A stretch of 64,000 nt of DNA from positions 47,606-111,605 of the IMG/VR virus record IMGVR_UViG_2974496990_000001; one strand, given 5' to 3'. Below are positions 1 through 64,000 of this stretch, piece by piece. This DNA is from a virus. Position 1 is the stretch's first letter; the number at the start of each line of letters is the position of its first letter. The translations under genes and the position numbers were made by a program. A model generated the notes under the pieces. It worked only from the letters and a program-made list of their open reading frames with translations, did no database searches and was not told the DNA's origin.

Positions 1-46
1 TCATTTCAGGAGAACTAAATCGATCTTTATATTCAAATGGATTCAT
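1..46 (-). CDS. Hypothetical protein, N-terminal part (runs off the window edge)
   Basis: ATG at 46 directly after the stop of 48..548; reads MNPFEYKDRFSSPEM to the edge. Confidence 0.5.
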   Translation of the reverse strand, partial: MNPFEYKDRFSSPEM

Positions 47-47
47 C

Positions 48-548
48 TTACACCCCAGGGAAAATGGTTTTAACACGTTCGGCAATAGCACGATCCAGAA
101 CTTCAGTGAACTTCTTATTCAGACGTTCAACAATGATTTGTTCCATACGAGATTCAGACATTTTCAGGGCATTTTCAATACGTCCTTCAAGGTCTTTGAC
201 AGCCTTTTCAACCTGGTCACTTACTGCACCCATAACCTGAGAATAAGCAATACGGTTTGCTTCTTCTTTCATGATACGTTCGAGTTCGAAAGTACCTTCA
301 ACTTTGTTCCAGCCTTTAGAGGCAAAGAAGTGATTAAGTTGTTCTTTAACCATTGGAGATACGTCAGGCAGGCGAGCGCCTACGAGACTGATTTCTTTCT
401 GAATAGTTTCTTGTACTTTGTTCTTACTATTCTTCAGGACGAGTTCCTGGACAACATTATTGATAACTGCTTGCTGGAGCTTAACACGAGAAGCTTCATC
501 ACCGAACAGTTTCATTACAGCATTTGTATCAAGTTTTAAATCGATCAT
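48..548 (-). CDS. Hypothetical coiled-coil protein
   Basis: 166-aa ORF, stop/start overlap with neighbours in the minus-strand operon. Confidence 0.8.
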   Translation of the reverse strand: MIDLKLDTNAVMKLFGDEASRVKLQQAVINNVVQELVLKNSKNKVQETIQKEISLVGARLPDVSPMVKEQLNHFFASKGWNKVEGTFELERIMKEEANRIAYSQVMGAVSDQVEKAVKDLEGRIENALKMSESRMEQIIVERLNKKFTEVLDRAIAERVKTIFPGV

Positions 549-832
549 TTTATGGTTCTCACAAATTTTTGTTTACATGTACGGCACTTGAACTGAAGTG
601 TCGGCGTTGCCCATTGAGTAAGTTGTACCTGAATACTATCGCAGAAAGGACATGGTTCAGCATGCTTTCGAGCCCATTCACGACGATCTGCCATTTGCAT
701 TACAGTGTCCCAATTAATATCAGGGACTTCTTCGTCACAACCTTCGAAAGGGACAGGACCTTTTTCAAGGTCCACTTCGTGCCAGCCTTCAGGTAAAGAT
801 AAATCTAAATCTTCGGCTAATTGATTTTTCAT
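545..832 (-). CDS. Zn-ribbon protein, Lar (restriction alleviation)-like C-terminus
   Basis: PCPFCD...CRTC double CxxC motif. Confidence 0.6.
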   Translation of the reverse strand: MKNQLAEDLDLSLPEGWHEVDLEKGPVPFEGCDEEVPDINWDTVMQMADRREWARKHAEPCPFCDSIQVQLTQWATPTLQFKCRTCKQKFVRTIK

Positions 833-1842
833 TTGCGCAGTTCCTGCATTGCGTGAAGCAATTTACCACGCTGAGCACGCATTTTATCTGCTTTAGAAGT
901 AAGCTCATCAATCTGACGGTCGTACCCATCCAGAATCAGAGTGATTTCATTTACAGACTTTTCCATCTCTTTGAAGAAATGCTCTTCAATAGGAGTATGT
1001 TCAGGCTGAGCAATTTTAAAGTAGGCCAATTCACCACTATTAGACCAATTACCTTTAAGAACAAAATCTTTCTGTTCTGCTGACAAAGGTTCGGTTTTAA
1101 TTGGGTCTGGTTTAACTTGAGCCTGACGAACCGTAATAGTGAACGTATTACCGACAAATGTATAATGCAGCAAGTCTTCATTTACTGAGTCAAGGAATGC
1201 CCGTAACTGGGCAAAGGCCTGGTCTGGAGCATGACCCATCACTTGGACTGTGAACTTATTATCATAACCGGCAACCATCTTAGCATCAATATAAGGCAGA
1301 ATACCACCACAAGTTTTGAACACTAATTCGCGACTACGTCCTACACACAGACGCGAGCCAAGAGTCAGAATCATTCGCCAGTTATAATTAAACTCTGAAC
1401 AGAAGCTTTGAGTATACGCTTTCATTGTCGGAGAACATGCCGAAGTGAAATGACCACGAGCATTCTTACGAGTAAACTTCATGCCTTCTTTACGAACACC
1501 GAACTGAGAGATACGTTTCAGAGCACGGTCTACGGCAAAGTACTTTGAGTCACGCAGAGCTTTATAGAAATCATAGACACACAGATAAGTGTGCGCTGCA
1601 TCCAGACGAGGCAGACGATTCATAATAGCCTGAACACCGCCAATATGGTCGAATGCGTCTTTATTCAGAGAGAAACGAATCTGCTCCACAAATGGTTTTA
1701 CATCACTTGGGTGATTCTTTACAACCATCTTTGAATCGGTAAAATCATCTTTATGATGGTCTGATGGAGAGCGAAAACGATTAGCCGTTTCACGGCACGC
1801 TTCGCGTACTACGATTCTGTTATTCAACTTTTGGATTGACAT
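829..1842 (-). CDS. Hypothetical early/middle protein (nrdC.x region)
   Basis: 337-aa ORF with GAGG SD, downstream of a MotA-type promoter. Confidence 0.8.
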   Translation of the reverse strand: MSIQKLNNRIVVREACRETANRFRSPSDHHKDDFTDSKMVVKNHPSDVKPFVEQIRFSLNKDAFDHIGGVQAIMNRLPRLDAAHTYLCVYDFYKALRDSKYFAVDRALKRISQFGVRKEGMKFTRKNARGHFTSACSPTMKAYTQSFCSEFNYNWRMILTLGSRLCVGRSRELVFKTCGGILPYIDAKMVAGYDNKFTVQVMGHAPDQAFAQLRAFLDSVNEDLLHYTFVGNTFTITVRQAQVKPDPIKTEPLSAEQKDFVLKGNWSNSGELAYFKIAQPEHTPIEEHFFKEMEKSVNEITLILDGYDRQIDELTSKADKMRAQRGKLLHAMQELRK

Positions 1843-1902
1843 AATTTTTTCCTCTATCTCTCTTGGCTGATAAATAATCCCGTTTTGAAAGGACCATGAT
1901 TC

Positions 1903-1930
1903 ATTATACCATAGCCCTTCCTAAAGCATT
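1903..1930 (-). promoter_or_regulatory. T4-type middle promoter (MotA box plus -10)
   Basis: Minus strand AATGCTTTA-N13-TATAAT. Confidence 0.75.
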
Positions 1931-1935
1931 AAAGG

Positions 1936-2145
1936 TTAATCGAAAATCATCTCACAAATCCAAATGAACGGACTGATGAGAACTTTAAGAATATAAAATA
2001 TCCAGAACACAGGCCACATCACAACAACCATTGCTGCAGTATTTCCGTCAAAATCGTCTAAGAACCAATCACCGACCCATCGGAAATAGAAGGCTGAAGC
2101 AAAGCCTATAACAATATAGGCTACCGCGAATAAAATAACTTCCAT
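1936..2145 (-). CDS. Small two-TM membrane protein (WP motif)
   Basis: Two hydrophobic stretches, VVMWPVFW. Confidence 0.75.
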   Translation of the reverse strand: MEVILFAVAYIVIGFASAFYFRWVGDWFLDDFDGNTAAMVVVMWPVFWIFYILKVLISPFIWICEMIFD

Positions 2146-2915
2146 TAAATCACCACTGATGAAGGACGTTTGAAGAATGAATGAGTAATATCATTCACTG
2201 CTTGTGTAAACGTCGCTGTGAACTCGATATCGCCACGGAAATCATTTGGTACTGCCTTAGGCAGAGAACCATAAACCGTAGCACCATTTTCCAGTCGAAC
2301 GGTCATCTTAGCAACAGGTCCCCAGATATCCATCCATTCTTTGACTGAAACTACTTTACCTTTTACCGTCTGTTTGCCCACAGGAGCTTCGCCTTTGGAC
2401 TTATTCAGCTCAGCATAATAATTACTATACCAAGCTTCACTGTACGCCTGAATCGCTTCCAGGATGGTCTTATGAGCACGTACTTTACACATACCTGCTT
2501 TAATTCCACCTTCCAGGTCCCAGATTTTATAAGGAGTCTGGATTTCCATGTTAGAGATTGCTTTAATCTCTTTGTACATATCATACGTCAAACGCAGTTT
2601 CCACCAGCCATGATCGCCTGTGTATTCTGGTTTGTCAAAGCTATCCAACTCAGTGACATATGGAAGGTAACTACCAGCGTGATACGCTTCCACTTCACCT
2701 AATTCATTTTCCCACAAGTAACCATCAAATGGCGCATGTGGACGGTCATCAACACCCCAGGTAGGAGCTACAACTTTATCGAATGATTCACGTCCGTAGA
2801 GGGACTTGCTCCATCCTGAGTTCAACTCCTCGGCGCGTTTTTCAACTTTCGCTCGGTGCTCACGGTGGGCTTTACGATTTTCTTCAAAAAGGTCGTTGAT
2901 GATTTTAGTTAACAT
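2145..2915 (-). CDS. Hypothetical protein with C-terminal OB-fold-like beta domain
   Basis: Start moved to MLTKII (GGAG SD; the promoter -10 overlaps the upstream ATG); VKGKVVSVK...MTVRLENG..VYGSLP. Confidence 0.7.
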   Translation of the reverse strand: MLTKIINDLFEENRKAHREHRAKVEKRAEELNSGWSKSLYGRESFDKVVAPTWGVDDRPHAPFDGYLWENELGEVEAYHAGSYLPYVTELDSFDKPEYTGDHGWWKLRLTYDMYKEIKAISNMEIQTPYKIWDLEGGIKAGMCKVRAHKTILEAIQAYSEAWYSNYYAELNKSKGEAPVGKQTVKGKVVSVKEWMDIWGPVAKMTVRLENGATVYGSLPKAVPNDFRGDIEFTATFTQAVNDITHSFFKRPSSVVI

Positions 2916-2943
2916 TTTGTATCTCCATTGTTGGTGTAGGAGC

Positions 2944-2973
2944 ACTATAACATGCCTCTACACCATTGTAAAC
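2944..2973 (-). promoter_or_regulatory. Early promoter
   Basis: GTTTACA-N17-TATAGT. Confidence 0.85.
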
Positions 2974-3161
2974 TACTTCGTGTTAATGATGTAGGTTAAC
3001 CAGAAAGGCCAGAACAGGATAATCAAAATGTTCTTTGGCAAACGTTGCATTGCCGTCTTACCTTTAACATATCCTGAAGTCACAACCGCCGTCAGGATTC
3101 CTGAAACCATCCAGGCCATAGGAGCCCATACACAAAGTAAAGCCATCGCTAGAGGAGTCAT
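2973..3161 (-). CDS. Small two-TM membrane protein (WP motif)
   Basis: Hydrophobic 62 aa, ILFWPFW. Confidence 0.7.
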   Translation of the reverse strand: MTPLAMALLCVWAPMAWMVSGILTAVVTSGYVKGKTAMQRLPKNILIILFWPFWLTYIINTK

Positions 3162-3334
3162 AGATTACCCTTGTTTTCGTGATATAAAATCCATACGGGC
3201 CAGGCAAGAATGCAGACCAATGTTTTAAACATATTGCTTCGCTTTACTTTAATCCCTGTAATCCAAATACATGAAGCACCAACGAACATCCATGATATAG
3301 CGCCGACAATATTAGCTAACAGAGCTGGTTCCAT
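3158..3334 (-). CDS. Small two-TM membrane protein (58 aa, not in the ORF track)
   Basis: Translated by hand as MEPALLANIV...ILAWPVWILYHENKGNL; TAATG and ATGA overlaps with both neighbours. Confidence 0.7.
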   Translation of the reverse strand: MEPALLANIVGAISWMFVGASCIWITGIKVKRSNMFKTLVCILAWPVWILYHENKGNL

Positions 3335-3681
3335 TAGTAGTAAGTCCTTTCATCATACTCGCCACCAAACCAGGCACTCTGAGGAGCTTTAGGCTGTTGT
3401 GACTTTTTAAATTCGGCACGAGCAATATGAGTAGCCATACTGAAGATGCCTGCGGCTTGAATCTGTTCACGATCCATTGTGATAAGACCTTTGACCTTTG
3501 CGTGCAGAATCACACGCTTACGAGTACCAATCATGCCAGCTGGGAACATACGCATCTGATGATATTGAACGTTCATATACTGACTAAACTTTGCAACGGA
3601 ACGGCACATTGTACGTTTGAACTCTTCACCTGCTTTGTGAAGGTCCCATTCTAAACGAGTTACAGGAGTCATATTAATCAC
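3334..3681 (-). CDS. Hypothetical protein
   Basis: 115-aa ORF, tightly packed in the operon. Confidence 0.75.
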   Translation of the reverse strand: MINMTPVTRLEWDLHKAGEEFKRTMCRSVAKFSQYMNVQYHQMRMFPAGMIGTRKRVILHAKVKGLITMDREQIQAAGIFSMATHIARAEFKKSQQPKAPQSAWFGGEYDERTYY

Positions 3682-3865
3682 CCATTAATGCTTCAACATC
3701 AGAACGGTAGATATTTGCTTCAGCAACTTCTTCGCCATCAAAAGAGGCTTTGATAGAAAGTGTACCAAACAAACTATCATAATCAACAGAAAGCTCGAGC
3801 TCTTCACGAAGAACACGTTTCACTTCGAGCTGAATAAGCTCTTTAATTTGTTCTACAGTAATCAT
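3674..3865 (-). CDS. Hypothetical protein
   Basis: 63-aa acidic ORF, ATGA overlap. Confidence 0.7.
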   Translation of the reverse strand: MITVEQIKELIQLEVKRVLREELELSVDYDSLFGTLSIKASFDGEEVAEANIYRSDVEALMGD

Positions 3866-4365
3866 TGATCGTCACCATTGTACATTTCTTCTTCATCGTA
3901 AACTTCAGGCTTACGTTCCATGATATAGTCATACGGGTCATCAATGTCCATACGTTGCCAGAATGTACCAAGTTGGATATTCTTAGGAGCATTGCTTTTA
4001 GAACCGGTGCAACGACCGATGTCACGACGTGAATACCGATGGTGTCCATTTTCATCCATAATGGTTTCATACGTCGTACGGCCCATGTTTTCAAGGTCTT
4101 TATATTTGACCATCTTGACCGTTTTGCCTTCCAGAGTTTCGTATGTCGCACCCGGAAGAAGCAGAGTTGGGTTACCGTCCAGTGAGTGAACCATCACAAT
4201 AACATCTTCGATGTTTTCGGCCGGATAAGCGATACCTACATTAACACCATGCTGATAAACCGCTTGGTATTGGTTTTCAGCAGAAATAACGGTCTTACGG
4301 AATTTATTGTCCCAAACACCATCAGTGAAGCGTTTGTATTTCAGTTCATAGCGAATCAGTTTCAT
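3862..4365 (-). CDS. Hypothetical protein
   Basis: Start moved to MKLIRY (GAGG SD). Confidence 0.7.
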   Translation of the reverse strand: MKLIRYELKYKRFTDGVWDNKFRKTVISAENQYQAVYQHGVNVGIAYPAENIEDVIVMVHSLDGNPTLLLPGATYETLEGKTVKMVKYKDLENMGRTTYETIMDENGHHRYSRRDIGRCTGSKSNAPKNIQLGTFWQRMDIDDPYDYIMERKPEVYDEEEMYNGDDQ

Positions 4366-4375
4366 AATATTTTCC

Positions 4376-4537
4376 TCAGATTTTGTGGACAGTGTTATCG
4401 CGTTTGTAGATATCAATCAACATCTGGCTTGGCTCTTCATAAGTCCAGGTGTCATAGGCTTTTACCGCAGAAATTGCAATCATAGCTATTGCAAGAATCT
4501 TAACCAGTTCATCAAACACGCTTTTTAAAAATTTCAT
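4376..4537 (-). CDS. Small single-TM protein (53 aa, not in the ORF track)
   Basis: MKFLKSVFDELVKILAIAMIAISAVKAY..., GGAG SD, first gene after an early promoter. Confidence 0.7.
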   Translation of the reverse strand: MKFLKSVFDELVKILAIAMIAISAVKAYDTWTYEEPSQMLIDIYKRDNTVHKI

Positions 4538-4562
4538 TTTGTTTCTCCATTTTGGTAGGAAG

Positions 4563-4592
4563 ACTATAACATGCCTTCCTACCGTTGTAAAC
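4563..4592 (-). promoter_or_regulatory. Early promoter
   Basis: GTTTACA-N17-TATAGT. Confidence 0.85.
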
Positions 4593-4593
4593 C

Positions 4594-5574
4594 TTATTTC
4601 AGAAGAGTTACTTCAGCAATCTCTTCCCAACCATTTGCATCGGTAGCGACGAAGTCAGCCAGATACAACGCTGTACGTAAGGAAACATTACGTAATTTAG
4701 TAACATTAGCCTTCATCCAGTTGAGTGCCATGGACGTCTGAGCGTCGCTTAAACCACGTTTCTGCATCATGTTGGTGTTCAAAATCACGTCTTCAACACG
4801 AATCATGATTTCTTCGTTTGAGTGAACACCCAGGTCCAGATAAACTGAACGTGATACAAGAGCATGAAGGTGTGGAGCAAGTTTAGAACCACGTTCTAAT
4901 TCTTTATCGATATCAACGTTAGTGATGAAAACGATAGTACCTTCGAACTCGAATTCTTTATCGATGTTTTTGTCATCGAGGTAAGAAGAAGCAGTGCTCC
5001 AGCAAACTTTACGAGTTTCGCCTGTATCGAGTGCTGCTTTCAGGAGGTTAAGCATATCCATATCAGAGAATACGTCAACATCATCAATAAGCAGAACGCT
5101 GTTTGCATCACGGTTGTTCCAAAGCTGCTCATAAAGACCGATACCTGAGATTTTACCGTTGATGCTTTTATAAACGATTTCACCATATTCATGTGCAGTT
5201 TTCAGAGCTTTATCCAGGCTGAAAGTCTTACCAATACCTGCAGCACCAGAGATGATTAATGAACGAATGTTGCCAGAGATGATACCTTTGGTCATCATGT
5301 TCATAACTGTGAAGCGTTTGTTGATACGCTGTTTCATTTCCTCGACTGATTCAACTCTAACCAGTGGAGAAACCTCCATACCTTCCATTTCGATATCAGT
5401 TTTGAACACCCATACACCACGTTCTTTGCCATCAACTTGGATGAACACTTTACCATCACCAAGGTGTGCTTCATGAGCAGGAACAACATCTGGGAACCAA
5501 GTCTTGGTTGCAACGAATTTGCCAGAGATGTCGTTACCGCGGAAAGTACCTTTGTTGATTTGAACGTTGAACAT
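4594..5574 (-). CDS. nrdC.10: AAA+ ATPase, NrdC.10-like
   Basis: Walker A GAAGIGKT, Walker B LLIDDVD; size and position match T4 nrdC.10. Confidence 0.8.
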   Translation of the reverse strand: MFNVQINKGTFRGNDISGKFVATKTWFPDVVPAHEAHLGDGKVFIQVDGKERGVWVFKTDIEMEGMEVSPLVRVESVEEMKQRINKRFTVMNMMTKGIISGNIRSLIISGAAGIGKTFSLDKALKTAHEYGEIVYKSINGKISGIGLYEQLWNNRDANSVLLIDDVDVFSDMDMLNLLKAALDTGETRKVCWSTASSYLDDKNIDKEFEFEGTIVFITNVDIDKELERGSKLAPHLHALVSRSVYLDLGVHSNEEIMIRVEDVILNTNMMQKRGLSDAQTSMALNWMKANVTKLRNVSLRTALYLADFVATDANGWEEIAEVTLLK

Positions 5575-5615
5575 TTTATTCTCCAGTGGTTTTCAGTATT
5601 TGTTTCGATGCAGCT

Positions 5616-5644
5616 ATAATAACATGTTGAAAGCAGATGTAAAC
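5616..5644 (-). promoter_or_regulatory. Early promoter
   Basis: GTTTAC...TATTAT. Confidence 0.75.
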
Positions 5645-5646
5645 AC

Positions 5647-6069
5647 TTATTTGCAAAGATTCCACTGAATCAGAGTATATTTTTCATTGTAGCCATCTTT
5701 AATCATCATTGCAGCAAACTCTTCAAAGTTGTTAGAAGCATTGAAGAACGCTATAGCTTTCTTAGTAGGCTTTGCAACACGTTTTTCGGATTTTGCAACT
5801 TTAACTTCTTCAACAACTGGCGCTGCTTCAACGATGTCACAAGAACCATCTGAGTAGCGGGCCCATACTTCGTTACCAACTTTAAACATTGCTGCTTTAC
5901 GACCGTTTGGCATTTCAACCATTTTGCCTTTCAGCTTAGTTACTTCAGTGATAACCTGATCGCCATATTCTTCATAACGATCTTTAGAAGTAACACCATC
6001 AGTAGAAGCAATCATTGGGAAGTTGAAGTGGTAATAAGCAAAGTTACGAATCGCGTAGTAAGTTTTCAT
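5647..6069 (-). CDS. Hypothetical early protein
   Basis: 140-aa ORF with GGAG SD behind an early promoter. Confidence 0.8.
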   Translation of the reverse strand: MKTYYAIRNFAYYHFNFPMIASTDGVTSKDRYEEYGDQVITEVTKLKGKMVEMPNGRKAAMFKVGNEVWARYSDGSCDIVEAAPVVEEVKVAKSEKRVAKPTKKAIAFFNASNNFEEFAAMMIKDGYNEKYTLIQWNLCK

Positions 6070-6116
6070 TTTATATCTCCGTTTAATTTGTTTCAGTTCG
6101 TTTAGCTGATAGGTCT

Positions 6117-6146
6117 ATAGTAACCTGCCTTAAAGCATATGTAAAC
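6117..6146 (-). promoter_or_regulatory. Early promoter (spacer also contains a MotA-like ATGCTTTA)
   Basis: GTTTACA-N17-TACTAT. Confidence 0.8.
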
Positions 6147-6154
6147 TGGAAAGT

Positions 6155-6162
6155 TATAAATA
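6155..6162 (+). promoter_or_regulatory. Late promoter
   Basis: TATAAATA 25 nt upstream of the 6188 ATG, followed by an AGGAG SD. Confidence 0.8.
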
Positions 6163-6187
6163 ATTTAGGCCTAAATAAGGAGATTTT

Positions 6188-6961
6188 ATGTTAATTGCTG
6201 CAGACTCTATAGAAAGCCTGAACACTAAGATTCAAGAGAAGATAGCTGATGGGATGTATTTGTTTGGAGCACCAACTATTCTACCATCTACACAGTTTGA
6301 TTCTGATAGATATTTTCAGTTGATGTCTGACACAAGGGATACTGTACCAGGTCCGCCAGGTGCTAAAGGGGATAAAGGCGATGAAGGAGACCCATCTACT
6401 GTTCCGGGTCCTCCAGGTGCAAAAGGAGATACAGGCGCTGCAGGACTTTCTGCTTATCAAACATGGCTTAATCTCGGGCATACCGGTACTGAACAAGATT
6501 TCTTAAATTCCATAGCAGGAACAAGACAGAAATCTGAAGCGTTTTGGACCGGATTGTCTATAGCATTAACTGCAGGAACTACTTACAATCTGATAAACAT
6601 TTTGAAAGGAACGCCTACTACCGCTGGTCAATTGGCTCCATTCTTTAGAATTGCTGATAATAAATTGTGGCCATTCAACTCTGACACCACAATGACATTT
6701 AAGCTTAACGTAACAGGTGCTTTTACTGGAGCGAGTCAAGCCCGTAGTCTGACAATTAACTTTGTTGGGACTAACGGCAACACTTTAGTTCAAAACCGTC
6801 CTGAAAATGCTATAGACACTATGTCATTTGCCACATTCTTTAGTGTAGACAAGAATGGACAAATGGCAACTAATGGTTCTGTTATCGATATAATCGCCAA
6901 TGGAGGTGTGTTCACCATTAACAGTGTTCTTTTAGTAGCAGAACAAGTAGTGAAGTCTTAA
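6188..6961 (+). CDS. Collagen-like repeat protein, putative virion fibre or decoration
   Basis: Gly-X-Y repeats (GPPGAKGDKGDEG; GPPGAKGDTGAAG), SAYQTW...GTEQDFL linker, beta-rich C-terminus; late promoter. Confidence 0.75.
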   Translation: MLIAADSIESLNTKIQEKIADGMYLFGAPTILPSTQFDSDRYFQLMSDTRDTVPGPPGAKGDKGDEGDPSTVPGPPGAKGDTGAAGLSAYQTWLNLGHTGTEQDFLNSIAGTRQKSEAFWTGLSIALTAGTTYNLINILKGTPTTAGQLAPFFRIADNKLWPFNSDTTMTFKLNVTGAFTGASQARSLTINFVGTNGNTLVQNRPENAIDTMSFATFFSVDKNGQMATNGSVIDIIANGGVFTINSVLLVAEQVVKS

Positions 6962-6966
6962 TGCCC

Positions 6967-6990
6967 GAAAGGGACCGTAAGGTCCCTTTA
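6967..6990. terminator. Rho-independent terminator between convergent genes
   Basis: AAAGGGACC-GTAA-GGTCCCTTTT. Confidence 0.85.
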
Positions 6991-7239
6991 TTATTTGTTA
7001 ATCTGATTTTCGGCGATACGTGCCGGGAACTGAGCAACCCACTTCAGCAAAGACCATAATCCACCAATAATGAACAGTGGGAGCCATAAGATAAAGTAGA
7101 ACCAGTAATCAGAAACAGATTCAATAGTATTGTTCTTGATGAATGCTTTGCACACCAAGAATCCGAGTGCAAAATAAACCAACCCAATAAAGATAGGCAT
7201 AATCCACCATAGTTGTGCTAATAGTAAAGTCATAATCAC
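6991..7239 (-). CDS. Small membrane protein
   Basis: Two hydrophobic segments, FILWLPLF. Confidence 0.75.
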   Translation of the reverse strand: MIMTLLLAQLWWIMPIFIGLVYFALGFLVCKAFIKNNTIESVSDYWFYFILWLPLFIIGGLWSLLKWVAQFPARIAENQINK

Positions 7240-8246
7240 CTGTAATAAGAGTTATGGTTCGCTAAATAAACCTCTTCAAGGAATTTGTTCCAGAAGCTCA
7301 TATCAACTTCTTTACGCATACCGTTCTTTTCTGCATTAACGGCCAACAGTTCTACTATATCAACTGTATCTTCCAGCAATTCTTGAACTTCTTTGAATGG
7401 TAAAGAACCAGACTTAATCAGTCGTACCATTCCGGCTTCACGCAATGGGAATACCAAGTCGCCAGTAGAATAGATTTCTTTCAGCTGAATACCTGCACGA
7501 TAAGCATGACTCAGAGCTTTCCAATCCACACCTTCATTAGCTTCTGCCTTACGAGCACGTTCACCATATTCTGCTTCAAGCTTAGTCAAACTGTATTTGA
7601 TTTCAGCAATAGTGATTGTGTCCTGGAATTTACGACCGAGAACATTATAGAAATGTTGAACACCCATTTTAGAATCAACATCATCTTTCCAGAATAAGAA
7701 TTCACTTGTTGGTAAAAGATGAGCAATTTCACCCAGCTTCCAACGTTGGTTGTGAGCCTTATCTTTAGGACGGTCTTCATATTTCCATTCTGGATATTCG
7801 TTCAGGATATTAAGAATGATTTTCAGGTCGGCCAGACGTGAACCTTTGACACCATATTTCGCTGCCTGTTTACGGACATAACCCAGATAAGATTTCATGT
7901 CAGTAGTATAGAAGCGTTCACGATTATCTTGAATAAACTTCCAGACATCAGGCAGGTCAGATTTAACAACCAGTTCGGCTGGGGTGTGAATCATATCAAG
8001 AGCAACGGTTTCTCCTGACTGAGCAAGCTCCAACCAATACTTCAGAGAATAAAGCTCATGGTCGACATCATCATGGCCATTCTTAGAAGCAGTATTGTTG
8101 GTGTTCATGTTGGTATGGTTCATTGCACGACCCATGAGAATATCTTTTGGGTGTGGAACGAAGATTTCTTTGAAATCTGTGTCACTTTCAGGTGTTGACG
8201 TACCATATAAATGGCTACCGAAGTAGCCTTTCATAACTGTTTTCAT
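7236..8246 (-). CDS. nrdC.11: Pol-beta-like nucleotidyltransferase, NrdC.11
   Basis: GSHLYGTSTPESDTDF motif; 336 aa; closely resembles T4 NrdC.11. Confidence 0.9.
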   Translation of the reverse strand: MKTVMKGYFGSHLYGTSTPESDTDFKEIFVPHPKDILMGRAMNHTNMNTNNTASKNGHDDVDHELYSLKYWLELAQSGETVALDMIHTPAELVVKSDLPDVWKFIQDNRERFYTTDMKSYLGYVRKQAAKYGVKGSRLADLKIILNILNEYPEWKYEDRPKDKAHNQRWKLGEIAHLLPTSEFLFWKDDVDSKMGVQHFYNVLGRKFQDTITIAEIKYSLTKLEAEYGERARKAEANEGVDWKALSHAYRAGIQLKEIYSTGDLVFPLREAGMVRLIKSGSLPFKEVQELLEDTVDIVELLAVNAEKNGMRKEVDMSFWNKFLEEVYLANHNSYYR

Positions 8247-8782
8247 CGTGTAGGATTACCCCATGTGAAGCCACGGAATGTGCGAATCAGAACATCATCG
8301 TTCAGGTTAACGGTGATACCAGCGCCAGAGATGGTATCTTCCATGAACATTGTACCACCATTACGGGCGATAGCAAGTACTCGGAATTCTTTATCATGTT
8401 TACCGAAGATATCGCCAACTTCAACTGGGACCAGTTTAGTAGTCTTTTCATCTGTCCAGTAATTCAGCTCATCGGCCTGAGAAGTATGAAGCTTTTCCTG
8501 TTTGCCTTGAGACATCACAGTGACTTCTTTTACTTTATAGACACCAACTTGGTCTTCAGAATACACAACCAGTTCAATCAAAGTACGATTAGAATAAATT
8601 TTCAGTTGAGTACGGTTTTTATTATTACCATCAATAAAGATGTTATGAGCACCATGAGCCAGAGAAATGAAGTCTACAATACCGTCAATACGACGACCAT
8701 TCTCGAGATGAATTTCTAAAGAACGGCCCACTTCTAGGGCCTTTTTATTACGATCTTCAACTTTAGCTTGTTTAATGAACAT
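8243..8782 (-). CDS. Hypothetical protein
   Basis: 179-aa ORF, AAGG SD. Confidence 0.8.
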   Translation of the reverse strand: MFIKQAKVEDRNKKALEVGRSLEIHLENGRRIDGIVDFISLAHGAHNIFIDGNNKNRTQLKIYSNRTLIELVVYSEDQVGVYKVKEVTVMSQGKQEKLHTSQADELNYWTDEKTTKLVPVEVGDIFGKHDKEFRVLAIARNGGTMFMEDTISGAGITVNLNDDVLIRTFRGFTWGNPTR

Positions 8783-8785
8783 GGC

Positions 8786-9274
8786 TTATTCCTTTTCTTC
8801 TGTTTTTGTGAAGTTCAGAGTAGGACAGAATTTATCATGCTTAGCTTTAACAAAGGCCCATACAATATTAGGCTGTTTCGGTTCGATACCATTTGCACGA
8901 TCAATTTCGGCCTGACGTTCACGTTCTACAGCTTTATCATACTTGCGATCAGACCACCATTCAGAAATACGCTGCCATACCCATACACCACCAAACACCA
9001 CAGCACATGCACCCGCCAGAATTACAGCTAGGAACAGAATAGAACCAAAGAAACTTGCTACATAAGCCCAAACACCGGTTGCACCCCAGGCAATCATTGG
9101 AGCAAGCATCATATTAGACAGCATGATAGTCAAACCGGTAATTACAGCGCTCAAAAATAGAACACGATAAATTACGGCACGTACATAAGGACAAAGAGAA
9201 CGTGGGACACCTTTAGAAGAGGTGAAAGTGTTTTTAACGAGTTTGTAGTGCCAAGAATTTACATTGATATTCAT
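8786..9274 (-). CDS. Membrane protein (two TM plus charged tail)
   Basis: Long hydrophobic segments; start moved to MNINV (AGGA SD). Confidence 0.75.
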   Translation of the reverse strand: MNINVNSWHYKLVKNTFTSSKGVPRSLCPYVRAVIYRVLFLSAVITGLTIMLSNMMLAPMIAWGATGVWAYVASFFGSILFLAVILAGACAVVFGGVWVWQRISEWWSDRKYDKAVERERQAEIDRANGIEPKQPNIVWAFVKAKHDKFCPTLNFTKTEEKE

Positions 9275-9290
9275 TTTATTTCCTTTCAAA

Positions 9291-9506
9291 TTAAAGAGTA
9301 GAAGTTACTTGAACCAGATAATCACGCAGAGCCATAATATCACGCTTATCTAAAGCAATAATATCGGTGCCCTGTTTAATAGTCATAATAGCATTACGAG
9401 ATGTATCGTAAGTCTTTTTGATATTCAGACGGATATCATCGTCGCCATCATCATTATGGATTGTCGCGCCATAGCCATAACCCTCATAATTCAATCCGAC
9501 TTTCAT
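9291..9506 (-). CDS. Hypothetical protein
   Basis: 71 aa, IKQGTDIIALD motif shared with 9844..10053. Confidence 0.75.
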   Translation of the reverse strand: MKVGLNYEGYGYGATIHNDDGDDDIRLNIKKTYDTSRNAIMTIKQGTDIIALDKRDIMALRDYLVQVTSTL

Positions 9507-9781
9507 TTCAACTCACCTTTAGCCTTTGCTTCGTGGATTGCAGCCAGAACACTTGCATAGTTCTCTGGGTCACTTTTACGTACGATAGACACGCTATAAG
9601 GCATACTATCAATGTCTTTAATAAAACGCTCTAATTGGCAAGTCAGAAGAATTTCAGGATGAAACAAAGTGTACATCAAGTTGCCAGTTGCACCACGGTA
9701 TTGACAAATCTCTACAGATTGTTTACCTTCCCACTGACGTGTCAGGACTAAATCGCCTACTTCAAGTTTTGGAAAACCCAT
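9503..9781 (-). CDS. Hypothetical protein
   Basis: 92 aa, GAGG SD after an early promoter. Confidence 0.75.
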   Translation of the reverse strand: MGFPKLEVGDLVLTRQWEGKQSVEICQYRGATGNLMYTLFHPEILLTCQLERFIKDIDSMPYSVSIVRKSDPENYASVLAAIHEAKAKGELK

Positions 9782-9811
9782 TTCAATTTCCTCTCGTTTG
9801 TCTGTAGGAGT

Positions 9812-9841
9812 ATAATAACATGTCCTACAGACGTTGTAAAC
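9812..9841 (-). promoter_or_regulatory. Early promoter
   Basis: GTTTACA-N17-TATTAT. Confidence 0.85.
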
Positions 9842-9843
9842 AT

Positions 9844-10053
9844 TTAGCGGTTATGTTTTATGATTTGGTACAGAGCTTCGACCTGTTCTGCATCTAAAGC
9901 AATAGTATCATCACCTTGATGCATGATGATGCCATTTTTAACAGTATGCCATTCCGCAATTTCTAAATCGAGTTTGCCGTCAGACAAATCGCCTACTTCA
10001 GTTTTAACAATGATTACGCCGTCTTCAGAATCGCCATATGGATCGTATAACAT
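9844..10053 (-). CDS. Hypothetical protein
   Basis: Start at the TAATG overlap; MHQGDDTIALD motif. Confidence 0.7.
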   Translation of the reverse strand: MLYDPYGDSEDGVIIVKTEVGDLSDGKLDLEIAEWHTVKNGIIMHQGDDTIALDAEQVEALYQIIKHNR

Positions 10054-10310
10054 TATCTCATGCTCCTGTGCCAGCAATTACGTGGCTCACGTTTAAAAAT
10101 TTCATCATGCATTGATTGACACTTCACACAATACATGACGCCTTTTACCGCTAAACGTCGTGCTTCTGGAATCTTTTCATCACATTCATAGCAAAATTCC
10201 AGAGATTCACGATGTTCGTTAATTTGGCTTCGAGCATGAACTACTGCAGCCTGTACGACCGCAGCAATTTCATCCTGTTCAGCGCCATCTTTAGCAAATC
10301 CTACGGCCAT
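10053..10310 (-). CDS. DksA/TraR-family C4 zinc-finger protein
   Basis: CYECDEKIPEARRLAV...YCVKCQ matches the DksA/TraR zinc-finger pattern. Confidence 0.85.
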   Translation of the reverse strand: MAVGFAKDGAEQDEIAAVVQAAVVHARSQINEHRESLEFCYECDEKIPEARRLAVKGVMYCVKCQSMHDEIFKREPRNCWHRSMR

Positions 10311-10543
10311 TAGAGCTCCGGGAAACTGTTCAGAAGTTGTTTGAATCGAGACAGTTCGTCAAGTTTCATTTGACCACCACCAAAAGAAGACATACCATTG
10401 AATTTGAAAGAAGCACCAATAGCACGTCCTTCATGAATATCCATGGTAAGCAAAGTATTATCATGGCCGTTGTTGTACTCGATAGAGCGAGTTACACTGA
10501 TATGGTTTCCACCATGTTCTGCAATACGTTCGATAATTTCCAT
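10310..10543 (-). CDS. Hypothetical protein
   Basis: 77 aa, TAATG overlaps. Confidence 0.75.
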   Translation of the reverse strand: MEIIERIAEHGGNHISVTRSIEYNNGHDNTLLTMDIHEGRAIGASFKFNGMSSFGGGQMKLDELSRFKQLLNSFPEL

Positions 10544-10716
10544 TAGAGCCTCTCTATCATATCATGAAGACGTTGTTTCGCTTCAGCCATTTTCTCTTCG
10601 TGCTTTTTGGCTGTACCATGACCTTGCCAGCCTGCACCAAACTTAACCGATGCTTCTTGAAGCTCATAGACAAGTTTAATGAGCTCGACTTTAACGTTAG
10701 TAGGAACCATGTTCAT
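10543..10716 (-). CDS. Small helical protein (57 aa, not in the ORF track)
   Basis: MNMVPTNVKVELIKL...HDMIERL, TAATG overlaps at both ends. Confidence 0.7.
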   Translation of the reverse strand: MNMVPTNVKVELIKLVYELQEASVKFGAGWQGHGTAKKHEEKMAEAKQRLHDMIERL

Positions 10717-10985
10717 TATGCAATCCAGTCTTCAATAGCTTTAACCAGACGAAGTGCTTCACCACTACGCAGCCAATGATACTCTTCATCGATAAGAAGC
10801 AGTTTAGTACCGAGTGAAGCAGAAGTTTCTAGCCAGAAGCTGTAAGGAGCATTCACCGAATCATTATCAATGCAAATACCTATTTCGCCGATAGCAGGAA
10901 TGTACTTCAGGTTAAAAGTGACTTCGTCACCATCTTTATGAACGAGTTTGATTTCGCCAAAGCTACGAGACATTTGAATACTCAT
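10716..10985 (-). CDS. Hypothetical protein
   Basis: 89 aa, GGAG SD after an early promoter. Confidence 0.75.
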   Translation of the reverse strand: MSIQMSRSFGEIKLVHKDGDEVTFNLKYIPAIGEIGICIDNDSVNAPYSFWLETSASLGTKLLLIDEEYHWLRSGEALRLVKAIEDWIA

Positions 10986-11015
10986 TTCTTTACTCCAGTT
11001 CGTTAGTATAGGAAC

Positions 11016-11045
11016 ATCTTAACACAAACAAAACTGGATGTAAAC
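11016..11045 (-). promoter_or_regulatory. Early promoter
   Basis: GTTTACA-N17-TAAGAT. Confidence 0.75.
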
Positions 11046-11055
11046 ACTAAAACGA

Positions 11056-11083
11056 AAAAAGGGTCCCACCGAAGTAGGACCCT
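11056..11083 (-). terminator. Rho-independent terminator
   Basis: AGGGTCCTAC-TTCG-GTGGGACCC followed by a T run. Confidence 0.85.
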
Positions 11084-11087
11084 GTAA

Positions 11088-11471
11088 TTATTCTAACGTT
11101 AACAGATACTTAGTCTGGTAGGCAAGACCAGCTATTTCATCCAAGACCGCCTGTAAGGCACGTGGACATACCGAGTATGCTGCATCAGTTTTCTCTATGA
11201 TTGTGTCCAGAAAAACAATTGTATCTTTAGGCATCTGTCCCATGTCAGGCAGATTTGCGATATATGGTTGTCCGCTATAACCTAACCATTGTTCACTGAA
11301 TGTATCAGTAAGGTCTCTGATACCGTTATAGTAAAAATCATAAGCTTTGTGTCGAGCGTAACTTTTGGTTTCAAGATGGGCTGACTTAATATAAGCTGAC
11401 GAGGCTAAAAGCCAACCAATGTACTCGTCAATTTTATTGCCAGGTCCTTTAACAAAGTCGTTAAATGTCAT
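11088..11471 (-). CDS. rI.-1: rI.-1-like protein (helical, ferritin-like)
   Basis: AHLETKSYARHKAYD motif; position just downstream of rI. Confidence 0.7.
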   Translation of the reverse strand: MTFNDFVKGPGNKIDEYIGWLLASSAYIKSAHLETKSYARHKAYDFYYNGIRDLTDTFSEQWLGYSGQPYIANLPDMGQMPKDTIVFLDTIIEKTDAAYSVCPRALQAVLDEIAGLAYQTKYLLTLE

Positions 11472-11751
11472 TGTCTAACTTAACCTTATTTACCGTAGCA
11501 TACGCAATCCCAGCAGATTGGCCATCTAATGTACATTCGTTTGATAGACACGATTCATTATCGGCTTTCCATCTTTGATTAACAAATGATAGAAACTTCT
11601 GAGACTCTTTGACACTCGGCTCTTCAAACTGTTTGTAGATTTGTAAGGCACCCTCAACATAACTGTTGTAATCTCGTTCTGTTGCCTGTGCTACTGGGGT
11701 TATACAAACCCCGACCAAAATGGCGGTTGAACAAATCTTAATAAGGTCCAT
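11461..11751 (-). CDS. rI: Antiholin, lysis inhibition regulator RI
   Basis: N-terminal signal/SAR segment, YVEGALQIY, about 97 aa, T4 synteny. Confidence 0.8.
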   Translation of the reverse strand: MDLIKICSTAILVGVCITPVAQATERDYNSYVEGALQIYKQFEEPSVKESQKFLSFVNQRWKADNESCLSNECTLDGQSAGIAYATVNKVKLDNDI

Positions 11752-11761
11752 AATCGGACTC

Positions 11762-11980
11762 CTATTGATTTAAAACATTCCTTTTCGCTGTCAGGACAGC
11801 CTTAACTTTAGTGAGGTACTTTTCCAGTAAACGTTGATGTACATAGTCGGCTTTGGCTCCATTCTGTTCAAAGGAATGTTTTGCAGAGCCGATAGAGGTA
11901 CCAACTTCACGACGGATTTCATCGAGAGATTCAACGGACAGATTACGGAGTTGTTTTTCAGTCAAATACTGCATATACAC
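11762..11980 (-). CDS. rI.1: rI.1 protein
   Basis: LTEKQLRNLSVESLDEIRRE resembles T4 rI.1; synteny. Confidence 0.75.
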   Translation of the reverse strand: MYMQYLTEKQLRNLSVESLDEIRREVGTSIGSAKHSFEQNGAKADYVHQRLLEKYLTKVKAVLTAKRNVLNQ

Positions 11981-12035
11981 CTCTTAGTTAGTCATAGGTA
12001 TTTATTATGAGGTACAAGTGTACCTCGATTTAGCT

Positions 12036-12419
12036 TTAGTCCCACAACATCAACGCAATACCTTTCTCGTTTTTGCGAGCGGCCTTTTCGTCCCAGTTGT
12101 AGTCAGTGTCGCTTCTCAGCGAGTTTTTGATTTCCATCTTGTGGAATACACGTGGAATCGGTGAAGCATAGCGCATCCAGCGCAGAGTCTTCCAGAATGA
12201 ATCACGATGACGTTCTTTCATCATAGAAGCAAGCTCTGACGGTCTTTCCTTGTTTTGTGCAATTTGCTTATCAACATATTTCTGTTGATGTTCTTTGTCT
12301 TTCTTGGTTTTAACGTATTCGGTATAGCGTTTGATATAAGCGAATTCGTTATTTTTCTGGTCGTGCCACTTAGAAGAAGTAGTTACGTGCCAGCCTTTAC
12401 GACGGATAGTTCTTGACAT
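12036..12419 (-). CDS. Basic hypothetical protein
   Basis: 127-aa K/R-rich ORF between tk and rI.1. Confidence 0.75.
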   Translation of the reverse strand: MSRTIRRKGWHVTTSSKWHDQKNNEFAYIKRYTEYVKTKKDKEHQQKYVDKQIAQNKERPSELASMMKERHRDSFWKTLRWMRYASPIPRVFHKMEIKNSLRSDTDYNWDEKAARKNEKGIALMLWD

Positions 12420-12476
12420 TTTATCACCTTTGAGTTAAGTAAGCTCAACGGTAATAGAATCCTGATTTGAAAAATT

Positions 12477-13055
12477 TCATACACCCACCAGTTCGCACCA
12501 ATGTTTTCGACACAACGAGACATATTTGTCTTCGCCACCTAACTCGACCTGAGCACCTTCAGTTACGGCAGAGCCATCTTCTCTGATACGTGCAACCATT
12601 GTAGCTTTACGTCCACAATGACATACACCTTTCAATTCTACCAACTTATCGGCTACAGCAAGTAAAGCCTTAGAACCTTCAAAAAGATTGCCTTTAAAAT
12701 CCGTACGTAAGCCGTAGCACATCACAGGCGTATTATAAAGGTCTACTATTTTACACAGTTGGAAGACTTGTTCAGATTCAAGGAACTGAGCCTCATCAAT
12801 CATGACACAATGAATATCACGCTGTGTATGGGCCCATTTAAAGAATTCAAGAAGGTCCATACCAGGTTTAATGATATTTGCTTCCTGTTTCAGGCCGATA
12901 CGTGATACAATTTCAGAGGATGAATCACGGTCATCTATTGCAGGCTTCATTACTAAGGTGCCCATACCACGCTCTTTATAGTTATTAGCATGTGACAGCA
13001 AAGCCAGAGATTTACCGGCATTCATACTTGCGTAATGAAAATAAAGTTGTGACAT
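12477..13055 (-). CDS. tk: Thymidine kinase
   Basis: YASMNAGKS, IDEAQF, CYGLRTDF and Zn-site CHCGRKA...CRKH motifs. Confidence 0.97.
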   Translation of the reverse strand: MSQLYFHYASMNAGKSLALLSHANNYKERGMGTLVMKPAIDDRDSSSEIVSRIGLKQEANIIKPGMDLLEFFKWAHTQRDIHCVMIDEAQFLESEQVFQLCKIVDLYNTPVMCYGLRTDFKGNLFEGSKALLAVADKLVELKGVCHCGRKATMVARIREDGSAVTEGAQVELGGEDKYVSLCRKHWCELVGV

Positions 13056-13063
13056 AATGTTCC

Positions 13064-13249
13064 TTAAGCCATAATGCTTTCTAAATATTGTTCTAGTTGT
13101 TCACGAAGATTATCGACTTCTTGCTCGTCTTCTTCTTTACTTGCACGAGAAGCAGACCAATTAGACTCAGACCACGTTGCGGCGGCTTGAGCAATACGCA
13201 TTTCGTCTGCTAGCCAGAAGATATGTTCTTTCTGCTCTTTAGTAATCAT
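13064..13249 (-). CDS. Small hypothetical protein (tk.x)
   Basis: 61-aa helical ORF. Confidence 0.7.
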   Translation of the reverse strand: MITKEQKEHIFWLADEMRIAQAAATWSESNWSASRASKEEDEQEVDNLREQLEQYLESIMA

Positions 13250-13418
13250 ATTCTATACCATCCATAGCAAGAATATGTTTACGTTGCTTGTCAAGAGCTG
13301 CCCGAGCTTTATCGTAATCTTCTTGTGACCCGTTAGGTTGTAAAGAGGCGACCTTTTTAGCTAAATGGATAAGCTTATCAATTTGCTCTACGATGTAGCA
13401 CTGTTCTTCATCCGACAT
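13239..13418 (-). CDS. Small hypothetical protein (tk.x)
   Basis: About 59 aa; start MSDEEQ or the upstream ATG at 13424. Confidence 0.65.
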   Translation of the reverse strand: MSDEEQCYIVEQIDKLIHLAKKVASLQPNGSQEDYDKARAALDKQRKHILAMDGIEYDY

Positions 13419-13423
13419 GTCCA

Positions 13424-13879
13424 TTAGTTACCGTCCCAATCAACAATAATGATATTCAGATTAGGAGTGAACATATCAATCAGAACTGATACCTTTTCCC
13501 AATCACCACCGGCAATACCACAACCAATACGAGGCATGTATATAAATGGAGGAGTTATCATATTGGAACCCCACTCATTTAATAGTATCATACAATTTAC
13601 TAAAGCACCATAATCGAGATTTCGGCCTGGTTCATGTTGGGTATAAAGATTGAAGCAAATTTGATTAAATTCACCTGTCGCTCTTGTATAAGTACCAAGT
13701 TTATTTGAATCCCCAGGCCAAGACGTAGATTTGTCAATAGCTAGAATAGGTGGATAAGCTTCGGCTAATTGTCCGGCTACACCAGCGCCCATTTGTTGAA
13801 AGCAGTTACATCCATGAGCAATATTACTGCCAGTCATGAACATATTCACTAAATTACCAGTGATGTATTTGGTTATCAT
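13424..13879 (-). CDS. tk.4: Macro-domain protein (ADP-ribose binding/hydrolase), Tk.4-like
   Basis: HGCNCFQQMGAGVA and PRIGCGIAGGDW macrodomain motifs. Confidence 0.88.
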   Translation of the reverse strand: MITKYITGNLVNMFMTGSNIAHGCNCFQQMGAGVAGQLAEAYPPILAIDKSTSWPGDSNKLGTYTRATGEFNQICFNLYTQHEPGRNLDYGALVNCMILLNEWGSNMITPPFIYMPRIGCGIAGGDWEKVSVLIDMFTPNLNIIIVDWDGN

Positions 13880-14223
13880 TTAGAATTCAATCCACGGTTA
13901 TAAGAATCGACTAGTCTGTCAACCATTGATTCACAGACCGATTTATATTTTTCATCTGAAGGAATACATTCAGTAGTTAAAAGGCGGTCTTCGTAACGTT
14001 TAGATAATGTCCCTTCTCTAAAACGAGAACGGGAATCCATTTGACCATCTTTATACGCAACTATGACCTGGCTACTGAATTCGCTTATGCATTGTGTATT
14101 CTTAGGTGCGCAATAATCTTTAGCAGTTCTGTTCGCGTAGTCAATAATTTCTGACATATCGGTTGATGCTGAAACTCCCAAACTGAGTGTTAACCCCAAA
14201 GCTAAAGTTATCTGCTTTAACAT
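13876..14223 (-). CDS. vs: Valyl-tRNA synthetase modifier Vs
   Basis: YANRTAKDYC...MVDRLVDSYNRGL matches T4 Vs. Confidence 0.88.
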   Translation of the reverse strand: MLKQITLALGLTLSLGVSASTDMSEIIDYANRTAKDYCAPKNTQCISEFSSQVIVAYKDGQMDSRSRFREGTLSKRYEDRLLTTECIPSDEKYKSVCESMVDRLVDSYNRGLNSK

Positions 14224-14775
14224 TTATTCCACCGTTTGATGTAACATTTTGCGTGATTTTAGATAATTAGCTTTTTCAAGAACTTGTGATGCATATTTGT
14301 TACCTGCTTTCACATTCCATCCTGCGTTGTATGAAGAAATAGCCTTTCTCATATCACCTTTGTGCACGTTTAACCAGTAAGATAATTCGATATAAGCCCA
14401 GGAAGCGCTATTAGAGCGTTTCTTGACCATTCTGATTATCTCTTTGTCTGACATGTTCCATCCAACCTGGTTGACCCTGTTACGTAGGGTTGGCAGGTAA
14501 TTTTGGAACATACCGTATGCATGATGTTTCTGTTTTTGCATACCTGTATTTAAGCCAGCTGATGATTCTTGCCAAACCAAGGCAGCCATGATATATCCCA
14601 AACCATTATTGTCATAACGGCTTTCGTGCTCTTTGAACTTACCCGACTTCTGGTATTGTTCACCAAAAGCATACGCATAATGTAAATTATCGAGTTGTTC
14701 ATTACTGAAAGTAGGCTCTACGCTATGGGCAGACATACTTGCTGTCAATAGTAAGGCAGCTAATACTTTTTTCAT
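14224..14775 (-). CDS. vs.1: Vs.1, lytic transglycosylase (SLT)-like secreted protein
   Basis: Signal peptide, WQESSAG, YGMFQ, AISSYNAG. Confidence 0.88.
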   Translation of the reverse strand: MKKVLAALLLTASMSAHSVEPTFSNEQLDNLHYAYAFGEQYQKSGKFKEHESRYDNNGLGYIMAALVWQESSAGLNTGMQKQKHHAYGMFQNYLPTLRNRVNQVGWNMSDKEIIRMVKKRSNSASWAYIELSYWLNVHKGDMRKAISSYNAGWNVKAGNKYASQVLEKANYLKSRKMLHQTVE

Positions 14776-14785
14776 GAATTTTCCT

Positions 14786-15244
14786 TTAAATTAAATCGAT
14801 TACCTTTGTGCTGATTTTTCCTTCAAGACGACGATTGTTAATAAAAGCCATACGGCAGCACAGAGATGGCAGGCGTCCAGGAGTTGGACGATCTACTGTC
14901 ATTCCTAGCCATAAATTACGGTCTGTAATTTCCAGACGTAATGGACGATACTCTACACCTTCCACTTTGTCATCTTCGACATCAGGCAAGGCTGGGAGTT
15001 TGAGGAACTCTACAACGGTAGTGACATGGTTGTGGAGCAATTTGAACAGAGTAAAGACGTATTGCTCATCGATTTCACGTTGGATAGCACGGTCCAAGAG
15101 GTGTGGGCTGTACTTTACAAAAAAGCGTTCAACGCCATTTGCAGCACAAGATGTAGCAATTGTTTTGTTGATTTCTGCAAACTCGGTCTCAAAGACACGA
15201 CGCAGTTTGTTACGACGAATGTAAACGCTAGAATCAATAGACAT
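14786..15244 (-). CDS. regB: Site-specific endoribonuclease RegB
   Basis: IRRNKLRR...HLLDRAIQREIDE...RLEITD.NLWLG matches T4 RegB. Confidence 0.93.
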   Translation of the reverse strand: MSIDSSVYIRRNKLRRVFETEFAEINKTIATSCAANGVERFFVKYSPHLLDRAIQREIDEQYVFTLFKLLHNHVTTVVEFLKLPALPDVEDDKVEGVEYRPLRLEITDRNLWLGMTVDRPTPGRLPSLCCRMAFINNRRLEGKISTKVIDLI

Positions 15245-15271
15245 TTTTATCTCCTTTTAGTGTGTAAAGTG

Positions 15272-15301
15272 ATAGTAACACAACTAAAAGGAGATGTAAA
15301 C
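15272..15301 (-). promoter_or_regulatory. Early promoter of regB
   Basis: GTTTACA-N17-TACTAT. Confidence 0.85.
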
Positions 15302-15303
15302 AC

Positions 15304-15558
15304 TTAAGGATAGAACGGAGTCAAAGACCAAGATTCTTTAGAAACTTTGTCGGCGAAAGCCATCATTTCTTCGATTTGACGCAGACGTTGGTCCGCATAA
15401 TCTTCTTCACCTTCTTCCTTACATGCTTCAAGGTCTTCTTCGAGATATTTCAAGTACTCGTTACAAATCTTGTTGACCTTTTCTTGAAAGTCCATCAGAC
15501 CCGCTACAGTGCTCATCAGTATTTCTCTTCTGGCTGGAAAACTGCACGGCATGCCCAC
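15304..15558 (-). CDS. Acidic hypothetical protein (vs.3 position)
   Basis: 84-aa ORF; true start may be the internal MSTVAG. Confidence 0.65.
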   Translation of the reverse strand: MGMPCSFPARREILMSTVAGLMDFQEKVNKICNEYLKYLEEDLEACKEEGEEDYADQRLRQIEEMMAFADKVSKESWSLTPFYP

Positions 15559-15791
15559 ATAGAGGCTTCTTTCAGTTTCTCTTTAGCGATACGCATAGCA
15601 TCACAGGCAGACAGAGCTTGGTCTAGTTCATTCTCGGACAAGCCTTCGCTGTTGACATAGACTTCAGTGAGCTCTTCGTCTAGGGTTTTAAAAATTAGAC
15701 CAAGACGAACTTCAGCATCTTTGATAGCATTTACTTTACCGATTTTATCTTCGGTATGTGGACGATAACCCTTAATATCTTCAATTGACAT
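15516..15791 (-). CDS. acb2: Anti-CBASS cyclic-nucleotide sponge Acb2 (T4 Vs.4 homologue)
   Basis: IEDIKGYRPHTEDKIGKVNAIKDAEVRLG...KLKEASMWACRAVFQPEEKY is near-identical to recalled T4 Vs.4. Confidence 0.9.
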   Translation of the reverse strand: MSIEDIKGYRPHTEDKIGKVNAIKDAEVRLGLIFKTLDEELTEVYVNSEGLSENELDQALSACDAMRIAKEKLKEASMWACRAVFQPEEKY

Positions 15792-16020
15792 AAGGCACCT
15801 CTTCATCGGTTTCTTTATCATATTCGACCAAGCGAATAGGTTCATTCACACCATAACCACGAGTAGAAATATAAGTGGTAGCATCTTCCCACTTCATAGT
15901 TTCTTCGTTCCAGACACCATTCTGGTGAGCTTCCATAAAGTCTTGCTCACCTTGGTTACTGAACCAAGCACAAAATGATTCCACTAAATGTGGCGCGCAT
16001 TCGATAATAATTTTCGCCAT
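15781..16020 (-). CDS. Hypothetical protein (vs.5-like)
   Basis: MAKIIIE...FSNQGEQ, GGAG SD. Confidence 0.7.
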   Translation of the reverse strand: MAKIIIECAPHLVESFCAWFSNQGEQDFMEAHQNGVWNEETMKWEDATTYISTRGYGVNEPIRLVEYDKETDEEVPYVN

Positions 16021-16334
16021 GTTGGCTCCAAACAAATAATCTTACGATCGTAAGTGATAAGGCTTGAAGTTTTGATACCCTTACAAGGGCCAGAGATAAA
16101 CTCTACTTCAAACCACGGATGCTCATTCATCAGACCAAGGTCTGGTGCTGTGCAAGTGAATAATGAGCCCTTAAAAGGCCCATCTAAAAATCGATGAAGA
16201 CGAGGAGGCAAATGAGTTTTGCCTGAGAAATTAATATGAGCCAGCTTAATTAGTATCTCAACGTTGCATTTACCCGAATCAATAAAGAAACGGAGCCATT
16301 CAGAAGCATTTTTAAAGCCCATATAATTCATCAT
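15984..16334 (-). CDS. Hypothetical protein (vs.7 position)
   Basis: 116-aa ORF in the operon. Confidence 0.65.
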   Translation of the reverse strand: MMNYMGFKNASEWLRFFIDSGKCNVEILIKLAHINFSGKTHLPPRLHRFLDGPFKGSLFTCTAPDLGLMNEHPWFEVEFISGPCKGIKTSSLITYDRKIICLEPTWRKLLSNARHI

Positions 16335-16852
16335 TGTATTCCCATCACAAAGAAAAGAGGATATTTGGCGCCACTTGTACGGGTAGCCAGTTTTACGTTG
16401 TCTTCATACGCCTTATAGAACTTGTAGATTTCAGGCATCTTTGAACAAGGTTCATCAATTATAACTAAGACACGTGAAAGCGAAGTACCACGATAAGGTC
16501 TGTCGCCAGAATCAGACAGGAAGCTACGCATTGAATGCGAAAATATTTGCAGTGGATTTATTTTAACATACTTATGCATGCATTTAATACGAATACGGTC
16601 TTCTGTCGCTTTAGCATAAGAGCTATTATAAGCCAAACAAATTACTGTACCACCTTCGTCAATCCAATCTGCAGCAAATAATGCTACGGCCTCGGTTTTA
16701 CCGGTTTGGCGCCCTGCATCAAGACGAAGTGTACAATATTCTTGCATATTTGCTATACGGTCTTGTTCGTATTTTTGATTACTTAAAACATCGTCAGCAT
16801 GGGCATGAAACGCATGCATCAGGGTCAAGTATGGAGCTGTAAGATATTTCAT
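16331..16852 (-). CDS. vs.8: Vs.8-like P-loop protein
   Basis: LRLDAGRQTGKT Walker A-like and VIIDEP Walker B-like; start moved to MKYLTAP. Confidence 0.7.
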   Translation of the reverse strand: MKYLTAPYLTLMHAFHAHADDVLSNQKYEQDRIANMQEYCTLRLDAGRQTGKTEAVALFAADWIDEGGTVICLAYNSSYAKATEDRIRIKCMHKYVKINPLQIFSHSMRSFLSDSGDRPYRGTSLSRVLVIIDEPCSKMPEIYKFYKAYEDNVKLATRTSGAKYPLFFVMGIQ

Positions 16853-17124
16853 TTTTAGATTCTCGGTTGGCGGGCCATTCCTTGGCACATTATGGTCCAT
16901 TCGATACCACGTGTAAACCCCTTACCGTCGCGGACTGGCCTTATTACAGGCGGGAAAGGCCCATCTAATGAGAGGGTTGGTTCACCTTTTTTACAGCCAT
17001 CGTGATTGATGGGACCCTGATTGTAACTGGCTTTACCGCGCTTGGGCTCGACCTTTTTACAGGTACCAGAAGCTGCTTCACTCAGAGGACACGACGTTCA
17101 TGAGGAGAGGCCCAGGTTAGCTTT
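16853..17124 (-). ncRNA. Candidate structured RNA or long leader between denV and vs.8
   Basis: 272-nt GC-rich gap with several hairpins and a duplicated 30-nt motif. Confidence 0.5.
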
Positions 17125-17541
17125 TTAGGCATAGATAGCTACGCCATAATGTTTATACCACTGAGGCTTTTGAGCAATTTTTTCATCCAGACGTTCCTGA
17201 GACAAACGAAGAGCACGATTGTTTGGAATATAATCGTTGCGCCATTCAGCCGGAATGTCAGAGATATCCTGGACCGTAGTGTCCGAGATTTTGAAACCAC
17301 GTTTTAAGCATTCAGCAATTAACTCAATTTGACGTTTATGCAAGAACTCGAGTTTATTGTAGAAGAAAGTGACATGACCAGAACCCAAGATGAAGAACTC
17401 AGAGATTTTGAAGTCACGAACCTTTTTACCATTTTGAACATGCTTACGAACGGCACCAAACACACGAGGCAATTCACGATACTCAGCCATCAAGTGTTGG
17501 TCTGCAAGTTCAGAAACGAGAGTTAAGTTAATACGTGTCAT
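17125..17541 (-). CDS. denV: Endonuclease V, pyrimidine-dimer DNA glycosylase
   Basis: MTRINL...[14 protein letters not shown]; 138 aa from the SD-supported start. Confidence 0.96.
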
Positions 17542-17571
17542 TTTAGTAGTCTCCATGTTTTGTTGAAGACT

Positions 17572-17600
17572 ACTATATCACACCTATCTAGGTTGTAAAC
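17572..17600 (-). promoter_or_regulatory. Early promoter of denV
   Basis: GTTTAC...TATAGT. Confidence 0.75.
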
Positions 17601-17601
17601 C

Positions 17602-17889
17602 TTATTTTGTCAGGTCTTGAATTTTTGAAATAAGCTTATCTTTCTTAATGCCTTTATGATAGTCTTTACCAACCATCATGTAGTAAGTACCCTTAGTTGG
17701 GTCGTAGTTAATAGATACGCGAGTACCATTAACATCTACATCACGCTGGTTCAGAACACGGCTTACACGACCGAATGCTTTAGCAAGATCGGACTCAATA
17801 GCTTCAACACCGGCGCGTGCGCCTGCTTCTAATTCTTTGCCGGACATTTCGCGTTTGGCTTCGTTGATAAATTCATTATAAGTTTTCAT
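17602..17889 (-). CDS. Internal head protein (capsid-targeting sequence)
   Basis: N-terminal [10 protein letters not shown] matches the T4 CTS; lies at the ipII/ipIII locus. Confidence 0.8.
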   Translation of the reverse strand: MKTYNEFINEAKREMSGKELEAGARAGVEAIESDLAKAFGRVSRVLNQRDVDVNGTRVSINYDPTKGTYYMMVGKDYHKGIKKDKLISKIQDLTK

Positions 17890-17897
17890 TTTGTTCC

Positions 17898-18173
17898 TTA
17901 TTTCTTAGAATAATCTGCCATCAGAGCAGCGACATCACTCAGTTTCTTGCCGAACAGATAATCAACTTCATTACCTTTCTTATCAACGATCTGCCACTGA
18001 CCAGAACCTTTGTTGCCGAAGGTATAATCGCCTACTTTATAAGAAAATCCACCGACTTTCTTGATCGGAGTAAAAGTGAAACCACCTTTCTTAGCCAGGA
18101 ATTCCATACGACGCAGGTCATCAGCGTCTTCGTTTAACTGGGCTTCGGTGATAAATTCATTATAAGTTTTCAT
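17898..18173 (-). CDS. Internal head protein (capsid-targeting sequence)
   Basis: Start moved to [10 protein letters not shown] (CTS). Confidence 0.8.
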
Positions 18174-18657
18174 ATGCTTTCCAGGTTCCTGTTTTGAAAG
18201 TTGCAATCACGCGACGAGCGCGATTTGGAGTTTGAGTTTTATACCAACGTGAATCGGCCAGCTCAATTGCTGCAGCGTCCCACTGTTTTGCTTTCAGAAG
18301 ACGCATACCTTTAGGGAAGCCGGCAACACCAGCTACACCCATCTGGAATACCATGTTAATTAATGCACAACGACGAACTTCATCAAGTACATCATAAACT
18401 GGTTTCAGGGTAGCATTAGCTAATATGCCTTTACGAGCCTTTTCTACAGAACCATTAAACAATTCTTCAGCTTCACGTTGTGTAATACGACCATCACATA
18501 TACGACCCATCAATTTATCTAAAGCATCACGAGCGACGTCTTTAGATGGGTTCTTAGTAATCAGCTGGCCTATACCGATGGTCCAAAAGCCTTCGGTGTC
18601 TTTATACAATTCTAATTTGCAACCTTCGTCGATACGAAGCATGCCAAAAATGTCCAT
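18160..18657 (-). CDS. e: Endolysin, T4 lysozyme
   Basis: [22 protein letters not shown] (catalytic E11/D20/T26), [10 protein letters not shown]. Confidence 0.97.
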
Positions 18658-18660
18658 AGG

Positions 18661-18690
18661 ACCTCCTATCTATTGATAGGAGTATTTATC
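18661..18690 (-). promoter_or_regulatory. SD-sequestering hairpin and late-promoter variant of gene e
   Basis: Minus strand GATAAATA CTCCTATC-AATA-GATAGGAG GT. Confidence 0.75.
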
Positions 18691-19165
18691 AGCCTACAGA
18701 CTTACTCTCTTTTGGAAACAGTCGTTGCATAACATTGAACAGACTTGGCCCCATTACATAGTTCCACATACTTGGTTTAATCAATGCAAAGCGATCAATT
18801 TCTGGGAAACGTTCACCTGTTTCAGAGTCTTCATGGTATGCCGTACAAACACAATCCTTGAACTGCTCGTGGCGGACAGGGAGCGGATAAAGGAACACAT
18901 GCAAATCTTTATTACTTGCATATTTCTGACGTCCTAGGTCCACCAGGAGTGATGCATCATAATCAGTGAAACCTGTTTCTTCCCAGCATTCACGGATTGC
19001 TGCACGTAGAGGAGTTTCACCTTCTTCGACATGACCTTTTGGAATGTCCCAACGAGAAGGCATTCCAGGGCCGAGTCCTGAATTAGTAACACGCCCCATA
19101 AACAGTTCTTTATCTTCAGTGAAGAACATAATACCGGCTGATACTTCTTTCTTAATTACGGCCAT
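18689..19165 (-). CDS. nudE: Nudix hydrolase NudE
   Basis: Nudix box PKGHVEEGETPLRAAIRECWEETG; start moved to MAVIKKEVSAG. Confidence 0.92.
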   Translation of the reverse strand: MAVIKKEVSAGIMFFTEDKELFMGRVTNSGLGPGMPSRWDIPKGHVEEGETPLRAAIRECWEETGFTDYDASLLVDLGRQKYASNKDLHVFLYPLPVRHEQFKDCVCTAYHEDSETGERFPEIDRFALIKPSMWNYVMGPSLFNVMQRLFPKESKSVG

Positions 19166-19661
19166 TTCGGCATCCTTTAATAAATGAATCAAATTCGTCC
19201 CGTTTTGCTTGTTTCTTTTCTCTTGCTCTAAGAACCGGATAATGAATACCATAAGCCACAATACCAGTGAGAAGAGCAAGAGCACCACCTACTAATACAG
19301 AGAAAATTACCCATGGGATAGCGCAAGCTAATGAAACAAAGATTGCTCCTGCAATAGGTAGGCCTTTAGCCATAAAGATAGGCCATAAAATGAAATACAC
19401 CAAAAGTGGATAACCAATCCACCCAAGAGAGTGAATGCCTACATCGACATTGCGGTCTATATTATCATACCAATATTCTTTTTCGTTTGGGTCTTTTTCT
19501 TTCTTAGGTTGATATCCAGCCACTTGACACCCCATATTATATTCCTCGATCAGACTTTGTTTTAAGTCTTCAGGACAACCAGTCCAATCAATCCAGTTCT
19601 CTGAACAACCCCAACAGGGATCATCCAATTGTCGCCAATCAATTTGATGAATGGCCATCAC
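19152..19661 (-). CDS. Membrane protein (e.2/e.4-like)
   Basis: Two to three TM segments; C-terminal FDSFIKGCR. Confidence 0.7.
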   Translation of the reverse strand: MMAIHQIDWRQLDDPCWGCSENWIDWTGCPEDLKQSLIEEYNMGCQVAGYQPKKEKDPNEKEYWYDNIDRNVDVGIHSLGWIGYPLLVYFILWPIFMAKGLPIAGAIFVSLACAIPWVIFSVLVGGALALLTGIVAYGIHYPVLRAREKKQAKRDEFDSFIKGCRNGRN

Positions 19662-20362
19662 CAGCCTTCCATTGGGAACTCAAGATAAACCTGAGCGTTC
19701 ACACGAATTTCGTTGGTAATCTTTTTGACTCGGTCTGTATTACGAGAGACTCGACCGAACCAGCGCCAACCGTTAAGAACAGCTTTCGAACCAGTGTGCC
19801 ACGTCGCATGGTTAAATTCAAGCAAAGTACGGTCTGGGGCTTCCCACTTTTGGAGAGTTCCTTCTTCAATGTGACGAAGTACTTCCGGGTGCCAATGCTT
19901 ATAAATTGTTTTTCCTTCAGGCACTTCAGAGAACTCAGCCACCCCGGTAGCAAAATGAGTAGGACACACGTCAGCATTAACGAGCCCAATAATATGTTCA
20001 GACAAGTAACGAGGGTTATCATAATCAGGTTGTCCGGCTGTAAGGAAATGTTGTCCTGCTGGAATATCAGGGCGTGGTACGTCGTCATGGTGATAACCAG
20101 GGATAGCAGGGTACCAGCCAGGCATCAGCATATGGATACGTGTGTCAATTACGACTTCTTCTTTGTTCCAGTCATCAGGCAGATTCATGATGAAGCTACG
20201 AGTGATAGGACCGCCATTATCAAAAGCGAAAGCCAATGAACTATTGAAGAACATTGTTTCGTTCTTGATTTTATCGTTATCAATACGACCAGCAAAACTA
20301 CCTACAGCACGAGCTTGAGAATCAAAAGTTTTTGGACCATTCATAATATTTTTCTCACTCAA
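19658..20362 (-). CDS. Putative 2OG-Fe(II) dioxygenase-fold protein
   Basis: GYHHDD (HxD), distal WH, and WRWFGR pattern. Confidence 0.55.
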   Translation of the reverse strand: MSEKNIMNGPKTFDSQARAVGSFAGRIDNDKIKNETMFFNSSLAFAFDNGGPITRSFIMNLPDDWNKEEVVIDTRIHMLMPGWYPAIPGYHHDDVPRPDIPAGQHFLTAGQPDYDNPRYLSEHIIGLVNADVCPTHFATGVAEFSEVPEGKTIYKHWHPEVLRHIEEGTLQKWEAPDRTLLEFNHATWHTGSKAVLNGWRWFGRVSRNTDRVKKITNEIRVNAQVYLEFPMEGW

Positions 20363-20552
20363 GAGTTATCAGACAGATTTCGATTTGACCTGTGGCCATG
20401 TTCAGACATTGAACATCATTCAACCTTAAGCCTACTTGGCCTGTATTAGTAATGCCGAGTTCAGTTTTCTCACCTTTAACGGTTGTTTCAGTGTAAGTAA
20501 CATCACAGCCTACAAGAGCCATTGCAATAAAAATCATAGCTAAAGTTTTCAT
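20355..20552 (-). CDS. Small lipoprotein
   Basis: MKTLAMIFIAMALVG-C lipobox. Confidence 0.75.
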   Translation of the reverse strand: MKTLAMIFIAMALVGCDVTYTETTVKGEKTELGITNTGQVGLRLNDVQCLNMATGQIEICLITLE

Positions 20553-20576
20553 TTCATCTCCTTGGTTGGTAGGAAG

Positions 20577-20606
20577 ACTATAACATGCCTTCCTACCATT
20601 GTAAAC
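20577..20606 (-). promoter_or_regulatory. Early promoter
   Basis: GTTTACA-N17-TATAGT. Confidence 0.85.
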
Positions 20607-21028
20607 TACTTGCGAACTTGACTTGCGAAGCCTACTGCGATTTCACGTTCTCTGTTCTTAGCGTTTATCAATTGGACTTTCTTATCTTTACGTCCTTGAA
20701 GCCATTTCTTAAGAATACTGTTTGAAGCAATTTCACCAGTTGTTTTACTTAAACGTCCTTGACGGTACAAACGAACATAACGTGCCCAACGAGTCCAGAA
20801 ATAGAACTGTTGTCCTGCAGCAGAAGCCCAGGTGAAGTACCATACCTGAGAAGAGCCTTGGAACCAAGGACCAAAGATGCTTAATCCCCAATAAGTGAAC
20901 ATTGCTGTCATAAATGCACATGCAAAACTAATCATAACCGTAGCAAAGATACAGAAATCTTCACCAGACCAGGATGCATTTTTCCACCACAAATACAGTT
21001 GCTTAATAATCATATTATTTTCCTTCAA
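20606..21028 (-). CDS. Membrane protein
   Basis: Two hydrophobic segments, basic C-terminus. Confidence 0.75.
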   Translation of the reverse strand: MKENNMIIKQLYLWWKNASWSGEDFCIFATVMISFACAFMTAMFTYWGLSIFGPWFQGSSQVWYFTWASAAGQQFYFWTRWARYVRLYRQGRLSKTTGEIASNSILKKWLQGRKDKKVQLINAKNREREIAVGFASQVRK

Positions 21029-21944
21029 ATGGCAGAATCATGTGCTCGTTTTTCTTGAAGCGGTCGATGTAGTCATTCACACCTAGAGTTTTATACATAT
21101 GAACTACTTTGTGGTAGTTTTCCCAAGCGTATTCACGGAACCAACCACTCGTAATCGACGTACAGACCTTCTCTAAGGCCATCATGAAAGAATGCTCTGA
21201 AGATACATTCTGGAAGTTATTAGGAACCTGGGAACGTTCCAGGGCTAACACACATGTCTCTTCGTAGACACCTGCCAGTTTAATAGCTTCAGGCAGCGCT
21301 TCGAACTTTTCACGGCTTGTCATGACTTCAGAACCGTCCTTCATGTAGAAGGTATAAGCAGGCCGGTCTGCCAGAGCTACAGCACGGTGGATTGAATCAT
21401 GGTCCAATGTGTAGATGGTATCGTTAAAGAACGTCGATTTATTCACGTCCAGTTTCGGATGGTTATAGCTCAACGTTTCTTTCTGGCGTTCAGTGACAAT
21501 CAGCTCAAGAGGAGTTGAAAGTTTAACGCCTTTGTTACGAAGGAAACGAATGTGATGCATTGTCTTACGGAAGAACGGATTGTTCTTTTTGAAACGATGA
21601 GAAAGCTTAATAGCCAGGCACATCTCTGGAGTGGCCCAATGGAAGCCTGAAAGATTATCTTTCTTGCATTTAAGATCGGCATAATTCAAAAGCATCGCAT
21701 TCGAATTTGTGTTGTAGCCTTCTTTAACGATATATGCTTCAAAGTAAGTCTCGCGGCCGTTGTGCATACATTTGAAAGCTCGAACGTCTTCGTTTTCTAC
21801 TTCAACTTCAGCACCGAACATACGACCTTTGAAAGCTTCCCAATCAGGTTCTTCTGCGATGAAGTCCCAATCTGAATTTTTAATATCGTCGTAGCCAATC
21901 AAACCGTGGTGCTCAAGAGCACGTGAACCGATAACTAACATCAT
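21015..21944 (-). CDS. Nucleotidyltransferase-like protein
   Basis: N-terminal VIGSRAL...SDWD (GS...DxD); C-terminal helical domain with DHDSIH. Confidence 0.6.
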   Translation of the reverse strand: MMLVIGSRALEHHGLIGYDDIKNSDWDFIAEEPDWEAFKGRMFGAEVEVENEDVRAFKCMHNGRETYFEAYIVKEGYNTNSNAMLLNYADLKCKKDNLSGFHWATPEMCLAIKLSHRFKKNNPFFRKTMHHIRFLRNKGVKLSTPLELIVTERQKETLSYNHPKLDVNKSTFFNDTIYTLDHDSIHRAVALADRPAYTFYMKDGSEVMTSREKFEALPEAIKLAGVYEETCVLALERSQVPNNFQNVSSEHSFMMALEKVCTSITSGWFREYAWENYHKVVHMYKTLGVNDYIDRFKKNEHMILPFEGK

Positions 21945-21973
21945 AATATTTTCCTCTCTGTTTGTGTAGGAGC

Positions 21974-22003
21974 ATCATAACATGGTTCCTACACGTTGTA
22001 AAC
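21974..22003 (-). promoter_or_regulatory. Early promoter
   Basis: GTTTACA-N17-TATGAT. Confidence 0.8.
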
Positions 22004-22005
22004 AC

Positions 22006-22236
22006 TTAAATTTCTTGACAGTATGTGTTGTGGGTTTCGATGTAATCTTCAAGCGAAGAACACACTAACGGGTCAATAGTACCGCCAACATCTTCGTTAT
22101 AAGGGTCGATGCCACAGTGGGCATCTTCGAAGCGCACGCCATAGTCAGACTTCTTGTACGTGATACCGAAGATTTGTTCAAACTTCTTACGAGAGATTTT
22201 GTAGCTCTCTCCGTCACCATTAGGATGATACAGCAT
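22006..22236 (-). CDS. Small acidic hypothetical protein
   Basis: Start moved to MLYHP (GAGG SD). Confidence 0.7.
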   Translation of the reverse strand: MLYHPNGDGESYKISRKKFEQIFGITYKKSDYGVRFEDAHCGIDPYNEDVGGTIDPLVCSSLEDYIETHNTYCQEI

Positions 22237-22243
22237 TTTTACC

Positions 22244-22444
22244 TCAACACTGGTAAGATGAAGAAGCCCAACCATTTACGGTGATACTGTTCCCATCGAC
22301 ACGAATACCGTTATGGAAATCAATACCACTACGGTCTGTGAAGTACATAGTTACATCTTCACGTTCTTCGGCGACGATTTGAAACAGGTTTTCTAATGCT
22401 GCCTGAGCAGTACGAACAGCGCAATCTAATTCACGACGAGACAT
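22244..22444 (-). CDS. WxSSS..C family small protein 1
   Basis: Start MSRRELD (AGGA SD); ends GWASSSYQC. Confidence 0.8.
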   Translation of the reverse strand: MSRRELDCAVRTAQAALENLFQIVAEEREDVTMYFTDRSGIDFHNGIRVDGNSITVNGWASSSYQC

Positions 22445-22721
22445 TTTGATTCCTTCTACACATTTGGATGAAAGCATCGAGTTCATACATTTTAAATTCA
22501 GGTGAATCGACGCTGATAATTTTAGTCCATAAACAACGTATTGGGTCCCAACTCATATCAGGCCAAGTAAACGGGTCTGGTTGCTGTCGATGATACACAG
22601 CTACAGCACGCCTGATATAATCGGTTCCATAAATCGAATGAGCTACATGCGATAATGCTATACATGTTGTCCCATCAAGTCCATCTACTTCAAGATAGCC
22701 ATCGACAATACGAAGTTTCAT
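22431..22721 (-). CDS. Hypothetical protein
   Basis: 96 aa, GGAG SD after an early promoter. Confidence 0.75.
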   Translation of the reverse strand: MKLRIVDGYLEVDGLDGTTCIALSHVAHSIYGTDYIRRAVAVYHRQQPDPFTWPDMSWDPIRCLWTKIISVDSPEFKMYELDAFIQMCRRNQNVSS

Positions 22722-22750
22722 TTTCTACTCCTTTCTAAACAAGTACGGGT

Positions 22751-22780
22751 ATCTTATCACTAAGACACCCGTTTGTAAAC
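22751..22780 (-). promoter_or_regulatory. Early promoter
   Basis: GTTTACA-N17-TAAGAT. Confidence 0.8.
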
Positions 22781-22783
22781 TGC

Positions 22784-23011
22784 TTAGCAACTCTGCATAG
22801 AAGAACTATACCAGAAGCCTTGGTCGTGAGGCAAGTAGTTCTCATCACGAATCCATTTGTAGTCCTCGAATTCACTAGAACTCACAGGAATGTATTCTTC
22901 ATTACCGACAGTGAAGATTTCACCTGTAGCGTCGGCTATGTCTACGCCTTTACTGATAAGGTCACGAATGGCCTTTTCAACATTAGCTACAGTTTCAATT
23001 TTAATAGTCAT
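22784..23011 (-). CDS. WxSSS..C family small protein 2
   Basis: Start MTIKIE (AGGA SD); ends FWYSSSMQSC. Confidence 0.8.
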   Translation of the reverse strand: MTIKIETVANVEKAIRDLISKGVDIADATGEIFTVGNEEYIPVSSSEFEDYKWIRDENYLPHDQGFWYSSSMQSC

Positions 23012-23019
23012 ATGTTTCC

Positions 23020-23250
23020 TTAGCAAGAAGAAGGTTGCCAGATGGAGCCATCGGCTTCAACATTGAATTCACGACCAGTTTCTTCGCCATAACAAGAAGA
23101 GTTATTCCAGTCATCAAAACGCATGCTACCATCAGAGGTATCAAATTCAAAACCAAAAGAATCGGCTGCTGCGAGTTCGCTTACTTTGTTAAACAGAACG
23201 GCCAGTTCTTTAGCCGCTTGTTCGAGTTCAATATTACCAGATACAGACAT
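23020..23250 (-). CDS. WxSSS..C family small protein 3
   Basis: Ends IWQPSSC; internal WNNSSC. Confidence 0.8.
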   Translation of the reverse strand: MSVSGNIELEQAAKELAVLFNKVSELAAADSFGFEFDTSDGSMRFDDWNNSSCYGEETGREFNVEADGSIWQPSSC

Positions 23251-23259
23251 AATAATTCC

Positions 23260-23538
23260 TTAACATTCCATAGAAGAAGATACCCAGCCACCAGATTCGA
23301 GGCTAGTATAATATGAGTGTTGATTAACGACAGCCCAATTAGGATGCCCCATTTCGGTTTCACGTTCAAGGTCTTTTTTCAAAGCGCCGGGCGAATAATA
23401 TGTTCCACCCATACCATACGCTGGTGACATTTCAAAACTTAGACCATATTTGTCGGCTACTTTCTTTGCATGGTTAATAGCTTCGCAAATGGCTGCCTCG
23501 GCAGCAGCCATAGTCAGTTCGGGTTTATGTTTAGACAT
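23260..23538 (-). CDS. WxSSS..C family small protein 4
   Basis: Start MSKHK (TAATG overlap); ends GWVSSSMEC. Confidence 0.8.
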   Translation of the reverse strand: MSKHKPELTMAAAEAAICEAINHAKKVADKYGLSFEMSPAYGMGGTYYSPGALKKDLERETEMGHPNWAVVNQHSYYTSLESGGWVSSSMEC

Positions 23539-23858
23539 TAACACATCTCGCTTGAAGAAATCCAGACGCCTTCAGTAAGATTACCATTACCATCAAGGTC
23601 GTAACCATTACATGAACAAGCGTATTCAATATAATATTCAGATGCATTACTGCCTTTAGGATAATAGGTTTCGCCATTACCGTAATCGCCACGGCTCATA
23701 GAGATGCCGTATTTGTCCATCAGTTGTTCGGCACGTGCCTCATCAACCGGTTCAAGCAGAGCTTCAATGGCCTTACGAGCAGAAGCGGCATCAGTTACCA
23801 GAGGAATACGGGTTTCGATTACTTCCATTGCTTCAGCTTTGTTTTTAGGATTTTTCAT
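23538..23858 (-). CDS. WxSSS..C family small protein 5
   Basis: Ends VWISSSEMC. Confidence 0.8.
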   Translation of the reverse strand: MKNPKNKAEAMEVIETRIPLVTDAASARKAIEALLEPVDEARAEQLMDKYGISMSRGDYGNGETYYPKGSNASEYYIEYACSCNGYDLDGNGNLTEGVWISSSEMC

Positions 23859-24217
23859 TTTCTTCTCACATTTCGAATAAAAAGTTCAGTGGATTTACGC
23901 TCATTCACAAGGTCACGAGCAGCACGTTCGGCAGTCCATTCTTTAAGATGTTTCTTCCACGGCAAATATTCTTTAAAGAAATATTGCACACGTTCACATT
24001 GATAGGTCATATACCAAGTTAATGGAAATCCACAAATCAAATACTTCGTTACTTCAATAACCCAGGGAGCTACTTCATCTTTCATGCCTTTATCAAAGAT
24101 AATCATATCACTAAAACATGCAGCAAGTGCTAATGTGGCAGAGACTAAGGCTGCAATTAGCATAGAGCCAAATTTGTCTAAGTTACGACGGAACATTGGT
24201 TTCATTTTATAACTCAT
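23855..24217 (-). CDS. Membrane protein (e.3/e.4-like)
   Basis: Two TM segments; C-terminal TELFIRNVRRK. Confidence 0.7.
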   Translation of the reverse strand: MSYKMKPMFRRNLDKFGSMLIAALVSATLALAACFSDMIIFDKGMKDEVAPWVIEVTKYLICGFPLTWYMTYQCERVQYFFKEYLPWKKHLKEWTAERAARDLVNERKSTELFIRNVRRK

Positions 24218-24917
24218 TATTGGCCTCTGCTTTCTGGCGTGCTTTAACATTTGTGCGACATTGCTCTACGAAGTCAAGAACAATAACAGATTTATCTTGA
24301 TTGCGAACATTTTCAGCATGAAAATATTGGTCAATCTTAGGGAACCAATATTCTTTTAAAGACTTGTTCCGATCATCAGAATAACCAAGTTTACCTACTT
24401 TTGTATGATACGAGCTAACAATAATGCCAAATGGCTTCTTATTATAAGTGAGCTCAATATGATAAAGGTCATCACGACAATTATTGAAATCACGTACTGA
24501 TTTCTTCAATGATGTCCAGTGGTCTGCTTTATCATTAAATGCAAAGATTGAATATTCAAGTGACTTGATATCAACAATCTTTAATGAACCCTGTGAATCA
24601 AGTTCGGCAAAAAATTTCGTGATATTAGCGATGTCATCAATAACAAATCCAGCGACTAATGCAGCCTTATAATCATCACGGTATGCAGAAAAGCGATGAA
24701 GTTTCCAATCAGAATCAGAACAACTTCCACCACATGGATATTTCGCTGCTGCCTGAACGACTTCAATAGGCACACGGGTTTGCATAGCAAATTGCTGAAT
24801 CATATCCCGTTTTGAACCACTTAAACTACGTGTGATATCAATAACATTATCGGTGTAATCTCCGACTGGCATTTTAGGTTTAGTTTCGTAGCCGCCATCA
24901 CCTTCATAGAAACTCAT
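24207..24917 (-). CDS. Hypothetical protein (e.5 position)
   Basis: 236 aa, GAGG SD. Confidence 0.75.
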   Translation of the reverse strand: MSFYEGDGGYETKPKMPVGDYTDNVIDITRSLSGSKRDMIQQFAMQTRVPIEVVQAAAKYPCGGSCSDSDWKLHRFSAYRDDYKAALVAGFVIDDIANITKFFAELDSQGSLKIVDIKSLEYSIFAFNDKADHWTSLKKSVRDFNNCRDDLYHIELTYNKKPFGIIVSSYHTKVGKLGYSDDRNKSLKEYWFPKIDQYFHAENVRNQDKSVIVLDFVEQCRTNVKARQKAEANNEL

Positions 24918-24951
24918 AATATTTTCCTCAAGAAGTTAATCTTAGTTCTCC

Positions 24952-24975
24952 AAAAGAGAGGGCCGAAGCCCTCTT
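24952..24975 (-). terminator. Rho-independent terminator after e.6
   Basis: AAGAGGGC-TTCG-GCCCTCTCTTTT. Confidence 0.85.
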
Positions 24976-24979
24976 CATA

Positions 24980-25573
24980 TTACTTCAGACTTGCCAGATA
25001 TTCTTCAACATCTGCATCAGTCGTTACAGTGCCAGGTTCAGCAGTGTGGAAGGTGTCGACTTTCATCAGAGTTTCATCGACGCTTACTTTAGTCAGTGCA
25101 GCGATTTCGATTACATCATCGGCAGTTGCGATACCCAGGGCATTTGCAGAGCGAGTTTCACGAATGAACTCAAGTTTCACAGCCAGGTCCTGACGAGCAT
25201 CATCAAGCTCTACAACCTTGGCTTCAATTTCAGAACGCATACCTGCATATTCATCGGCTTTAGTAAGCAGAGCTGCTGCAGTACGACGATACAGAAGACC
25301 CAGTTTAGCGTGAGTACCGACCGGAGAACCATTAGCCAGAAGACGCTTAATTTCTTTTTCTTTACTTTCAGCCAGAGTTGCTTTATCAGCAGCCAGAGCA
25401 CGAATACGTTTTTCTTCATTCACGGACAGAACGTGAGAAGTTTTGAGCTGAGTGATACGGTCAATCAGAGTGTTGGCCGCTTCAGTGTACTGGTCTTCGA
25501 CAGTAGTGTTACGAGCAACGAAAGAACCGAATTTAGCACGGATGAATTCAACCAGTTTTTTCAGAATAGCCAT
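24980..25573 (-). CDS. e.6: e.6-like coiled-coil protein (PspA/IM30-like)
   Basis: 197 aa, [16 protein letters not shown]-terminus, long heptad repeats; T4 synteny. Confidence 0.75.
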
Positions 25574-25628
25574 TGTTATTTCCTTTCATGTGATTAAGAA
25601 TTAAATTATATCCCGTTTGTGTAGGAGC

Positions 25629-25658
25629 ATACTAACACAACTCCTACACGTTGTAAAC
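25629..25658 (-). promoter_or_regulatory. Early promoter
   Basis: GTTTACA-N17-TAGTAT. Confidence 0.8.
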
Positions 25659-25661
25659 ACT

Positions 25662-25898
25662 TTACTTATAAGTGTTAATCAGTTCTTCCATTTTGTCAAG
25701 AACTTCAATGTCGATGATGTGATACATCGCCGGGTCATCATGATATTTGTTCATGCCTTCATCGATAATACGCTCGACGGTTTGAAGCGCTGCAGTACGT
25801 TCTTCACCTGACGGGAAGTTAGGAGTCTCGCCAAACAGACGAGCAAAAGAACTGAAATACGTTTGTGCTGCAGCTTTGGCTTTATCAGGATAATGCAT
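25662..25898 (-). CDS. Hypothetical protein
   Basis: 78 aa, GAGG SD. Confidence 0.75.
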   Translation of the reverse strand: MHYPDKAKAAAQTYFSSFARLFGETPNFPSGEERTAALQTVERIIDEGMNKYHDDPAMYHIIDIEVLDKMEELINTYK

Positions 25899-25908
25899 TT
25901 TGTTTTCC

Positions 25909-26109
25909 TCACATACGGTTGCCGATTACCAGCTGAGCCGTAGGCCAGTTAGTAACAGAATACTCGATTACATCTTTAACATCTTTAGCTTCAACAATAT
26001 CGGTCACATGATACTCATGGTCACCTGTGTTCAGGATTGCACGATAATGAGTAACTTCACCGAAATCGTTAGTGATTTCATGAATTGTAGAAGTATTGAA
26101 AGTTGTCAT
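25909..26109 (-). CDS. Hypothetical protein
   Basis: 66 aa, GGAG SD. Confidence 0.75.
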   Translation of the reverse strand: MTTFNTSTIHEITNDFGEVTHYRAILNTGDHEYHVTDIVEAKDVKDVIEYSVTNWPTAQLVIGNRM

Positions 26110-26150
26110 TTTATTCTCCAGTGGTTTTCATCATTTGTTTCGATGAAGCT

Positions 26151-26179
26151 ATAATAACACAACCACCGGAGAAGTAAAC
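26151..26179 (-). promoter_or_regulatory. Early promoter
   Basis: GTTTAC...TATTAT. Confidence 0.8.
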
Positions 26180-26186
26180 ACTTTTA

Positions 26187-26573
26187 TCAATTTTTAATTC
26201 GGCAGATACGCCGGGCTTCATCTTCGGCTAAGTCAATGATGCTACGCAGAACTGGAGTCTTTTGATAAAGGTCTGCAACACGAAGTACAACATGTTTAGT
26301 CTTACCATCATCATGCCAACCCCATGACTTTTCACCATGAGAACCTTTGATTACAGCAGACACTTCAACAGAGCATCCGTTATCAGCAATCTTAGTTTCA
26401 ACAGTCCAGATGCCACGGGCAATTGCTTCAGCCTTACGACGGTTTTCAATAGCCATTTCTTCGGCCCAGTTAGTCTTTTGGAAACCTAAATGCATATTCT
26501 GTGCAAAATGGTCTGCTGCAGCTTTTTGTTCTGGGGTCAACTTTTCATAAATCTTTTGCATATCGAGATTCAT
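26187..26573 (-). CDS. Hypothetical protein
   Basis: 128 aa, ATGA overlap. Confidence 0.75.
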   Translation of the reverse strand: MNLDMQKIYEKLTPEQKAAADHFAQNMHLGFQKTNWAEEMAIENRRKAEAIARGIWTVETKIADNGCSVEVSAVIKGSHGEKSWGWHDDGKTKHVVLRVADLYQKTPVLRSIIDLAEDEARRICRIKN

Positions 26574-26794
26574 TCCACTTCCTCGCTGTTTTTCATTGAC
26601 AGAGGTTCAGACAAAGCCATGAGTTCGTCAACTGTCAGGCATTCGGTATCATCAGTAATAGCGAAACGCTTCAGATAGAATGGATAATCCAGACAGTTAT
26701 GAGTCTGCGCAGTCAAAGGACTGATACGAATCAGTTGTTGACCATTATGCATTACAAAGTTTTCGCCAACTTCAACATCTTTAAACAGTTTCAT
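26570..26794 (-). CDS. Hypothetical protein
   Basis: MKLFKDVEVGENF start, just after the upstream stop. Confidence 0.65.
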   Translation of the reverse strand: MKLFKDVEVGENFVMHNGQQLIRISPLTAQTHNCLDYPFYLKRFAITDDTECLTVDELMALSEPLSMKNSEEVE

Positions 26795-26795
26795 A

Positions 26796-27104
26796 TTAAT
26801 GTCCTTTGCCAAAGAAATAATCGGTCAGAGCAATTTCAACCGATTCATCGAGGAACACAAGTTCGTCATCAGCATCAAGCATATCAGGGGTATCTTCCAG
26901 AGCGGCTTCACCGTCACGAAGACCTTGAAGTGCTGCTGCCCATGCACCTTCGAAATCACCATCAGCCTGTCGAGCAATAAGATTTGCATGAGACATTACC
27001 CATGATGCCTGCCAATGTTCAGTTTTATCATCGAAGATTTTGAATGAAGGACATTCAAACATCTCGGCAGGATAGTTGTTAACACCGTTCAGATTACGAC
27101 GCAT
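26796..27104 (-). CDS. Acidic hypothetical protein
   Basis: 102 aa, GGAG SD. Confidence 0.75.
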   Translation of the reverse strand: MRRNLNGVNNYPAEMFECPSFKIFDDKTEHWQASWVMSHANLIARQADGDFEGAWAAALQGLRDGEAALEDTPDMLDADDELVFLDESVEIALTDYFFGKGH

Positions 27105-27134
27105 TTTGTTTCTCCAGTTCGTTAGTGTAGGAAC

Positions 27135-27164
27135 ATACTAACACGTCTTTTTATGGTTGTAAAC
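27135..27164 (-). promoter_or_regulatory. Early promoter
   Basis: GTTTACA-N17-TAGTAT. Confidence 0.8.
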
Positions 27165-27182
27165 ACCTGCCCCTAAATACCC

Positions 27183-27214
27183 GAAAGGGTCCCTCGGCAA
27201 AGAAGGACCCTTTC
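27183..27214 (-). terminator. Terminator at the end of the tRNA operon
   Basis: GAAAGGGTCC...GGACCCTTTC stem. Confidence 0.75.
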
Positions 27215-27298
27215 AAGTCGGCGCTGTACTTGGTCGCACCCAGAGGTAGCATTCGCCTTACGGTTTCACTTGCGATATCCACCGTCGTTCGTTTAAGT

Positions 27299-27429
27299 TG
27301 ATTTGTCATAGGGCTCGAACCTACACGCTTAGGTCTGTCGCACCGGCTTCCGCCTTACTCACCTGGGTACCAACCAGGGTTTCAAACAAGCTATTCCAGT
27401 CGTGTCTACCAAATTTCACCACACAAATC
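27299..27429 (-). ncRNA. tRNA-like stable RNA (RNA D / species 2-like)
   Basis: Acceptor stem GATTTGT/ACAAATC, D-arm GGTGAAATTTGGTAGACAC, T-arm GTAGG-TTCGAGC-CCTAT, enlarged centre; 131 nt. Confidence 0.7.
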
Positions 27430-27435
27430 ATAAAT

Positions 27436-27577
27436 TGTACGGAACGCCTGGATTCGAACCAGGTTACAGGGCAGTTGACGCTACACTGCATTTTGGATAA
27501 GGCCGTCAACGCATTTCCTCAACAGGAGCATCGTCAAATGCTTCATCCTGGAGAAAACTTGTCAAGTCCTCGAACCG
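27436..27577 (-). ncRNA. tRNA-like stable RNA (T4 RNA C / species 1-like)
   Basis: 5' CGGTTCGAGGA, internal GTAGCGTCAACT, 3' T-arm CCTGG-TTCGAAT-CCAGG; about 140 nt, like recalled T4 species 1 RNA. Confidence 0.75.
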
Positions 27578-27617
27578 ATAGTCAGCAATGCCTACTCAAA
27601 GAATAGGCATTAATAAC

Positions 27618-28034
27618 TTAGAAACCGAAACCTACACCGCCGCCATAAACAACTTCTTCGGAGGTAGCTGCTACAGAAACTTTAAATGCTGCTGGAGCAT
27701 CAGTTGGAGTGAAGTTCAGACCTGCTGCCAGGGCTTTTTCACCATCATAACCACCTACAGCAACACCAACAGAGAATTCGTGGCCGGGCACTGTAGGAAT
27801 ATTAGACATTGCTGCTACACCGGCAATACCAGCAGAAGCATGTTCTTGTGCTTTCTGAATTTTATGATCGGCGCGCTGATTAACATCACCAGTGATTACG
27901 CGATATTCGTCAGAGGCACGAATTTTTTCTTCTTTCTTAATTTGATCGATATCGATGTTAGGAATTTCGAATGCTGCCTGAGCAGTAAAAGAAGCACCAA
28001 CAATTGCGATAACAGCCAGAGTACGTTTCATCAT
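27618..28034 (-). CDS. YadA-like trimeric autotransporter anchor protein
   Basis: Signal peptide; SAGIAGVAAM..IP helix followed by four beta strands ending in Phe (GGGVGFGF). Confidence 0.85.
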   Translation of the reverse strand: MMKRTLAVIAIVGASFTAQAAFEIPNIDIDQIKKEEKIRASDEYRVITGDVNQRADHKIQKAQEHASAGIAGVAAMSNIPTVPGHEFSVGVAVGGYDGEKALAAGLNFTPTDAPAAFKVSVAATSEEVVYGGGVGFGF

Positions 28035-28072
28035 TTCATTTTACCTTTGTCATTGTTAACATTATATAGCCT

Positions 28073-28190
28073 CCGGGTCCAGAGAGTACAAACAAGTAGC
28101 TTGATGTAGAACACATGAAATATGTGGGAACAACGTCGCTTCGATTCCCGGCATTTACTTATGGAATCTCCCAATACTCATCTCTCTGAA
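28073..28190 (-). ncRNA. Candidate structured RNA 3' of tRNA-Asp
   Basis: Closing stem CAGAGAG/CTCTCTG, inner GGGAA/TTCCC and CACAT/ATGTG, possible CCGGG/CCCGG pseudoknot. Confidence 0.4.
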
Positions 28191-28209
28191 CTGCCTCGTT
28201 ACTTGAATT

Positions 28210-28285
28210 TGGCGGACCTAACGAGATTCGAACTCGTGACGCTCCCGTGACAGGGGAGTATTTTAACCGCTGAAACTATAGGTCC
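28210..28285 (-). tRNA. tRNA-Asp(GTC)
   Basis: Full cloverleaf, anticodon GTC, encoded CCA. Confidence 0.95.
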
Positions 28286-28456
28286 GGATTGCGCCCATCT
28301 TGTTGTGGTATTAGGCCATACCTTTCGGCTGGGTACTTCCAGGGAACAGAGCTTGGACGACTTAAGGGTGTACATCCATCTGGGCTTAGAGTCGTCTTAC
28401 AGACACGAGTATTATTCCAACTCTACCACATCACCAGCTTGGTCCCTCTTGTTTTC
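28286..28456 (-). ncRNA. Candidate pseudoknotted RNA between tRNAs
   Basis: Stems GACGAC/GTCGTC, AGGGAC/GTTCCCT and crossing TGTGGTA/TACCACA. Confidence 0.5.
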
Positions 28457-28505
28457 TGGCAGGCGCTTGAGGAATCCACCGCTCTACCAACTGAGCTAAG
28501 CACCT
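28457..28505 (-). pseudogene. tRNA with a 27-nt internal deletion (probably derived from tRNA-Trp)
   Basis: AGGTGCT acceptor, intact D-arm, GTGGATT-CCTC, AGCGCCT-G-CCA; 49 nt; anticodon 3' arm and most of the T-arm missing. Confidence 0.75.
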
Positions 28506-28508
28506 AAT

Positions 28509-28584
28509 TGGGGTGACCTATGGGACTTGAACCCATGACTACAAGAATCACAATCTTGAATTCTACCAACTGAATTAAGGCCAC
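28509..28584 (-). tRNA. tRNA-His(GTG)
   Basis: Cloverleaf, anticodon GTG, C73, CCA. Confidence 0.93.
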
Positions 28585-28617
28585 AGCAATGTTCACTCAA
28601 ATGAACGAACATTAATC

Positions 28618-28693
28618 TGGCGGATGTGCACGGATTCGAACCGCGGACCAATCACTTAACGGGCGACCGCTCTACCAACTGAGCTACACATCC
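28618..28693 (-). tRNA. tRNA-Asn(GTT)
   Basis: Cloverleaf, loop CC-GTT-AA, CCA. Confidence 0.9.
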
Positions 28694-28694
28694 T

Positions 28695-29222
28695 TTATCT
28701 TGCAGATTTTATTTTGTTTTCTTTAAATAGGTCGATAATAGAGTTAACATCGCCTTTAATCCACTCACCATCAGCATTTAAAGCTTTATGGAAAGAAAAC
28801 TCTTCTTCAAAACGTTTATCACTGAAATAGTAACATTCTAATTTATAATCACGTAAAGGGCAGTAGGATTGATAAGTGTTCAACCTATCATAAACATCCA
28901 CTGTAGAACCTATTTTATACCATCCTTCAAAAGCAGGATTAGTTACGCAATAAATGAAACCTTCTTTAATACCTTTAGAAGAATTACCATTTCTGAAATA
29001 CTTTACACGCAACAACGATAACTTGGTGAAGTTCACTTGTCGTGAAATCAATTTATCAGACTTTCGTGAAGCAGTGTCTGTATACTGGAGCTTAAAATTA
29101 GGATGAATATATTTGAAATAAATGTATTTAGCGAACTCAGTATTTATATCAAAATCAATCCCACTAATACCTTCTTCATTAAGATAAGCACTATATTGAT
29201 TAATTATTTTGGCCTTATCCAT
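28695..29222 (-). CDS. GIY-YIG (T5orf172-type) homing endonuclease, SegB-like position
   Basis: GFIYCVTN...WYKIG...DRL...GEW; AT-rich; inserted between tRNAs. Confidence 0.8.
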   Translation of the reverse strand: MDKAKIINQYSAYLNEEGISGIDFDINTEFAKYIYFKYIHPNFKLQYTDTASRKSDKLISRQVNFTKLSLLRVKYFRNGNSSKGIKEGFIYCVTNPAFEGWYKIGSTVDVYDRLNTYQSYCPLRDYKLECYYFSDKRFEEEFSFHKALNADGEWIKGDVNSIIDLFKENKIKSAR

Positions 29223-29238
29223 ATTCTTCTCATAAATT

Positions 29239-29316
29239 TGGTAGGACGTGAGGGATTTGAACCCATCGACATCTCGATTAAAAGTCGAGTGCTCTAACCA
29301 GCTGAGCTAACGTCCT
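29239..29316 (-). tRNA. tRNA-Lys(TTT)
   Basis: Cloverleaf, anticodon TTT, CCA; one extra nt in the T-stem region. Confidence 0.92.
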
Positions 29317-29328
29317 TCTTAATTCTAT

Positions 29329-29565
29329 TTATTCAGTATATCTCTTAAACTGTAAAGCAAAATCTTCATCAACTTTAGTTAAGAAGTGTCCTGCCTTAAA
29401 TCGTTTAGAGCTACCTTCAACTTCTACACCGTATCCGTTCTTACCAAGGACTCGACCAACTCGCATTTCGCCAGGGTCGCCCATTGAATTACAACGAACA
29501 CCGTACAGAACAAAATCATTTTCGAATACCGGAGCATTTTTCCGGTCAGTAATTAATTCTATCAT
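29329..29565 (-). CDS. Small SH3/KOW-like hypothetical protein
   Basis: 78-aa ORF; start site uncertain because it overlaps the putative Pm. Confidence 0.6.
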   Translation of the reverse strand: MIELITDRKNAPVFENDFVLYGVRCNSMGDPGEMRVGRVLGKNGYGVEVEGSSKRFKAGHFLTKVDEDFALQFKRYTE

Positions 29566-29582
29566 ATTAACCTTAAAGCATA
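29556..29582 (-). promoter_or_regulatory. Putative middle promoter
   Basis: TATGCTTTA-N12-TAGAAT. Confidence 0.55.
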
Positions 29583-30028
29583 TTACGTTTTAAGTTTTCA
29601 CGAACTCGATAAAGATTTGAACAGAATTCCTGTTCAGTCAAAACAGTTTCGTTCTTTTTCGACTTACCCATCGAGTGAGTTAATGTAGCGTTCTGCGTAG
29701 CCAGGAGCGCTCTCTGGAACCCTTCATTCAAGGCTAATTGATTATATGCTCGTTCGATAAGAAGCGTATAGGCGTCACTCTGGCGTTGCATAGGCACACC
29801 TTTCCAGTATAATGTCTGGAGTCGCCACCAATTCTTTTTCTTACCTTTGAACTTAGCTTTCTTACCAACTAGAGTACAAACATGTTCCTGCATTTCTACT
29901 GAAGAAAATTTCAGTGATTGCAAAAAGCCTTCCATCGAAGCACATTGTACACCGTCAATTTCAAAAGCATGAGGTGCAAAGTTACTTAATGCAGATGAAG
30001 GATAACCTGCACCAGAACCGATGTCCAT
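29573..30028 (-). CDS. NADAR-family (gp30.3-like) ADP-ribosylhydrolase
   Basis: ALSNF..HAFEIDG...SMEGFLQSLK...LYWKG...THSMG...LTEQEF, similar to recalled T4 gp30.3. Confidence 0.8.
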   Translation of the reverse strand: MDIGSGAGYPSSALSNFAPHAFEIDGVQCASMEGFLQSLKFSSVEMQEHVCTLVGKKAKFKGKKKNWWRLQTLYWKGVPMQRQSDAYTLLIERAYNQLALNEGFQRALLATQNATLTHSMGKSKKNETVLTEQEFCSNLYRVRENLKRNML

Positions 30029-30249
30029 TATTCATATTCCTTTTCAAGAAGGAAATAGTAGATATCATCATGGTCGGTGATAACGTTTTCAAACCAATGC
30101 TCGCGTTCTTTTACAAGAGTCGGTCCTGAAGTCCAATTCCCACATACAAAATATTGCACGCCTTCACGGTCTTGGAAGAATACGGCTTCAGAATGTCCGC
30201 CGTCTTTCCATTCGATAATTGCATGTCCTAATGGATATTTTTTAATCAT
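30028..30249 (-). CDS. Hypothetical protein
   Basis: 73 aa, GAGG SD. Confidence 0.75.
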   Translation of the reverse strand: MIKKYPLGHAIIEWKDGGHSEAVFFQDREGVQYFVCGNWTSGPTLVKEREHWFENVITDHDDIYYFLLEKEYE

Positions 30250-30269
30250 ATTTTCCTCACATTAAAAGT

Positions 30270-30379
30270 TCACAGCGGGGTGGATTCGAACCACCAATAT
30301 TAAGTCACTCATACACCAAGCATGCTAGGGCACTTACCCCGGACGGAATCGAACCGCATCTACAATACCTATCGCCGTG
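30270..30379 (-). ncRNA. tRNA-mimic RNA with two T-loop hairpins
   Basis: Acceptor CACGGCG/CGCTGTG, terminal T-arm GGTGG-TTCGAAT-CCACC, internal GCGG-TTCGATT-CCGT; no anticodon arm. Confidence 0.6.
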
Positions 30380-30381
30380 TC

Positions 30382-30458
30382 TGGTGGCCCCATCCGGACT
30401 TGAACCGGAAACCTACCAGTTATGAGCCGGGCGCTCTAACCAATTGAGCTATAGGGCC
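30382..30458 (-). tRNA. tRNA with CAT anticodon (Met, or more likely Ile2)
   Basis: Cloverleaf, CAT anticodon, GGCCCT acceptor, A73, CCA. Confidence 0.9.
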
Positions 30459-30919
30459 TGAATAATTTGTTTACCACGTTTAAATCTGAATGTGCTTGTC
30501 TGTGAATGACAATTCGGACATAATATCCTCAAATTAGAATACAAATGGTTTTTAGAATTACCATCAATATGGTCTAATTCACACTCTATAGGCTTAGAAT
30601 TCCATTCAGAAATTCCGCATTCTTCACATTCGTTCTTTTTAAGACCTTCAGAATACAATCGCTTTTTAAGTTTATACGATTGATATTGTGGATGAAGACC
30701 TTTCAAAATTTCATCAAGAGGTATTGTCTGTTTTGAATACTCAGACTTATCTCTTTTTATACCAGTTCGTCCTTTATTAGGTCGGTATAACCCATAATGA
30801 ACGGCATGTTGTTTAAATGTTCGGTGGTGGCATCCTATTAAAGAACAAGCTGCAGCCATAGAACAAGTAGAGTTTATAGCATGCTCTATTTCTTCTTTAC
30901 TATAAGTTAGTGTTTTCAT
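30449..30919 (-). CDS. HNH homing endonuclease with N-terminal HTH
   Basis: CEECG...ELDHIDG...NLRILCPNCHS. Confidence 0.9.
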   Translation of the reverse strand: MKTLTYSKEEIEHAINSTCSMAAACSLIGCHHRTFKQHAVHYGLYRPNKGRTGIKRDKSEYSKQTIPLDEILKGLHPQYQSYKLKKRLYSEGLKKNECEECGISEWNSKPIECELDHIDGNSKNHLYSNLRILCPNCHSQTSTFRFKRGKQIIQAL

Positions 30920-30923
30920 AATT

Positions 30924-31012
30924 TGGTACGGGTGACGAGATTCGAACTCGTAAGAGCTTAAGCCCTATGGCATTTTAAGTGCCATGCGTACTGCCAATAC
31001 CGCCACACCCGC
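30924..31012 (-). tRNA. tRNA-Leu(TAA)
   Basis: Class II cloverleaf with long variable arm, anticodon TAA, CCA. Confidence 0.92.
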
Positions 31013-31022
31013 GTTCTATTTC

Positions 31023-31215
31023 GAAAGCTCTCACTGGATATAACCCACTTGATTATATCTCTTACGTTTGTCTCGACTTCACAGATCGCGTATTCCATTT
31101 GTCGTCTAGAGAACTTTCTGAATAGAGGCCTCAAATTTTTAGAGAGGGTATAGGATTAGCTAGGCTATCCTTGAGGCCAGATTGGAGTCATAACTCCAGG
31201 TAGTAATAATACTAC
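31023..31215 (-). ncRNA. Hairpin-rich leader of the tRNA array (one or two candidate RNAs)
   Basis: Five visible stems, no ORF. Confidence 0.4.
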
Positions 31216-31216
31216 A

Positions 31217-31519
31217 TTAACGTAAAAGCATATTAATGTAAGTGTGTTGAATTCGTTTCAATTTCAGCTTATTTTCAAAGATGTCATATTCACGAACCTG
31301 CTTACCATCTTCAGAAATAAAGAAGGAAAGGTTCACACTATTGAATTCCCAACGAATGTCTTTAAGATGCACATCCGTGGAGCTACGCCCAATATCAACA
31401 CGTTCGACTTCATATAAGTATTCAGAGCCATTCTGCTCAATATGGCGTTTTGAAGCTTCTTGGTCAGGCAGATAACCATTTTCAGGCTTAGTAATCTGAG
31501 CAAATAATTTAATCATCAA
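31217..31519 (-). CDS. Hypothetical protein (trna.2 position)
   Basis: 100-aa ORF. Confidence 0.7.
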   Translation of the reverse strand: MMIKLFAQITKPENGYLPDQEASKRHIEQNGSEYLYEVERVDIGRSSTDVHLKDIRWEFNSVNLSFFISEDGKQVREYDIFENKLKLKRIQHTYINMLLR

Positions 31520-31905
31520 TAGTAACCTTTATCAACAATAACATGAGTATTGGCATTAACAATCTGCCACCAATCAAACTTACCAGAGCCGTAGCGAGAT
31601 TTATTACGATTTGATTCAATTACTTCACGTAATTCATCTTCTGTTGCTGCTTTATGTTTCAGGTCTTCATATCCGCCAGAAGGATAATAGTTATCACCGG
31701 CAAATAAAAGGAAATTAACCTGTTTAGATTTGTGCATTTCAAGGTCGATTACATTGCCATCAGGCCCTACGATATCGACATAACTGTAAGGTGTATTTTG
31801 AGCAATGTCCACTGCTTCAAGCAGGGAATCAACACTCGTGCCTATTTGGCAATCCCACTTTGCAGAAGGATTTGCCGATGTATCACCATAAATTTTATAG
31901 CTCAT
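31516..31905 (-). CDS. Hypothetical protein (trna.3-like)
   Basis: FLLFAGDNYYPSGG...FDWWQI. Confidence 0.7.
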   Translation of the reverse strand: MSYKIYGDTSANPSAKWDCQIGTSVDSLLEAVDIAQNTPYSYVDIVGPDGNVIDLEMHKSKQVNFLLFAGDNYYPSGGYEDLKHKAATEDELREVIESNRNKSRYGSGKFDWWQIVNANTHVIVDKGYY

Positions 31906-32086
31906 CACAGGCCCCACTATAAATTGTCGTGAATGATGAATCCATTACTTCGTAACGGTCATAACAATCGGACGCGCCATTTTCTCTGGCGTACTCTAAA
32001 GCTTGTTCAGGCGAGTCAAAAGTATCGATAAGGTCTCGAGACCCACCATTAGGATAGTAACGAGACCACATGAATAATGCGTACAT
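31895..32086 (-). CDS. Hypothetical protein, paralogue of the trna.3 C-domain
   Basis: YALF...YYPNGG..DL; GAGG SD. Confidence 0.7.
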   Translation of the reverse strand: MYALFMWSRYYPNGGSRDLIDTFDSPEQALEYARENGASDCYDRYEVMDSSFTTIYSGACDEL

Positions 32087-32093
32087 ATTTTCC

Positions 32094-32273
32094 TCACTTT
32101 GCGATATGGTGCATAACACCTGCAATGCCACCGACTACAGCACAAACTGCCAGAGAAACCATGTTCTCAGTAGTTGTCAGCAGACCGGTCATGAATCCAG
32201 CAAACATGCTGAAAGAGAAAGCGGTTACTGCTACTAAGGCTGCTACATTACGGATTGCTTCTGCACGTTTCAT
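32094..32273 (-). CDS. trna.4: Small membrane protein, Trna.4-like
   Basis: MKRAEAIRNVA...FSFSMF.GF..GLLTT.EN resembles T4 trna.4. Confidence 0.75.
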   Translation of the reverse strand: MKRAEAIRNVAALVAVTAFSFSMFAGFMTGLLTTTENMVSLAVCAVVGGIAGVMHHIAK

Positions 32274-32308
32274 TTTATTCTCCAAGTGTTTTTCGTTTTG
32301 ATGTGTCT

Positions 32309-32337
32309 ATAGTATCACGTTCCCTGGAGAAGTAAAC
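32309..32337 (-). promoter_or_regulatory. Early promoter
   Basis: GTTTAC...TACTAT. Confidence 0.8.
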
Positions 32338-32355
32338 ACCTTTCTTTAGATGCCC

Positions 32356-32377
32356 AAAAGGAGCCCGAAGGCTCCTT
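32356..32377 (-). terminator. Rho-independent terminator
   Basis: AAGGAGCC-TTCG-GGCTCCTTTT. Confidence 0.85.
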
Positions 32378-32378
32378 A

Positions 32379-32698
32379 TCATTTGAATGCAGCTTTGAGT
32401 TCTTTAAAGGCTTTAGCAGATAAAATGTACTGCTCATCGCCAATCTTGAAGTAAGCCATGTTGCCTTCAATAGCAACACCTACTTCTTTAGTTCCCATTT
32501 TACCTTTCCACTTACCACCACCCTGAAGAACCTTCAGTACGGCATCTTTGGAATATTTGCTTGTCTGGAAACGTTCGGCACCAATCTGGAAGTAAACACC
32601 ATCATCGTTCTTCATCAGCCCGAAATGGGTATCACCTGATTTGTCAGAGATTACGCCAGGTGCATAACTCTCGGTTAAAAATTCATCGTATGTTTTCA

Positions 32699-32699
<1 letters not shown>
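32379..32699 (-). CDS. Internal head protein (CTS), ipI locus
   Basis: MKTYDEFLTE. Confidence 0.8.
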
Positions 32700-33667
<968 letters not shown>

Positions 33668-33668
<1 letters not shown>

Positions 33669-34372
33669 TATAATACCTTTTTAAGTTTTTCAAATAATTC
33701 TTCAACAGTACCATTATTTTCGATAACGATATCAGTTGGGCCAATTGGAAGTCCAGCTTCCGTAATATGTAAATCTTCTGAATCGACAGCATCAGGACGA
33801 ACCACATGAATAATAGTGGCACCCATCGCTCTGAGTGTTTCGATTTCGTGAACTTGTCTTACATCTGGTACAACGAAGTAATCATAGTCAGAATACATAT
33901 TATCAAAATACGTATCTGCAAATAACTTCATCCAAAACATGCGATCGAGCTCATCAACAACAATATCAGTCCCAAGGGTCTGCATGAAACGTCGAATGGT
34001 CCATGGCTCTCTGTTATTTAGTGTAAGTTTTTCAACAACATCTTGAACTTTATACCCACCATCGGTGCCGAACGTGTCAAGTCGATATTGGCGAGATAAA
34101 ATCATTAATGATTCGTTGAACAAATCTGCGGCGTCACGGTTATTCATTGCAAATGGACGTTCACGGTCCCATTCACCATTACCTTCCCAATCATCAAAAT
34201 TCAAATTAGGTTGTGATTGTGTATTACCGAAACGAATATTATATGCACGATGCAAAGTTTCTTTAATAGGCTGTGCAAGTTGATACTTCATTGAATTCAA
34301 TTCGTTGGCAACAAAATTAGCGCAGGTATCTTTACCACTGCGCTTTTTGCCTACAATACAAACAAGTTTCAT
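33668..34372 (-). CDS. 1: dNMP kinase gp1
   Basis: GKKRSGKDT, MQTLGTD, VPDVRQ.HE. Confidence 0.93.
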
Positions 34373-34374
34373 AG

Positions 34375-34962
34375 TTATCTCATTGAAGGATGCATAGACA
34401 TACGGCTCTCAACTTTACCTTGAGCGGCAGAGTCAATCTGTGGCCGACCTTGTACTATTATACCATCTATCTCTACCGCAAAAGACTTATAGCCGAACGA
34501 GACTGTACAAGGGACGGCCGGGTCCGAATCTTCACGATAGTTGAATTCAACTTCTGACATGTTTGTAGGGAATGCGCCATAATAATGTATAGAGACAACG
34601 ATTTTTGTTTTGGTGTTATCCAGGATATGGATGGTCACCGCTTCTGGACGTCCCTTTGGATGCCAGGCTTTGCTCTCGTGTGTCACGTAGTTGTTTATTG
34701 ATAACATCCATTTATAGATTTCGAGCCAACCATTGAGCTCTCTGTCCACCAGGAATGTTACTATCATTGGGTCAAATTCTATCGTACTTGCCGGAGTCAT
34801 CCCTCGAGAAATACCTTGCGTGCCGCCAGGGTTATCACTAATTGGAATAGTAATCCCAGGAAGATTGACCGATTGACAGTTCAACTTGAATGTTTCTGTG
34901 AGGCCTGCATCAGAAACCTCTAATATAAAGTTAGTTACGTTTGTCTGGTTGTAAAGACTCAT
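34375..34962 (-). CDS. 3: Tail tube terminator gp3
   Basis: NQTNVTNF...IEFDP...LD..LNGWLEIYKWM; start moved to MSLYNQ. Confidence 0.9.
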   Translation of the reverse strand: MSLYNQTNVTNFILEVSDAGLTETFKLNCQSVNLPGITIPISDNPGGTQGISRGMTPASTIEFDPMIVTFLVDRELNGWLEIYKWMLSINNYVTHESKAWHPKGRPEAVTIHILDNTKTKIVVSIHYYGAFPTNMSEVEFNYREDSDPAVPCTVSFGYKSFAVEIDGIIVQGRPQIDSAAQGKVESRMSMHPSMR

Positions 34963-35044
34963 GGTCCACCTTATTCGCTTAAATCCCGGCCAGTGTATAA
35001 TGGTGTTAGGTCTGTTCCATTCAATAACTGGCCGGGTTAATAGA

Positions 35045-35878
35045 TTATTTCTTAGAGTTAGCCCATACTTTCTGAGCACTGAAACGCTTACCTTTAGACA
35101 TGAATTGCTGCAATGGCATCATGACAACGTTAGCCCAATCTTGAGGTTTGATTTCAATCAAGGTCCCCTTGATATTAGCCGGGATATACGCTTTTATCAT
35201 TTGGTCAGCACCTTGGAATCCTTTCACTTTACTCCAATCAATTTTTAATTTAGTGCTGTTAGTAATTGTTGGTGTGCTTGCATATTGCTTCAAAAGTTCT
35301 TCAAGAAATTGTTGACGAGCTTTAGGTGGAATATAGTGCAAGTTCAACCCATACATTAAATTATGCTTACCTAAACCAAGATAAATGATAAGTGGATATT
35401 TGTCCCAATATGGTAAAGTTTCTTTATGTTTAGCATCATAGATATATGCATAAAGTTTACCTGGTGATGGTTTGGCTACTTTATGACCTCTTACACCTTG
35501 TTTGATGCTATCAGTGAACCATTTTGCTGATTTATTGTTAACAGCTGCACCTTCGTTAGCAATCTTATCTCTGATGCTTTTACGAAAGCTGTTAATCATT
35601 ATCAATTGGCGTTCTGCTTTAGTTAATTTATGCCCTGGTTTCTTTTCAAGTTTACTTACTTGAACAGCAGTCTTTATTCTTGACTGGTAACGAGACATAG
35701 CCTTAGTAAATGAAGCATAGTTTAACCCTCGCTCATCGGCAAAAGCTTTACCTGTCATGCCTTTGGCTTTCGCGTTAGCGAATTCAACGCCTATAGCAAT
35801 CCATTGTTGTTCATTTTTTGTAGGTCGAGCACCGGATGATTTAGATTCGGCCTCTGTGATGAATTGAAATATACTCAT
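35045..35878 (-). CDS. 2: DNA end protector gp2
   Basis: [18 protein letters not shown]...GLNLHYIPP. Confidence 0.93.
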
Positions 35879-36324
35879 CCTTTCCACCCTAGTTTCTTCA
35901 AACTGTTTTCGGTGATTAATCGGAAATGAATACCCATCTTATCAGCAGTCTTCTGAGCTGCGGTCCATTTATCTTTATTCACAGACCATGTGTAGTATTC
36001 ATTCATAAATCGTTTTTTAGAAGCTGCCGTCATATTGGCAGGTTGTTTTGGTGGCTGAGTTTCTTTGGCAGGCTTAACTTCAAAGAAGAATTGTTTGCCA
36101 TCATCGAACTTAGCCCAGAAATCCATAAAGTACCGACGTTTCTTTCCATCAGCATTGCTAAAGTAAGGAATAACTACTTCTTCAGAGTTCCATTGAACTA
36201 CGTTCTTATGGTTGTCTAACCACCTCATAAAATACTGCTCCCAAGAAGAACGATAAGTGATTTTCTTCCAGTCGCCTTTATATTTTTCTTTATTGACAGG
36301 CACAAATTTGCCGGAGTAAGCCAT
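35875..36324 (-). CDS. 4: Head completion protein gp4
   Basis: YRSSWE...[10 protein letters not shown]...RRYFMDF...EVKP. Confidence 0.93.
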
Positions 36325-36336
36325 CTTACGCCTCCT

Positions 36337-36362
36337 TATAAATATTCATATACTTATTTATA
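36337..36362. promoter_or_regulatory. Divergent late promoters for genes 53 and 4
   Basis: TATAAATA on + at 36337-36344 and on - at 36355-36362. Confidence 0.85.
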
Positions 36363-36374
36363 AATGGAGGCTTT

Positions 36375-36977
36375 ATGCTATTCAGTTTTTTCGACCCAAT
36401 TGATTATGAAGCCAAGACTATAGTTAAGAACTCGCCTTCATTACCAAAGTCTTTAGCTAATCCTACACCGATGACGGACATATTCCGTAACTATCGATCT
36501 TATTTTGATAAAGTGGCCAAACGTTATACACTAAAAACTTATTACATAACTGGAGCGCCACGCCCAGAAGAACTTTCATATCAGCTCTATGGAAACACCC
36601 AGTTGTATTGGGTTCTCTTGATGTGCAACAACGTCTATGACCCTTATTGGGGTTGGATTACCAATCAAGAAGCTGCATATCAAGGAGCAATGCAAAAATA
36701 CGCCGATGTCGGTGGTAATAAGACAATCTACCATGTTAATGAAAAAGGCGAGAAATTCTGGAACTTGATTTCATATCCAGAAGCACCGACAACCTGGTAT
36801 GATAAAGGGGACCGTTTAAAACGTTATCCACAATATCAAGGCGCATTGGCTGCTGTAGATACTTATGAAGATGCAATCAAACGAAATGAATATAAGCGTG
36901 AAATAAAAATTATAGACCCATATGATATTGAATCATTTATTTCAACCTTAGTTCGTGAAATGGAAAAAGCCGTATGA
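36375..36977 (+). CDS. 53: Baseplate wedge gp53
   Basis: MLFSFFDPIDY; PRPEELSYQLYGN.QLYWVLL. Confidence 0.92.
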   Translation: MLFSFFDPIDYEAKTIVKNSPSLPKSLANPTPMTDIFRNYRSYFDKVAKRYTLKTYYITGAPRPEELSYQLYGNTQLYWVLLMCNNVYDPYWGWITNQEAAYQGAMQKYADVGGNKTIYHVNEKGEKFWNLISYPEAPTTWYDKGDRLKRYPQYQGALAAVDTYEDAIKRNEYKREIKIIDPYDIESFISTLVREMEKAV

Positions 36978-38716
36978 TTAATGTAAGCGATTCTGTAAGT
37001 TGGTTCGTCGGTGTTGTAGAAGATCGAATGGACCCAATGGAACAAGGTCGTGTACGCGTACGTGTGTGGGGTCTTCATCCTTATGAGAAAACTCAAGGCC
37101 CTGTAAAAGGGATAAAAACTGAAGACCTTCCATGGATGTCCGTATTACAACCTACAAGTTCAGCATCTGTTTCTGGTGTTCAACAGGCAATTACCGGTAT
37201 GGTTCCGGGTACGCATGTGTATGGTCATTTTTTAGATAAGTGGAAATTGAATGGCCTTGTAATAGGAACATACACAAGTAACAGTAATGTAAAACCAAAT
37301 AAAAATGAAGGTTTTTCTGACCCGACAGGTCAATATCCTCTTTATGTTGGTTCTGATACAAACCCATTAATTCGTGGTGGTGCTACCGGCGATGGTTCTA
37401 CTACCAACATAATTCAAGATTCAAATCTTGATGTCGGTATTAACCCAGACGACACCGACCTAGCTGATATCCCAGAGGATAATAATCCTCGTTATGATAT
37501 CGAAGCAATGCTTCATCGTGATGAAGGCCTCAGATTAAAAGTATATTGGGACACCGAAGGATATCCTACTGTAGGTATTGGCCACCTTATTATGGCTCAA
37601 CGTGTTCGTGATATGGACCAGATTAATAAGGTTCTGAGTCAGCAAGTCGGACGTGAAGTAACCGGTAACCCTGGTGCTATTTCAATGGATGAAGCTTCTA
37701 AATTATTCGATGAAGATTTAGCAGACATGCAACGTGATATAAAGGCCAATGCTGTTGTTGCGCCTGTATACAACAAAATGAATAAATCTCGTCAAATGGC
37801 TTTAGAAAATATGAGTTTCCAGATGGGTGTTGGCGGACTTGCTAAATTCACTGGTATGCTTTCTGCTATGTTTATTGGTGACTGGAAAACAGCATATAAC
37901 GAGGCTCGTGATTCACGTTGGTATAACCAAACTAAAGGTCGCGCATCCAGGGTATCAATGATTATCCTTACTGGTAATATGGAATCTTATGGCATTCCGG
38001 TTAACCCAGACCAAGGTAATGGTCGTATGGCACGTGCTATGTTAATGGCTGCTCCGGCCGCAGCAGGCGATGACCCGAGTGACCCATGGACTCCAGAAGA
38101 TTCAAGAATTCTTTTTAGGGAACCCGAAAGCAGTTATCAAGGCGCTTATCCTTATGTTCAAACAATGGCTACTGAAGGCGGGCATATAGAAGAATTTGAT
38201 AATACGCCTGGTCAGGAACGTTATCGTTTGGTGCACCCAACAGGAAGCTATGAAGAAGTGGCGCCTGACGGTCGCAGGACGATTAAAACTGTTGCGGACG
38301 ATTATTATATGGTTCAAGGCGATAGTTCCCTGATGGCGTCTGGTGATCGCAAGGTTAACGTCGGTGGTGATGAAGTTTATTATAATATGGGCTCACGCCG
38401 TAGACAAACCGATGGTTCCGAATCAATCTTTATACGAGGCGATGAAACGAAAACTATTGAAGGCAACGGTACATTATACGTTAAAGGTAATGTGACTATT
38501 GTTGTTGATGGGAATGCTGATATAACTGTTAAAGGCGATGCAACGACATTAGTCGAAGGCAACCAGACTAATACCGTAAATGGTAATTTGTCTTGGAAAG
38601 TAGCCGGTACAGTTGACTGGGATGTAGGCGGTAATTGGACAGAGAAAATGGCTGCCATGACTTCTACAGCATCCGGACAGTATACCATCGATGGTTCTCG
38701 TATCGATATTGGCTAA
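36974..38716 (+). CDS. 5: Baseplate hub and tail lysozyme gp5
   Basis: OB-fold VEDRMDP..GRVRVR, lysozyme domain RDEG..VYWDTEGYPTVGIG, VxGxxxxx beta-helix repeats. Confidence 0.96.
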   Translation: MINVSDSVSWFVGVVEDRMDPMEQGRVRVRVWGLHPYEKTQGPVKGIKTEDLPWMSVLQPTSSASVSGVQQAITGMVPGTHVYGHFLDKWKLNGLVIGTYTSNSNVKPNKNEGFSDPTGQYPLYVGSDTNPLIRGGATGDGSTTNIIQDSNLDVGINPDDTDLADIPEDNNPRYDIEAMLHRDEGLRLKVYWDTEGYPTVGIGHLIMAQRVRDMDQINKVLSQQVGREVTGNPGAISMDEASKLFDEDLADMQRDIKANAVVAPVYNKMNKSRQMALENMSFQMGVGGLAKFTGMLSAMFIGDWKTAYNEARDSRWYNQTKGRASRVSMIILTGNMESYGIPVNPDQGNGRMARAMLMAAPAAAGDDPSDPWTPEDSRILFREPESSYQGAYPYVQTMATEGGHIEEFDNTPGQERYRLVHPTGSYEEVAPDGRRTIKTVADDYYMVQGDSSLMASGDRKVNVGGDEVYYNMGSRRRQTDGSESIFIRGDETKTIEGNGTLYVKGNVTIVVDGNADITVKGDATTLVEGNQTNTVNGNLSWKVAGTVDWDVGGNWTEKMAAMTSTASGQYTIDGSRIDIG

Positions 38717-39225
38717 TGGCACAAATAACACCTATTAACACCACCCTCGAAGAAAAAGTAGAGGGTGAGTCTGAAGATATTACTTTCGGATATATTTTAT
38801 TAGCCGATGAGACATTCAAGTCAATAAATATAATTGATTATCAGCCTACACCAGGCATGAATGTTTCTGGGGCCAGGCTTTATGGTACATATCAAAGTGT
38901 GTTCTCATTTTCCGGTGATGCTTTAAAGTATCGTCAAGGCGATGAAATAAAATCGGCTTCAGCTTGGGAACAACTCCCTCCTCCATCTGAAGCCGATTTG
39001 TTTTTATGGAAAGCTCCTGCATCGCTAGAGAGGACATTTACTTATACGGTTGAGTTAATCTATATGTGGCAGCCTCCTGAGGTCCCTCCCGCCACAGAGG
39101 GTGGTTCTGCGGTTGTTCCAGAACCAGTCGAAAAGAAAATTCAACAGGTTTATTCCCAACGAGTAGTTGGTAATTGGAGTAAATGGGCTACTCAATTAAG
39201 AAATTACGTTTATGCGGGTACATAA
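38716..39225 (+). CDS. 5.1: gp5.1
   Basis: Start at the TAATG overlap; V.GNWSKW C-terminus; synteny. Confidence 0.8.
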
Positions 39226-39518
39226 TGGCCGGATTAAGTTTTGATAAATGCGTTACGGCTGGACATAGTTCATATCCACCTACTCAAATTAACGCAACCC
39301 AAGGTAAAGTATTCACAGGTGGAATTGCCGTATTAGTTGATGGCGATCAGATTACACCTCATACAAAAACATCAAAGCCATATGATACACATGGCGGTTC
39401 AGTCCAACCAAGAACAAGCAAAGTATACGTGACTGGAAAGAAAGCCGTTCAAATGGCAGACCCTATTTCATGTGGAGATACGGTTGCTCAATCTTCTTCT
39501 AAAGTCTTTATTCACTAG
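39225..39518 (+). CDS. 5.4: PAAR spike tip gp5.4
   Basis: 97 aa; [16 protein letters not shown]. Confidence 0.9.
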
Positions 39519-39526
39519 GAATTAAA

Positions 39527-41479
39527 ATGGCAGACCAACCTACTAATTTTCAGTTGACCAGGACGGTTAACGCAATCCCACAGGTATTCGTGGGAGCAAC
39601 ATTTGATGAAATTAAAAAGAACATTATCGATTGGCTGTCTAGTCAAAAAGAATTCCAGGATTATGACTTTACTGGCTCTCGTATGAACGTTCTCATCGAT
39701 ATGTTGGCATACAACACCCTGTATATCCAGCAGTTCGCTAACACTGCGGTATACGAATCATTTATTGGTACTGCGAACAGACGTTCTAGCGTCGTCCAGG
39801 CTGCACAGGATAAAGGGTATCTTCCTTCATCTATGTCTGCGGCTAAAACCAGTATTTTACTGACATGTTCTTCTGCTAACCCAGACCCAAGTATCAAGAT
39901 TCCTCGTGGAACCAAATTCTTGGCTTATGCACGTGATTCTTCTGTTGACCCATTTGCATTTGTTACTACAGAAGACGTAATCGCAATTCGTGATAAAAAC
40001 GGTAAATATCTTCCTATTGTCAATATGGCACAAGGACGTATTATCCGTACTGAATTGCTTTATGACCCAGACCAGCCTATTTTGATTCGCGACCCTAACA
40101 TCGACCGTAAAGAAGTTCGTTTATTTGTTAACGGCGCTCGTTGGGAAGATTGGACTAATAAATCAATGGTTCATGCCGGTTCGACTTCAACTATTTTCTA
40201 TATGCGCGAAACCGTAGATGGAAATACCGAATTCTTCTTCGGCGAAGGTGAACAGTCTCCCTCTGTCGCTGGTGGTGTATTAGAAGCCAACTATATTGGT
40301 GGTCTGAAACCTGTTAAAGAATCTACTATCGTTATCGAATATCTTCGTACAGATGGTGAGAAAGCTAATGGCGCAGTCGATTTTAGCTATGCGGATACAT
40401 TAACGAATATCACAATCGATAGTATCACTGAGAACCCAACCGATAGCCCTGATTATGTTGGTGCAGACGGTGGTGGTGACCCTGAAGATATTGAACGTAT
40501 TCGTGAACTGGCTGTAGTTAAACGTGAAGCACAGATGCGTTGTGTGACTGGTACGGACTATGATACATTCGTTTCTGAACGATTCGGTTCTATTGTCCAA
40601 GCTGTCCAGACATTTACCGATGTTCAAAAACCAGGTTATGCATTTATTGCTATCAAGCCTAAGTCTGGCTTATATCTCACGGCTGTTCAACGTGAAGATG
40701 TCCAAAACTATCTGAATGGCTTTAACGTTTCGACGATTACGCCAAGTGTAATCAGTCCTAACTACATGTTCTTGAAACATGATATTAAAGTGACTTATTC
40801 GCTTAATAAACTCCAAGAATCTGAACAGTGGCTCCGTGCTCAAGTAATTGACCAAATGGACCGCTATTACATTGATGAAGTTGAAATCTTTAACGCAGGT
40901 TTTGCTAAGTCTAAAATGTTGACTTATATTGATAATAGTGACCACTCAGTGCTTGGTTCTTCAGCGTCTATTATTATGGTTCGTGAAATTCTGAATTTTA
41001 TGAAAACACCTGAAGCAGGCATTAAATACTATAATCAATATACTAACCGTTCAGTGGAATCTAGTGTCTTTGAGTTTACGCCTACATCCGGTACTAACTA
41101 CAACGTTCGTATTGTAGCAACTGACCGAGATTCAAAAGGCGATGGTAAAATGGTTATAGGTCCTTTCCGTAATGGCGATGTCGTAGAAAATGCGAATGTT
41201 CAACCTTACACCGGAACAGACTTCAATAAAATGCCTGGCGCTCCAGCCGATCAAACCAAATATTATGTTATTGGTGAGATTGATTATTGGTCAGATTACA
41301 TTTATTGGGACATAAGCAAACTCGGATTAACCTCGGCCCAGTTTGAAGTCCAGAGCATTGAGCTTTATGCAGGCCCTACACAAGACAACATTTTTACCAA
41401 AGACGGTTCACTGATTGTATTTGAGAACGATCTTCGTCCTCAATACACTACCATTACTATGGAGCCTATTACTCAATGA
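39527..41479 (+). CDS. 6: Baseplate wedge gp6
   Basis: DYDFTGSRMNVL.D.LAYNT; 650 aa. Confidence 0.95.
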   Translation: MADQPTNFQLTRTVNAIPQVFVGATFDEIKKNIIDWLSSQKEFQDYDFTGSRMNVLIDMLAYNTLYIQQFANTAVYESFIGTANRRSSVVQAAQDKGYLPSSMSAAKTSILLTCSSANPDPSIKIPRGTKFLAYARDSSVDPFAFVTTEDVIAIRDKNGKYLPIVNMAQGRIIRTELLYDPDQPILIRDPNIDRKEVRLFVNGARWEDWTNKSMVHAGSTSTIFYMRETVDGNTEFFFGEGEQSPSVAGGVLEANYIGGLKPVKESTIVIEYLRTDGEKANGAVDFSYADTLTNITIDSITENPTDSPDYVGADGGGDPEDIERIRELAVVKREAQMRCVTGTDYDTFVSERFGSIVQAVQTFTDVQKPGYAFIAIKPKSGLYLTAVQREDVQNYLNGFNVSTITPSVISPNYMFLKHDIKVTYSLNKLQESEQWLRAQVIDQMDRYYIDEVEIFNAGFAKSKMLTYIDNSDHSVLGSSASIIMVREILNFMKTPEAGIKYYNQYTNRSVESSVFEFTPTSGTNYNVRIVATDRDSKGDGKMVIGPFRNGDVVENANVQPYTGTDFNKMPGAPADQTKYYVIGEIDYWSDYIYWDISKLGLTSAQFEVQSIELYAGPTQDNIFTKDGSLIVFENDLRPQYTTITMEPITQ

Positions 41480-44400
41480 CTGTAAAAGCACCTTCCGTTA
41501 CCAGTTTACGTATCGATAAACTGTCTGCTAACCAGGTACACATTCGTTGGGATAACGTGGGTGCAAACTTCTACTATTTTGTAGAAATAACCTCAACTCG
41601 TAATGATGCGGGTCCTTTGGACCCGTCGAAATACAATTGGCGTGCACTCGGTTATACCCCGGATAATGACTGGTTTGAAGATGATACTTTATCTCCTTTA
41701 AATTACTACAAAATGCGGGTATCCGTAGCCGCCAAAGGGTTCGAACAGTCTGATTGGGAAACCACTGAAGAATTCCAAACATTCGCAACTAATGCATATA
41801 CGTTTACTCATATGCGCGAGTTCAACCTTGTCACTAAATTTATCCAAGAGAAGTTCGTTCTTAATAATGGATATATTGATTTCAACAAAGACCAGATTAT
41901 TGCATCTTTGATGTCTGAAGATTTCCAATTCAGCCCTTCTTATGTCGATATCAGTTCAATTAAAAACTTTGTTCTGCAAGAAGATGAATTCCATGAAATT
42001 CAAGGTCCTATCCAAAAAGTTTGTTCTGATGATTTAGAACGTATTATGTTAGCCGAGCTCGGTGGCGTTCTTTATGAATTCGAACGTTTCCAACCTATGG
42101 TTAAAGTTTCTAATGACAAAGGCCAGAACTGGAAATATGTTAAACTCTTGACAGACCGTGCTGGGAATCCTGTTTCTAAAGTCCCTTATTATCAGACAAT
42201 CACAACTACTTATTTGCTCGGCTATGACCGCGTATTTTATGGTCGTAAATCAAACGACGTTCGTTGGTCATCTGATACGGTTAAAATGTCTTCACAAGAC
42301 GTAACGTTTGCTAAAATTGGTGACCAACTTAAATTAGGTTTTGATGTTGAGATATTTGGTACTTATGCTCGTCTTCCATTGGCGGTGTCAACTATTGCCG
42401 AAGCAATGACTGTAAGTGATGATTTCATTTATGTTGCTGGGCGTGGTAAAGTCTATAAAGCTAAAGTAACCAATGCTCCTATCGATTTGGACCCAGGTTC
42501 TCCTAGTTTTGGTGAGAAATTATTTGAGACCGGCTTCAGTACAATTGTCGATAATACAAAAGCTGTTTGCTTTAAAATGGATTCGGTCCAAGGCAATACT
42601 TATGCTCTGATTACTGGTGAAGTTAAAGAAGAAGGACAGGACCCGACTATTCCTAGTAATGTCATTAGTTCAGAATCTAAGGGCGTTTATCTTTTAGACC
42701 CAGAAACAGATGTATGGACTCGTGTATTTGGTAACACTGAAGAAGAACGTCGTCGAATTGAACATGGCTGGACTTCAATGGGCGCCAACGGCGATGAAGT
42801 TTATTTCAGTAGCAGCAACTTTGCATACCAAGTAGAAAATGACCCAGAAGTAGTTCAGAAATATCCTGACCAGGTCAATGAAGGTGTTAAATTCGTTTAC
42901 GAACCTCAGTACATCCATGACAAACATTATCTGATGATGAGCTTCAGAACTAGCGCTGAAAATGGTTGGACCGAATTTAAACCAGGTCGAATGGATTATT
43001 ATGCAGAGCCGTTTTTTGCTTGGTCACGTCGTGATAAGACTCGTTGTTGGATTACTAATTCGCGTCGTTGCATGGTAGTCTATGAAGACATGCTTTATCA
43101 GAAAGTTGTTGACGAATTTGGTTCTGGTTCTCCGGACCGTATTATTCATGAGACTTGGGACAAAGGCCATGTAACTGTTACCTGTCCTAATATAGAGTTT
43201 CAAGGATTTAAACGTTATGCTTCTGGTATTATGCTTCATAAAAATACTGGTGAGCTCATCGGTTATTTCGAGTTCGATTATCGAGTTCGTGATGAAGTCC
43301 GTTTAATCTGGAAACCAAAAGAAATCATGTTCACTGCAGACCTTCAAGGCCAAGAACGTGAAATTCCTTGGACTCCAGAAGTTACTAATAAAGAACGTGA
43401 CCCAGACCTTCGTCCTTTACTGAACAAGATGATGCCAGACAGTTATTTGCTCCAAGACACCAACTTTGAGAAGTTCTGCGAGTATTATCTGCAATTCTTA
43501 AGTGATGGTTCCGGAACATATTATAATAACCTTCTGAATCTGATTCGAGACCAATATCCTCGTGAAGAAGATGCATGGAACTATTTGTGGTCTGAGATTT
43601 ACAAACGTAATATCTATTTGAGCAAAGACAAACGTGATGAAGTGGTTCGTTTCTTTGAAGCCCGTCAATCTGATTTCTGGATGACTAAAGGCACCGAAGC
43701 AAGCTATAAATTCTTGTTTAAATTGCTTTATAACGAAGATGTTGAAATCGACATCGAATCTAAGAACACAACTGAATATGATATTCTTGTTGAATCTGAC
43801 AATATTAACGAAGACATCGTAGGTCAAACAATATACACCAAAACAGGTCGTAGTAATGTGACTTATCTTGAACGTTATTATAATGAAGGTAAACTTCAGT
43901 GGCGTGTCACGATTCATAACCTTTTAGGTAATTTTAATGCTGGTCAGGAAATTCTTTCTGAACGTACCGCATTTAAAGGAATGATTATTCGAGGCGTACG
44001 TGGTAAAGAGCTGTTAAGTAATACGATTGAATACATCAACCGTAACCGTTCTTATTATGTGATGACAATTAAATCTAATCTGCCAACCTCTCGTTATCGT
44101 GGCGACGTATTACGTTTTGTTCACCCGGTTGGTTTTGGATTCATAGGTATCACACTTTTGACTATGTTCATTAATGCTGGCTTAACATTAAAACATGTTG
44201 AGACGATTTTGAATATATACAAAAACTATCGTTGGGACGCAGGACTTCCTTCAGTTTATCCAGACCGAGTCGCAGTAATGGATTCTAATGGTGATGTTGA
44301 AAGAGACCCTGTGACAGGTGAAGTTCGTTATGATACACCTCCTAATGCAGGACTTCCGTTCCCTATTCGTCCTGATTATATAGATGAGAATAATAACAGT

Positions 44401-44571
44401 ATGTGGCATGGATTAAATCCTGACGAACGTAGACGTCCTATGTCGCCATTATTTGACCAGAGTGCAGTAACATTCGCTCAGTGGCGTGCATTAGTTGATA
44501 AACGTTTGAAAGATGATGTTGGCCATCCACGTGACCCACAGAACCCAACACAGGTAAAAGTAGATGAATAA
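41476..44571 (+). CDS. 7: Baseplate wedge gp7
   Basis: MTVKAPSVTSLRI..LSANQV; 1031 aa; HPVGFGF. Confidence 0.95.
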   Translation: MTVKAPSVTSLRIDKLSANQVHIRWDNVGANFYYFVEITSTRNDAGPLDPSKYNWRALGYTPDNDWFEDDTLSPLNYYKMRVSVAAKGFEQSDWETTEEFQTFATNAYTFTHMREFNLVTKFIQEKFVLNNGYIDFNKDQIIASLMSEDFQFSPSYVDISSIKNFVLQEDEFHEIQGPIQKVCSDDLERIMLAELGGVLYEFERFQPMVKVSNDKGQNWKYVKLLTDRAGNPVSKVPYYQTITTTYLLGYDRVFYGRKSNDVRWSSDTVKMSSQDVTFAKIGDQLKLGFDVEIFGTYARLPLAVSTIAEAMTVSDDFIYVAGRGKVYKAKVTNAPIDLDPGSPSFGEKLFETGFSTIVDNTKAVCFKMDSVQGNTYALITGEVKEEGQDPTIPSNVISSESKGVYLLDPETDVWTRVFGNTEEERRRIEHGWTSMGANGDEVYFSSSNFAYQVENDPEVVQKYPDQVNEGVKFVYEPQYIHDKHYLMMSFRTSAENGWTEFKPGRMDYYAEPFFAWSRRDKTRCWITNSRRCMVVYEDMLYQKVVDEFGSGSPDRIIHETWDKGHVTVTCPNIEFQGFKRYASGIMLHKNTGELIGYFEFDYRVRDEVRLIWKPKEIMFTADLQGQEREIPWTPEVTNKERDPDLRPLLNKMMPDSYLLQDTNFEKFCEYYLQFLSDGSGTYYNNLLNLIRDQYPREEDAWNYLWSEIYKRNIYLSKDKRDEVVRFFEARQSDFWMTKGTEASYKFLFKLLYNEDVEIDIESKNTTEYDILVESDNINEDIVGQTIYTKTGRSNVTYLERYYNEGKLQWRVTIHNLLGNFNAGQEILSERTAFKGMIIRGVRGKELLSNTIEYINRNRSYYVMTIKSNLPTSRYRGDVLRFVHPVGFGFIGITLLTMFINAGLTLKHVETILNIYKNYRWDAGLPSVYPDRVAVMDSNGDVERDPVTGEVRYDTPPNAGLPFPIRPDYIDENNNSMWHGLNPDERRRPMSPLFDQSAVTFAQWRALVDKRLKDDVGHPRDPQNPTQVKVDE

Positions 44572-45574
44572 CTCTTCAGTAGTTTACCGTTCGATTATAA
44601 CTTCAAAGTTCAGAACGGAAAAGATGTTAAACTTCTATCAAACTATCGGTGATGGTGAAGACCAGAATACGATGTATGTAACATTCGGCCGCTCAGAACC
44701 TTGGGCGGCAAACGAGAATGACCCTGGCTTTGCACCACCATATCCGGTTGATGATGTAGAAGGTGTAGAAGATATGTGGACCCACATGATGGGTTCTGTA
44801 AAAGTTTATAAGAGTATGCTGGATTCTATTATCCCTCGTAAAGATTGGGGCGATGTTCGTTATCCGAACCCAAGAAACTTCCAGATTGGCGATATCATAG
44901 TTGCAAACTCTGCTCCATATAACCGAACTGATGCCGGTTCTGGCTGGATGGTTTATCGTTGTGTTGATATTCCTGATGAAGGTACATGCTCTATTTTCAG
45001 TATTACCGAAAAGCATGAGTGTATTAAGCTAGGTGGTATTTGGACTTCAGATGCATCAAGTATGCGTCCGCCTTCAGGTACACGAGATACCGAAGGTGAC
45101 AATATCATTAATATGGGTGATGGTTACTTATGGGAATATCTCTATGAGATTCCACCTGACGTAAGTATTAACCGTTGCACAAACGAATATATTGTTGTTC
45201 CATGGCCTGAAGAAGTCAGAGCTGACCCTGAACGTTGGGGTTATGAAAATAATCTTACCTGGGAACAGGATGATTATGGAATAGTGTTCAGGGTAAAAGC
45301 TAATACTATTCGATTCAAAGCTTTCTTGGACTCGGTTTATTTCCCTGAATTCAGTTTGCCAGGTAACAAAGGTTTCCGTCAAATTTCTATCATAAGCAAT
45401 CCGCTTGAAAAGAAAGTTATTCCTAGTGACCCTAATGTCAAGGCAATCAAAGAGTATTATGATGCTGTAGATATGGAACGTCATTCAGGTGAAATGATTT
45501 ACATGGAAAACCGTCCTCCTGTTATTCGTTCAATGGACCAGACAGAAGAAGTTAACATTATTTTTGAATTTTAA
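44564..45574 (+). CDS. 8: Baseplate wedge gp8
   Basis: SSVVYRSIITSKFRT; GYLWEYLYEIPPD; ENRPP..RS.DQTEE. Confidence 0.95.
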   Translation: MNNSSVVYRSIITSKFRTEKMLNFYQTIGDGEDQNTMYVTFGRSEPWAANENDPGFAPPYPVDDVEGVEDMWTHMMGSVKVYKSMLDSIIPRKDWGDVRYPNPRNFQIGDIIVANSAPYNRTDAGSGWMVYRCVDIPDEGTCSIFSITEKHECIKLGGIWTSDASSMRPPSGTRDTEGDNIINMGDGYLWEYLYEIPPDVSINRCTNEYIVVPWPEEVRADPERWGYENNLTWEQDDYGIVFRVKANTIRFKAFLDSVYFPEFSLPGNKGFRQISIISNPLEKKVIPSDPNVKAIKEYYDAVDMERHSGEMIYMENRPPVIRSMDQTEEVNIIFEF

Positions 45575-45615
45575 ATAAAAGGCAAGAAAGTCTTGCCTTA
45601 AAACAAGGAAACAAA

Positions 45616-46071
45616 ATGGCATCTAGTTATTATAAGTTTAGTATACAGCCTAATCCGGAATTTGGAACTTCTTTTTACAGAGCATTAAGTAAAGAAAAAC
45701 CATTTTCAGATGCAGTCGTTGATAAAATGTTTTTAAATGTTAAAAAGACTGATATGGATAAAGCATTAGATCGATTTTTAAGAACAGTTTTAGAACAAGC
45801 TTATTATCCGCCAGCCATTTCTCAAGCTTCTATAACATTTGAACTTGGTGTTCCTGGATTAGCATCTAAAAGGAATTCTCCTGAATATGCAAATGAAGTT
45901 TGCCAGTTTGTAAGAGATTGTGGTGTTCATGGATTTACTTTCTTTAAAGTTAATAAAACTGAAAGCCCTATTAAATTTTACGGTGAAGACCCTAATGAGT
46001 GTGTTCAACGTTTTGTAAATTCAAATGTTAAACCTACTGTAGACCAGAATATTGAAAGGAACAATGCATGA
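45616..46071 (+). CDS. Hypothetical protein inserted between genes 8 and 9
   Basis: 151 aa with AAGGA SD; AT-rich. Confidence 0.7.
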   Translation: MASSYYKFSIQPNPEFGTSFYRALSKEKPFSDAVVDKMFLNVKKTDMDKALDRFLRTVLEQAYYPPAISQASITFELGVPGLASKRNSPEYANEVCQFVRDCGVHGFTFFKVNKTESPIKFYGEDPNECVQRFVNSNVKPTVDQNIERNNA

Positions 46072-46346
46072 TTACACCAATCCAAGTTAACTCGGACAAA
46101 TATATTGCAGGATTATATCTTTATATTAAAGGTGGTTATACATTAGAAAATTCTGTTATGGAAGCGTCTAAAACTGCTAAATCATATTCTGATATAAGCG
46201 TAACTATAGACCTTTTATCATCCGAAATGACTGATAAACAGTGTGATTATTTTGCCGAACTTGCTCAAGACCTTTTAATACGAACTGGATTCCCAAATGC
46301 TTCTTTTGAAAAATTAGAACTATACGTTTATAAGTTTTCTTTGTAA
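46068..46346 (+). CDS. Hypothetical protein inserted between genes 8 and 9
   Basis: 92 aa, ATGA overlap with the previous ORF. Confidence 0.7.
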   Translation: MITPIQVNSDKYIAGLYLYIKGGYTLENSVMEASKTAKSYSDISVTIDLLSSEMTDKQCDYFAELAQDLLIRTGFPNASFEKLELYVYKFSL

Positions 46347-46349
46347 ATT

Positions 46350-46370
46350 AAGGGACCGCAAGGTCCCTTT
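46350..46370 (+). terminator. Rho-independent terminator
   Basis: AAGGGACC-GCAA-GGTCCCTTT. Confidence 0.8.
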
Positions 46371-46376
46371 CGGGTC

Positions 46377-46384
46377 TATAAATA
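46377..46384 (+). promoter_or_regulatory. Late promoter of gene 9
   Basis: TATAAATA. Confidence 0.8.
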
Positions 46385-46412
46385 AATCTATAAACTAATA
46401 GTGAGGCAGGAT

Positions 46413-47276
46413 ATGATTGCTCAAGACCCTAAACAACTAATTGACATCGGTGAGATCGGTAACGCCTCTACCGGTGATATTCTCTATGAAGGCGGTAAAA
46501 AATTAAATGAAAACCTGAATGCGTTGTATAACATATTTGGTGACCAGAGACTTTTTGTTAATGATTCTGGTGACAAAGTCCAAAAACTACATGCAACAGG
46601 TTATTATCAAAAATTATCTGTCGTTGATTGGCAAGCTCAGATACCTTTAGGTTCATTATGTGATGTTGATGCTTCTACAGGTGTCATTACGGCAAGATTA
46701 GCCAAGGGTAAACTCGGTGAAGGCATGGTGTTTATTAACTCAAATGGAAGCATCAGCCCTACTAATTACTTTGAAATTCAGGCATTTGATTCTTTTGTTT
46801 CTGTGCCGTCAGGTAATTTAAAAATCACGCAACCATTCTGTAAAGTTACAGTTTGGTGTGTTTCATCTGAAGGTGGTATTTCTAAATGGGATTACTCAAT
46901 TGAAAGCATGTTTGGTAATAAACATGTACCATTAGATAAGACGTTCACTTTAAGTTCTGCACAACGTGAAATTCCTATAGCGCCAATTAATACATACCAG
47001 ACAATTAAACTTTTCCTGACATGTGCGTCTACAGATGGATTGAAAGTCAAGACATCAGAAGTGATGCTTTATATTGATTCTAAAGCTTCTAAAGTTTACT
47101 CTACCGAATATGCAGTGATTCGTAAAGGTAACGTGAACGAAGATGATGAAATATATTCGATTAACTACATATTTGATAACAACGGATTTATTTCTGCAGT
47201 AGCATCCAGTACGACTCAGAACATGCAATTAGCTATCAAGGTCGTTAGCACACAATCATTTGGGGTTCCAGTATAA
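46413..47276 (+). CDS. 9: Baseplate wedge, long-tail-fibre connector gp9
   Basis: QDPKQLIDIGEIGNASTGDILYEGG.K.N. Confidence 0.93.
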   Translation: MIAQDPKQLIDIGEIGNASTGDILYEGGKKLNENLNALYNIFGDQRLFVNDSGDKVQKLHATGYYQKLSVVDWQAQIPLGSLCDVDASTGVITARLAKGKLGEGMVFINSNGSISPTNYFEIQAFDSFVSVPSGNLKITQPFCKVTVWCVSSEGGISKWDYSIESMFGNKHVPLDKTFTLSSAQREIPIAPINTYQTIKLFLTCASTDGLKVKTSEVMLYIDSKASKVYSTEYAVIRKGNVNEDDEIYSINYIFDNNGFISAVASSTTQNMQLAIKVVSTQSFGVPV

Positions 47277-49090
47277 TGAAACAAAATATCAAAATTGGTA
47301 ACGTAGTAGATGACGGTACTGGTGACTACCTTCGCCAAGGTGGCTTAAAAATTAATGAAAACTTTGACGAGTTGTACTATCAATTAGGCGATGGTGCTAC
47401 ACCTCATGCCGCCGGTGCTTGGAAGAAACATTCGAGCGCTACAAGTGCAACTTTAGATGCAGAGTTTGGCCACAGCTACACAATTGACACTACTCCTGGT
47501 CGTTGCACAGTTAAACTCCCTAAAGGGACCGCAGCAGAATATAACTTCGTAATCCGTCTGCGCGACGTTTATTCTACTTGGCAACTTAACCCAGTTACTA
47601 TTCTTCCTGCTACCGGTGATACCATTAAAGGTTCTCCTAATGCAGTAGAAATTAAACGTAACCTTTCAGACCTTGAATTGGTCTACTGTTCTCCTGGTCG
47701 TTGGGAATACATTAACAACAAATCAATCGACCGTATTGATAATAATGACGTTGCAACAGTAGCTTCCCAGGAATATATTGCGACTGAAGGTCAAACTGAC
47801 TTCATGAATATATTCCCGGCTCATGGTTATAACCCTGTGAACCTTAAAGTCTATCATCGTGGTAACGTTCTGTTCTACGGTAAAGATGGTATTTTCGATG
47901 CAACGAATGCTGAAGTAGGTTCACCAGGAACGGCGCCTGGACAACTTATTGCATATGATGGTAAAAACATCAGACTGCGTAATGCGTGTAAAGCAGGCGA
48001 CACAGTAATCATCGTATCGTATATGGATGGTCTCGGCCAATGGCGTAGTTCTTATAATCGCCGTCAGGTCCGTGTACTTGATTCGGCCAGAACAAACAAA
48101 ACATCCGTAAATGGTTCTGTTATTGTTGATGACCTGGCTAACAAACTGATTTACACAGTAGAAGAACTTGGCATCAATGCAAGTCAGCCAGTTAACCCTA
48201 ATGCGTGTGAACTGACCATTAACAGTACGCTTCAAAACCAGGCAGGTACTGCAGGTCTTCCATTATTCCGTTGTGAAGGTGCCGAAGGTGAAACTGAAGA
48301 AGTATGTTTTGCTAATAATGGTACTTGGGTTTATTCTGCCACTGACTTCGTATTTGAAATGGACGATACGGGTCTTAAAATTGAATCGGTTCGTTTTGAT
48401 AAGCCTTTAGAACATGATGATGTTATAGGTCTTATTTGGTATAACAATAACATCGGTACTACTCTTGAGATTGAAGAAATCTTGGCGGTAACCGATGATC
48501 GTTATATTTCAGGTACAGAGCCTATTACTCTGACTGGCCAGGTTCGAATCACTGATTTAGATAATCCATTTTCTCCTAATGTGGAAGCTGTAGCCGAAAC
48601 AGAATTTAAACCGAGCTCTGTGGGTGCTTTATTTGAACTGTTTTATCCAGTAGGAACCGTATATGAAAACACGGTGAACCCAAATAACCCTTCAACATTT
48701 ATGGGCTTTGGTTATTGGAAGAGATTAGAAGATCGTGTTCATGTTGGTTGGTCTGCTGATGCAGGTACCAAATTTAACCTGAACAATAACGACCTTGATT
48801 CGTTTGGTAATCCACGTGCTACGGCTGGTGGTACTGGCGGTTCTACAACCGTTACCTTGAAATCTCAGAATATTCCTAAATTACTTACTGATGATAAAGT
48901 TCTTATCGTAGACCCTAACGGTCCTATTATTGTAGGTGGTTGTCAGTTTGACCCTGATTCACAAGGTCCTGCTTATACTAAATACCGTGAAGATTACGCT
49001 ACTATTAACAAAATACAAGACCCGGTTGCGGTGGCAGTTGATACCATGAACCCGTATCTTGTTGTTCATCGTTGGGTGAGGGTTTCTTAA
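47276..49090 (+). CDS. 10: Baseplate wedge and tail pin gp10
   Basis: MKQNIKIGNVVDDGTGDYLRQGG. Confidence 0.95.
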   Translation: MKQNIKIGNVVDDGTGDYLRQGGLKINENFDELYYQLGDGATPHAAGAWKKHSSATSATLDAEFGHSYTIDTTPGRCTVKLPKGTAAEYNFVIRLRDVYSTWQLNPVTILPATGDTIKGSPNAVEIKRNLSDLELVYCSPGRWEYINNKSIDRIDNNDVATVASQEYIATEGQTDFMNIFPAHGYNPVNLKVYHRGNVLFYGKDGIFDATNAEVGSPGTAPGQLIAYDGKNIRLRNACKAGDTVIIVSYMDGLGQWRSSYNRRQVRVLDSARTNKTSVNGSVIVDDLANKLIYTVEELGINASQPVNPNACELTINSTLQNQAGTAGLPLFRCEGAEGETEEVCFANNGTWVYSATDFVFEMDDTGLKIESVRFDKPLEHDDVIGLIWYNNNIGTTLEIEEILAVTDDRYISGTEPITLTGQVRITDLDNPFSPNVEAVAETEFKPSSVGALFELFYPVGTVYENTVNPNNPSTFMGFGYWKRLEDRVHVGWSADAGTKFNLNNNDLDSFGNPRATAGGTGGSTTVTLKSQNIPKLLTDDKVLIVDPNGPIIVGGCQFDPDSQGPAYTKYREDYATINKIQDPVAVAVDTMNPYLVVHRWVRVS

Positions 49091-49752
49091 TGTTTAGTTT
49101 AACACGTTCTAAGGCGGGATTAGTTTCTCGCCTTGCAGATTATCTGCAATTCCGTACAAATCCTAAAAAGCCTGCATTCGTTGCAGGCCAAAGACCTTTA
49201 GGTGCGGCAAACGTTTCTGCAACTTCTAAGGGTATTTTTTATCCTACTGTTCAAGGCGCTATTGATGATTTAGCCGGTCGTTGTGAACTTCCGATAGATT
49301 CGGTTATCATGAACGTTTCTGGTACCGCTCCACGCGTTATTAACCAGTCGGACCAATTAGCTTTTACAGGTGATGTTATTGGTGAAGTTGGAACTCAAAT
49401 AATGATTTACGTATTTGGCTTCCCTGTTATTGTCGAAGGTGGTGATTCATCTATTGCCGTTGCTTCTAAAGTCCAAGCTGTATTAGCTGAAGCGGTTATT
49501 TCTGGGACGGCTATTGCATCAGTAGAAGTAGATGCAACAGATGCTTCTATATTAAATATTACATACAACGACTACCAAGACCATGTATTTGAGCCCGAAT
49601 CACAATATGGTGTCACAATGACTCAAACTACAGTTGTTGAACCTCAGCCTGGATATGGTGATTGGGAATGGCTTGGCAGTGCTGCTCAAACTCTTGCAGG
49701 CGGTTCCGTTGATGGCACAATTACCTTCCATTATTTTAAACGGACGGCATAA
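49090..49752 (+). CDS. 11: Baseplate wedge gp11
   Basis: SRLADYL.F; ends YFKRTA; TAATG overlap. Confidence 0.9.
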   Translation: MFSLTRSKAGLVSRLADYLQFRTNPKKPAFVAGQRPLGAANVSATSKGIFYPTVQGAIDDLAGRCELPIDSVIMNVSGTAPRVINQSDQLAFTGDVIGEVGTQIMIYVFGFPVIVEGGDSSIAVASKVQAVLAEAVISGTAIASVEVDATDASILNITYNDYQDHVFEPESQYGVTMTQTTVVEPQPGYGDWEWLGSAAQTLAGGSVDGTITFHYFKRTA

Positions 49753-51326
49753 TGGCAACTAATACACTAAATCACGTAAGTGATGCATCGATTTATAAAA
49801 CATTTAATCCTGCTGGTACGGCATTTCCTTCCAGCATTACAAACGTTCAGGCCGCATTAGCGGCCATTAACCAACAGGCCGTAGATGGTATTCCTGGAGC
49901 TACTCAAACTATTATTGGTATTAGCCGTTTTGCTAACCAATCTGAGGTAGATGCAGGCGTATTGACAAACGTGGCTGTTTCACCGGCTACTTTAAAATCT
50001 ACCGTAACCCGTCCTCAGGCTTCAGAAACCGTAGTTGGTCTTACTCGTTATGCTACTGATGCCGAAGCAGTTGCTGGTACTTTACGTGATGCAGCCATTG
50101 TCCCAGCTAGTCTTAAAGCACATACTAACGATCTTTTCACTCGTGTATTTGCTCGTCAGGCAACAGAAACTGCAACCGGTGTTGCAAAGATTTCTACTAA
50201 CGCCGCAGCATTAGCCGGTACCGATGATACCACTATTATGACCCCTAAGAAGACGTTAGCAGCAATTAATAATGCTACGTCTAAGATTCCATCACCATCT
50301 ATTGCAACCACCACCTCAAATGGCCTGGTACGTATTGCACTGCCTGGTGAAGTTATTGCTGGGACTCTTGATAATGGTATTGCTGTTTCTCCTAAAGGAT
50401 TAGCGAGCCTTATTTCTACGACTGATCGCCGTGGTCTTGTTGAATTAGCTACCGGTGCCGAAGTTTCTGGTGGTACTGATACTACTCGTGCTATTACACC
50501 GGCAACTCTTTTAAGTCGTACTGGTGCTGTGAACCGTCTTGGTCTGGTTAAATTAACCACGACTGTAGGTTCCGGCGATGGTTCTACTGCGTTAGCTTAT
50601 AATGCCGATGTTGTCCATCTTCGTGGTGGTCAAACAATCAATGGTAACTTAGGATTAACCGGACAAATTACCGCAGGCAACTTCAACTTAACCGGTTCTG
50701 GTACTATTGGCGGTAATTTAAACGTTGTTGGTAACCTTACTCGTAATGGCCGCCAAGTTGTTACCGTCGATATGATTGGTGATGATGTTCCAGTCGGTGT
50801 AATTATGATGTGGGCCGGTCCATTGAACCGTGTTCCGGCTAAATGGCGTCAAGCCGATGGTTGGGCAGGATATATCGGCAATAGTGCTTATGCAACTCTC
50901 CAATCTATATTCCCTAGTGGAATTCCTGATATGCGTGGTTTATTTGTTCGTGGTGCAGGTGTTGGTGTTCATATTACCAGCCAAGTAGGTACGGATTCAA
51001 AAGGTAAACCTAAATTAGGTAATGGTTGTGGCGGTGGTGCAGTAGGCGCAGTTCAAGCCCAAATGGTTCGTACTCACAAACATGAATCTGGTTGGGGTGA
51101 ACACCACACTCGTCCTGAAGCTCGTAACGGTTGTACTGTTCGTAACGGTTATAAAGGTTCTAATAAAACCGATAACGATAACTACAAATACTTCACTAAT
51201 GACGGTGCCGAAGTAGAAGCGGCTAATATTCGTGATGCTTTCGGAACAATGAACTCTGAAGGCCTGATGGGCGCAGAAAACCGTCCGTGGAATATGTCGG
51301 TTTATTACATTATCAAAATACAGTAA
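49752..51326 (+). CDS. 12: Short tail fibre gp12
   Basis: NVQAALAAI, ATET..G repeats, PDMRGLFVRG, HKHESGWGE, ENRPWNMSVYYIIK. Confidence 0.93.
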   Translation: MATNTLNHVSDASIYKTFNPAGTAFPSSITNVQAALAAINQQAVDGIPGATQTIIGISRFANQSEVDAGVLTNVAVSPATLKSTVTRPQASETVVGLTRYATDAEAVAGTLRDAAIVPASLKAHTNDLFTRVFARQATETATGVAKISTNAAALAGTDDTTIMTPKKTLAAINNATSKIPSPSIATTTSNGLVRIALPGEVIAGTLDNGIAVSPKGLASLISTTDRRGLVELATGAEVSGGTDTTRAITPATLLSRTGAVNRLGLVKLTTTVGSGDGSTALAYNADVVHLRGGQTINGNLGLTGQITAGNFNLTGSGTIGGNLNVVGNLTRNGRQVVTVDMIGDDVPVGVIMMWAGPLNRVPAKWRQADGWAGYIGNSAYATLQSIFPSGIPDMRGLFVRGAGVGVHITSQVGTDSKGKPKLGNGCGGGAVGAVQAQMVRTHKHESGWGEHHTRPEARNGCTVRNGYKGSNKTDNDNYKYFTNDGAEVEAANIRDAFGTMNSEGLMGAENRPWNMSVYYIIKIQ

Positions 51327-51335
51327 GGAATAAAA

Positions 51336-52997
51336 ATGTTAAACAAACTGGAACTCAAAAAACTTCCGTTTGTTGATGACTGTCCTGAAGCTGACCAGAA
51401 GCGCATCCGTTGGGTGCGCAATGGTGAACTGCTCACGGCCGCATCGACTAAGTACGGTAATGATGGCGTGCTTAATGAATCCGGAGTAGGTATCTTTACG
51501 GACGTCCTTACTCTTGAGGATAATGCTAACGCTACTAAAGATTCACTTAATCTGGTTATTGACAACGTCAATAATATCAATGAAGCCCTTGAAATGGGTA
51601 GCGACGTTGATATTATCAAACAGATTAATACGAACAAAGAGAACATTGAAATTCTCCAAGTTCATATGCAATTCGCAGAAACAAATATTGGTGAACTTGA
51701 AACCGATACAGAATTTCTGAAAGAAGATGTCGGTGTTTATGACCCTTCTAAAGATAATACTTATCGCCCTATCCGTAATGATTTAGTATTCATCAAAACT
51801 GAAATGGGTAACTATCCTGACCAGGATATGAACGGTAATACTGAGATTGGTAAACAGTCTACTGGTATGAAGCGTCGTATTATCGACAACAGTTCGGCCA
51901 TCGTTAATACTATTGCTCGTGTCCAGAAATTAGAAGACTATTATCAGGATTCTGATGTAGGTTCATTAAGTATTAAAGTAAATGAGCTTCGTGAAGAAGT
52001 AGGTCCTCGTACAGAATCTATTGGTAAGCCGGCAATTTATTCTCGTTTGACTACTCTCGAGACTGGTCAAGCCGGTTTGAAAGTTGAAATGGTCGATGTA
52101 AAGACCGCCATTAACTTTGGTTCAGGTCCTACTATTGCAACTCGTATGACCAATGCCGAGACTCGTTTAACCGGATTAGAAACCATTGTTTCTGCTCCTA
52201 TTACAGGCCTTGTTCCTCGAGTAACTGCTAACGAAAATGCTATTGGTACTGCAGCACAGCCATTATCCATTAATGGACGTTTGAGCACTCTTCGCACAGA
52301 TTTAGATGCTTTGTCTATTGTCGTCGGTAAAGATTCAAGTTCTGGTCTTCGTGGACAGGTTACTTGGCTTACTCAAACAATGGGTACGGAAATTAACCCG
52401 GCACCTACTTCTGTTCAAGGTCGTTTAAAAGTTGTTGAAACTCGTTCATTGGCTTCTGCTACTGCCATCCAGGATATTCAGACTGAAATTGGTAATAACA
52501 ATAGTGGTTTGAAAGGCGCAGTGAACCGTCATACTCGTCAATTAGATGGTACAAACCCTAACGGTAGTACTGTTGAAGAACGCGGTGTTGTTTTAAGTTG
52601 TAAACAGCTTGAAACTAAAGTTGCTTCTCAGCTTCCAGACGCACCAAGTGATGGACAGGAATATGTTCGTAAAAATGCCGCTTGGGCTGTAGCTTCTGCG
52701 TTTTCTGGCACTGCAGATATCGCTCAGTTAAAAATTGATGTTGCCGGTCTTAGTTCACGAATGACGGCAGTTGAACTTAAAGCAAATGCCAATGCATCGG
52801 ATATAGAATCTTTAAGTGATGAAGTTCGTAATATTCAAACCGACATTTCTGATTTAGTTGATATTCGTTCAGATATTACGGCCCTTCAACAGGCTGTAGC
52901 AACAAAAATTGATGAGGCTCCTTCTGATGGTGAAGCATATGTTCGTAAAGACGGTGCATGGGTTCTCTTAAGCACATTCTTAACACCAACTCCATAA
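51336..52997 (+). CDS. wac: Fibritin (whisker antigen control)
   Basis: LKKLPFVD...RIRWVRNGE, segmented coiled coil, C-terminal foldon APSDGEAYVRKDGAWVLLSTFL. Confidence 0.93.
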   Translation: MLNKLELKKLPFVDDCPEADQKRIRWVRNGELLTAASTKYGNDGVLNESGVGIFTDVLTLEDNANATKDSLNLVIDNVNNINEALEMGSDVDIIKQINTNKENIEILQVHMQFAETNIGELETDTEFLKEDVGVYDPSKDNTYRPIRNDLVFIKTEMGNYPDQDMNGNTEIGKQSTGMKRRIIDNSSAIVNTIARVQKLEDYYQDSDVGSLSIKVNELREEVGPRTESIGKPAIYSRLTTLETGQAGLKVEMVDVKTAINFGSGPTIATRMTNAETRLTGLETIVSAPITGLVPRVTANENAIGTAAQPLSINGRLSTLRTDLDALSIVVGKDSSSGLRGQVTWLTQTMGTEINPAPTSVQGRLKVVETRSLASATAIQDIQTEIGNNNSGLKGAVNRHTRQLDGTNPNGSTVEERGVVLSCKQLETKVASQLPDAPSDGQEYVRKNAAWAVASAFSGTADIAQLKIDVAGLSSRMTAVELKANANASDIESLSDEVRNIQTDISDLVDIRSDITALQQAVATKIDEAPSDGEAYVRKDGAWVLLSTFLTPTP

Positions 52998-53000
52998 CAA

Positions 53001-53030
53001 AAGGGCTTCGGCCCTTTTTTCGTATAAATA
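53001..53030 (+). terminator. Terminator followed by the late promoter of gene 13
   Basis: AAGGGC-TTCG-GCCCTTTTTT, then TATAAATA at 53023-53030. Confidence 0.85.
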
Positions 53031-53054
53031 CGGTTATTAATAAGAGGACTCCTT

Positions 53055-53978
53055 ATGGCTACTGAATCTTACAACCCTAAACAGCTCAAGGACGCCATCT
53101 TGCGCCGCCTGGGCGCACCAATAGTAAATATTGAAGTTACTACTGACCAAGTATACGATTGCATCCAGCGCGCTCTAGAGCTATACGGTGAGTACCATTA
53201 TGATGGGTTCAATAAAAACTATTTGGCTTTCCATATTGGCGATGACGATTTAGCTCGTGACTTAGTATTCGATCTTTCGGATAAACGAGTTTTTGCTGTT
53301 ACACAAATTATTCGTACTAATGTTGGTTCATTAACTTCAATGGACGGACAAGCAACTTATCCATGGTTCACTGATTTCGTATTAGGCCTGGCAGGTATTA
53401 ATGGTGGCATGGGCTCTTCATGTAATACTTTTGGCCCTAATGCCTTTGGTGCTGATTTGTCTTATTTTACCCAGTTAATGCAATATCGTTCTATGATGCA
53501 GGACATCATGACTCCATTGCCTGATTATTGGTATAATGACGACACAGGACAATTAAAAGTAATGGGTAACCTTCGTAAAGGCGACGTTCTTATAATTGAA
53601 GTTTACACTCAAAGTTTTGTTGATGTTGACGCTATGGCAGGTGGTACTGCTGGATATGGTTATGCAGGCGTGCCTAAAGATAATTGGTCATTAAGTGATC
53701 GTTACGACGACCCATATCGCACTATGCCAGGTATTCGTGCTGGTGAAACGACTCAGCCAAAACAAGGTGCATATAATAACCGTTGGGTTAAAGATTATGC
53801 TACAGCACTTGTTAAAGAAGTGAACGGTAATATTTTAGCCAGGCACCAAGGTATGCAATTGCCTGGTGGCGTGACTGTTGACGGTATGCGGTTAATTGAA
53901 GAGGCTCGAATGGAAAAAGAAAGACTCCGTGACGAACTCGATCTTTTGGACCCACCATTTGGTATTCTGGTAGGTTAA
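53055..53978 (+). CDS. 13: Neck protein gp13
   Basis: [22 protein letters not shown]. Confidence 0.95.
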
Positions 53979-53979
53979 T

Positions 53980-54753
53980 ATGGCTACTTATGATTCAAGT
54001 TTATTTGCCAAGTTAGAAAATGACACAGGCTATAATAAGACAAACGAAAGTGAAATACTCAATCCTTACGTAAACTTTAACAACTATCAAAACACCCAGA
54101 CTTTGGCTGATGTTATTGTTGCTGAAAGTATTCAGATGCGTGGAATTGAAATGTATTACATCCCACGTCAGTTTGTTAAACCTGATATTATTTTTGGTGA
54201 AGACCCTCAATCTAAATTTGACAAGGCCTGGAAGTTTGCGGCTTATCTTGATAGCTTTGATGGTTATTCTGGTGACAATACTTATTTCAGTAAATTCGGT
54301 ATGATGGTCAATGATGAAGTTACGTTAACCATTAACCCTAATCTATTCAAGCACCAAACAAACGGTAAAGAACCTATTGCCGGTGACTTAGTTTATTTCC
54401 CTATGGATAATAGTTTGTTTGAAATAAATTGGGTCCAACCATACGACCCGTTTTATCAGATGGGTCAGAATGCCATGCGTAAAATAACGGCTACTAAGTT
54501 CGTTTATTCTGGCGAAGAACTTAAACCAGAGCTTCAGCGAAATGAAGGAATTAACATTCCTGAGTTCAGCGAACTCGATTTGATGCCTGTTCAGAATATC
54601 GATGGCTTGGCCGATATCGATAATGACCAGTATGCAGAAAGTAAAGCTTTCAATGATGAAGCGGAAACATTTGTTGAACCGTATATTGTTATCAATGGCC
54701 GAGGTCGAGAAGCTCCTCCTAAAGGTCCTTTTGATGATGATTTCATGTCATAA
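53980..54753 (+). CDS. 14: Neck protein gp14
   Basis: LFAKLEN..GY; ESIQMRG; GDLVYFPM. Confidence 0.95.
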
Positions 54754-54796
54754 ATAAAGCATATAACAGCCCGGGAAACCGGGCTTAGGAGAAATA

Positions 54797-55662
54797 ATGT
54801 TTGGACATTGGTACAATTCGTCTTTACGCCGCTATATCGTGTTAATGGGTGATTTGTTTTCCCATGTTCAAATTGCACGCCAGCGTTCAGACGGCGAAAG
54901 ATATATTAAGGTGCCTATTACATACGCATCTAAAGAACATTTCATGGCACAGATTAATAAGTGGACGGCTATTCAAAACCTTCCTCCAGACCCTAATCAG
55001 TGTTCAAAAGAAGAATACATGACGGCCAAGGCTAAAATTGAAACGGTTCTCCCTCGTATGAACCTTCATTTAGTCGATATGATGTACAACTCACAATATA
55101 AAACATCTATCCAAAACCGTACTTTGGCCCAGTATCAAAATGGTGACCCACGTAAACCTATTTCACAGTTTGCGCCAGTCCCAATGAAAATGATTTTTGA
55201 ATTAGGCATTCATACTCGTAATCAAGATGACATGTTCCAGATTATCGAACAGATTATGCCTTATTTCCAGCCACACTTTAATACAACAATAACGGAAATC
55301 TATACGAATGAAATCAAGTTCGAACGTGATGTCCGTATCGTATTTCAGTCTTTGGCAATGGATGAACAAGTAGAAGGCGATAATATTTCTCGTCGTAGAC
55401 TTGAATGGTCTGTTATGTTCGAAGTTAATGGATGGTTATATCCGCCAGTTTCAGATTTGAATGGCGAGATTCGCACTGTTTATTTGGATTTCTTTGCCAA
55501 CAGTAAAGAATTGAATCCGGAAGGTAATTTTGAATCGGTTGACACTGAAGTAGTTCCAAGAGATGTTGAAGAAGAAGATTGGGACGGAACTTCTAAACAA
55601 ACTTATTCTCATGATATTCCTATTCCGGTTGACCCTAACCCACCTGGCCCTAGAGGTACATA

Positions 55663-55663
<1 letters not shown>
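54797..55663 (+). CDS. 15: Tail sheath terminator gp15
   Basis: [21 protein letters not shown]. Confidence 0.95.
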
Positions 55664-57985
<2,322 letters not shown>

Positions 57986-58012
57986 AAATAAAGCAATTAC
58001 TGAGGACATATT

Positions 58013-59992
58013 ATGTTACTATCTCCGGGCATTGAGCTCAAAGAAACCAGTGTACAGAGCACTGTGGTTCGTAACGCTACGGGTCGTGCTGCTCTGGTTG
58101 GTAAATTCCAGTGGGGTCCTGCATTCCAGGCCGTACAGATTACCAACGAAGTAGAGCTGGTTGACACGTTTGGTACACCAAATAATGATGTAGCCGATTA
58201 TTTCATGAGTGGCATGAACTTCCTGCAATATGGTAACGACTTACGTACTGTTCGTGTTGTTAACCGTGATGCTGCTAAGAACGCTTCTCCTGTAGCAGGC
58301 AACATCGAATCAACAATTAATACCGCTGGTTCTAACTATAAAGTTGGCGATGCAATTCGAGTTAAACGTCTGACCGATGTTATCGAATCTGAAGGTAAAA
58401 TTACTAAAGTAGGAACTGGTGGTCAAATCCAGGCTGTATTCATTCCTTCTGGTAAAATTATCGCTCATGCTAAATCAGTAGGTGAATATCCTAATTTAGG
58501 TTCCGCATGGACTGCCGAAATTACCTCGAGTTCTTCTGGTGTTTCCGGTACTATTTCTATCGGCGCTATTGAAACCGATTCCGGTATTCTTCTGACCGAA
58601 GCAGAATCTGCTCTGAGCGAAATCCAGTCTCTGGAATTCCAGGCAGAACTGGCGAAATATTCTATGCCTGGTATCGTAGCCCTTTATCCTGGTGAAATCG
58701 GTTCTACTATTGAAGTTGAAGTAGTTTCTTATGCTGATTATCAGAAAGGAAATGCTCTTCAGCTGCCAATTTACCCTACTGGTGGTACTCGTGCTTCCGT
58801 AGCTAAGGCTATTTTCAATTACGGCCCACAGACTGAAAACCAGTACGCAATTATTGTTCGTCGTGATGGCGCAGTGGTTGAAAACGTAATTCTGTCTACC
58901 CTTCGTGGTGAAAAAGACGTTTACGGTAATAACATCTTTATGGATGATTATTTCGCTAAAGGTACAAGCAACTACATCTTCGCTACTTCTCTGAACTGGC
59001 CAGCCGGTTTCAGCGGTGTAATTAAGATGCAAGGTGGTTTGTCAGCAAACGATCAAGTTACCGCTGGTGACCTGATGCAAGGTTGGGACCTGTTCGCAGA
59101 TCGTGAAGCCCTGCATATTAACCTGTTAATTGCAGGTGCTTGTTCCGGTGAAGGTGATGCTACTGCTTCTACTGTACAGAAACACGTTGTGTCTATTGCA
59201 GACGAACGTCAGGATTGCCTGGCATTTATTTCTCCGCCTAAAGGTCTGATGGTTAACGTTCCACTTCAGCGTGCTGTTGATAACCTTATCGATTGGCGTG
59301 GTGGTACTGGTGCATTCGACACCGATAACATGAACATAAGCACGACTTATGCTGCTATCGATGGCAACTATAAATATCAATATGATAAGTACAATGATGT
59401 GAACCGTTGGGTTCCGTTAGCTGCCGATATGGCTGGTCTGTGTGCTCGTACGGATGACGTAAGTCAGCCTTGGATGTCTCCAGCCGGTTATAACCGTGGT
59501 CAGTTACTGAACGTTATTAAACTTGCTATTGAGCCTCGTCAGTCTCATCGTGATCGTATGTACCAGGACGGTATCAACCCAGTTGTTGGTTTTGCTGGTG
59601 GTGATGGCTTTGTTCTGTTTGGCGATAAAACTGCGACTAAGGTTCCGTCTCCGATGGACCACATCAACGTACGTCGTCTGATGAACATGCTCAAGAAAAA
59701 TATCGGTGATGCTTCTAAATACAAACTGTTCGAGCTGAACGATAACTTCACTCGCTCTAGTTTCCGTATGGAAACAGCCCAGTACTTGGCTGGTATTAAA
59801 GCATTGGGTGGTATTTACGAAGGTCGTGTGGTTTGTGATACTACGAACAACACCCCGTCCGTTATCGACCGTAACGAGTTCGTAGCTTCTATCTACGTTA
59901 AACCTGCACGTAGCATCAACTATATCACTCTGAACTTCGTAGCAACCTCTACAGGTGCCGACTTCGACGAGTTGATTGGTCCTGCTCAGTAA
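58013..59992 (+). CDS. 18: Tail sheath protein gp18
   Basis: LLSPGIELKETS; 659 aa; RINVRRL-like HINVRRL; YITLNFVAT. Confidence 0.97.
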   Translation: MLLSPGIELKETSVQSTVVRNATGRAALVGKFQWGPAFQAVQITNEVELVDTFGTPNNDVADYFMSGMNFLQYGNDLRTVRVVNRDAAKNASPVAGNIESTINTAGSNYKVGDAIRVKRLTDVIESEGKITKVGTGGQIQAVFIPSGKIIAHAKSVGEYPNLGSAWTAEITSSSSGVSGTISIGAIETDSGILLTEAESALSEIQSLEFQAELAKYSMPGIVALYPGEIGSTIEVEVVSYADYQKGNALQLPIYPTGGTRASVAKAIFNYGPQTENQYAIIVRRDGAVVENVILSTLRGEKDVYGNNIFMDDYFAKGTSNYIFATSLNWPAGFSGVIKMQGGLSANDQVTAGDLMQGWDLFADREALHINLLIAGACSGEGDATASTVQKHVVSIADERQDCLAFISPPKGLMVNVPLQRAVDNLIDWRGGTGAFDTDNMNISTTYAAIDGNYKYQYDKYNDVNRWVPLAADMAGLCARTDDVSQPWMSPAGYNRGQLLNVIKLAIEPRQSHRDRMYQDGINPVVGFAGGDGFVLFGDKTATKVPSPMDHINVRRLMNMLKKNIGDASKYKLFELNDNFTRSSFRMETAQYLAGIKALGGIYEGRVVCDTTNNTPSVIDRNEFVASIYVKPARSINYITLNFVATSTGADFDELIGPAQ

Positions 59993-60075
59993 GACGGCGC
60001 CAGGGCTCTTTAATTAGGGCCCTGACAATATCTTATCAGGTAAAAATTAAATTCAACAGGCTCCGCCTGGAACGT

Positions 60076-60083
60076 TATAAATA
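60076..60083 (+). promoter_or_regulatory. Late promoter of gene 19
   Basis: TATAAATA. Confidence 0.85.
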
Positions 60084-60094
60084 AAGAGAGAACT

Positions 60095-60586
60095 ATGGAA
60101 CTTACCGATATCACTCGCGCTTTTGAATCAGGTGACTTCGCACGTCCTAACCTGTTCGAAGTTGAAATTCCTTTCTTAGGAAAAAACTTCAGCTTCAAAT
60201 GTAAAGCGGCCCCTATGCCAGCAGGCATCGTAGAAAAAGTACCAGTCGGTTATATGAACCGTAAAATCAACGTAGCGGGCGACCGTACATTTGATGATTG
60301 GACAATTACAATCTATAACGATGATGCTCATGACACTCGTCAGGCCATTGTTGATTGGCAGAATCTTTGCCATGGTATGACCAATGAAATTACTGGTGCA
60401 GCACCGGCAGAATATAAAAAAGTTGCAACCGTTCGTCAATTCCATCGTGATGGTAAGACCATTACTAAAGAAGTGACTATTACCGGTTTGTGGCCTACCA
60501 ACGTTGGTGAAGTTCAGATGGACTGGGACAGCAATAACGAAGTTGAAACATTTGAAACAACCTTCGCTATTGACTGGTGGGAATAA
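60095..60586 (+). CDS. 19: Tail tube protein gp19
   Basis: DITRAFESGDFARPNLF; AGDRTFDDWT. Confidence 0.97.
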   Translation: MELTDITRAFESGDFARPNLFEVEIPFLGKNFSFKCKAAPMPAGIVEKVPVGYMNRKINVAGDRTFDDWTITIYNDDAHDTRQAIVDWQNLCHGMTNEITGAAPAEYKKVATVRQFHRDGKTITKEVTITGLWPTNVGEVQMDWDSNNEVETFETTFAIDWWE

Positions 60587-60589
60587 GCA

Positions 60590-60626
60590 TATAAATAGTA
60601 TTATCAAGGAGACTTCGGTCTCCTTT
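60590..60626 (+). promoter_or_regulatory. Late promoter plus stem-loop upstream of gene 20
   Basis: TATAAATA at 60590-60597; AAGGAGAC-TTCG-GTCTCCTT. Confidence 0.75.
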
Positions 60627-60645
60627 CCCTACTTCGGAGACTCTA

Positions 60646-62223
60646 ATGGCAGCATTTAATAATAACATACTAAGTATTTTTGCTCCGTGGGCAAAAGCCG
60701 ACGAGCTTGAATACAAAGAACAATTAAACAACGATTTAGAGTCCATCACGGCGCCGAAGTTAGATGATGGAGCTCGTGAAGTCGAAGCTCAAGAACGTGA
60801 TGTCCCATATAACGCGTTGATGCAACAGATGTTCGGTACTAATGAACCGTTCATGAAAAATACGCGTGAACTTATTGACACGTATCGTAATTTAATGAAT
60901 AACTACGAAGTTGATAACGCTGTTGCAAACATTGTTTCTGATGCTATCGTCTATGAAGATGACCATGATGTGGTTTCATTAAATCTTGACGGTACCAAGT
61001 TTAGTCAAAATATTAAAGATAAAATTCTTGAAGAGTTCGGTGATGTTTTAAATTGCCTGAACTTCCAACGTAAAGGCACCGACCATTTCCAACGTTGGTA
61101 TGTGGATTCACGAATCTTCTTCCATAAGATTATTAACGTGAACAAACCAAAAGAAGGTATTCAAGAACTTCGTCGTTTAGACCCACGCCAATTACAGTTC
61201 GTTCGTGAAGTTGTTACTAAAAACGAAGCTGGTGTAAAAATTGTAGAAGGATATCGTGAATATTTCATCTATGATACTGGTCTAGAAAGTTATTCGTGCG
61301 ATGGGCGCATTTACGAAGCCGGAACAAAAATTAAAATTCCACGGGCTGCAATCGTATATGCTCATTCGGGTTTGTTATCATGTTGTGGTAAGAACATTAT
61401 CGGTTATTTGCATCGCGCAATTAAACCAGCAAACCAGTTAAAATTAATGGAAGATGCGTTAGTCATCTACCGTATTACCCGTGCTCCCGACCGTCGTGTA
61501 TTCTACATTGATACCGGCAACATGCCTTCACGTAAGGCCGCAGCACACATGCAACATATTATGAACACGATGAAAAACCGTGTCGTATATGATGCCACGA
61601 CAGGTAAAATTAAAAACCAGCAACACAATATGTCTATGACTGAAGACTATTGGCTGCAGCGTCGTGATGGTAAAGCAGTTACCGAAGTTGATACCATGCC
61701 TGGTGCTACTGGCATGTCGGATATGGACGATGTTCGTTATTTCCGCCAGTGCTTATATCGTGCTCTGCGTATTCCTGAATCACGTATTCCTAGTGACCAG
61801 AACAGCGGTGTGATGTTTGATGCAGGTACAACTGTTTCACGTGATGAACTTCAGTTTGCTAAATGGATTCGTCAGCTTCAAAACAAATTTGAGGAAATAT
61901 TCCTCGACCCTCTGAAGACCAACTTAATTCTGAAGAAAATCATCACAGAAGATGAGTGGAATGAAGAGATAAATAATATTAAAGTTGTGTTTAACCGTGA
62001 TAGCTATTTCAGCGAAATGAAAGATGCCGAAATCATGGAACGCAGAATCAATATGCTAACAATGGCTGAGCCGTTTATCGGTAAATATATTTCCCATAAT
62101 ACAGCTATGAAGGATTTCCTTCAGATGTCTGATGAGGAAATTAACCAAGAAGCTAAGCAAATTGAATTAGAGTCCGATGAGGCTCGTTTCCAAAACCCAG
62201 ACGAAGAAGAAGAGGAATTCTAA
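60646..62223 (+). CDS. 20: Portal protein gp20
   Basis: RWYVDSR; [20 protein letters not shown]; [10 protein letters not shown]. Confidence 0.97.
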
Positions 62224-62489
62224 TGGAAGATTTAATCGAAGCTATTAAATCAAACGACCTCGTCGCAGTCCGTAAGGCATTTAGTACCTTGATGACTGAG
62301 AAGAAAACTAGTTTGATTGAAGAGCGTAAGGTCGAAATCGCTCGTTCCGTAATGATTGAAGGCGAAGAAGCTGAAGACGACGAGGACGATGAAGACGAAG
62401 GTAAAGACAAAGACGACAAATCTGATAAAGATGACAAGTCCGATAAGTCTGACAAAAAGCCTGGTAAAGACGATAAAGAGGAAGAATAA
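62223..62489 (+). CDS. 67: Prohead core protein gp67
   Basis: [19 protein letters not shown]; acidic tail. Confidence 0.9.
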
Positions 62490-62917
62490 TGTTCCTTATC
62501 CCTGATGAATATGAATTAGTAACGGAAAACGTTGACAAGTTAATTCCAGAAGCACAGGGTCGTTTTGCCGAATTATCTGCAGCATTAGATAAAGCAGATA
62601 TAAATAATCTTGTAGAGAACATGATTGCAGGTGGTGATATCGAAATGGGTATCGCACTTGGTTCATTGAATGAAGAAATGCAGTTAGACGAATTCATCGT
62701 AAAACACGTTTCTTCTCGCGGTGAACTTACGCGTACTAAAGACCGTAAGACACGTGAGCGCAATGCATTCCAGACTACCGGATTATCTAAAGCAAAACGT
62801 CGTCAGATTGCTCGCAAAGCATCTAAGACCAAACGTGCTAATCCTTCTATTCAGGTTCGTGGTGAGCGTAAACGTAAAAAAGCTCGTGCGAAACGTAAAG
62901 CATTTGGACTCTCATAA
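62489..62917 (+). CDS. 68: Prohead core protein gp68
   Basis: MFLIPD.YELV.EN; [19 protein letters not shown]. Confidence 0.93.
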
Positions 62918-63546
62918 TGAATGAACCCATGTTACTAATTGAAACATGGGGTCAGCCAGGCGAGATTAAAGACGGTGTTCCTATGATGGAATCCCACGAT
63001 GGAACGGAATCTGGTTTAAAGCCAGGCCTTTATATCGAAGGTGTCTTTATGCAAGCCGAAGTAGTTAACCGTAATAAACGCCTTTATCCTAAACGTATTT
63101 TGGAAAAAGCCGTGGCCAATTATATGGCTGAACAGGTTGCTACTAAACAAGCACTTGGAGAATTAAACCATCCACCTCGTGCAAATGTTGACCCTATGCA
63201 AGCCGCTATTATTATCGAAGATATGTGGTGGAAAGGCAACGACGTATATGGTCGTGCAAGAATTATTGAAGGTGACCACGGTCCGGGTGATAAACTCGCT
63301 GCTAATATCCGTGCTGGTTGGGTTCCTGGTGTCTCTAGTCGAGGTCTAGGCTCTTTAACTAAATCGCCTAAAGGATATAACATCGTTAACGAAGGTTTTA
63401 AATTGACGGTGGGTGTTGACGCTGTATGGGGTCCTAGTGCTCCTGATGCATGGGTTACGCCAAAACAAATTACTGAATCTACTGAAGATTACAGTGCCGA
63501 TAACGAATTCCTTGCTCTTGCTAAAGCACTCAAGAATTCGTTATAA
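62917..63546 (+). CDS. 21: Prohead protease gp21
   Basis: LYIEGVFMQAEVVNRN, GELNHP, GVSSRGLGS. Confidence 0.96.
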   Translation: MNEPMLLIETWGQPGEIKDGVPMMESHDGTESGLKPGLYIEGVFMQAEVVNRNKRLYPKRILEKAVANYMAEQVATKQALGELNHPPRANVDPMQAAIIIEDMWWKGNDVYGRARIIEGDHGPGDKLAANIRAGWVPGVSSRGLGSLTKSPKGYNIVNEGFKLTVGVDAVWGPSAPDAWVTPKQITESTEDYSADNEFLALAKALKNSL

Positions 63547-63549
63547 ATA
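63542..63549 (+). promoter_or_regulatory. Late promoter of gene 22
   Basis: TATAAATA. Confidence 0.85.
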
Positions 63550-63578
63550 ATTATGTAACTTAACAACAGGACTACAAA

Positions 63579-64000
63579 ATGCTTAAAGAACAACTTATCG
63601 CTGAAGCTCAGACTATTGATGCTTCCGTTGCTCTTGACAGTATTTTCGAAACAGTTAATCTGTCCCCGGAAGCTAAAGAGACCTTTGGCACTGTATTCGA
63701 AGCAACCGTCAAGCAGCACGCCGTTAAATTGGCAGAATCTCACATTGCTCTTATCGCTGAAAAAGCTGAAGAAGCAGTAGAAAAAAATAAAGAAGAAGCC
63801 GAAGAAAAAGCTGATAAAAAAATCGCTGAATCTGCCGGTAAATTCTTAGACCATATCGCTAAAGAATGGATGGCTGAAAACCAGGTTGCTATCGACCGTG
63901 GTATCAAAGCAGACCTGTTCGAATCGATGGTTGGTGGTCTTAAAGAACTGTTCGTTGAACATAACGTTGTTATTCCAGAAGAAGCCGTGGACGTAGTCGC
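63579..64000 (+). CDS. 22: Prohead core scaffold gp22 (truncated by the window end)
   Basis: MLKEQLIAEAQTIDASVALDSIFE; open to the edge. Confidence 0.92.
   Translation, partial: MLKEQLIAEAQTIDASVALDSIFETVNLSPEAKETFGTVFEATVKQHAVKLAESHIALIAEKAEEAVEKNKEEAEEKADKKIAESAGKFLDHIAKEWMAENQVAIDRGIKADLFESMVGGLKELFVEHNVVIPEEAVDVV

Follow-up and report, generated by a model that had tools for sequence, protein, structure and literature searches.

The majority of the early promoters examined in this T4-like (Kanagawavirus-type) phage overlap inverted repeats that would fold into RNA hairpins. Judged from the sequence, hairpins predicted to form only on read-through RNA enclose about two thirds of the strong early promoters. 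The repeats probably represent RNA hairpins in compact early cassettes and comprise two gene-specific kinds, masking (classes B and C) and −10-flanking (class A). The window, the 64,000-nt stretch of DNA that was analysed, contains 15 predicted early promoters, all of which lie on the minus strand, the sense strand for early genes in the window. Promoters were defined as GTTTAC-N17/18-TAnnnT followed by an SD and an ATG; the sequence scan identified 36 such sites genome-wide. The cassettes are intergenic and very compact, with the order stop codon, −35, spacer, −10, short leader, SD and ATG. The 5′ arm of the hairpin lies within the spacer, or ends at approximately +1 if transcription starts about 7 nt past the −10 element. 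Because this arm is upstream of the presumed transcription start, the hairpin would form only on read-through RNA and not on RNA made from the promoter itself.

The initial annotation reported inverted repeats at no fewer than 11 of the 15 GTTTAC promoters in the window, and all 11 arm pairs were located on the minus strand. Nine are perfect Watson-Crick duplexes of 7-13 bp exactly as listed. The pair 22745-22756/22761-22772 contains 11 Watson-Crick pairs and one G·U, the perfect section of 2932-2940/2955-2965 is 2932-2939/2958-2965 (8 bp), and the arm given as 26115-26127 was off by one, the correct 3′ arm being 26114-26126 (12 Watson-Crick pairs and one G·U). Folding against 200 dinucleotide shuffles of each promoter yielded z ≤ −1.8 for 12 of the 15, in agreement with the view that most promoters are structured, and for nine of these 12 no shuffle folded equally well. 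P5644, P6146 and P27164 were unstructured by the same comparison. The stem includes the SD at five of the 15 promoters, consistent with the suggestion that SD pairing is frequent.

Enrichment was assessed for the 36 genome promoters as the Watson-Crick run between the spacer and the region from −10 to ATG, with 1000 spacer shuffles and spacers swapped between promoters as controls. Runs of at least 7 bp occur at 17 promoters, compared with 0.95 for shuffles (maximum 6 in 1000) and 3.8 for swaps (maximum 9); runs of at least 9 bp occur at 10, compared with 0.06 and 1.04, respectively. Scored alone genome-wide, the −10-flanking geometry yields 16 stems where 0.6 are expected, and the SD/AUG-covering geometry 8 where 1.6 are expected. 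The comparison with shuffled promoters that the initial annotation had proposed thus places the repeats far above chance.

Class A, in which the arms lie on either side of the −10 element and the SD is free, is commoner in the window than classes B and C, with seven members, or eight counting P22780. At P2973 (2913-2973, minus strand, as for all promoters below; early promoter and 5′UTR), the −35 element is at 2968-2973, the −10 element TATAGT at 2944-2949, the SD at 2923-2926 and the ATG at 2913-2915. The flanking hairpin pairs TGGTGTAG (5′ arm, 2958-2965) with CTACACCA (3′ arm, 2932-2939), with an MFE of −18.9 and z of −3.72; none of the 200 shuffles was as good. P4592 (4535-4592; −10 4563-4568, SD 4545-4548) pairs GGTAGGAAG (4575-4583) with CTTCCTACC (4554-4562; z −4.92), and P9841 (9779-9841; −10 9812-9817, SD 9790-9793) pairs GTCTGTAGGA (9823-9832) with TCCTACAGAC (9800-9809; z −2.74). 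The arms of P20606 (20550-20606) are TGGTAGGAAG (20589-20598) and CTTCCTACCA (20567-20576; z −4.51), and those of P22003 (21942-22003) are GTGTAGGA (21987-21994) and TCCTACAC (21964-21971; z −2.35). P25658 (25571-25658), with arms GTGTAGGAG (25641-25649) and CTCCTACAC (25619-25627; z −1.80), has a long leader that places the SD 34 nt downstream. Class A stems stop about 5 nt before the SD. The 12-bp hairpin of P22780 (22719-22780; z −4.78), formed by ACGGGTGTCTTA (22761-22772) and TAAGATACCCGT (22745-22756), carries the −10 hexamer within its 3′ arm, has a 4-nt loop and stops 12 nt before the SD.

Classes B and C together account for five promoters in the window. In class B, an anti-SD segment directly after the −35 element pairs with the SD. 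At the regB promoter P15301 (15242-15301; z −7.51), the 13-bp stem of ATCTCCTTTTAGT (15283-15295) and ACTAAAAGGAGAT (15249-15261) includes the SD and leaves the −10 element (15272-15277) in the loop; the ORF that follows (14786-15244) has a match to the PHROG endoribonuclease family (E 7e-72). At P11045 (10983-11045; z −3.72), TCCAGTTT (11031-11038) pairs with GAACTGGA (10994-11001), which overlaps the SD at 10993-10996, and the predicted unpaired probability from SD to AUG is 0.02 on read-through RNA versus 0.74 on the promoter's own RNA. P26179 (26107-26179; SD 26116-26119, z −5.04) pairs TTCTCCGGTGGTT (26161-26173) with AACCACTGGAGAA (26114-26126), the one G·U being on the sense strand, and P32337 (32271-32337; z −2.79) pairs TTCTCCAGG (32323-32331) with CTTGGAGAA (32278-32286), which covers the SD at 32280-32283. 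Class C, in which the 3′ half of the −10 element and the discriminator pair with the SD/AUG, is represented by the denV promoter P17600 (17539-17600; z −5.02): TAGTAGTCTTCA (17564-17575) pairs with TGGAGACTACTA (17544-17555) across the SD at 17551-17554, and the ORF at 17125-17541 matches endonuclease V (E 1e-60).

The longest Watson-Crick run is only 5 bp at both P5644 (5572-5644; z +1.86) and P6146 (6067-6146; z −0.56), and the stem is likewise absent from the P5644 orthologues. The leaders of P5644 and P26179 are paralogues, but that of P5644 is devoid of the anti-SD spacer. P27164 (27102-27164; z +0.36), whose leader is paralogous to that of P11045, retains the TTCCTACAC discriminator and lacks the complementary spacer. 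A terminator-like GC-rich hairpin with a T run is also found just upstream of P11045, P27164 and P32337.

The loops between perfect Watson-Crick cores span 8-18 nt in class A and 21-48 nt in class B; the longest loop in the window is 36 nt (48 nt between perfect Watson-Crick cores). Thermodynamic prediction on short fragments gave SD-to-AUG unpaired probabilities for class B of 0.43 on read-through RNA, 0.86 on own RNA and 0.59 with a shuffled spacer. For class C the predicted values were 0.11 on read-through and 0.79 on own RNA. The corresponding predictions for class A were 0.77, 0.85 and 0.67 (read-through, own and shuffled spacer), and promoters without a stem gave 0.57 on read-through RNA. 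Class A therefore does not hide the SD, as its read-through value exceeds those of both shuffled and stemless promoters; rather, the prediction is a slight gain in SD accessibility (p 1e-7 against shuffled spacers, a value inflated by the non-independence of orthologous promoters). This insulation is partly trivial, since any local hairpin takes its own bases out of competition, and the effect reaches significance in the Kanagawavirus set alone.

The same enrichment was observed in eight related genomes, namely T4, where runs of at least 7 bp occur at 13 of 38 promoters versus 1.3 expected, and seven other Tevenvirinae. The hairpin class is conserved for each gene across genera, as judged from the sequences, while the arms are unrelated. 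The regB SD is masked in class B geometry in 9/9 genomes with differing arms: ATCTCCTTTTAGT/ACTAAAAGGAGAT in this phage, ATCCTCATTTG/CAAATGAGGAT in Winklervirus and TTTTCCTCTTGACTG/CAGTTAAGAGGAGAA in T4. The denV SD/AUG is masked in 9/9 genomes, in class B or C; the arm pairs are of four unrelated types and adopt two geometries. One class A gene remains class A in 9/9 genomes with three unrelated arm pairs, stemless promoters remain stemless in orthologues, and two orthologue groups switch between classes A and B. The search for covariation suggested by the initial annotation revealed compensatory changes with G·U intermediates: four pairs of the regB consensus fold are altered on both sides, and in a second orthologue group one pair passes from UA through UG to CG while two others change from CG to UA. 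A compensatory change is also seen in the P4592 orthologue of Kosakonia phage 305 (GATAGGAAG/CTTCCTATC). The arms differ again in the P22003 orthologues of CIP9, X20, IME523 and Virsaitis27 (TAGGGTCA/TGACCCTA) and in the P25658 orthologue of X20 (GATGGAAGCA/TGCTTCCATC). The persistence of pairing despite divergent arms is thus borne out, both by these orthologues and by self-pairing in excess of cross-pairing. As to the accompanying argument against copy ancestry, part of class A may have arisen by copying: a GTAGGA/TCCTAC core is common to six of the eight class A stems in the window.

Selection appears to act on RNA. Among 85 distinct stems, the non-Watson-Crick positions on the sense strand comprise 18 G·U and 4 A·C (binomial p 0.004), with a ratio of 0.88 in a slid-register composition control. 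This excess argues for selection on the sense RNA rather than on a DNA cruciform, the alternative offered by the initial annotation, as DNA-level action would give G·U/A·C symmetry. The idea that a cruciform, or the operator of a dimeric protein, exposes or occludes the −10 element, for example in early-promoter shut-off, draws some appeal from the central position of the −10 element in class A repeats, from the shared class A core and from the incompletely understood mechanism of T4 early-promoter shut-off (PMC3014915). Nevertheless, we consider it very improbable. The arms of different promoters and orthologues show no relationship (CCGGAAGTA, GCTGATTGAGTGT, TGGGTGTAAGG and the T4 arms), the register of the stem shifts with respect to both −35 and −10 such that a promoter-anchored alignment yields no common pairing, and cruciform extrusion is implausible with loops that reach 36 nt in the window and up to 48 nt between cores. 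A palindromic protein operator was rejected as well, since the unrelated arms and sliding register provide no conserved half-site in fixed register.

Stem-loops overlapping T4-type early promoters (promoter-early stem-loops, PeSLs) have been described in phi1/RB49 (Arbiol et al. 2010, PMC2839356) and in PST/T4 and nt-1/KVP40 (Comeau et al. 2014, PMC4122927), and the hairpins reported here are a real, conserved variant of these cassettes. In the accessible text of those papers, the PeSL belongs, as here, to a repeated intergenic cassette of a strong sigma70-type early promoter, stem-loop, SD and start codon, concentrated where the genes are small and of unknown function. PeSLs also mark insertion, deletion or replacement junctions between related phages, and the present cassettes may likewise lie near such junctions. 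The present scan predicts a sigma70-type early promoter with SD and start codon at 15 window and 36 genome sites, and the 12 structured window cassettes supply the stable stem-loop, with arms in the spacer and after or overlapping the −10 element. The phi1/RB49 stems, as far as those accounts describe them, lie mostly between −35 and −10 or over −10, which matches class A; under the same scan the published stem-loop forms were recovered in RB49, whose TTGACA promoters were inspected by eye only. By the same accounts, GC-rich stems (GGGG...CCCC) with short loops are the published form; they are read as terminators or attenuators and recombination sites, and those of PST/T4 are drawn upstream of the promoter, whereas the class A stems here have 8-18 nt loops that hold the −10 element and lack a U tract behind them. 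Spacer-to-SD pairing (classes B and C), gene-specific class conservation and a sense-strand G·U bias are absent from the sections accessible to us.

Following the published reading, every stem-loop could be an attenuator or terminator for RNA polymerase arriving from upstream, with SD pairing incidental. One phi1 promoter stem-loop cut lacZ as much as rrnB T1 in the portion of Arbiol et al. (PMC2839356) accessible to us, and behaviour as a strong terminator in that assay makes a transcriptional role for class A possible. A canonical upstream terminator accompanies 0/87 class A promoters and 21/165 other promoters, which would fit redundancy. We consider this explanation unlikely, however. In the 8 nt past class A 3′ arms, A makes up 48% and T 18%, with at least four T in only 4/87, the class A and class B loops are unlike those of intrinsic terminators, and the masking of regB and denV, kept in 9/9 genomes through changes of geometry, would not be needed for termination alone. 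Intrinsic terminators are also stable intergenic hairpins; in contrast to their GC-rich stem, short loop and 3′ U tract, the promoter hairpins enclose the −10 element in long loops without a U tract, and class A was not assigned to this category.

It has also been considered that the hairpins lack any role in expression and are by-products or substrates of PeSL-type cassette recombination, or selfish palindromes that move with the promoter. The cassettes are repeated, with the paralogous leader pairs P5644/P26179 and P11045/P27164, and boundaries of non-alignable segments lie within 30 bp of a cassette in 15/91 cases (CIP9) and 11/84 (Kosakonia phage 305) versus about 2.5 under a genome-wide random null that takes no account of intergenic position. 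For the closest relative the count is 1/24 versus 0.7 at random. The denV promoter segment is replaced relative to a 95%-identical relative, beginning at the cassette. As the sole explanation this seems quite improbable, given the stem class kept for each gene across genera with unrelated arms, the compensatory changes via G·U intermediates, the excess of self-pairing over cross-pairing and the G·U bias, which indicates RNA-level selection. A recombination role and an RNA function can coexist.

The preferred reading, RNA hairpins of masking and −10-flanking kinds, has a precedent in T4 e, soc, 49 and I-TevI, where a promoter within a hairpin gives translational masking (PMC3014915). There, the SD and/or AUG is in a helix of the longer transcript and the RNA of the inner promoter, devoid of the 5′ arm, is translatable. 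Classes B and C have the same geometry: the SD or start codon is in the helix at P11045, P15301, P17600, P26179 and P32337, and not at the eight class A-type promoters. The proposal that gene e logic extends across early genes consequently fits classes B and C, with the SD/AUG in the stem and the 5′ arm upstream of the presumed start, but not class A. In the T4 genes the internal promoter is late (TATAAATA), producing a switch from silent early to translated late RNA, whereas the internal promoters here are all of the early GTTTAC/TAnnnT type, and translation would be limited to their own early transcripts. The SD/AUG-covering design is widespread, at 8/36 promoters here and 6/38 in T4.

Transcription starts, read-through RNA and effects on translation, termination or decay are here predictions from sequence. 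In classes B and C, the helix on read-through RNA would cover the SD/AUG of the next gene, such that masked genes (regB, denV and some small ORFs) would be translated mainly from their own early-promoter transcripts, and their synthesis would cease with early-promoter shut-off, even if read-through RNA were still present. RegB needs tight control, and its early promoter shuts off at 2-3 min (PMC3014915). The promoters upstream are early as well, so masking would bring no obvious benefit unless read-through RNA were present later. In class A, pairing of the spacer with the discriminator and the first bases of the transcript would hold the −10 element in the loop and leave the SD free, most likely as a local intercistronic structure on polycistronic RNA. 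It may lock the pyrimidine-rich, anti-SD-like discriminator and so insulate the downstream ribosome site, and may also act in attenuation or impede 3′ decay. A more far-reaching and rather doubtful proposal is that the 18-base spacer of each early gene in T4-like phages constitutes a gene-specific instruction for read-through RNA (mask the site, lock the discriminator with the site open, or do nothing), in effect a second, RNA-level regulatory code, maintained between genera by covariation, and a cassette insulator.

Few bacterial promoters have been studied as closely as the early promoters of T4, yet their spacers have usually been regarded as free sequence. The present analysis points to selection on spacer and discriminator, gene by gene, to pair with downstream RNA in T4 and seven other Tevenvirinae. 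For the RegB and DenV nucleases, this would tie translation to their own short-lived promoter and generate a brief, post-transcriptionally defined pulse of synthesis. In annotation and engineering, a spacer change or the deletion of an upstream gene may alter translation of the next gene. For cassette-rich regions, the arrangement suggests how modules of promoter and gene still work when moved; if the insulator reading is true, gene cassettes could be shuffled without altered translation.

The whole genome around the window, which occupies its bases 47606-111605, is that of a T4-like phage of 177,643 bp. Its nearest records, both in Kanagawavirus (Tevenvirinae), are Klebsiella phage vB_KM5a1-KLB31 (KLB31, 95% identity) and, at about 82%, Enterobacter phage CIP9. 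The early genes of window positions 1-33000 lie on the minus strand. Sites of the form GTTTAC-N17/18-TAnnnT ahead of an SD and ATG number 15 in the window and 36 genome-wide, all on the early-gene (minus) strand, and TGn is usual directly 5' of their -10 element. The upstream ORFs end at the -35 or within a few bases of it, and therefore the intergenic region comprises the promoter and a ~25-nt leader, and nothing else. An additional GTTTAC-N18-CATAAT site at 16855-16918 (minus strand), outside the count of 15, precedes an ORF whose SD (gagaatctaaaaATG) is weak, and exhibits no obvious promoter-spanning stem. A cluster of six tRNA genes (28213-31012, minus strand; Rfam tRNA scores of 50-66 bits) is located among the early genes. 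These six were the only Rfam matches at gathering score in window 1-34000, where the hairpins described below are covered by no known RNA family. A search of sequencing runs with window 14000-23999 matched no RNA run, its sole matches being small shares in contigs from wastewater metagenomes.

The 11 inverted repeats that the initial annotation reported at these promoters are all present, nine of them perfect in the positions claimed. One repeat includes a G·U pair, another is shifted by one position, and a third is perfect only over an 8-bp core. Folding of RNA spanning the -35 through the ATG against 200 dinucleotide shuffles gave z ≤ -1.8 for 12 of the 15 window cassettes, and for nine of these no shuffle folded as well (0/200). 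By the same comparison P5644, P6146 and P27164 (P denotes a minus-strand early promoter, numbered by the window coordinate of its -35 5' end) are unstructured. Pairing was scored by the length of the longest perfectly complementary run joining the 18-nt spacer to the -10-to-ATG region. Complements of at least 7 bp occur at 17/36 promoters genome-wide, well above the 0.95 obtained with shuffled spacers (maximum 6 in 1000), and complements of at least 9 bp at 10/36, versus 0.06. When each leader was matched instead to another promoter's spacer, the expected numbers were just 3.8 (at least 7 bp) and 1.04 (at least 9 bp). Complementarity is thus closer between the two arms of one promoter than between them and the arms of its paralogues.

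The hairpins adopt three geometries. In class A, the arms flank the -10 and leave the SD free: the 5' arm begins 3-5 nt past the -35, the 3' arm begins 1-5 nt past the -10, and the 8-18 nt loop contains the -10, with the stem ending mostly 4-7 nt ahead of the SD. The window members are P2973, P4592, P9841, P20606, P22003 and P25658; the class A-like P22780 has its -10 inside the 3' arm and its stem end 12 nt ahead of the SD. In class B (P11045, P15301 of regB, P26179 and P32337), an anti-SD starting at the first or second base past the -35 pairs with the SD across the entire promoter and leader. In class C, of which P17600 of denV is the sole window member, the 3' half of the -10 and the discriminator pair with the SD/AUG. 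Genome-wide, class A-type stems alone number 16 versus 0.6 expected, and SD/AUG-covering stems 8 versus 1.6.

The class A discriminator consensus, YTCCTAC, is pyrimidine-rich and anti-SD-like. The longer consensus YTCCTACAC is found at the discriminator/start region of every class A promoter and of several without a stem (for example at 27126-27134 and 10999-11015), and is conserved even without a complementary spacer; it is clade-specific, the T4 counterpart region being acaactatca. The leaders of P5644 (5572-5621, minus strand) and P26179 (26107-26156, minus strand) are near-identical (TATTATagctKcatcgaaacaaat...aaaaccactggagaataaaatg), and, of the two, P26179 alone has a spacer that can pair with this shared leader, which provides a natural paired comparison.

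Comparison with nine further genomes showed the same enrichment in KLB31 (17/38 promoters), CIP9 (13/36) and Serratia phage X20 (7/26). T4 itself has stems at 13/38 promoters versus 1.3 expected (maximum 6). In T4 genome coordinates, the -10 is enclosed by 10-14 bp stems at 73939, 65799 and 57990, and the spacer carries an anti-SD at 65413 (denV) and 62797 (regB). RB49, with TTGACA promoters, has the published forms, in which GGGGATC...GATCCCC lies within the spacer or the stem overlaps the -10. Orthologues, identified from the opening 60 codons of every downstream gene, showed that stem class mostly goes with the gene, and stem-less promoters have stem-less orthologues. The idea that classes A and B are interchangeable as a rule was rejected, as they are mixed in only 2/27 orthologue groups. 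The regB promoter is class B in 9/9 genomes with arms that differ among Kanagawavirus, Winklervirus and T4, and its consensus fold contains four pairs changed on both sides. Similarly, denV is masked in 9/9 genomes by four unrelated arm pairs in two geometries (TAGTAGTCT/AGACTACTA, ATGATGTC/GACATCAT, (AT)CTCCGTTTG/CAAACGGAG(AT) and TCTCCTGTAG/CTACAGGAGA), and one class A gene retains its stem in 9/9 genomes with three unrelated arm pairs. In another orthologue group, one pair runs through the series U-A, U·G, C-G, and C-G and U-A are exchanged at two further pairs. Close relatives differ by single compensatory exchanges in two instances (GGTAGGAAG/CTTCCTACC versus GATAGGAAG/CTTCCTATC, and GGTGTAGA/TCTACACC versus GGTGTAGG/CCTACACC). 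Pairing is thus kept while the arms differ, as originally proposed, both in the excess over swapped spacers and in orthologues with unrelated arms; the related phages show compensatory and double-sided changes, and the inverted repeats are real and conserved.

Such repeats might act in DNA, and extrusion of a cruciform had been offered as an alternative to RNA folding. The 85 distinct stems of nine genomes were examined for internal positions that depart from Watson-Crick pairing but have pairs on either side: on the sense strand, G·U outnumbers A·C by 18 to 4 (binomial p 0.004). DNA-level pairing predicts symmetry, and a slid-register control indicated that base composition alone would slightly favour A·C. 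The asymmetry speaks against the cruciform and points to selection on the early-sense RNA. A gapless promoter-anchored alignment of six class A promoters yielded no common pairs in a consensus structure, the stem register differing between promoters; class A was analysed instead by per-sequence stems and permutation tests. With the stem sliding against both the -35 and the -10, a fixed-geometry operator is disfavoured, and a single conserved operator was rejected because the arms are too diverse. An RNase III site was also rejected, as stems of just 7-13 bp are too short for this enzyme.

We infer start sites from canonical spacing (~7 nt past the -10), and likewise read-through and the effects on translation, termination and decay. 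The 5' arms would lie upstream of these start sites, and therefore only RNA arriving from an upstream promoter could fold. The probability that SD..AUG is unpaired was predicted for 249 distinct promoters on read-through RNA, on the promoter's own transcript and on read-through RNA with a shuffled spacer. The values are 0.11 and 0.79 for class C (read-through and own transcript), and, in the order given, 0.43, 0.86 and 0.59 for class B, 0.77, 0.85 and 0.67 for class A, and 0.57, 0.82 and 0.58 for promoters with no stem. The proposal that read-through RNA hides the SD, as in gene e, thus agrees with the predictions for classes B and C but not for class A; about one in three structured promoters conform to it, and the majority class is predicted to tend the opposite way. 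The class A stem may sequester the pyrimidine-rich discriminator and spacer from competition with the SD. This predicted effect is modest and in part one that any local hairpin would trivially have; it is significant only in the Kanagawavirus set, whose members are non-independent.

The 8 nt 3' of class A stems are 48% A, with at least 4 T in only 4/87, which indicates that these stems are not canonical terminators. Terminator-like GC-rich hairpins with T runs are located directly upstream of P11045, P27164 and P32337 (about 11046-11085, 27165-27200 and 32338-32375, minus strand). Across nine genomes a crude detector placed a canonical terminator just upstream of 0/87 class A versus 21/165 other promoters, counts that include non-independent orthologues. 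This mutual exclusion fits either redundancy with terminators or the absence of read-through RNA on which a stem could act.

Early promoters with stem-loops were described in phi1/RB49 as PeSLs, promoter-early stem-loop cassettes, and were read as terminators/attenuators and recombination sites (Arbiol et al., PMC2839356). The stem-loops there mostly overlap the -10 or sit between it and the -35. Comeau et al. (PMC4122927) extended PeSLs to PST/T4 and nt-1/KVP40. Class A therefore belongs to a published kind. Edges of segments unalignable to CIP9 or Kosakonia phage 305 fall at cassettes more often than under a genome-wide random null, which would fit the part in recombination suggested for PeSLs. 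Window 17542-17898, a segment running upstream from the denV promoter cassette, is unalignable to the 95%-identical KLB31, and by its alignment looks like a cassette-bounded replacement; the KLB31 denV promoter and leader differ from those of this phage yet still mask the start codon.

Neither the consulted parts of the PeSL papers (PMC2839356, PMC4122927) nor the two T4 reviews searched mention masking of the SD by the spacer of an early promoter. The promoter-in-hairpin cases that the reviews list all concern a late promoter, whereas the promoters here are early. Nor was masking of regB or denV by an early promoter in a hairpin described in the portions of the literature searched. The masking logic itself is known from T4 genes e, soc, 49 and I-TevI (PMC3014915), and classes B and C are predicted to follow the same logic. 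The whole is a variant both of known T4-type cassettes and of T4 translational masking, likewise known.

Follow-up and report, generated by a model that had tools for sequence, protein, structure and literature searches.

What is encoded in the 272 nt that separate denV from vs.8 in this phage genome? The interval (positions 16853 to 17124, minus strand, of the window, that is, of the whole 64,000-nt stretch of DNA that was analyzed) is bounded by the stop codon of denV (TAA, 17127 to 17125) and the ATG of vs.8 (16852). The upstream gene (17125 to 17556, minus strand) codes for endonuclease V (Pfam Pyr_excise, E value of 4.6e-14), and the downstream gene (16331 to 16852, minus strand), which is present in 1,005 phage records, codes for a 173-amino-acid, terminase-ATPase-like P-loop protein with a weak match to AAA_30. 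Homologues of the interval itself are found in more than 1,000 phage records. The original prediction for this locus, made from the DNA sequence, was a structured RNA motif present in two copies, assignable to no known family and controlling or partnering the vs.8-vs.4 (Acb2) operon. We report here that its structural part holds, namely, a structured, duplicated, and covarying minus-strand RNA of no known family, and that the proposed role in the vs.8-vs.4 operon does not.

The interval is noncoding and carries two copies of an RNA core

As originally proposed, the interval is GC rich (GC content of about 0.50 versus about 0.40 in the surroundings), and it contains no conserved open reading frame (ORF). 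Any reading frame through it is broken in homologues by 1-nt indels. Such an indel is found in helix HB of phage RB69, and this, together with paired deletions in helix H1 of homologues, argues against a coding function. The interval is instead made up of two tandem RNA units, an inserted hairpin (Hi), and a 3' domain.

A pattern scan for the motif returned 4 matches, with 0.43 expected. When the window was scanned with R1, a covariance model of the 49-nt three-way-junction core, matches were obtained at 17024 to 17072 (67.1 bits; E value of 2e-19) and at 16913 to 16959 (54.3 bits; E value of 4e-15), and the next-best match scored 9.4 bits. The whole 177.6-kb genome contains exactly two core copies, both in this interval, in agreement with the predicted duplication on the minus strand. 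A partial third copy that had been suggested at 16984 to 16998 gave no R1 match and is explained as the 3' end of Hi plus the 5' arm of stem P0 of unit 2 (AAAGG, 16989 to 16985).

Fold of the RNA and comparative support

Each unit contains a stem, P0, whose loop holds one arm of a pseudoknot (Pc-a) and usually a hairpin (H1), and a three-way junction located directly 3' of P0. The junction is built of P1 and two hairpins, HA (with a hexaloop of the GUAAUA type) and HB, which are connected by a CGA joiner; an invariant GGUAA follows HB. The second pseudoknot arm, Pc-b, lies 3' of the junction and pairs back to Pc-a. Our working definition of the family comprises P0, the Pc pseudoknot, and the P1/HA/HB junction with a GURAWA loop and GGUAA, and both units of the window have all of these elements; the HA loop variants GUAAAA, GUGAAA, and GUGAUA are tolerated within the family.

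The original prediction was staked on covariation among homologues, and covariation was found in all helices. In an alignment of 23 sequences with 32 base pairs including the pseudoknot (A4), 89.1% of cells were paired, compared with 22.6 to 44.1% with slid partners, and both sides had changed in 61 cells, compared with 19.0 ± 3.2 in shuffles (0 of 500 reaching the observed value), with 10 pairs covarying; kinship among the sequences can inflate such shuffle controls, which the slid controls correct only partly. For the core model (52 distinct sequences from 88 sources), none of 500 shuffles reached the covariation score, and none of 5,000 arm shuffles reached the observed pairing of the Pc arms, whose central pairs show two to four Watson-Crick types. 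Compensatory changes were seen in six helices, some of which have arms about 100 nt apart. P0, for example, occurs as AAAGG/CCUUU, AAAGC/GCUUU, GGGAA/UUCCC, GGGAG/CUCCC, and UGCAA/UUGCA, among others. H1 is paired in 98.8% of cells, with a closing pair that is A-U in 12 cases, C-G in 9, and G-C in 1, and a compensatory one-pair deletion (CUA/UAG) is present in loci L037 and L030. P0 and Pc, which vary in sequence and keep their strand order, were identified by script in 16 loci from five lineages; in two Vequintavirus-type loci, they were read from the sequence rather than by script. In 16 of 16 loci checked, the 3' arm of P0 (P0b) begins 10 nt before HA (11 nt in two jumbo-type loci). The G-U pairs, such as the U-G at P1, are consistent with the minus strand only. 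A real structured RNA is almost certainly encoded on this strand, as judged from the aligned sequences.

The RNA is better conserved than the neighboring proteins, with about 77 to 88% identity across genera versus about 40% for Vs.8. The invariance of the HA and HB bases is partly a matter of ascertainment, since most loci were gathered by a sequence pattern in these two hairpins; BLAST matches show the same invariance. The folding energy of the single sequence was no better than that of shuffles (z = +0.42 for the minus strand and -0.63 for the plus strand); the structure is supported by the comparative data only.

Several other pairings were considered. RNAalifold, run on a MAFFT alignment, paired CCUCUCC with GG...GGG; this was rejected because the pairing is broken by sequences of the CUGG/CCAG type and because the nucleotides immediately 5' of HA and 3' of GGUAA covary perfectly as a pair in a different register. 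A local hairpin of the 3' domain (GGU...ACC) was replaced by Pc, the only one that is conserved. One base of the H1 loop seemed to covary with two further alignment columns, a signal for which the closing pair of the lower H1 stem is the better explanation. The long-range GGGCC/GGCCC pairing of the original prediction is not conserved in homologues, and its bases belong to Pc-a and the lower stem of H1 (17116 to 17107) and to the 3' hairpin (16886 to 16874).

Two diverged units in tandem

Unit 1 (17016 to 17123, minus strand, as are all features below) starts 1 nt past the denV stop codon. It is a complete core unit without the 3' domain and was aligned with 22 homologues in A4. Its P0 pairs AAGCU (17119 to 17123) with AGCUU (17070 to 17074), and Pc-a (CCUGG, 17112 to 17116) pairs with UCAGG (17016 to 17020) to form the pseudoknot. 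Within the P0 loop lies the long hairpin H1 (17075 to 17111), which has a lower (GCCUC/GAAGC), a middle (CUCA/UGAG), and an upper (GAAC/GUCC) stem. In the junction core (17024 to 17072), where P1, HA, and HB all covary, CUGGU (17065 to 17069) pairs with A (17032) and CCAG (17027 to 17030) as P1, followed by HA (17051 to 17064; loop GUAAAA), HB (17038 to 17047), and GGUAA (17033 to 17037). Hi (16997 to 17012), with a CCAUC/GAUGG stem and an AAUCAC loop, had been predicted from its stem and is a real hairpin, with compensatory variants at the corresponding position in relatives (CCACC/GGUGG in L001 and CUAGC/GCUAG in L014).

Unit 2 (16906 to 16989) has the same strand order as unit 1. AAAGG (16985 to 16989) and CCUUU (16955 to 16959) form P0, ACCA (16978 to 16981) and UGGU (16906 to 16909) form Pc, and a short hairpin, H1' (16960 to 16976), takes the place of H1. 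The core (16913 to 16959) consists of P1 (CCC, 16952 to 16954, with GGGG, 16918 to 16921), HA (16938 to 16951; loop GUAAUA), HB (16927 to 16935), and GGUAA (16922 to 16926). HA, HB, and P1 differ by compensatory changes between the two units and also between the window and myPSH1140, where unit 2 differs in this way from its window counterpart in HA and HB. The 4-bp hairpins with a GUAA(A/U)A loop covary as had been noted originally (ACCU/AGGU in one copy and GCCU/AGGC in the other), and A-U, G-C, and C-G pairs are found in homologues. Selection, as far as these sequences tell, maintains both units. Farther 3', shortly ahead of vs.8, lies a domain that is specific to T4-type phages and conserved among their homologues (16874 to 16901). 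It contains two ANGGA motifs and consists of AAUGGAC (16895 to 16901) and a hairpin, GCCA-AGGAA-UGGC (16874 to 16886), whose stem covaries (GCCA/UGGC versus GGCA/UGCC).

Distribution and genomic context

The family is carried by about a thousand phage genomes, T4 among them. These belong to at least seven lineages of virulent phages that infect Gammaproteobacteria (T4-type phages with two forms, Vequintavirus, a jumbo type of 360 kb, three types known from metagenomes, and phages of Rheinheimera). Nearly all genomes have a single unit; Karamvirus-type phages carry a second. In T4-type phages, the RNA always lies upstream of vs.8, whatever the upstream gene, and this linkage is strict in about 1,000 genomes, which could reflect a shared function there. 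In some of them, an internal-protein gene is located between the RNA and vs.8 (one whole gene in L022-type phages), and in L022, the 3' half-domain is duplicated and flanks the inserted gene, with a copy kept beside vs.8.

In at least six other phage lineages, which lack vs.8, the same fold is found among tRNA genes and on the same strand. The core lies within or beside the tRNA array, in one copy per genome: about 550 to 600 nt upstream of the first tRNA in Vequintavirus-type loci, 200 to 340 nt upstream of the tRNAs in L071 and L088, after five tRNAs in L012, and 1.2 kb after twelve tRNAs in L078. The unit directly follows a tRNA in L012, L098, and L103. Some long forms end in a covarying stem that closes the RNA (GUUGUGAC/GUCACAAC versus GUUGUGAA/UUCACAAC); T4-type copies lack such a stem. 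In one lineage, the RNA directly follows a promoter-like TGTGTATAAACT and lies 110 to 230 nt upstream of a ToxI-like antitoxin-mimic repeat. Two complete non-T4 carrier genomes contained no detectable Vs.8 homologue. The occurrence of the fold in tRNA arrays of unrelated phages and in carriers without Vs.8 demonstrates its independence from vs.8 and speaks against the proposed tie to the vs.8-vs.4 operon; the RNA is therefore probably an autonomous module and not a vs.8-specific riboswitch.

A strict core pattern had no match in 185,579 prokaryote species genomes, and a BLAST search with the core had none in 5,426 E. coli genomes. The spread over unrelated lytic phages, together with this absence from bacterial genomes, implies a function in lytic infection and movement between phages. 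A protein-based locus search returned one locus only. In assembled RNA-seq contigs from four runs of four studies of T4-like infections, the element is contiguous with vs.8; in three of the four runs, the contig extends upstream of the element, and contigs span denV, the element, and vs.8 without a break. The end of one contig lies about 2 nt upstream of the 5' arm of P0, an observation from a single study that cannot establish an RNA end.

Relationship to known RNAs

A cmscan of positions 16000 to 18000 against Rfam 15, with E values of up to 10, gave two chance matches only, outside the interval or below threshold; at the gathering threshold, the whole window matched tRNAs only. ARAGORN identified six tRNAs at 28210 to 31012 and nothing at 16853 to 17124, and a literature search for the RNA or its motif yielded no description. 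The original prediction was thus correct in assigning no known family: this is an undescribed family of phage structured noncoding RNA, for which the tandem arrangement and the complete model with the pseudoknot are new here. T4 rnaC and rnaD (species 1 and 2 RNAs) are likewise phage-encoded noncoding RNAs, of about 120 to 140 nt, and their place within the tRNA cluster resembles that of the non-T4 copies of our family. They differ from it in locus and sequence, and R1 has no match in the tRNA cluster of the window (28 to 31 kb).

The strand order P0a, Pc-a, (H1), P0b, P1 domain, joiner, and Pc-b is shared with HDV-like ribozymes, where it reads P1-P2-P3-P1-P4-J4/2-P2. This order matches in 16 loci; of the HDV double pseudoknot, however, one pseudoknot is seen, and there is no P1.1. 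In HDV-like ribozymes, J4/2 begins with the catalytic cytosine, whereas the joiner after P1b begins with U (UUUACAU in RB69-type sequences, UUACAAU, and UAAAUA in T4-type sequences) and is absent in L042-type sequences. Also, no GG follows P0b for P1.1, P0 opens with an A-U or G-C pair and not with G-U, P3/L3 is replaced by a variable, optional hairpin, and the dispensable P4 is replaced by a conserved three-way junction.

The put RNA of phage HK022 is about 70 nt long; its two stem-loops adopt a V shape, and stem I contains a triplex. It mediates terminator read-through via the zinc-binding domain of the RNA polymerase β' subunit. Like our family, putL and putR are RNA-only phage elements that precede transcribed blocks in the sense orientation and are conserved among enterobacterial phages. 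Members of our family, in contrast, are 110 to 150 nt long, have a three-way junction and a pseudoknot, and are often internal to tRNA arrays; put has neither junction nor pseudoknot at its shorter length, so any likeness is functional only. ToxI and pseudo-ToxI RNAs are also phage borne and can be in tandem, and a ToxI-like repeat is a neighbor in one lineage. ToxI units are 36 nt long, multicopy, and processed by ToxN. ToxI-like elements form arrays of direct repeats of about 34 to 45 nt beside an endoribonuclease toxin gene, whereas the units described here are diverged, about 110 nt long, nearly always single copy, without sequence likeness to ToxI, and without a toxin partner, the neighbors being denV and vs.8. 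Two homologous three-way junctions with conserved nucleotides, placed in a 5' leader, are a likeness to tandem glycine aptamers and three-way-junction aptamers; our family, in contrast, matches no Rfam riboswitch model, has no evident expression platform and mostly one unit, and in many copies does not precede an ORF. The HA hexaloop GUAAUA is identical to the loop of 23S rRNA helix 44 (1093 to 1098, in the L11/thiostrepton region), which serves as a lead only, the stem and surrounding junction being unrelated. Mismatched registers led us to drop possible resemblances to lambda boxB, the sarcin-ricin loop, the T-arm, the anticodon loop of tRNA-Tyr, and the 11-nt tetraloop receptor.

Possible functions

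In our preferred explanation, which taken as a whole we consider evenly poised between right and wrong, the two tandem units would be part of an autonomous module that is co-transcribed with its neighbors and yields a stable RNA. Its invariant single-stranded junction and loop nucleotides would bind a conserved gammaproteobacterial host protein, conceivably as a decoy or titrator, and the second unit of Karamvirus-type phages would double the dose. That the RNA acts in trans by binding a protein is something we infer tentatively, at somewhat less than even confidence; a cis role is likewise compatible with the T4-type form, which has no closing stem and is squeezed in between the upstream stop codon and the start of vs.8. 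A bolder and rather unlikely version is that of a horizontally mobile, RNA-only module for counter-defense or host takeover, which would use its invariant junction to sequester an RNA-binding nuclease of the host, an immune sensor, or another conserved RNA-binding protein of the host, which sits in tRNA and noncoding RNA islands beside pseudo-ToxI-type decoys, and which is doubled in Karamvirus-type phages for dosage. If this were true, T4 would have an overlooked functional RNA gene within its annotated vs.8 ORF. The fold is known in enough detail to design compensatory mutants in T4 as well as pull-down, cleavage, and read-through experiments, and the natural one-unit and two-unit forms provide a ready dosage comparison.

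Alternatively, the nascent RNA might modify the transcribing RNA polymerase or block Rho, so that transcription proceeds through long stretches with little or no translation, in the manner of HK022 put, the targets being tRNA and noncoding RNA arrays in other phages and the early vs.8-regB block here. The RNA is always on the same strand as untranslated arrays and often upstream of them, directly after a promoter-like sequence in the ToxI-neighbor lineage; it is present in a single copy per genome, the identity of the downstream gene is irrelevant, and the invariant single-stranded nucleotides are of a kind that a conserved machine could bind. We nevertheless regard such a cis element as improbable: the RNA lies mid-array or after the tRNAs in several lineages (L012 and L078), the closed terminal stem of the long forms resembles an excised stable RNA, the likeness to put is functional only, and no terminator is evident downstream of the element in the window. 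Less probable still is a role in RNA processing, in which the element, as a self-cleaving ribozyme of a new kind or as a folded signal that host RNases (P, E, or III) cut, would punctuate polycistronic transcripts or tRNA precursors at its 5' edge. The HDV-like strand order and the start of the unit at the upstream stop codon (T4-type phages) or right after a tRNA point in this direction, and HDV-like theta ribozymes likewise adjoin phage tRNAs, for which a role in 3' trailer processing was proposed; however, the defining HDV-like features (joiner cytosine, GG for P1.1, and G-U first pair) are missing, and no Rfam ribozyme model matched at E values of up to 10.

We give equally little credence to a leader that regulates vs.8 translation in cis, as a riboswitch, with the tandem form analogous to glycine aptamers, or as a protein-binding operator (for instance, of CsrA on the two ANGGA motifs, which may resemble the CsrA consensus). 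Coexpression of Vs.8 with the Avs2 sensor is toxic, so tight control of vs.8 would make sense, and the strict position before vs.8 in T4-type phages and the AGGA(A) in the 3' hairpin loop, 20 to 30 nt from the start codon, are in line with it, as is the half-domain that stays beside vs.8 despite an inserted internal-protein gene. This last argument covers the 3' domain only, however, and the hairpin loop of S16 has no GGA, while the conserved core is also found among tRNA genes where there is no vs.8 and, in L022-type phages, has an entire gene between itself and vs.8. Finally, it is very unlikely that there is no RNA function at all and that the interval holds DNA-level features (an early promoter or a recombination joint of the internal-protein cassette) or a small protein. 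A promoter-like TTTACA-17-CATAAT (16889 to 16917, minus strand; 10 of 12 consensus positions) does overlap unit 2 and the 3' domain, a duplicated half-domain flanks the inserted internal-protein gene, and T4 annotates the stretch as the Vs.8 N terminus. This reading is largely refuted by the covariation across six helices, some of them with distant arms, and the G-U pairs specific to one strand and the frame-breaking indels likewise speak against it; the promoter-like sequence is not present in T4-type sequences, and sites of this kind around the interval are as numerous as in shuffles.

Consequences for T4 annotation

The T4 genome has a single R1 match, at 64855 to 64903, inside the annotated vs.8 ORF and outside the tRNA region. 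The annotation reads the RNA stretch as the N terminus of Vs.8, in a frame that is open in T4 and closed in the window, and the annotations of RB69 and S16 have the short form of vs.8. A protein-coding extension of vs.8 is contradicted by the closed frame in the window, the short forms in RB69 and S16, and the 1-nt indels; the T4 vs.8 ORF is over-long and misannotated, and the RNA is hidden within it, unannotated in one of the best-studied genomes in biology. The gene models to be corrected are the start of vs.8 in T4 and a long ORF in myPSH1140.

Genomic setting and homologues of the element

The window derives from a T4-type phage genome of 177.6 kb; by Vs.8, the closest record is Klebsiella phage KLB31 (99.4% identical), and Karamvirus myPSH1140 is also among the nearest records. 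On the minus strand, denV (17556-17125; Pyr_excise) is followed by a gap of 272 nt (16853-17124), vs.8 (16852-16331; weak P-loop match), three small ORFs, one of which is of the Acb2/Tad1 type, and regB. The ORF at the vs.4 position (15516-15845, minus strand) contains an Acb2/Tad1 hairpin domain (E value of 7.7e-17), as the original prediction had assumed, and the gap is GC rich, as was also claimed (~0.50 versus ~0.40 in the surroundings). Upstream of denV are two internal head protein genes, small ORFs at 17602-17889 and 17898-18206 (minus strand), both starting with MKTYNEFI..., the T4 internal-protein capsid-targeting sequence.

A search of the gap region against Rfam 15 (E values up to 10) gave no match, ARAGORN detected no tRNA or tmRNA in the gap, and on neither strand did the sequence by itself fold with better energy than shuffled sequences. 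Because of this last result, all support for an RNA comes from comparison with other genomes. BLAST retrieved 404 phage records with the window query and 1072 with the RB69 copy as the query, and the matched phages infect Escherichia, Klebsiella, Shigella, Enterobacter, Salmonella, Yersinia, Citrobacter, and other hosts. The usual form of the element is a single unit of ~150 nt, whereas the window and myPSH1140 versions have an additional ~110 nt, within which the second core lies; only 17 records covered at least 80% of the window query. In T4-type phages, the element is always located just upstream of vs.8, irrespective of the preceding gene, which is denV in the window and an internal head protein gene or another small ORF in RB69, S16, and JEC.

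The T4 annotation assigns the element to the first ~46 codons of the 219-amino-acid Vs.8 protein, and the single hit of R1, a covariance model of the 49-nt three-way-junction core, in this genome (64855-64903) lies inside the vs.8 ORF. This stretch is, however, noncoding, as the window has no open frame here, RB69 and S16 annotate a short Vs.8, and homologues show 1-nt indels and paired stem deletions. Across genera, the RNA is ~77 to 88% identical, versus ~40% for the Vs.8 proteins. The T4 vs.8 coding sequence (locus L063; NC_000866, 64253-64912) appears to be overextended by ~46 codons, the extension being the RNA element; the conserved Vs.8 start is MRTFLTGPYL, and the myPSH1140 annotation also has the long form.

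A conserved pseudoknotted fold

The gene strand of the element encodes an RNA with a conserved, pseudoknotted fold, which does not depend on vs.8. The structure is based on 53 distinct full-length T4-type sequences, the curated alignment A4, and representatives from other lineages. From 5' to 3', it consists of P0a, a linker containing Pc-a, an optional hairpin (H1), P0b, P1a, hairpin HA (stem NCCU/AGGN, loop GURAWA), a CGA-type joiner, hairpin HB, an invariant GGUAA, P1b, a short joiner, and Pc-b, which pairs back to Pc-a. The suffixes a and b denote the 5' and 3' arms of stem P0, of the junction stem P1, and of the pseudoknot helix Pc. A pseudoknot results because the loop of P0 contains Pc-a, whereas its partner, Pc-b, is found past the junction.

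The 32 pairs of A4 are formed in 89.1% of cells, compared with 22.6 to 44.1% in controls in which the 3' partners are displaced by 1 to 3 columns. Changes on both sides of a pair occur in 61 cells, versus 19.0 ± 3.2 in shuffles (0/500 reach 61), and the covariation score is 0.232 versus 0.064; the shuffle controls disregard kinship, a concern that is answered only in part by the displaced-partner controls and by the large number of independent compensatory sets. Covariation is seen in Pc (C-G 12, A-U 4, U-A 4, and G-C 3; G-C 14 and C-G 7 at the adjacent position), the closing pairs of P1 (U-A 10, A-U 5, U-G 5, and C-G 3) and H1 (A-U 12, C-G 9, and G-C 1), and the inner pair of P0 (G-C 12 and C-G 8). 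In a fixed register, the 17 distinct pairs of Pc arms form 3.47 of 4 central pairs, versus 2.17 when cross-matched, a value equaled in 0/5000 shuffles. The core alone also scored above every shuffle in the R1 alignment (88 sources, 90 hits, and 52 distinct sequences), which was fitted to that model. Every lineage has P0 and Pc, with different sequences in a constant order, and at all 16 loci checked, P0b starts 10 nt 5' of HA (11 nt in two jumbo-type loci). Owing to its G-U pairs, the fold is specific to the minus strand. As most loci were retrieved by an HA/HB pattern, the invariance of the HA and HB bases is in part due to ascertainment.

The tandem units of the window

The motif that the original prediction described as present twice on the minus strand is confirmed, with exactly two copies; the corresponding IUPAC pattern has 4 matches versus 0.43 expected, two of them being the predicted sites, 17033-17063 and 16922-16950. 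R1, built on alignment A3, scored 67.1 bits at 17024-17072 and 54.3 bits at 16913-16959, the next best score in the window being 9.4 bits, and no further copy of the core was found in the whole 177.6-kb genome. On the minus strand, unit 1 begins one base past the denV stop codon, ends at 17016, and comprises P0 (17123-17119 with 17074-17070), Pc (CCUGG, 17116-17112, with UCAGG, 17020-17016), H1 (17111-17075), P1 (17069-17065 with 17032 and 17030-17027), HA (17064-17051), HB (17047-17038), and GGUAA (17037-17033). Between the units lies hairpin Hi (17012-16997), the predicted CCAUC/GAUGG stem, for which relatives have CCACC/GGUGG and CUAGC/GCUAG. Unit 2, on the same strand, contains P0 (AAAGG, 16989-16985, with CCUUU, 16959-16955), Pc (ACCA, 16981-16978, with UGGU, 16909-16906), a short hairpin, H1' (16976-16960), and the core (16959-16913).

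The HA stems covary between the copies as predicted (ACCU/AGGU versus GCCU/AGGC), and further compensatory differences separate the units in P1 (CUGG/CCAG versus CCC/GGG) and HB (GC..GC versus GUC..GAC). Unit 2 of myPSH1140 likewise shows compensatory differences from unit 2 of the window. It follows that selection for structure acts on both units. Two predicted features did not hold up. The supposed partial third copy (16998-16984) gave no R1 match and corresponds to the end of Hi and P0a of unit 2, and the bases of the GGGCC/GGCCC pairing, which is not conserved, are already used by Pc-a and H1 and by the 3' hairpin. Some relatives, L014 among them, have unit 1 together with Hi and the 3' domain but no unit 2; the tandem form apparently arose when a unit was inserted or duplicated in the space separating Hi from the 3' domain.

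Carriers outside the T4-type phages

Outside the T4-type phages, the core and its fold occur in one copy per genome. The Vequintavirus EmilHeitz carries the core ~570 nt upstream of tRNA-Arg, and similar metagenomic contigs also have it; the other carriers are a 360-kb jumbo type and three further metagenomic types. In all non-T4 carriers scanned for tRNAs, contig ends excepted, the core lies within or adjoins tRNA arrays on the tRNA strand. The window has a six-gene tRNA cluster of its own (Asp, His, Asn, Lys, Met, and Leu; 28210-31012, minus strand), with some long intergenic gaps and no copy of the core. Some non-T4 forms have an extra closing terminal stem, which itself covaries. In addition, BLAST matched the core region to 115 Rheinheimera phage records with 87% identity (MK719701 and following; Barba near 47.9 kb), widening the distribution beyond phages of Enterobacterales. 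Judged from these genomes, the RNA belongs to virulent phages and not to hosts or prophages; none of 185,579 prokaryote species genomes contained the strict pattern, and a BLAST search of 5,426 complete E. coli genomes with the core gave no match.

The metagenomic phage contigs L015, L017, L038, and L040, relatives of a 128-kb phage, have a ToxI-like antitoxin repeat (AGGTGATTTGCTACCTTAAGTGCAGCTAGAAAT) in the same noncoding array as the RNA, ~110 to 230 nt downstream of the core. In the vequintavirus-type contigs L074, L084, and L095, a repeated sequence (UAGAGGGCUUGAUAGUGC / UAGAGGGCUUGAAAGUGC) is present on both RNA flanks, and L084 has a good TTGACA-17-TAAACT promoter in the interval separating the RNA from the tRNA array.

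Possible functions

The RNA had been proposed to control or partner the vs.8-vs.4 operon. Its fold is independent of vs.8, and two complete non-T4 carriers have no Vs.8 homologue. A vs.8 leader or riboswitch, which would fit the 3' domain only, is therefore rather improbable. The vs.8 product has been described as a terminase-ATPase-like protein that is toxic when coexpressed with the Avs2 sensor, with no mention of the RNA (bioRxiv 10.64898/2026.04.30.721860). In RNA-seq data of T4-like infections, assembled contigs, from which ends and levels are not readable, span the element and vs.8 contiguously and extend upstream in 3/4 runs. No Rfam family or paper describing this RNA was found, in a comparison that excludes the 10,006 candidate viral RNAs catalogued in 2023.

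We tentatively favor an autonomous stable RNA, whose invariant unpaired nucleotides (the HA loop, CGA, and GGUAA) might bind a conserved host factor. This reading draws on the position of the RNA among tRNAs, which resembles that of a gene, the closed ends seen in the long forms, the horizontal spread among phages that are unrelated but infect related hosts, the pseudo-ToxI neighbor in one lineage, and the doubling in the window. A cis-acting antitermination element would agree with the frequent position of the RNA ahead of untranslated arrays but is unlikely, as the RNA is internal or trailing in several lineages and its fold differs from that of put RNA. The strand order is that of HDV-like ribozymes, and the unit begins at stop codons or tRNA 3' ends, as a processing element or ribozyme might; however, the catalytic cytosine, P1.1, and G-U pair of those ribozymes are missing, and we consider such an activity improbable. 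The covariation speaks against a DNA-level feature or small protein, for which hardly any likelihood is left.

A separable 3' domain

In T4-type phages, the units are followed by a 3' domain, represented in the window by AAUGGAC (16901-16895) and a hairpin, GCCA-AGGAA-UGGC (16886-16874), 21 nt before the vs.8 ATG (minus strand). A promoter-like TTTACA-17-CATAAT sequence (16889-16917, minus strand) overlaps unit 2; if it were used, the 3' hairpin would form the 5' end of the vs.8 mRNA. Promoter-like sites around the element are in no excess over shuffles, and this one is absent from T4-type copies.

This T4-type domain is an add-on that can be separated from the rest of the element. Jiaodavirus-type loci have an internal-protein gene inserted 3' of the element, and the half-domain AAGGAC..GUGCCAAGGAAYGGCCC occurs twice there, at the element end and directly before vs.8. 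Its duplication around the inserted gene implies that it either goes with the gene start or is a recombination joint, while the core remains upstream. In one such locus (L022:10150-10800, minus strand), the gene between the RNA and vs.8 encodes an internal protein (MKTYKEFITEAK..., with the capsid-targeting sequence), and the flanking half-domain copies look like a recombination joint for internal-protein cassettes.

Follow-up and report, generated by a model that had tools for sequence, protein, structure and literature searches.

Small phage proteins with an invariant C-terminal tail are linked to a predicted MenT-like nucleotidyltransferase

Five small acidic proteins with a common C-terminus

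The window analysed here, a stretch of 64,000 nucleotides from a T4-like phage with a genome of 177,643 bp, carries on its minus strand five ORFs of 66–106 amino acids that terminate in W-x-(S/P)-S-S-x(0-3)-Cys. The stop codon follows the cysteine directly in all five, as an earlier note on this DNA had claimed, and the gene limits given below, judged from RBS and ATG, are the likely true ones. The first gene in the direction of transcription (23538–23858) encodes a protein of 106 residues that ends in VWISSSEMC, matches phrog_899 (E = 2.1e-18), aligns with its paralogs and contains the segments MDKYGIS and DYGNGETYY. Its stop codon is overlapped by the ATG of the second gene (TAATG; 23260–23538), whose 92-residue product (tail GWVSSSMEC; phrog_899, E = 2e-18) represents the core subtype with an AYGMGGTYY turn; (A/M)DKYG.S and YG.G.TYY, noted earlier for two members, are present in these two proteins. 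The third protein (23020–23250, 76 residues; phrog_899, E = 1.3e-7) has the short tail IWQPSSC and a second, internal copy of the motif, DWNNSSC; this internal copy, already noticed as WNNSSC, is retained in 19 of the 24 members of its subfamily. The fourth (22784–23011, 75 residues; phrog_899, E = 3.7e-11) ends in FWYSSSMQSC, and the fifth (22244–22444, 66 residues; phrog_4882, E = 4.7e-33), a minimal core form ending in GWASSSYQC, aligns with the other four.

The earlier description of these genes as a tandem array holds for the five members but not for strict contiguity, since the fifth is split off by an unrelated ORF and a promoter/hairpin cassette. The ORF (22431–22721, minus strand, 96 residues, phrog_32323) is not a member of the family, and its BLAST cluster recurs in one of 34 locus groups, defined by clustering loci at 60% enzyme identity. 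The cassette (22745–22779, minus strand) consists of promoter-like hexamers, TTTACA-17-TAAGAT, that overlap a 12-bp hairpin with a T-rich tail behind it (RNA folding energy −19.5 kcal/mol, z −6.1), and is PeSL-like, similar to the regulatory cassettes reported from hyperplastic regions of T4-type phages (PMC2839356). Downstream of the fifth gene lies a tail-less ORF of 76 residues (22006–22236, minus strand; phrog_3723), directly upstream of a gene for a 309-residue nucleotidyltransferase (21015–21944, minus strand); with its cluster in three of the 34 locus groups, it probably does not belong to the core of the module described below. An early-promoter-like site, TTTACA-17-TATGAT with an extended TG (21974–22002, minus strand), assigned from its match to the consensus only, stands just upstream of the enzyme gene. 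In public sequencing runs the locus is present as metagenome contigs, which are uninformative on expression.

In the complete genome, exactly five stop-to-stop frames of at least 30 residues end in W.{1,2}SS.{0,4}C, and all of them are these ORFs; the chance expectation, taken from 20 shuffled genomes, is a mean of 0.1 per genome. Alignment of the five proteins leaves D, G, W, S, S and the terminal C invariant and places an N-terminal helix in all of them, in agreement with the shared helix proposed earlier. Both TCN and AGY codons are used at the invariant serine positions, and selection therefore acts on the protein rather than on a DNA or RNA signal. Such a signal as the source of the motif was ruled out by the mixed serine codons together with the DNA repeats at the locus, which are only ~16 nt long and located at the motif codons, and the lack of an Rfam match for the locus. 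Purifying selection acts on each of the five genes (dN/dS 0.13–0.24, rough values because dS is saturated).

The five genes are old paralogs. Their family, large and restricted to phages, consists of small acidic alpha/beta proteins; it comprises 204 clusters or more at 50% identity (E ≤ 1e-3), is found in none of 14 control genomes and falls into Atlas clusters that are 94–100% viral. Of the 150 best representatives, 147 keep the tail; where the last residue is cysteine (137 sequences), the tryptophan is present in 135, the serine at position −4 in 137 and the serine at position −3 in 135. The median net charge is −7 and the middle segment is hypervariable. The earlier picture, of tandem relatives that vary in their acidic bodies but all end in one motif, is supported. 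In some members, ~90 further residues form an additional N-terminal domain in front of the same 60-residue core. We also considered a portable tag on unrelated bodies and rejected it, as the longer tail proteins of 140–170 residues (e.g., phrog_23943) share the family core, to which their last 40–60 residues align with profile–profile probabilities of 96.6% and 93.6%. Pfam returns nothing above the curated cut-offs for the five proteins, NCBIfam and PADLOC give no such match either (the 92-residue protein has weak, sub-threshold matches in NCBIfam), and a literature search found no publication on these small-protein or enzyme families; the statement that no function had been described thus stands.

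The AF2 model of the 92-residue protein (pLDDT 94.1) is a compact alpha/beta domain with a helix (residues 6–31), a hairpin (34–48), a second helix (50–62) and a last strand (83–87). The W-x-S-S segment forms, in a confident part of the model, the end of the last strand and the ensuing turn; most of the tail is packed rather than extending as a free peptide (pLDDT 92 for residues 81–90). Conservation is concentrated in two patches, the hairpin turn (Y41, G42, M43, G44, G45, and Y47) and W85, S88, S89, and C92. Several paralogs in the window lack the YGxGG turn and keep the tail. No credible fold relative emerged from PDB sequence, Foldseek, VIA or AFDB cluster searches; the best VIA matches, Phd/YefM-type antitoxins (Z 3.0–3.9), are at noise level, and the BFVD matches are uncharacterised phage proteins only.

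The nucleotidyltransferase and its linkage to the small genes

The 309-residue protein comprises the domains DUF7277 and DUF7275 (Pfam E = 5e-27 and 5.3e-78), both above the gathering threshold of 27 bits (94.9 and 261.7), and belongs to a family found in 730 deposited phage genomes and over 2,000 protein clusters (90% identity). Across 39 sequences, G6-S7, D25-x-D27, K113, H116, K127, H182-D183, E228-E229, and E236-R237 are invariant, and E69 and C261 nearly so. In the AF2 model (pLDDT 90.3) the protein adopts the bilobed DUF1814, or MenT–AbiEii, fold, a beta-sheet nucleotidyltransferase domain followed by a helical bundle. The nearest solved structure is that of MenT1 (8an4; Foldseek E = 6.6e-4, probability 1.00), which VIA superimposes across residues 1–277 (Z 10.9, rmsd 3.4 Å, 153 aligned residues). 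MenT3 (6j7n, Z 9.1), ANT(2'') (4xje, Z 9.0), MenT4 (6y56, Z 8.4), the nucleotidyltransferase-like domain of AbiEi (6y8q, Z 7.9) and LnuA (4wh5, Z 7.5) follow, and beyond the nucleotidyltransferase group the scores fall to Z 5.2. Catalysis by MenT1 involves T39, D41, K137, and D152, the class being defined by G-[ST], D-x-D, a lysine and an aspartate of the second domain; by conservation, K113, K127, and D183 of the phage protein are candidates for the catalytic lysine and aspartate. PF08843 (AbiEii) matches neither the enzyme nor its 39 homologs at E ≤ 1, nor any other protein of the phage genome; among the homologs, DUF6036 gives weak matches only (two members, E = 0.0045), and against PADLOC the enzyme has only a weak, sub-threshold match to Cas8b. 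The 120 best homologs include no fusion of enzyme and partner, three of odd length having been inspected and found not to be fusions.

The small genes and the enzyme gene are linked in both directions. When loci were collected with the enzyme alone, a strict-tail ORF was present in 68 of 80, in 66 of these on the same strand and upstream within ~2.7 kb of the enzyme; most of the enzyme loci without a strict tail have degenerate tails directly upstream. The small family occurs in 25 of the 34 deeply diverged locus groups and is the only neighbour kept over them (the next-best neighbour family reaches 6 of 34). Conversely, loci seeded with the core-subfamily alignment of the small protein contain the enzyme within ~2 kb in 32 of 33 cases, the exception being a 3.6-kb contig that ends there. 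Among complete genomes, the long-form enzyme and its partners occur together in the phage of this window, RB69, 44RR2.8t, phiPsa374, and SKA64, both are missing from T4, RB49, and RB43, and none of the genomes compared has partners without the enzyme. The number of partner genes per enzyme ranges from one to six; a few long-form enzymes (L024, L082) have no partner nearby.

The association with the adjacent nucleotidyltransferase-like gene, suggested in the earlier note, is thereby borne out across deeply diverged phages. The oxygenase-like gene (19658–20362), put forward there as a second modifier, has no Pfam match, and its family accompanies the module in only two of the 34 locus groups; we no longer consider it a candidate. 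The small genes and the enzyme very probably form a functional partnership, and the linkage of tail genes to one MenT-like gene across very different phages points to an enzyme-plus-partner module that had not been described.

A short-form subfamily of the enzyme, recognized here for the first time, occurs in KVP40 and in Streptomyces and Gordonia phages, and no partner was found anywhere in those genomes. The short forms lack an insert of 45 residues (residues 43–88) as well as Cys261, which is present in 83 of 84 long forms and is replaced by Ile or Val in the short ones. The partner-less short forms are one clade (SH-aLRT 99); the split into long and short forms is essentially one evolutionary event, and the co-variation of Cys261 with the partners therefore counts as a single observation. 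The contrast points to the insert and Cys261 as the place where an interaction would be expected to lie.

A possible enzyme-plus-clients mechanism and its alternatives

Taken as a whole, the explanation that we favour, plausible and tentatively held, is that the locus is an enzyme-plus-clients module, in which a single enzyme has one to six diversified proteins as its clients. The enzyme would be the long-form, MenT-like Pol-beta-fold protein with its catalytic motif intact, and the surface that the partners turn toward it would be the YGxGG hairpin turn together with the C-terminal G-W-x-(S/A/P)-S-S-x(0-3)-Cys-COOH. Physical binding might place the acidic body of the partner on the nucleic-acid-binding face of the enzyme, with the Ser-Ser...Cys end reaching the active-site region beside the Cys261 motif, which is specific to partner-associated enzymes. 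The preferred chemistry would be transfer of an NMP to a tail serine, by which the small proteins would become nucleotide-tagged early effectors or decoys that may act in host takeover or counter-defence.

That the tail is an acceptor or substrate of the enzyme is a reasonable conjecture, held with some reserve. A more specific version, which we regard as speculative and on balance unlikely, takes the tail as an encoded acceptor tag: the enzyme would add one or more nucleotides to the tail serine of a diversified acidic panel, the terminal cysteine and Cys261 would position or activate the tail, and the conjugates would pass for the ends of nucleic acids or tRNAs, serving as decoys for host defences or inhibiting them. 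Several features look like those of clients rather than of a one-to-one antitoxin, namely the one to six partners, their extra N-terminal domains, the promoter-like site of the enzyme itself, and the intervening ORFs; position −4, moreover, is always a serine, and thus a hydroxyl. Against the favoured explanation speaks the packing of most of the tail in the model of the 92-residue protein. The internal, non-terminal copy of the motif in the short-tail subfamily sits badly with a mechanism that strictly recognises a free C-terminus, and the position of the small genes upstream together with the MenT1-like fold would suit an antitoxin–toxin pair equally well. The few long-form enzymes without a nearby partner count against it as well. 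We note that the protein-modifying Pol-beta nucleotidyltransferases known to us (MntA, GlnD, and GlnE) target tyrosine, not serine.

The small proteins could instead be antitoxin-like regulators, a possibility that we judge somewhat unlikely. The enzyme would then be a toxin of the MenT/AbiEii type that extends tRNA 3' ends and blocks host translation, and the unmodified small proteins would plug its active site or mimic its substrate and so time or restrain its activity. This would account for the nearest solved folds being those of the toxins MenT1, MenT3, and MenT4, for the small genes lying upstream of the enzyme, for the pairing of acidic partners with an electropositive MenT cleft, and for partners never being found without the enzyme; the 68-residue MenA1 provides a precedent, as it neutralises MenT1 (PMC10435456). 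The Phd/YefM-type antitoxins that head the structural matches of the small protein point the same way, at a noise-level score. However, one to six diversified partners per enzyme do not make a one-to-one pair, and the enzyme gene is not translationally coupled to the small genes, from which an ORF and a separate promoter-like site divide it. Neutralisation is not obligatory, since no partner accompanies the short forms of the enzyme or a few of the long forms. MenA1, furthermore, works by a hydrophobic helix and not by a C-terminal tail, and a steric block needs neither an invariant Ser-Ser nor a terminal cysteine.

An improbable alternative is that the small proteins are independent, host-directed effectors, whose tails dock in a conserved host protein, for example by metal chelation through thiol and carboxylate, whose bodies are decoys or inhibitors, and whose pathway includes the enzyme without any contact. 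C-terminal tails that insert into enzymes are a known inhibitor strategy, and acidic, diversified early-region proteins with a hypervariable middle, encoded within a hyperplastic accessory region, would fit such a role. Yet the family is the sole kept neighbour of the enzyme from phages of Escherichia to those of Pseudomonas, Aeromonas, and Acinetobacter and to jumbo phages, despite their differing hosts, and it is missing wherever the long-form enzyme is missing.

Quite improbable, too, is a mainly structural or cofactor-binding motif, in which the tryptophan, the Ser-Ser turn, the cysteine and the YGxGG turn would form a metal, redox or small-ligand site, the ligand (e.g., a nucleotide) being supplied or consumed by the enzyme. 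The two conserved patches and the confidently modelled strand end and turn are in accordance with such a site, and the glycine-rich turn may resemble phosphate-binding loops; nevertheless, 105 of 149 family members have just one cysteine, and several window paralogs keep the tail without the YGxGG turn. The RiPP-precursor layout proposed in the earlier note, with the tail matured by, for example, serine dehydration and cysteine addition or AviCys-type decarboxylation of S-x-x-C-COOH, a sequence that resembles AviCys-forming lanthipeptide ends, has in its favour the tandem copies with a fixed tail on variable bodies and is nonetheless very improbable, given that the tail is built into a folded domain, that the proteins (60–170 residues) show no leader/core split, that the number of residues between Ser-Ser and Cys ranges from 0 to 3 in the family, and that LanB, LanM, LanD, radical-SAM, and YcaO maturases are absent among 20 scanned neighbouring proteins, with none co-occurring across loci.

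The carriers of the enzyme include RB69-like, Klebsiella, Enterobacter, Acinetobacter, Aeromonas, phAPEC8-like, and Pseudomonas syringae phages, among them model phages and therapy candidates, and every member of the enzyme family is annotated as hypothetical or wrongly. The eight-residue C-terminus, strictly kept while the enzymes diverge to ~35% identity, lends itself to clear-cut mutational tests. Should the tail be nucleotidylated as a tag, the module would be a new post-translational system, and under the acceptor-tag version large lytic phages would have a new type of protein-tagging system; should the small proteins hold a MenT-like toxin in check, lytic phages would be using toxin–antitoxin logic, through a set of regulators, to take over their hosts.

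Comparison with known systems

The window proteins are members of phrog_899, phrog_4882, and, for the enzyme, DUF7277/DUF7275, all of which, like phrog_23943 of the longer tail proteins, are annotated as being of unknown function; the PHROG and Pfam family names and descriptions returned record neither the tail nor the linkage. Toxin–antitoxin modules of types II, IV, and VII pair a single toxin gene with a single antitoxin gene, both in one operon on a plasmid or in the genome of a cell. The present module departs from this arrangement in its one to six partners, the intervening ORFs, the hairpin, the promoter-like site before the enzyme gene, and the viral distribution.

Among individual systems, MenAT1 of Mycobacterium tuberculosis (PDB 8an4/8an5; PMC10435456) has the same bilobed fold of nucleotidyltransferase domain and helical bundle with a GS/T...DxD core, as well as a small protein encoded upstream of the nucleotidyltransferase. 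The phage enzyme differs in its length (309 residues, compared with 195 in MenT1), its bigger C-terminal domain and the lack of a PF08843 match, and the module as a whole is confined to phages, with one to six partners, none related to MenA1, whose C-terminal tail is invariant; the contact made by MenA1 is a hydrophobic helix laid across two toxin protomers (PMC10435456). MenT3/TglT–TakA (MenA3), MenT4, and AbiEii–AbiEi (DUF1814) belong to the same fold group, transfer nucleotides and are controlled by the protein of an adjacent gene. Their partners, however, such as the kinase TakA and the wHTH regulator AbiEi, are not small tail proteins, and these systems are bacterial defence or toxin–antitoxin loci, whereas the present module consists of lytic-phage genes. 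ANT(2'')-Ia and LnuA, which match the fold of the N-terminal half, transfer an NMP to a hydroxyl, as is proposed here, but act on small-molecule substrates and have neither partner proteins nor the DUF7275 C-terminal domain.

HepT–MntA (HEPN/MNT, type VII) again combines a nucleotidyltransferase with an adjacent small protein. The five phage proteins show no Pfam match above cut-off, and their fold has no solved relative, so that they do not qualify as HEPN partners with an R-x(4-6)-H motif. The target in HepT–MntA is a HEPN RNase, modified on tyrosine in a one-to-one system of bacteria and archaea, whereas the candidate acceptor in the phage proteins is a serine. In HepT–MntA, a minimal Pol-beta nucleotidyltransferase covalently AMPylates the neighbouring small protein (PMC7641770, PMC11586414), which provides a precedent for a nucleotidyltransferase that modifies the product of its neighbouring gene.

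The small-gene array and its setting

Five minus-strand genes, with likely limits judged from RBS and ATG, encode small acidic proteins ending in W-x-(S/P)-S-S-x(0–3)-Cys: 23538–23858 (106 aa), 23260–23538 (92 aa), 23020–23250 (76 aa, the short-tail subtype), 22784–23011 (75 aa) and 22244–22444 (66 aa). The reading frames and C-termini described in the earlier note were all borne out on re-reading, and no other frame in the whole genome ends in W.{1,2}SS.{0,4}C (0.1 such frames in shuffled genomes). The five proteins align, with D, G, W, S, S and the terminal C invariant. Four match phrog_899 and one phrog_4882, both PHROGs of unknown function, and none has a Pfam match above the curated cut-off.

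The same note took these genes for a tandem array. The five-member family stands, but its layout is interrupted: the array is split by a promoter-hairpin cassette and by an unrelated 96-aa ORF, which stands between the fifth member and the other four. The cassette (22745–22779, minus strand) combines a promoter-like site with a strong hairpin (dG −19.5 kcal/mol, z −6.1), and is of the PeSL-like type (promoter plus hairpin) known from T4-type hyperplastic regions (PMC2839356). An early-promoter-like sequence (21974–22002, minus strand) lies directly upstream of the enzyme gene at 21015–21944 (minus strand; 309 aa, DUF7277 and DUF7275). Because the PeSL-like cassette splits the array and this second site precedes the enzyme gene, transcription of the enzyme may not depend on that of most small genes. 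The array has no match in Rfam and contains no extended DNA repeat.

The source is a T4-like phage (Straboviridae, Kanagawavirus-like) with a genome of 177,643 bp, and positions 21000–25000 are 97% identical to Klebsiella phage vB_KM5a1-KLB31. The locus occupies a variable early region flanked by the counterparts of T4 e.2 and e.3; homologs of phage lysozyme (e) and NUDIX (nudE) downstream (18160–19288) confirm its correspondence to the T4 e-to-e.3 region. The insertion is absent from T4, where e.2 adjoins e.3. RB69 has it at the same place; there, RB69ORF137c and ORF136c belong to the family and ORF134c is the enzyme. Some 4.4 kb upstream of the array, the minus strand carries six tRNA genes (Asp, His, Asn, Lys, Met and Leu; 28210–31012), an arrangement shared with the closest relative.

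The tail-bearing protein family

A profile search over 1.84 billion representatives (E ≤ 1e-3) places 204 clusters in the family. The tail is conserved in homologues: 147 of the 150 best are motif-terminated and 137 end exactly in Cys. Counting back from the C-terminus of these 137, Trp is found at −7 in 135, Ser at −4 in all and Ser at −3 in 135; S, A or P occupies −5, and −8 is mostly G. Among the best members the median length is 87 aa and the median net charge −7, and the terminal Cys is the sole Cys in 105 of 149. Both TCN and AGY codons are used at each of the two invariant Ser positions, and selection therefore acts on the protein level.

Numbered on the 92-aa protein, family-wide conservation falls into two patches (A24, A28, F35, Y41-G42-M43-G44-G45 and Y47; W85, S88, S89 and C92), separated by a hypervariable, indel-rich segment (50–82). 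The AF2 model of this protein (pLDDT 94.1, pTM 0.81, with lower certainty for the last two residues only) comprises a helix (6–31), a hairpin (34–40/43–48), a second helix (50–62) and a last strand (83–87) followed by a turn; the invariant C-terminal patch is borne on a folded acidic domain. No credible fold relative was found in the PDB or AFDB clusters, and matches in BFVD are uncharacterised phage proteins only.

Some tail-bearing proteins are 140–170 aa long and consist of the ~60-aa family core plus an additional N-terminal domain (hhalign 96.6% and 93.6%). In the short-tail subtype, an internal motif copy, DW[LN][NS]SSCYGE, is kept in 19 of 24 members; in the protein of 23020–23250 it reads DWNNSSC, then YGEE, as though the last strand and tail had been duplicated. 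One profile match, a repetitive, Ser/Pro/Glu-rich protein of 1722 aa (P0029), has 11 stretches matching the N-terminal helix part and no tail, and is therefore probably a compositional or coiled-coil artefact. GenBank misnames family members as 'tail completion protein' (phages UPEC07 and HX01) and 'CAZy families GH13 protein' (EAWsc9).

The linked enzyme and its two forms

Of the two neighbours that had been put forward as candidate modifiers, the NTase-like gene is tied to the small family in both directions. When IMG/VR was searched with the enzyme alone, 80 loci were recovered (35–87% identity, some on contigs of 300–390 kb); a strict-tail ORF is present in 68, in 66 of them on the same strand and within ~2.7 kb upstream, and most of the remaining loci have degenerate tails directly upstream (e.g., WVQSSC, WAGSSC, WDGSSC and WYESRC). 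After clustering of 82 loci at 60% enzyme identity into 34 groups, the small family occurs in 25 groups and the next most widespread neighbour family in 6; the linkage is therefore not inherited synteny. Conversely, searches seeded with the small proteins find the enzyme within ~2 kb downstream in 32 of 33 loci, the sole exception being a 3.6-kb contig cut off just past the small genes. A distant family representative on an unrelated 15.8-kb contig likewise has a DUF7277/DUF7275 gene two genes downstream. The co-occurrence is obligate, deep and two-way, and the feature is real and strongly conserved; no publication on the module was found. The other candidate, a 234-aa oxygenase-like ORF (19658–20362), has no Pfam match, and with its family in 2 of the 34 groups it is excluded from the module. 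No fusions of enzyme and small protein were seen among the homologs inspected. A T4-like locus (L024; long-form enzyme, 69% identical) is without a tail-bearing neighbour; immediately upstream of its enzyme lies an ORF (7748–7987) that ends ...VCYSSSTF and is possibly a decayed family member.

Among 39 diverse enzymes, G6-S7, D25-x-D27, K113, H116, K127, H182-D183, H186, E228-E229 and E236-R237 are invariant, and E69 and C261 nearly so. The closest fold to the enzyme model (pLDDT 90.3) is MenT1 (Foldseek E 6.6e-4; VIA Z 10.9, rmsd 3.4 Å over 153 residues spanning 1–277), followed by MenT3/TglT (Z 9.1), ANT(2'') (9.0), MenT4 (8.4), Pb27 (8.3), JHP933 (8.0), the AbiEi NTase-like domain (7.9) and LnuA (7.5), after which scores fall to 5.2. 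The enzyme has no sequence membership in Pfam AbiEii; it is MenT/AbiEii-like by predicted fold and not by sequence, and its GS/DxD catalytic motif is intact. The enzyme family is viral (Atlas clusters 94–100% viruses; 0 of 14 cellular control genomes), and 730 phage records covering many hosts contain it; each of its 2,079 clusters at 90% identity is 'hypothetical' or misnamed. Klebsiella phage vB_KpnM-VAC36, for instance, has the enzyme labelled 'prohead assembly scaffold protein'.

Two enzyme subfamilies are a new result of this analysis. In complete genomes, a long-form enzyme with adjacent partners is present in this phage, RB69, 44RR2.8t, phiPsa374 (Otagovirus) and SKA64 (Phapecoctavirus), whereas KVP40, Vibrio phage K412, Streptomyces phage BillNye and Gordonia phage Cucurbita have a short form (248–263 aa) and no family member genome-wide; T4, RB49 and RB43 have neither, and no complete genome compared has partners without the enzyme. 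The short forms, encoded at 1321–2082 of L124 (KVP40), 3809–4594 of L131, 3851–4597 of L127 and 3809–4600 of L128, lack the hairpin holding E69 (residues 43–88 of the window enzyme). Within the motif KVCTSITSGWFREYAWEN, Cys261 is replaced by Ile or Val in the short forms and kept in 83 of 84 long forms. Short forms fall on one side of a branch of the enzyme tree (SH-aLRT 99), and partners are found in 62 of 66 rows of the long-form clade. As it amounts to essentially one split, the contrast serves as a lead, not as a statistic; it points to where the partner interface should be, and offers a lead connecting the Cys that invariably ends the partners with Cys261. A 305-kb IMG/VR jumbo-phage contig (L081) encodes both forms (2117–2866 and 7959–8909), and its sole tail-bearing ORF adjoins the long form, on the downstream side and not upstream. 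We note that enzyme residues 261–268 (21162–21185), C-T-S-I-T-S-G-W, read in reverse as W-G-S-T-I-S-T-C, with the W-to-C spacing (7) and Ser/Thr positions of the partner tail W-x-S-S-S-x-x-C, a likeness that may be due to chance; a helix is predicted for this segment.

Partner tails and enzyme function

The small proteins presumably engage the enzyme through the C-terminal patch. We favour a model in which one enzyme works on several small partners as clients, the tail being an acceptor or docking element, with an NMP that would be moved by the enzyme onto a tail Ser. This reading is favoured because each enzyme has 1–6 diversified partners, some with additional domains, because there is no translational coupling and a promoter-like site of its own precedes the enzyme gene, and because a hydroxyl residue is always at position −4. 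Nearly as good is the reading of the small proteins as antitoxin-like regulators of a MenT-like enzyme, which rests on the MenA1–MenT1 precedent (PMC10435456), the gene order and the acidity of the partners, which would face an electropositive cleft; partner-less enzymes exist, however, so neutralisation is not obligatory, which counts for the enzyme-plus-clients model. The suggestion that the small proteins are RiPP precursors fails, as the tail belongs to a folded domain with strand 83–87 and a turn. The biological role, at a guess, is host takeover or counter-defence, and the mechanism of the module is sharply testable. HepT–MntA provides a precedent for a nucleotidyltransferase that modifies its neighbour (PMC7641770).
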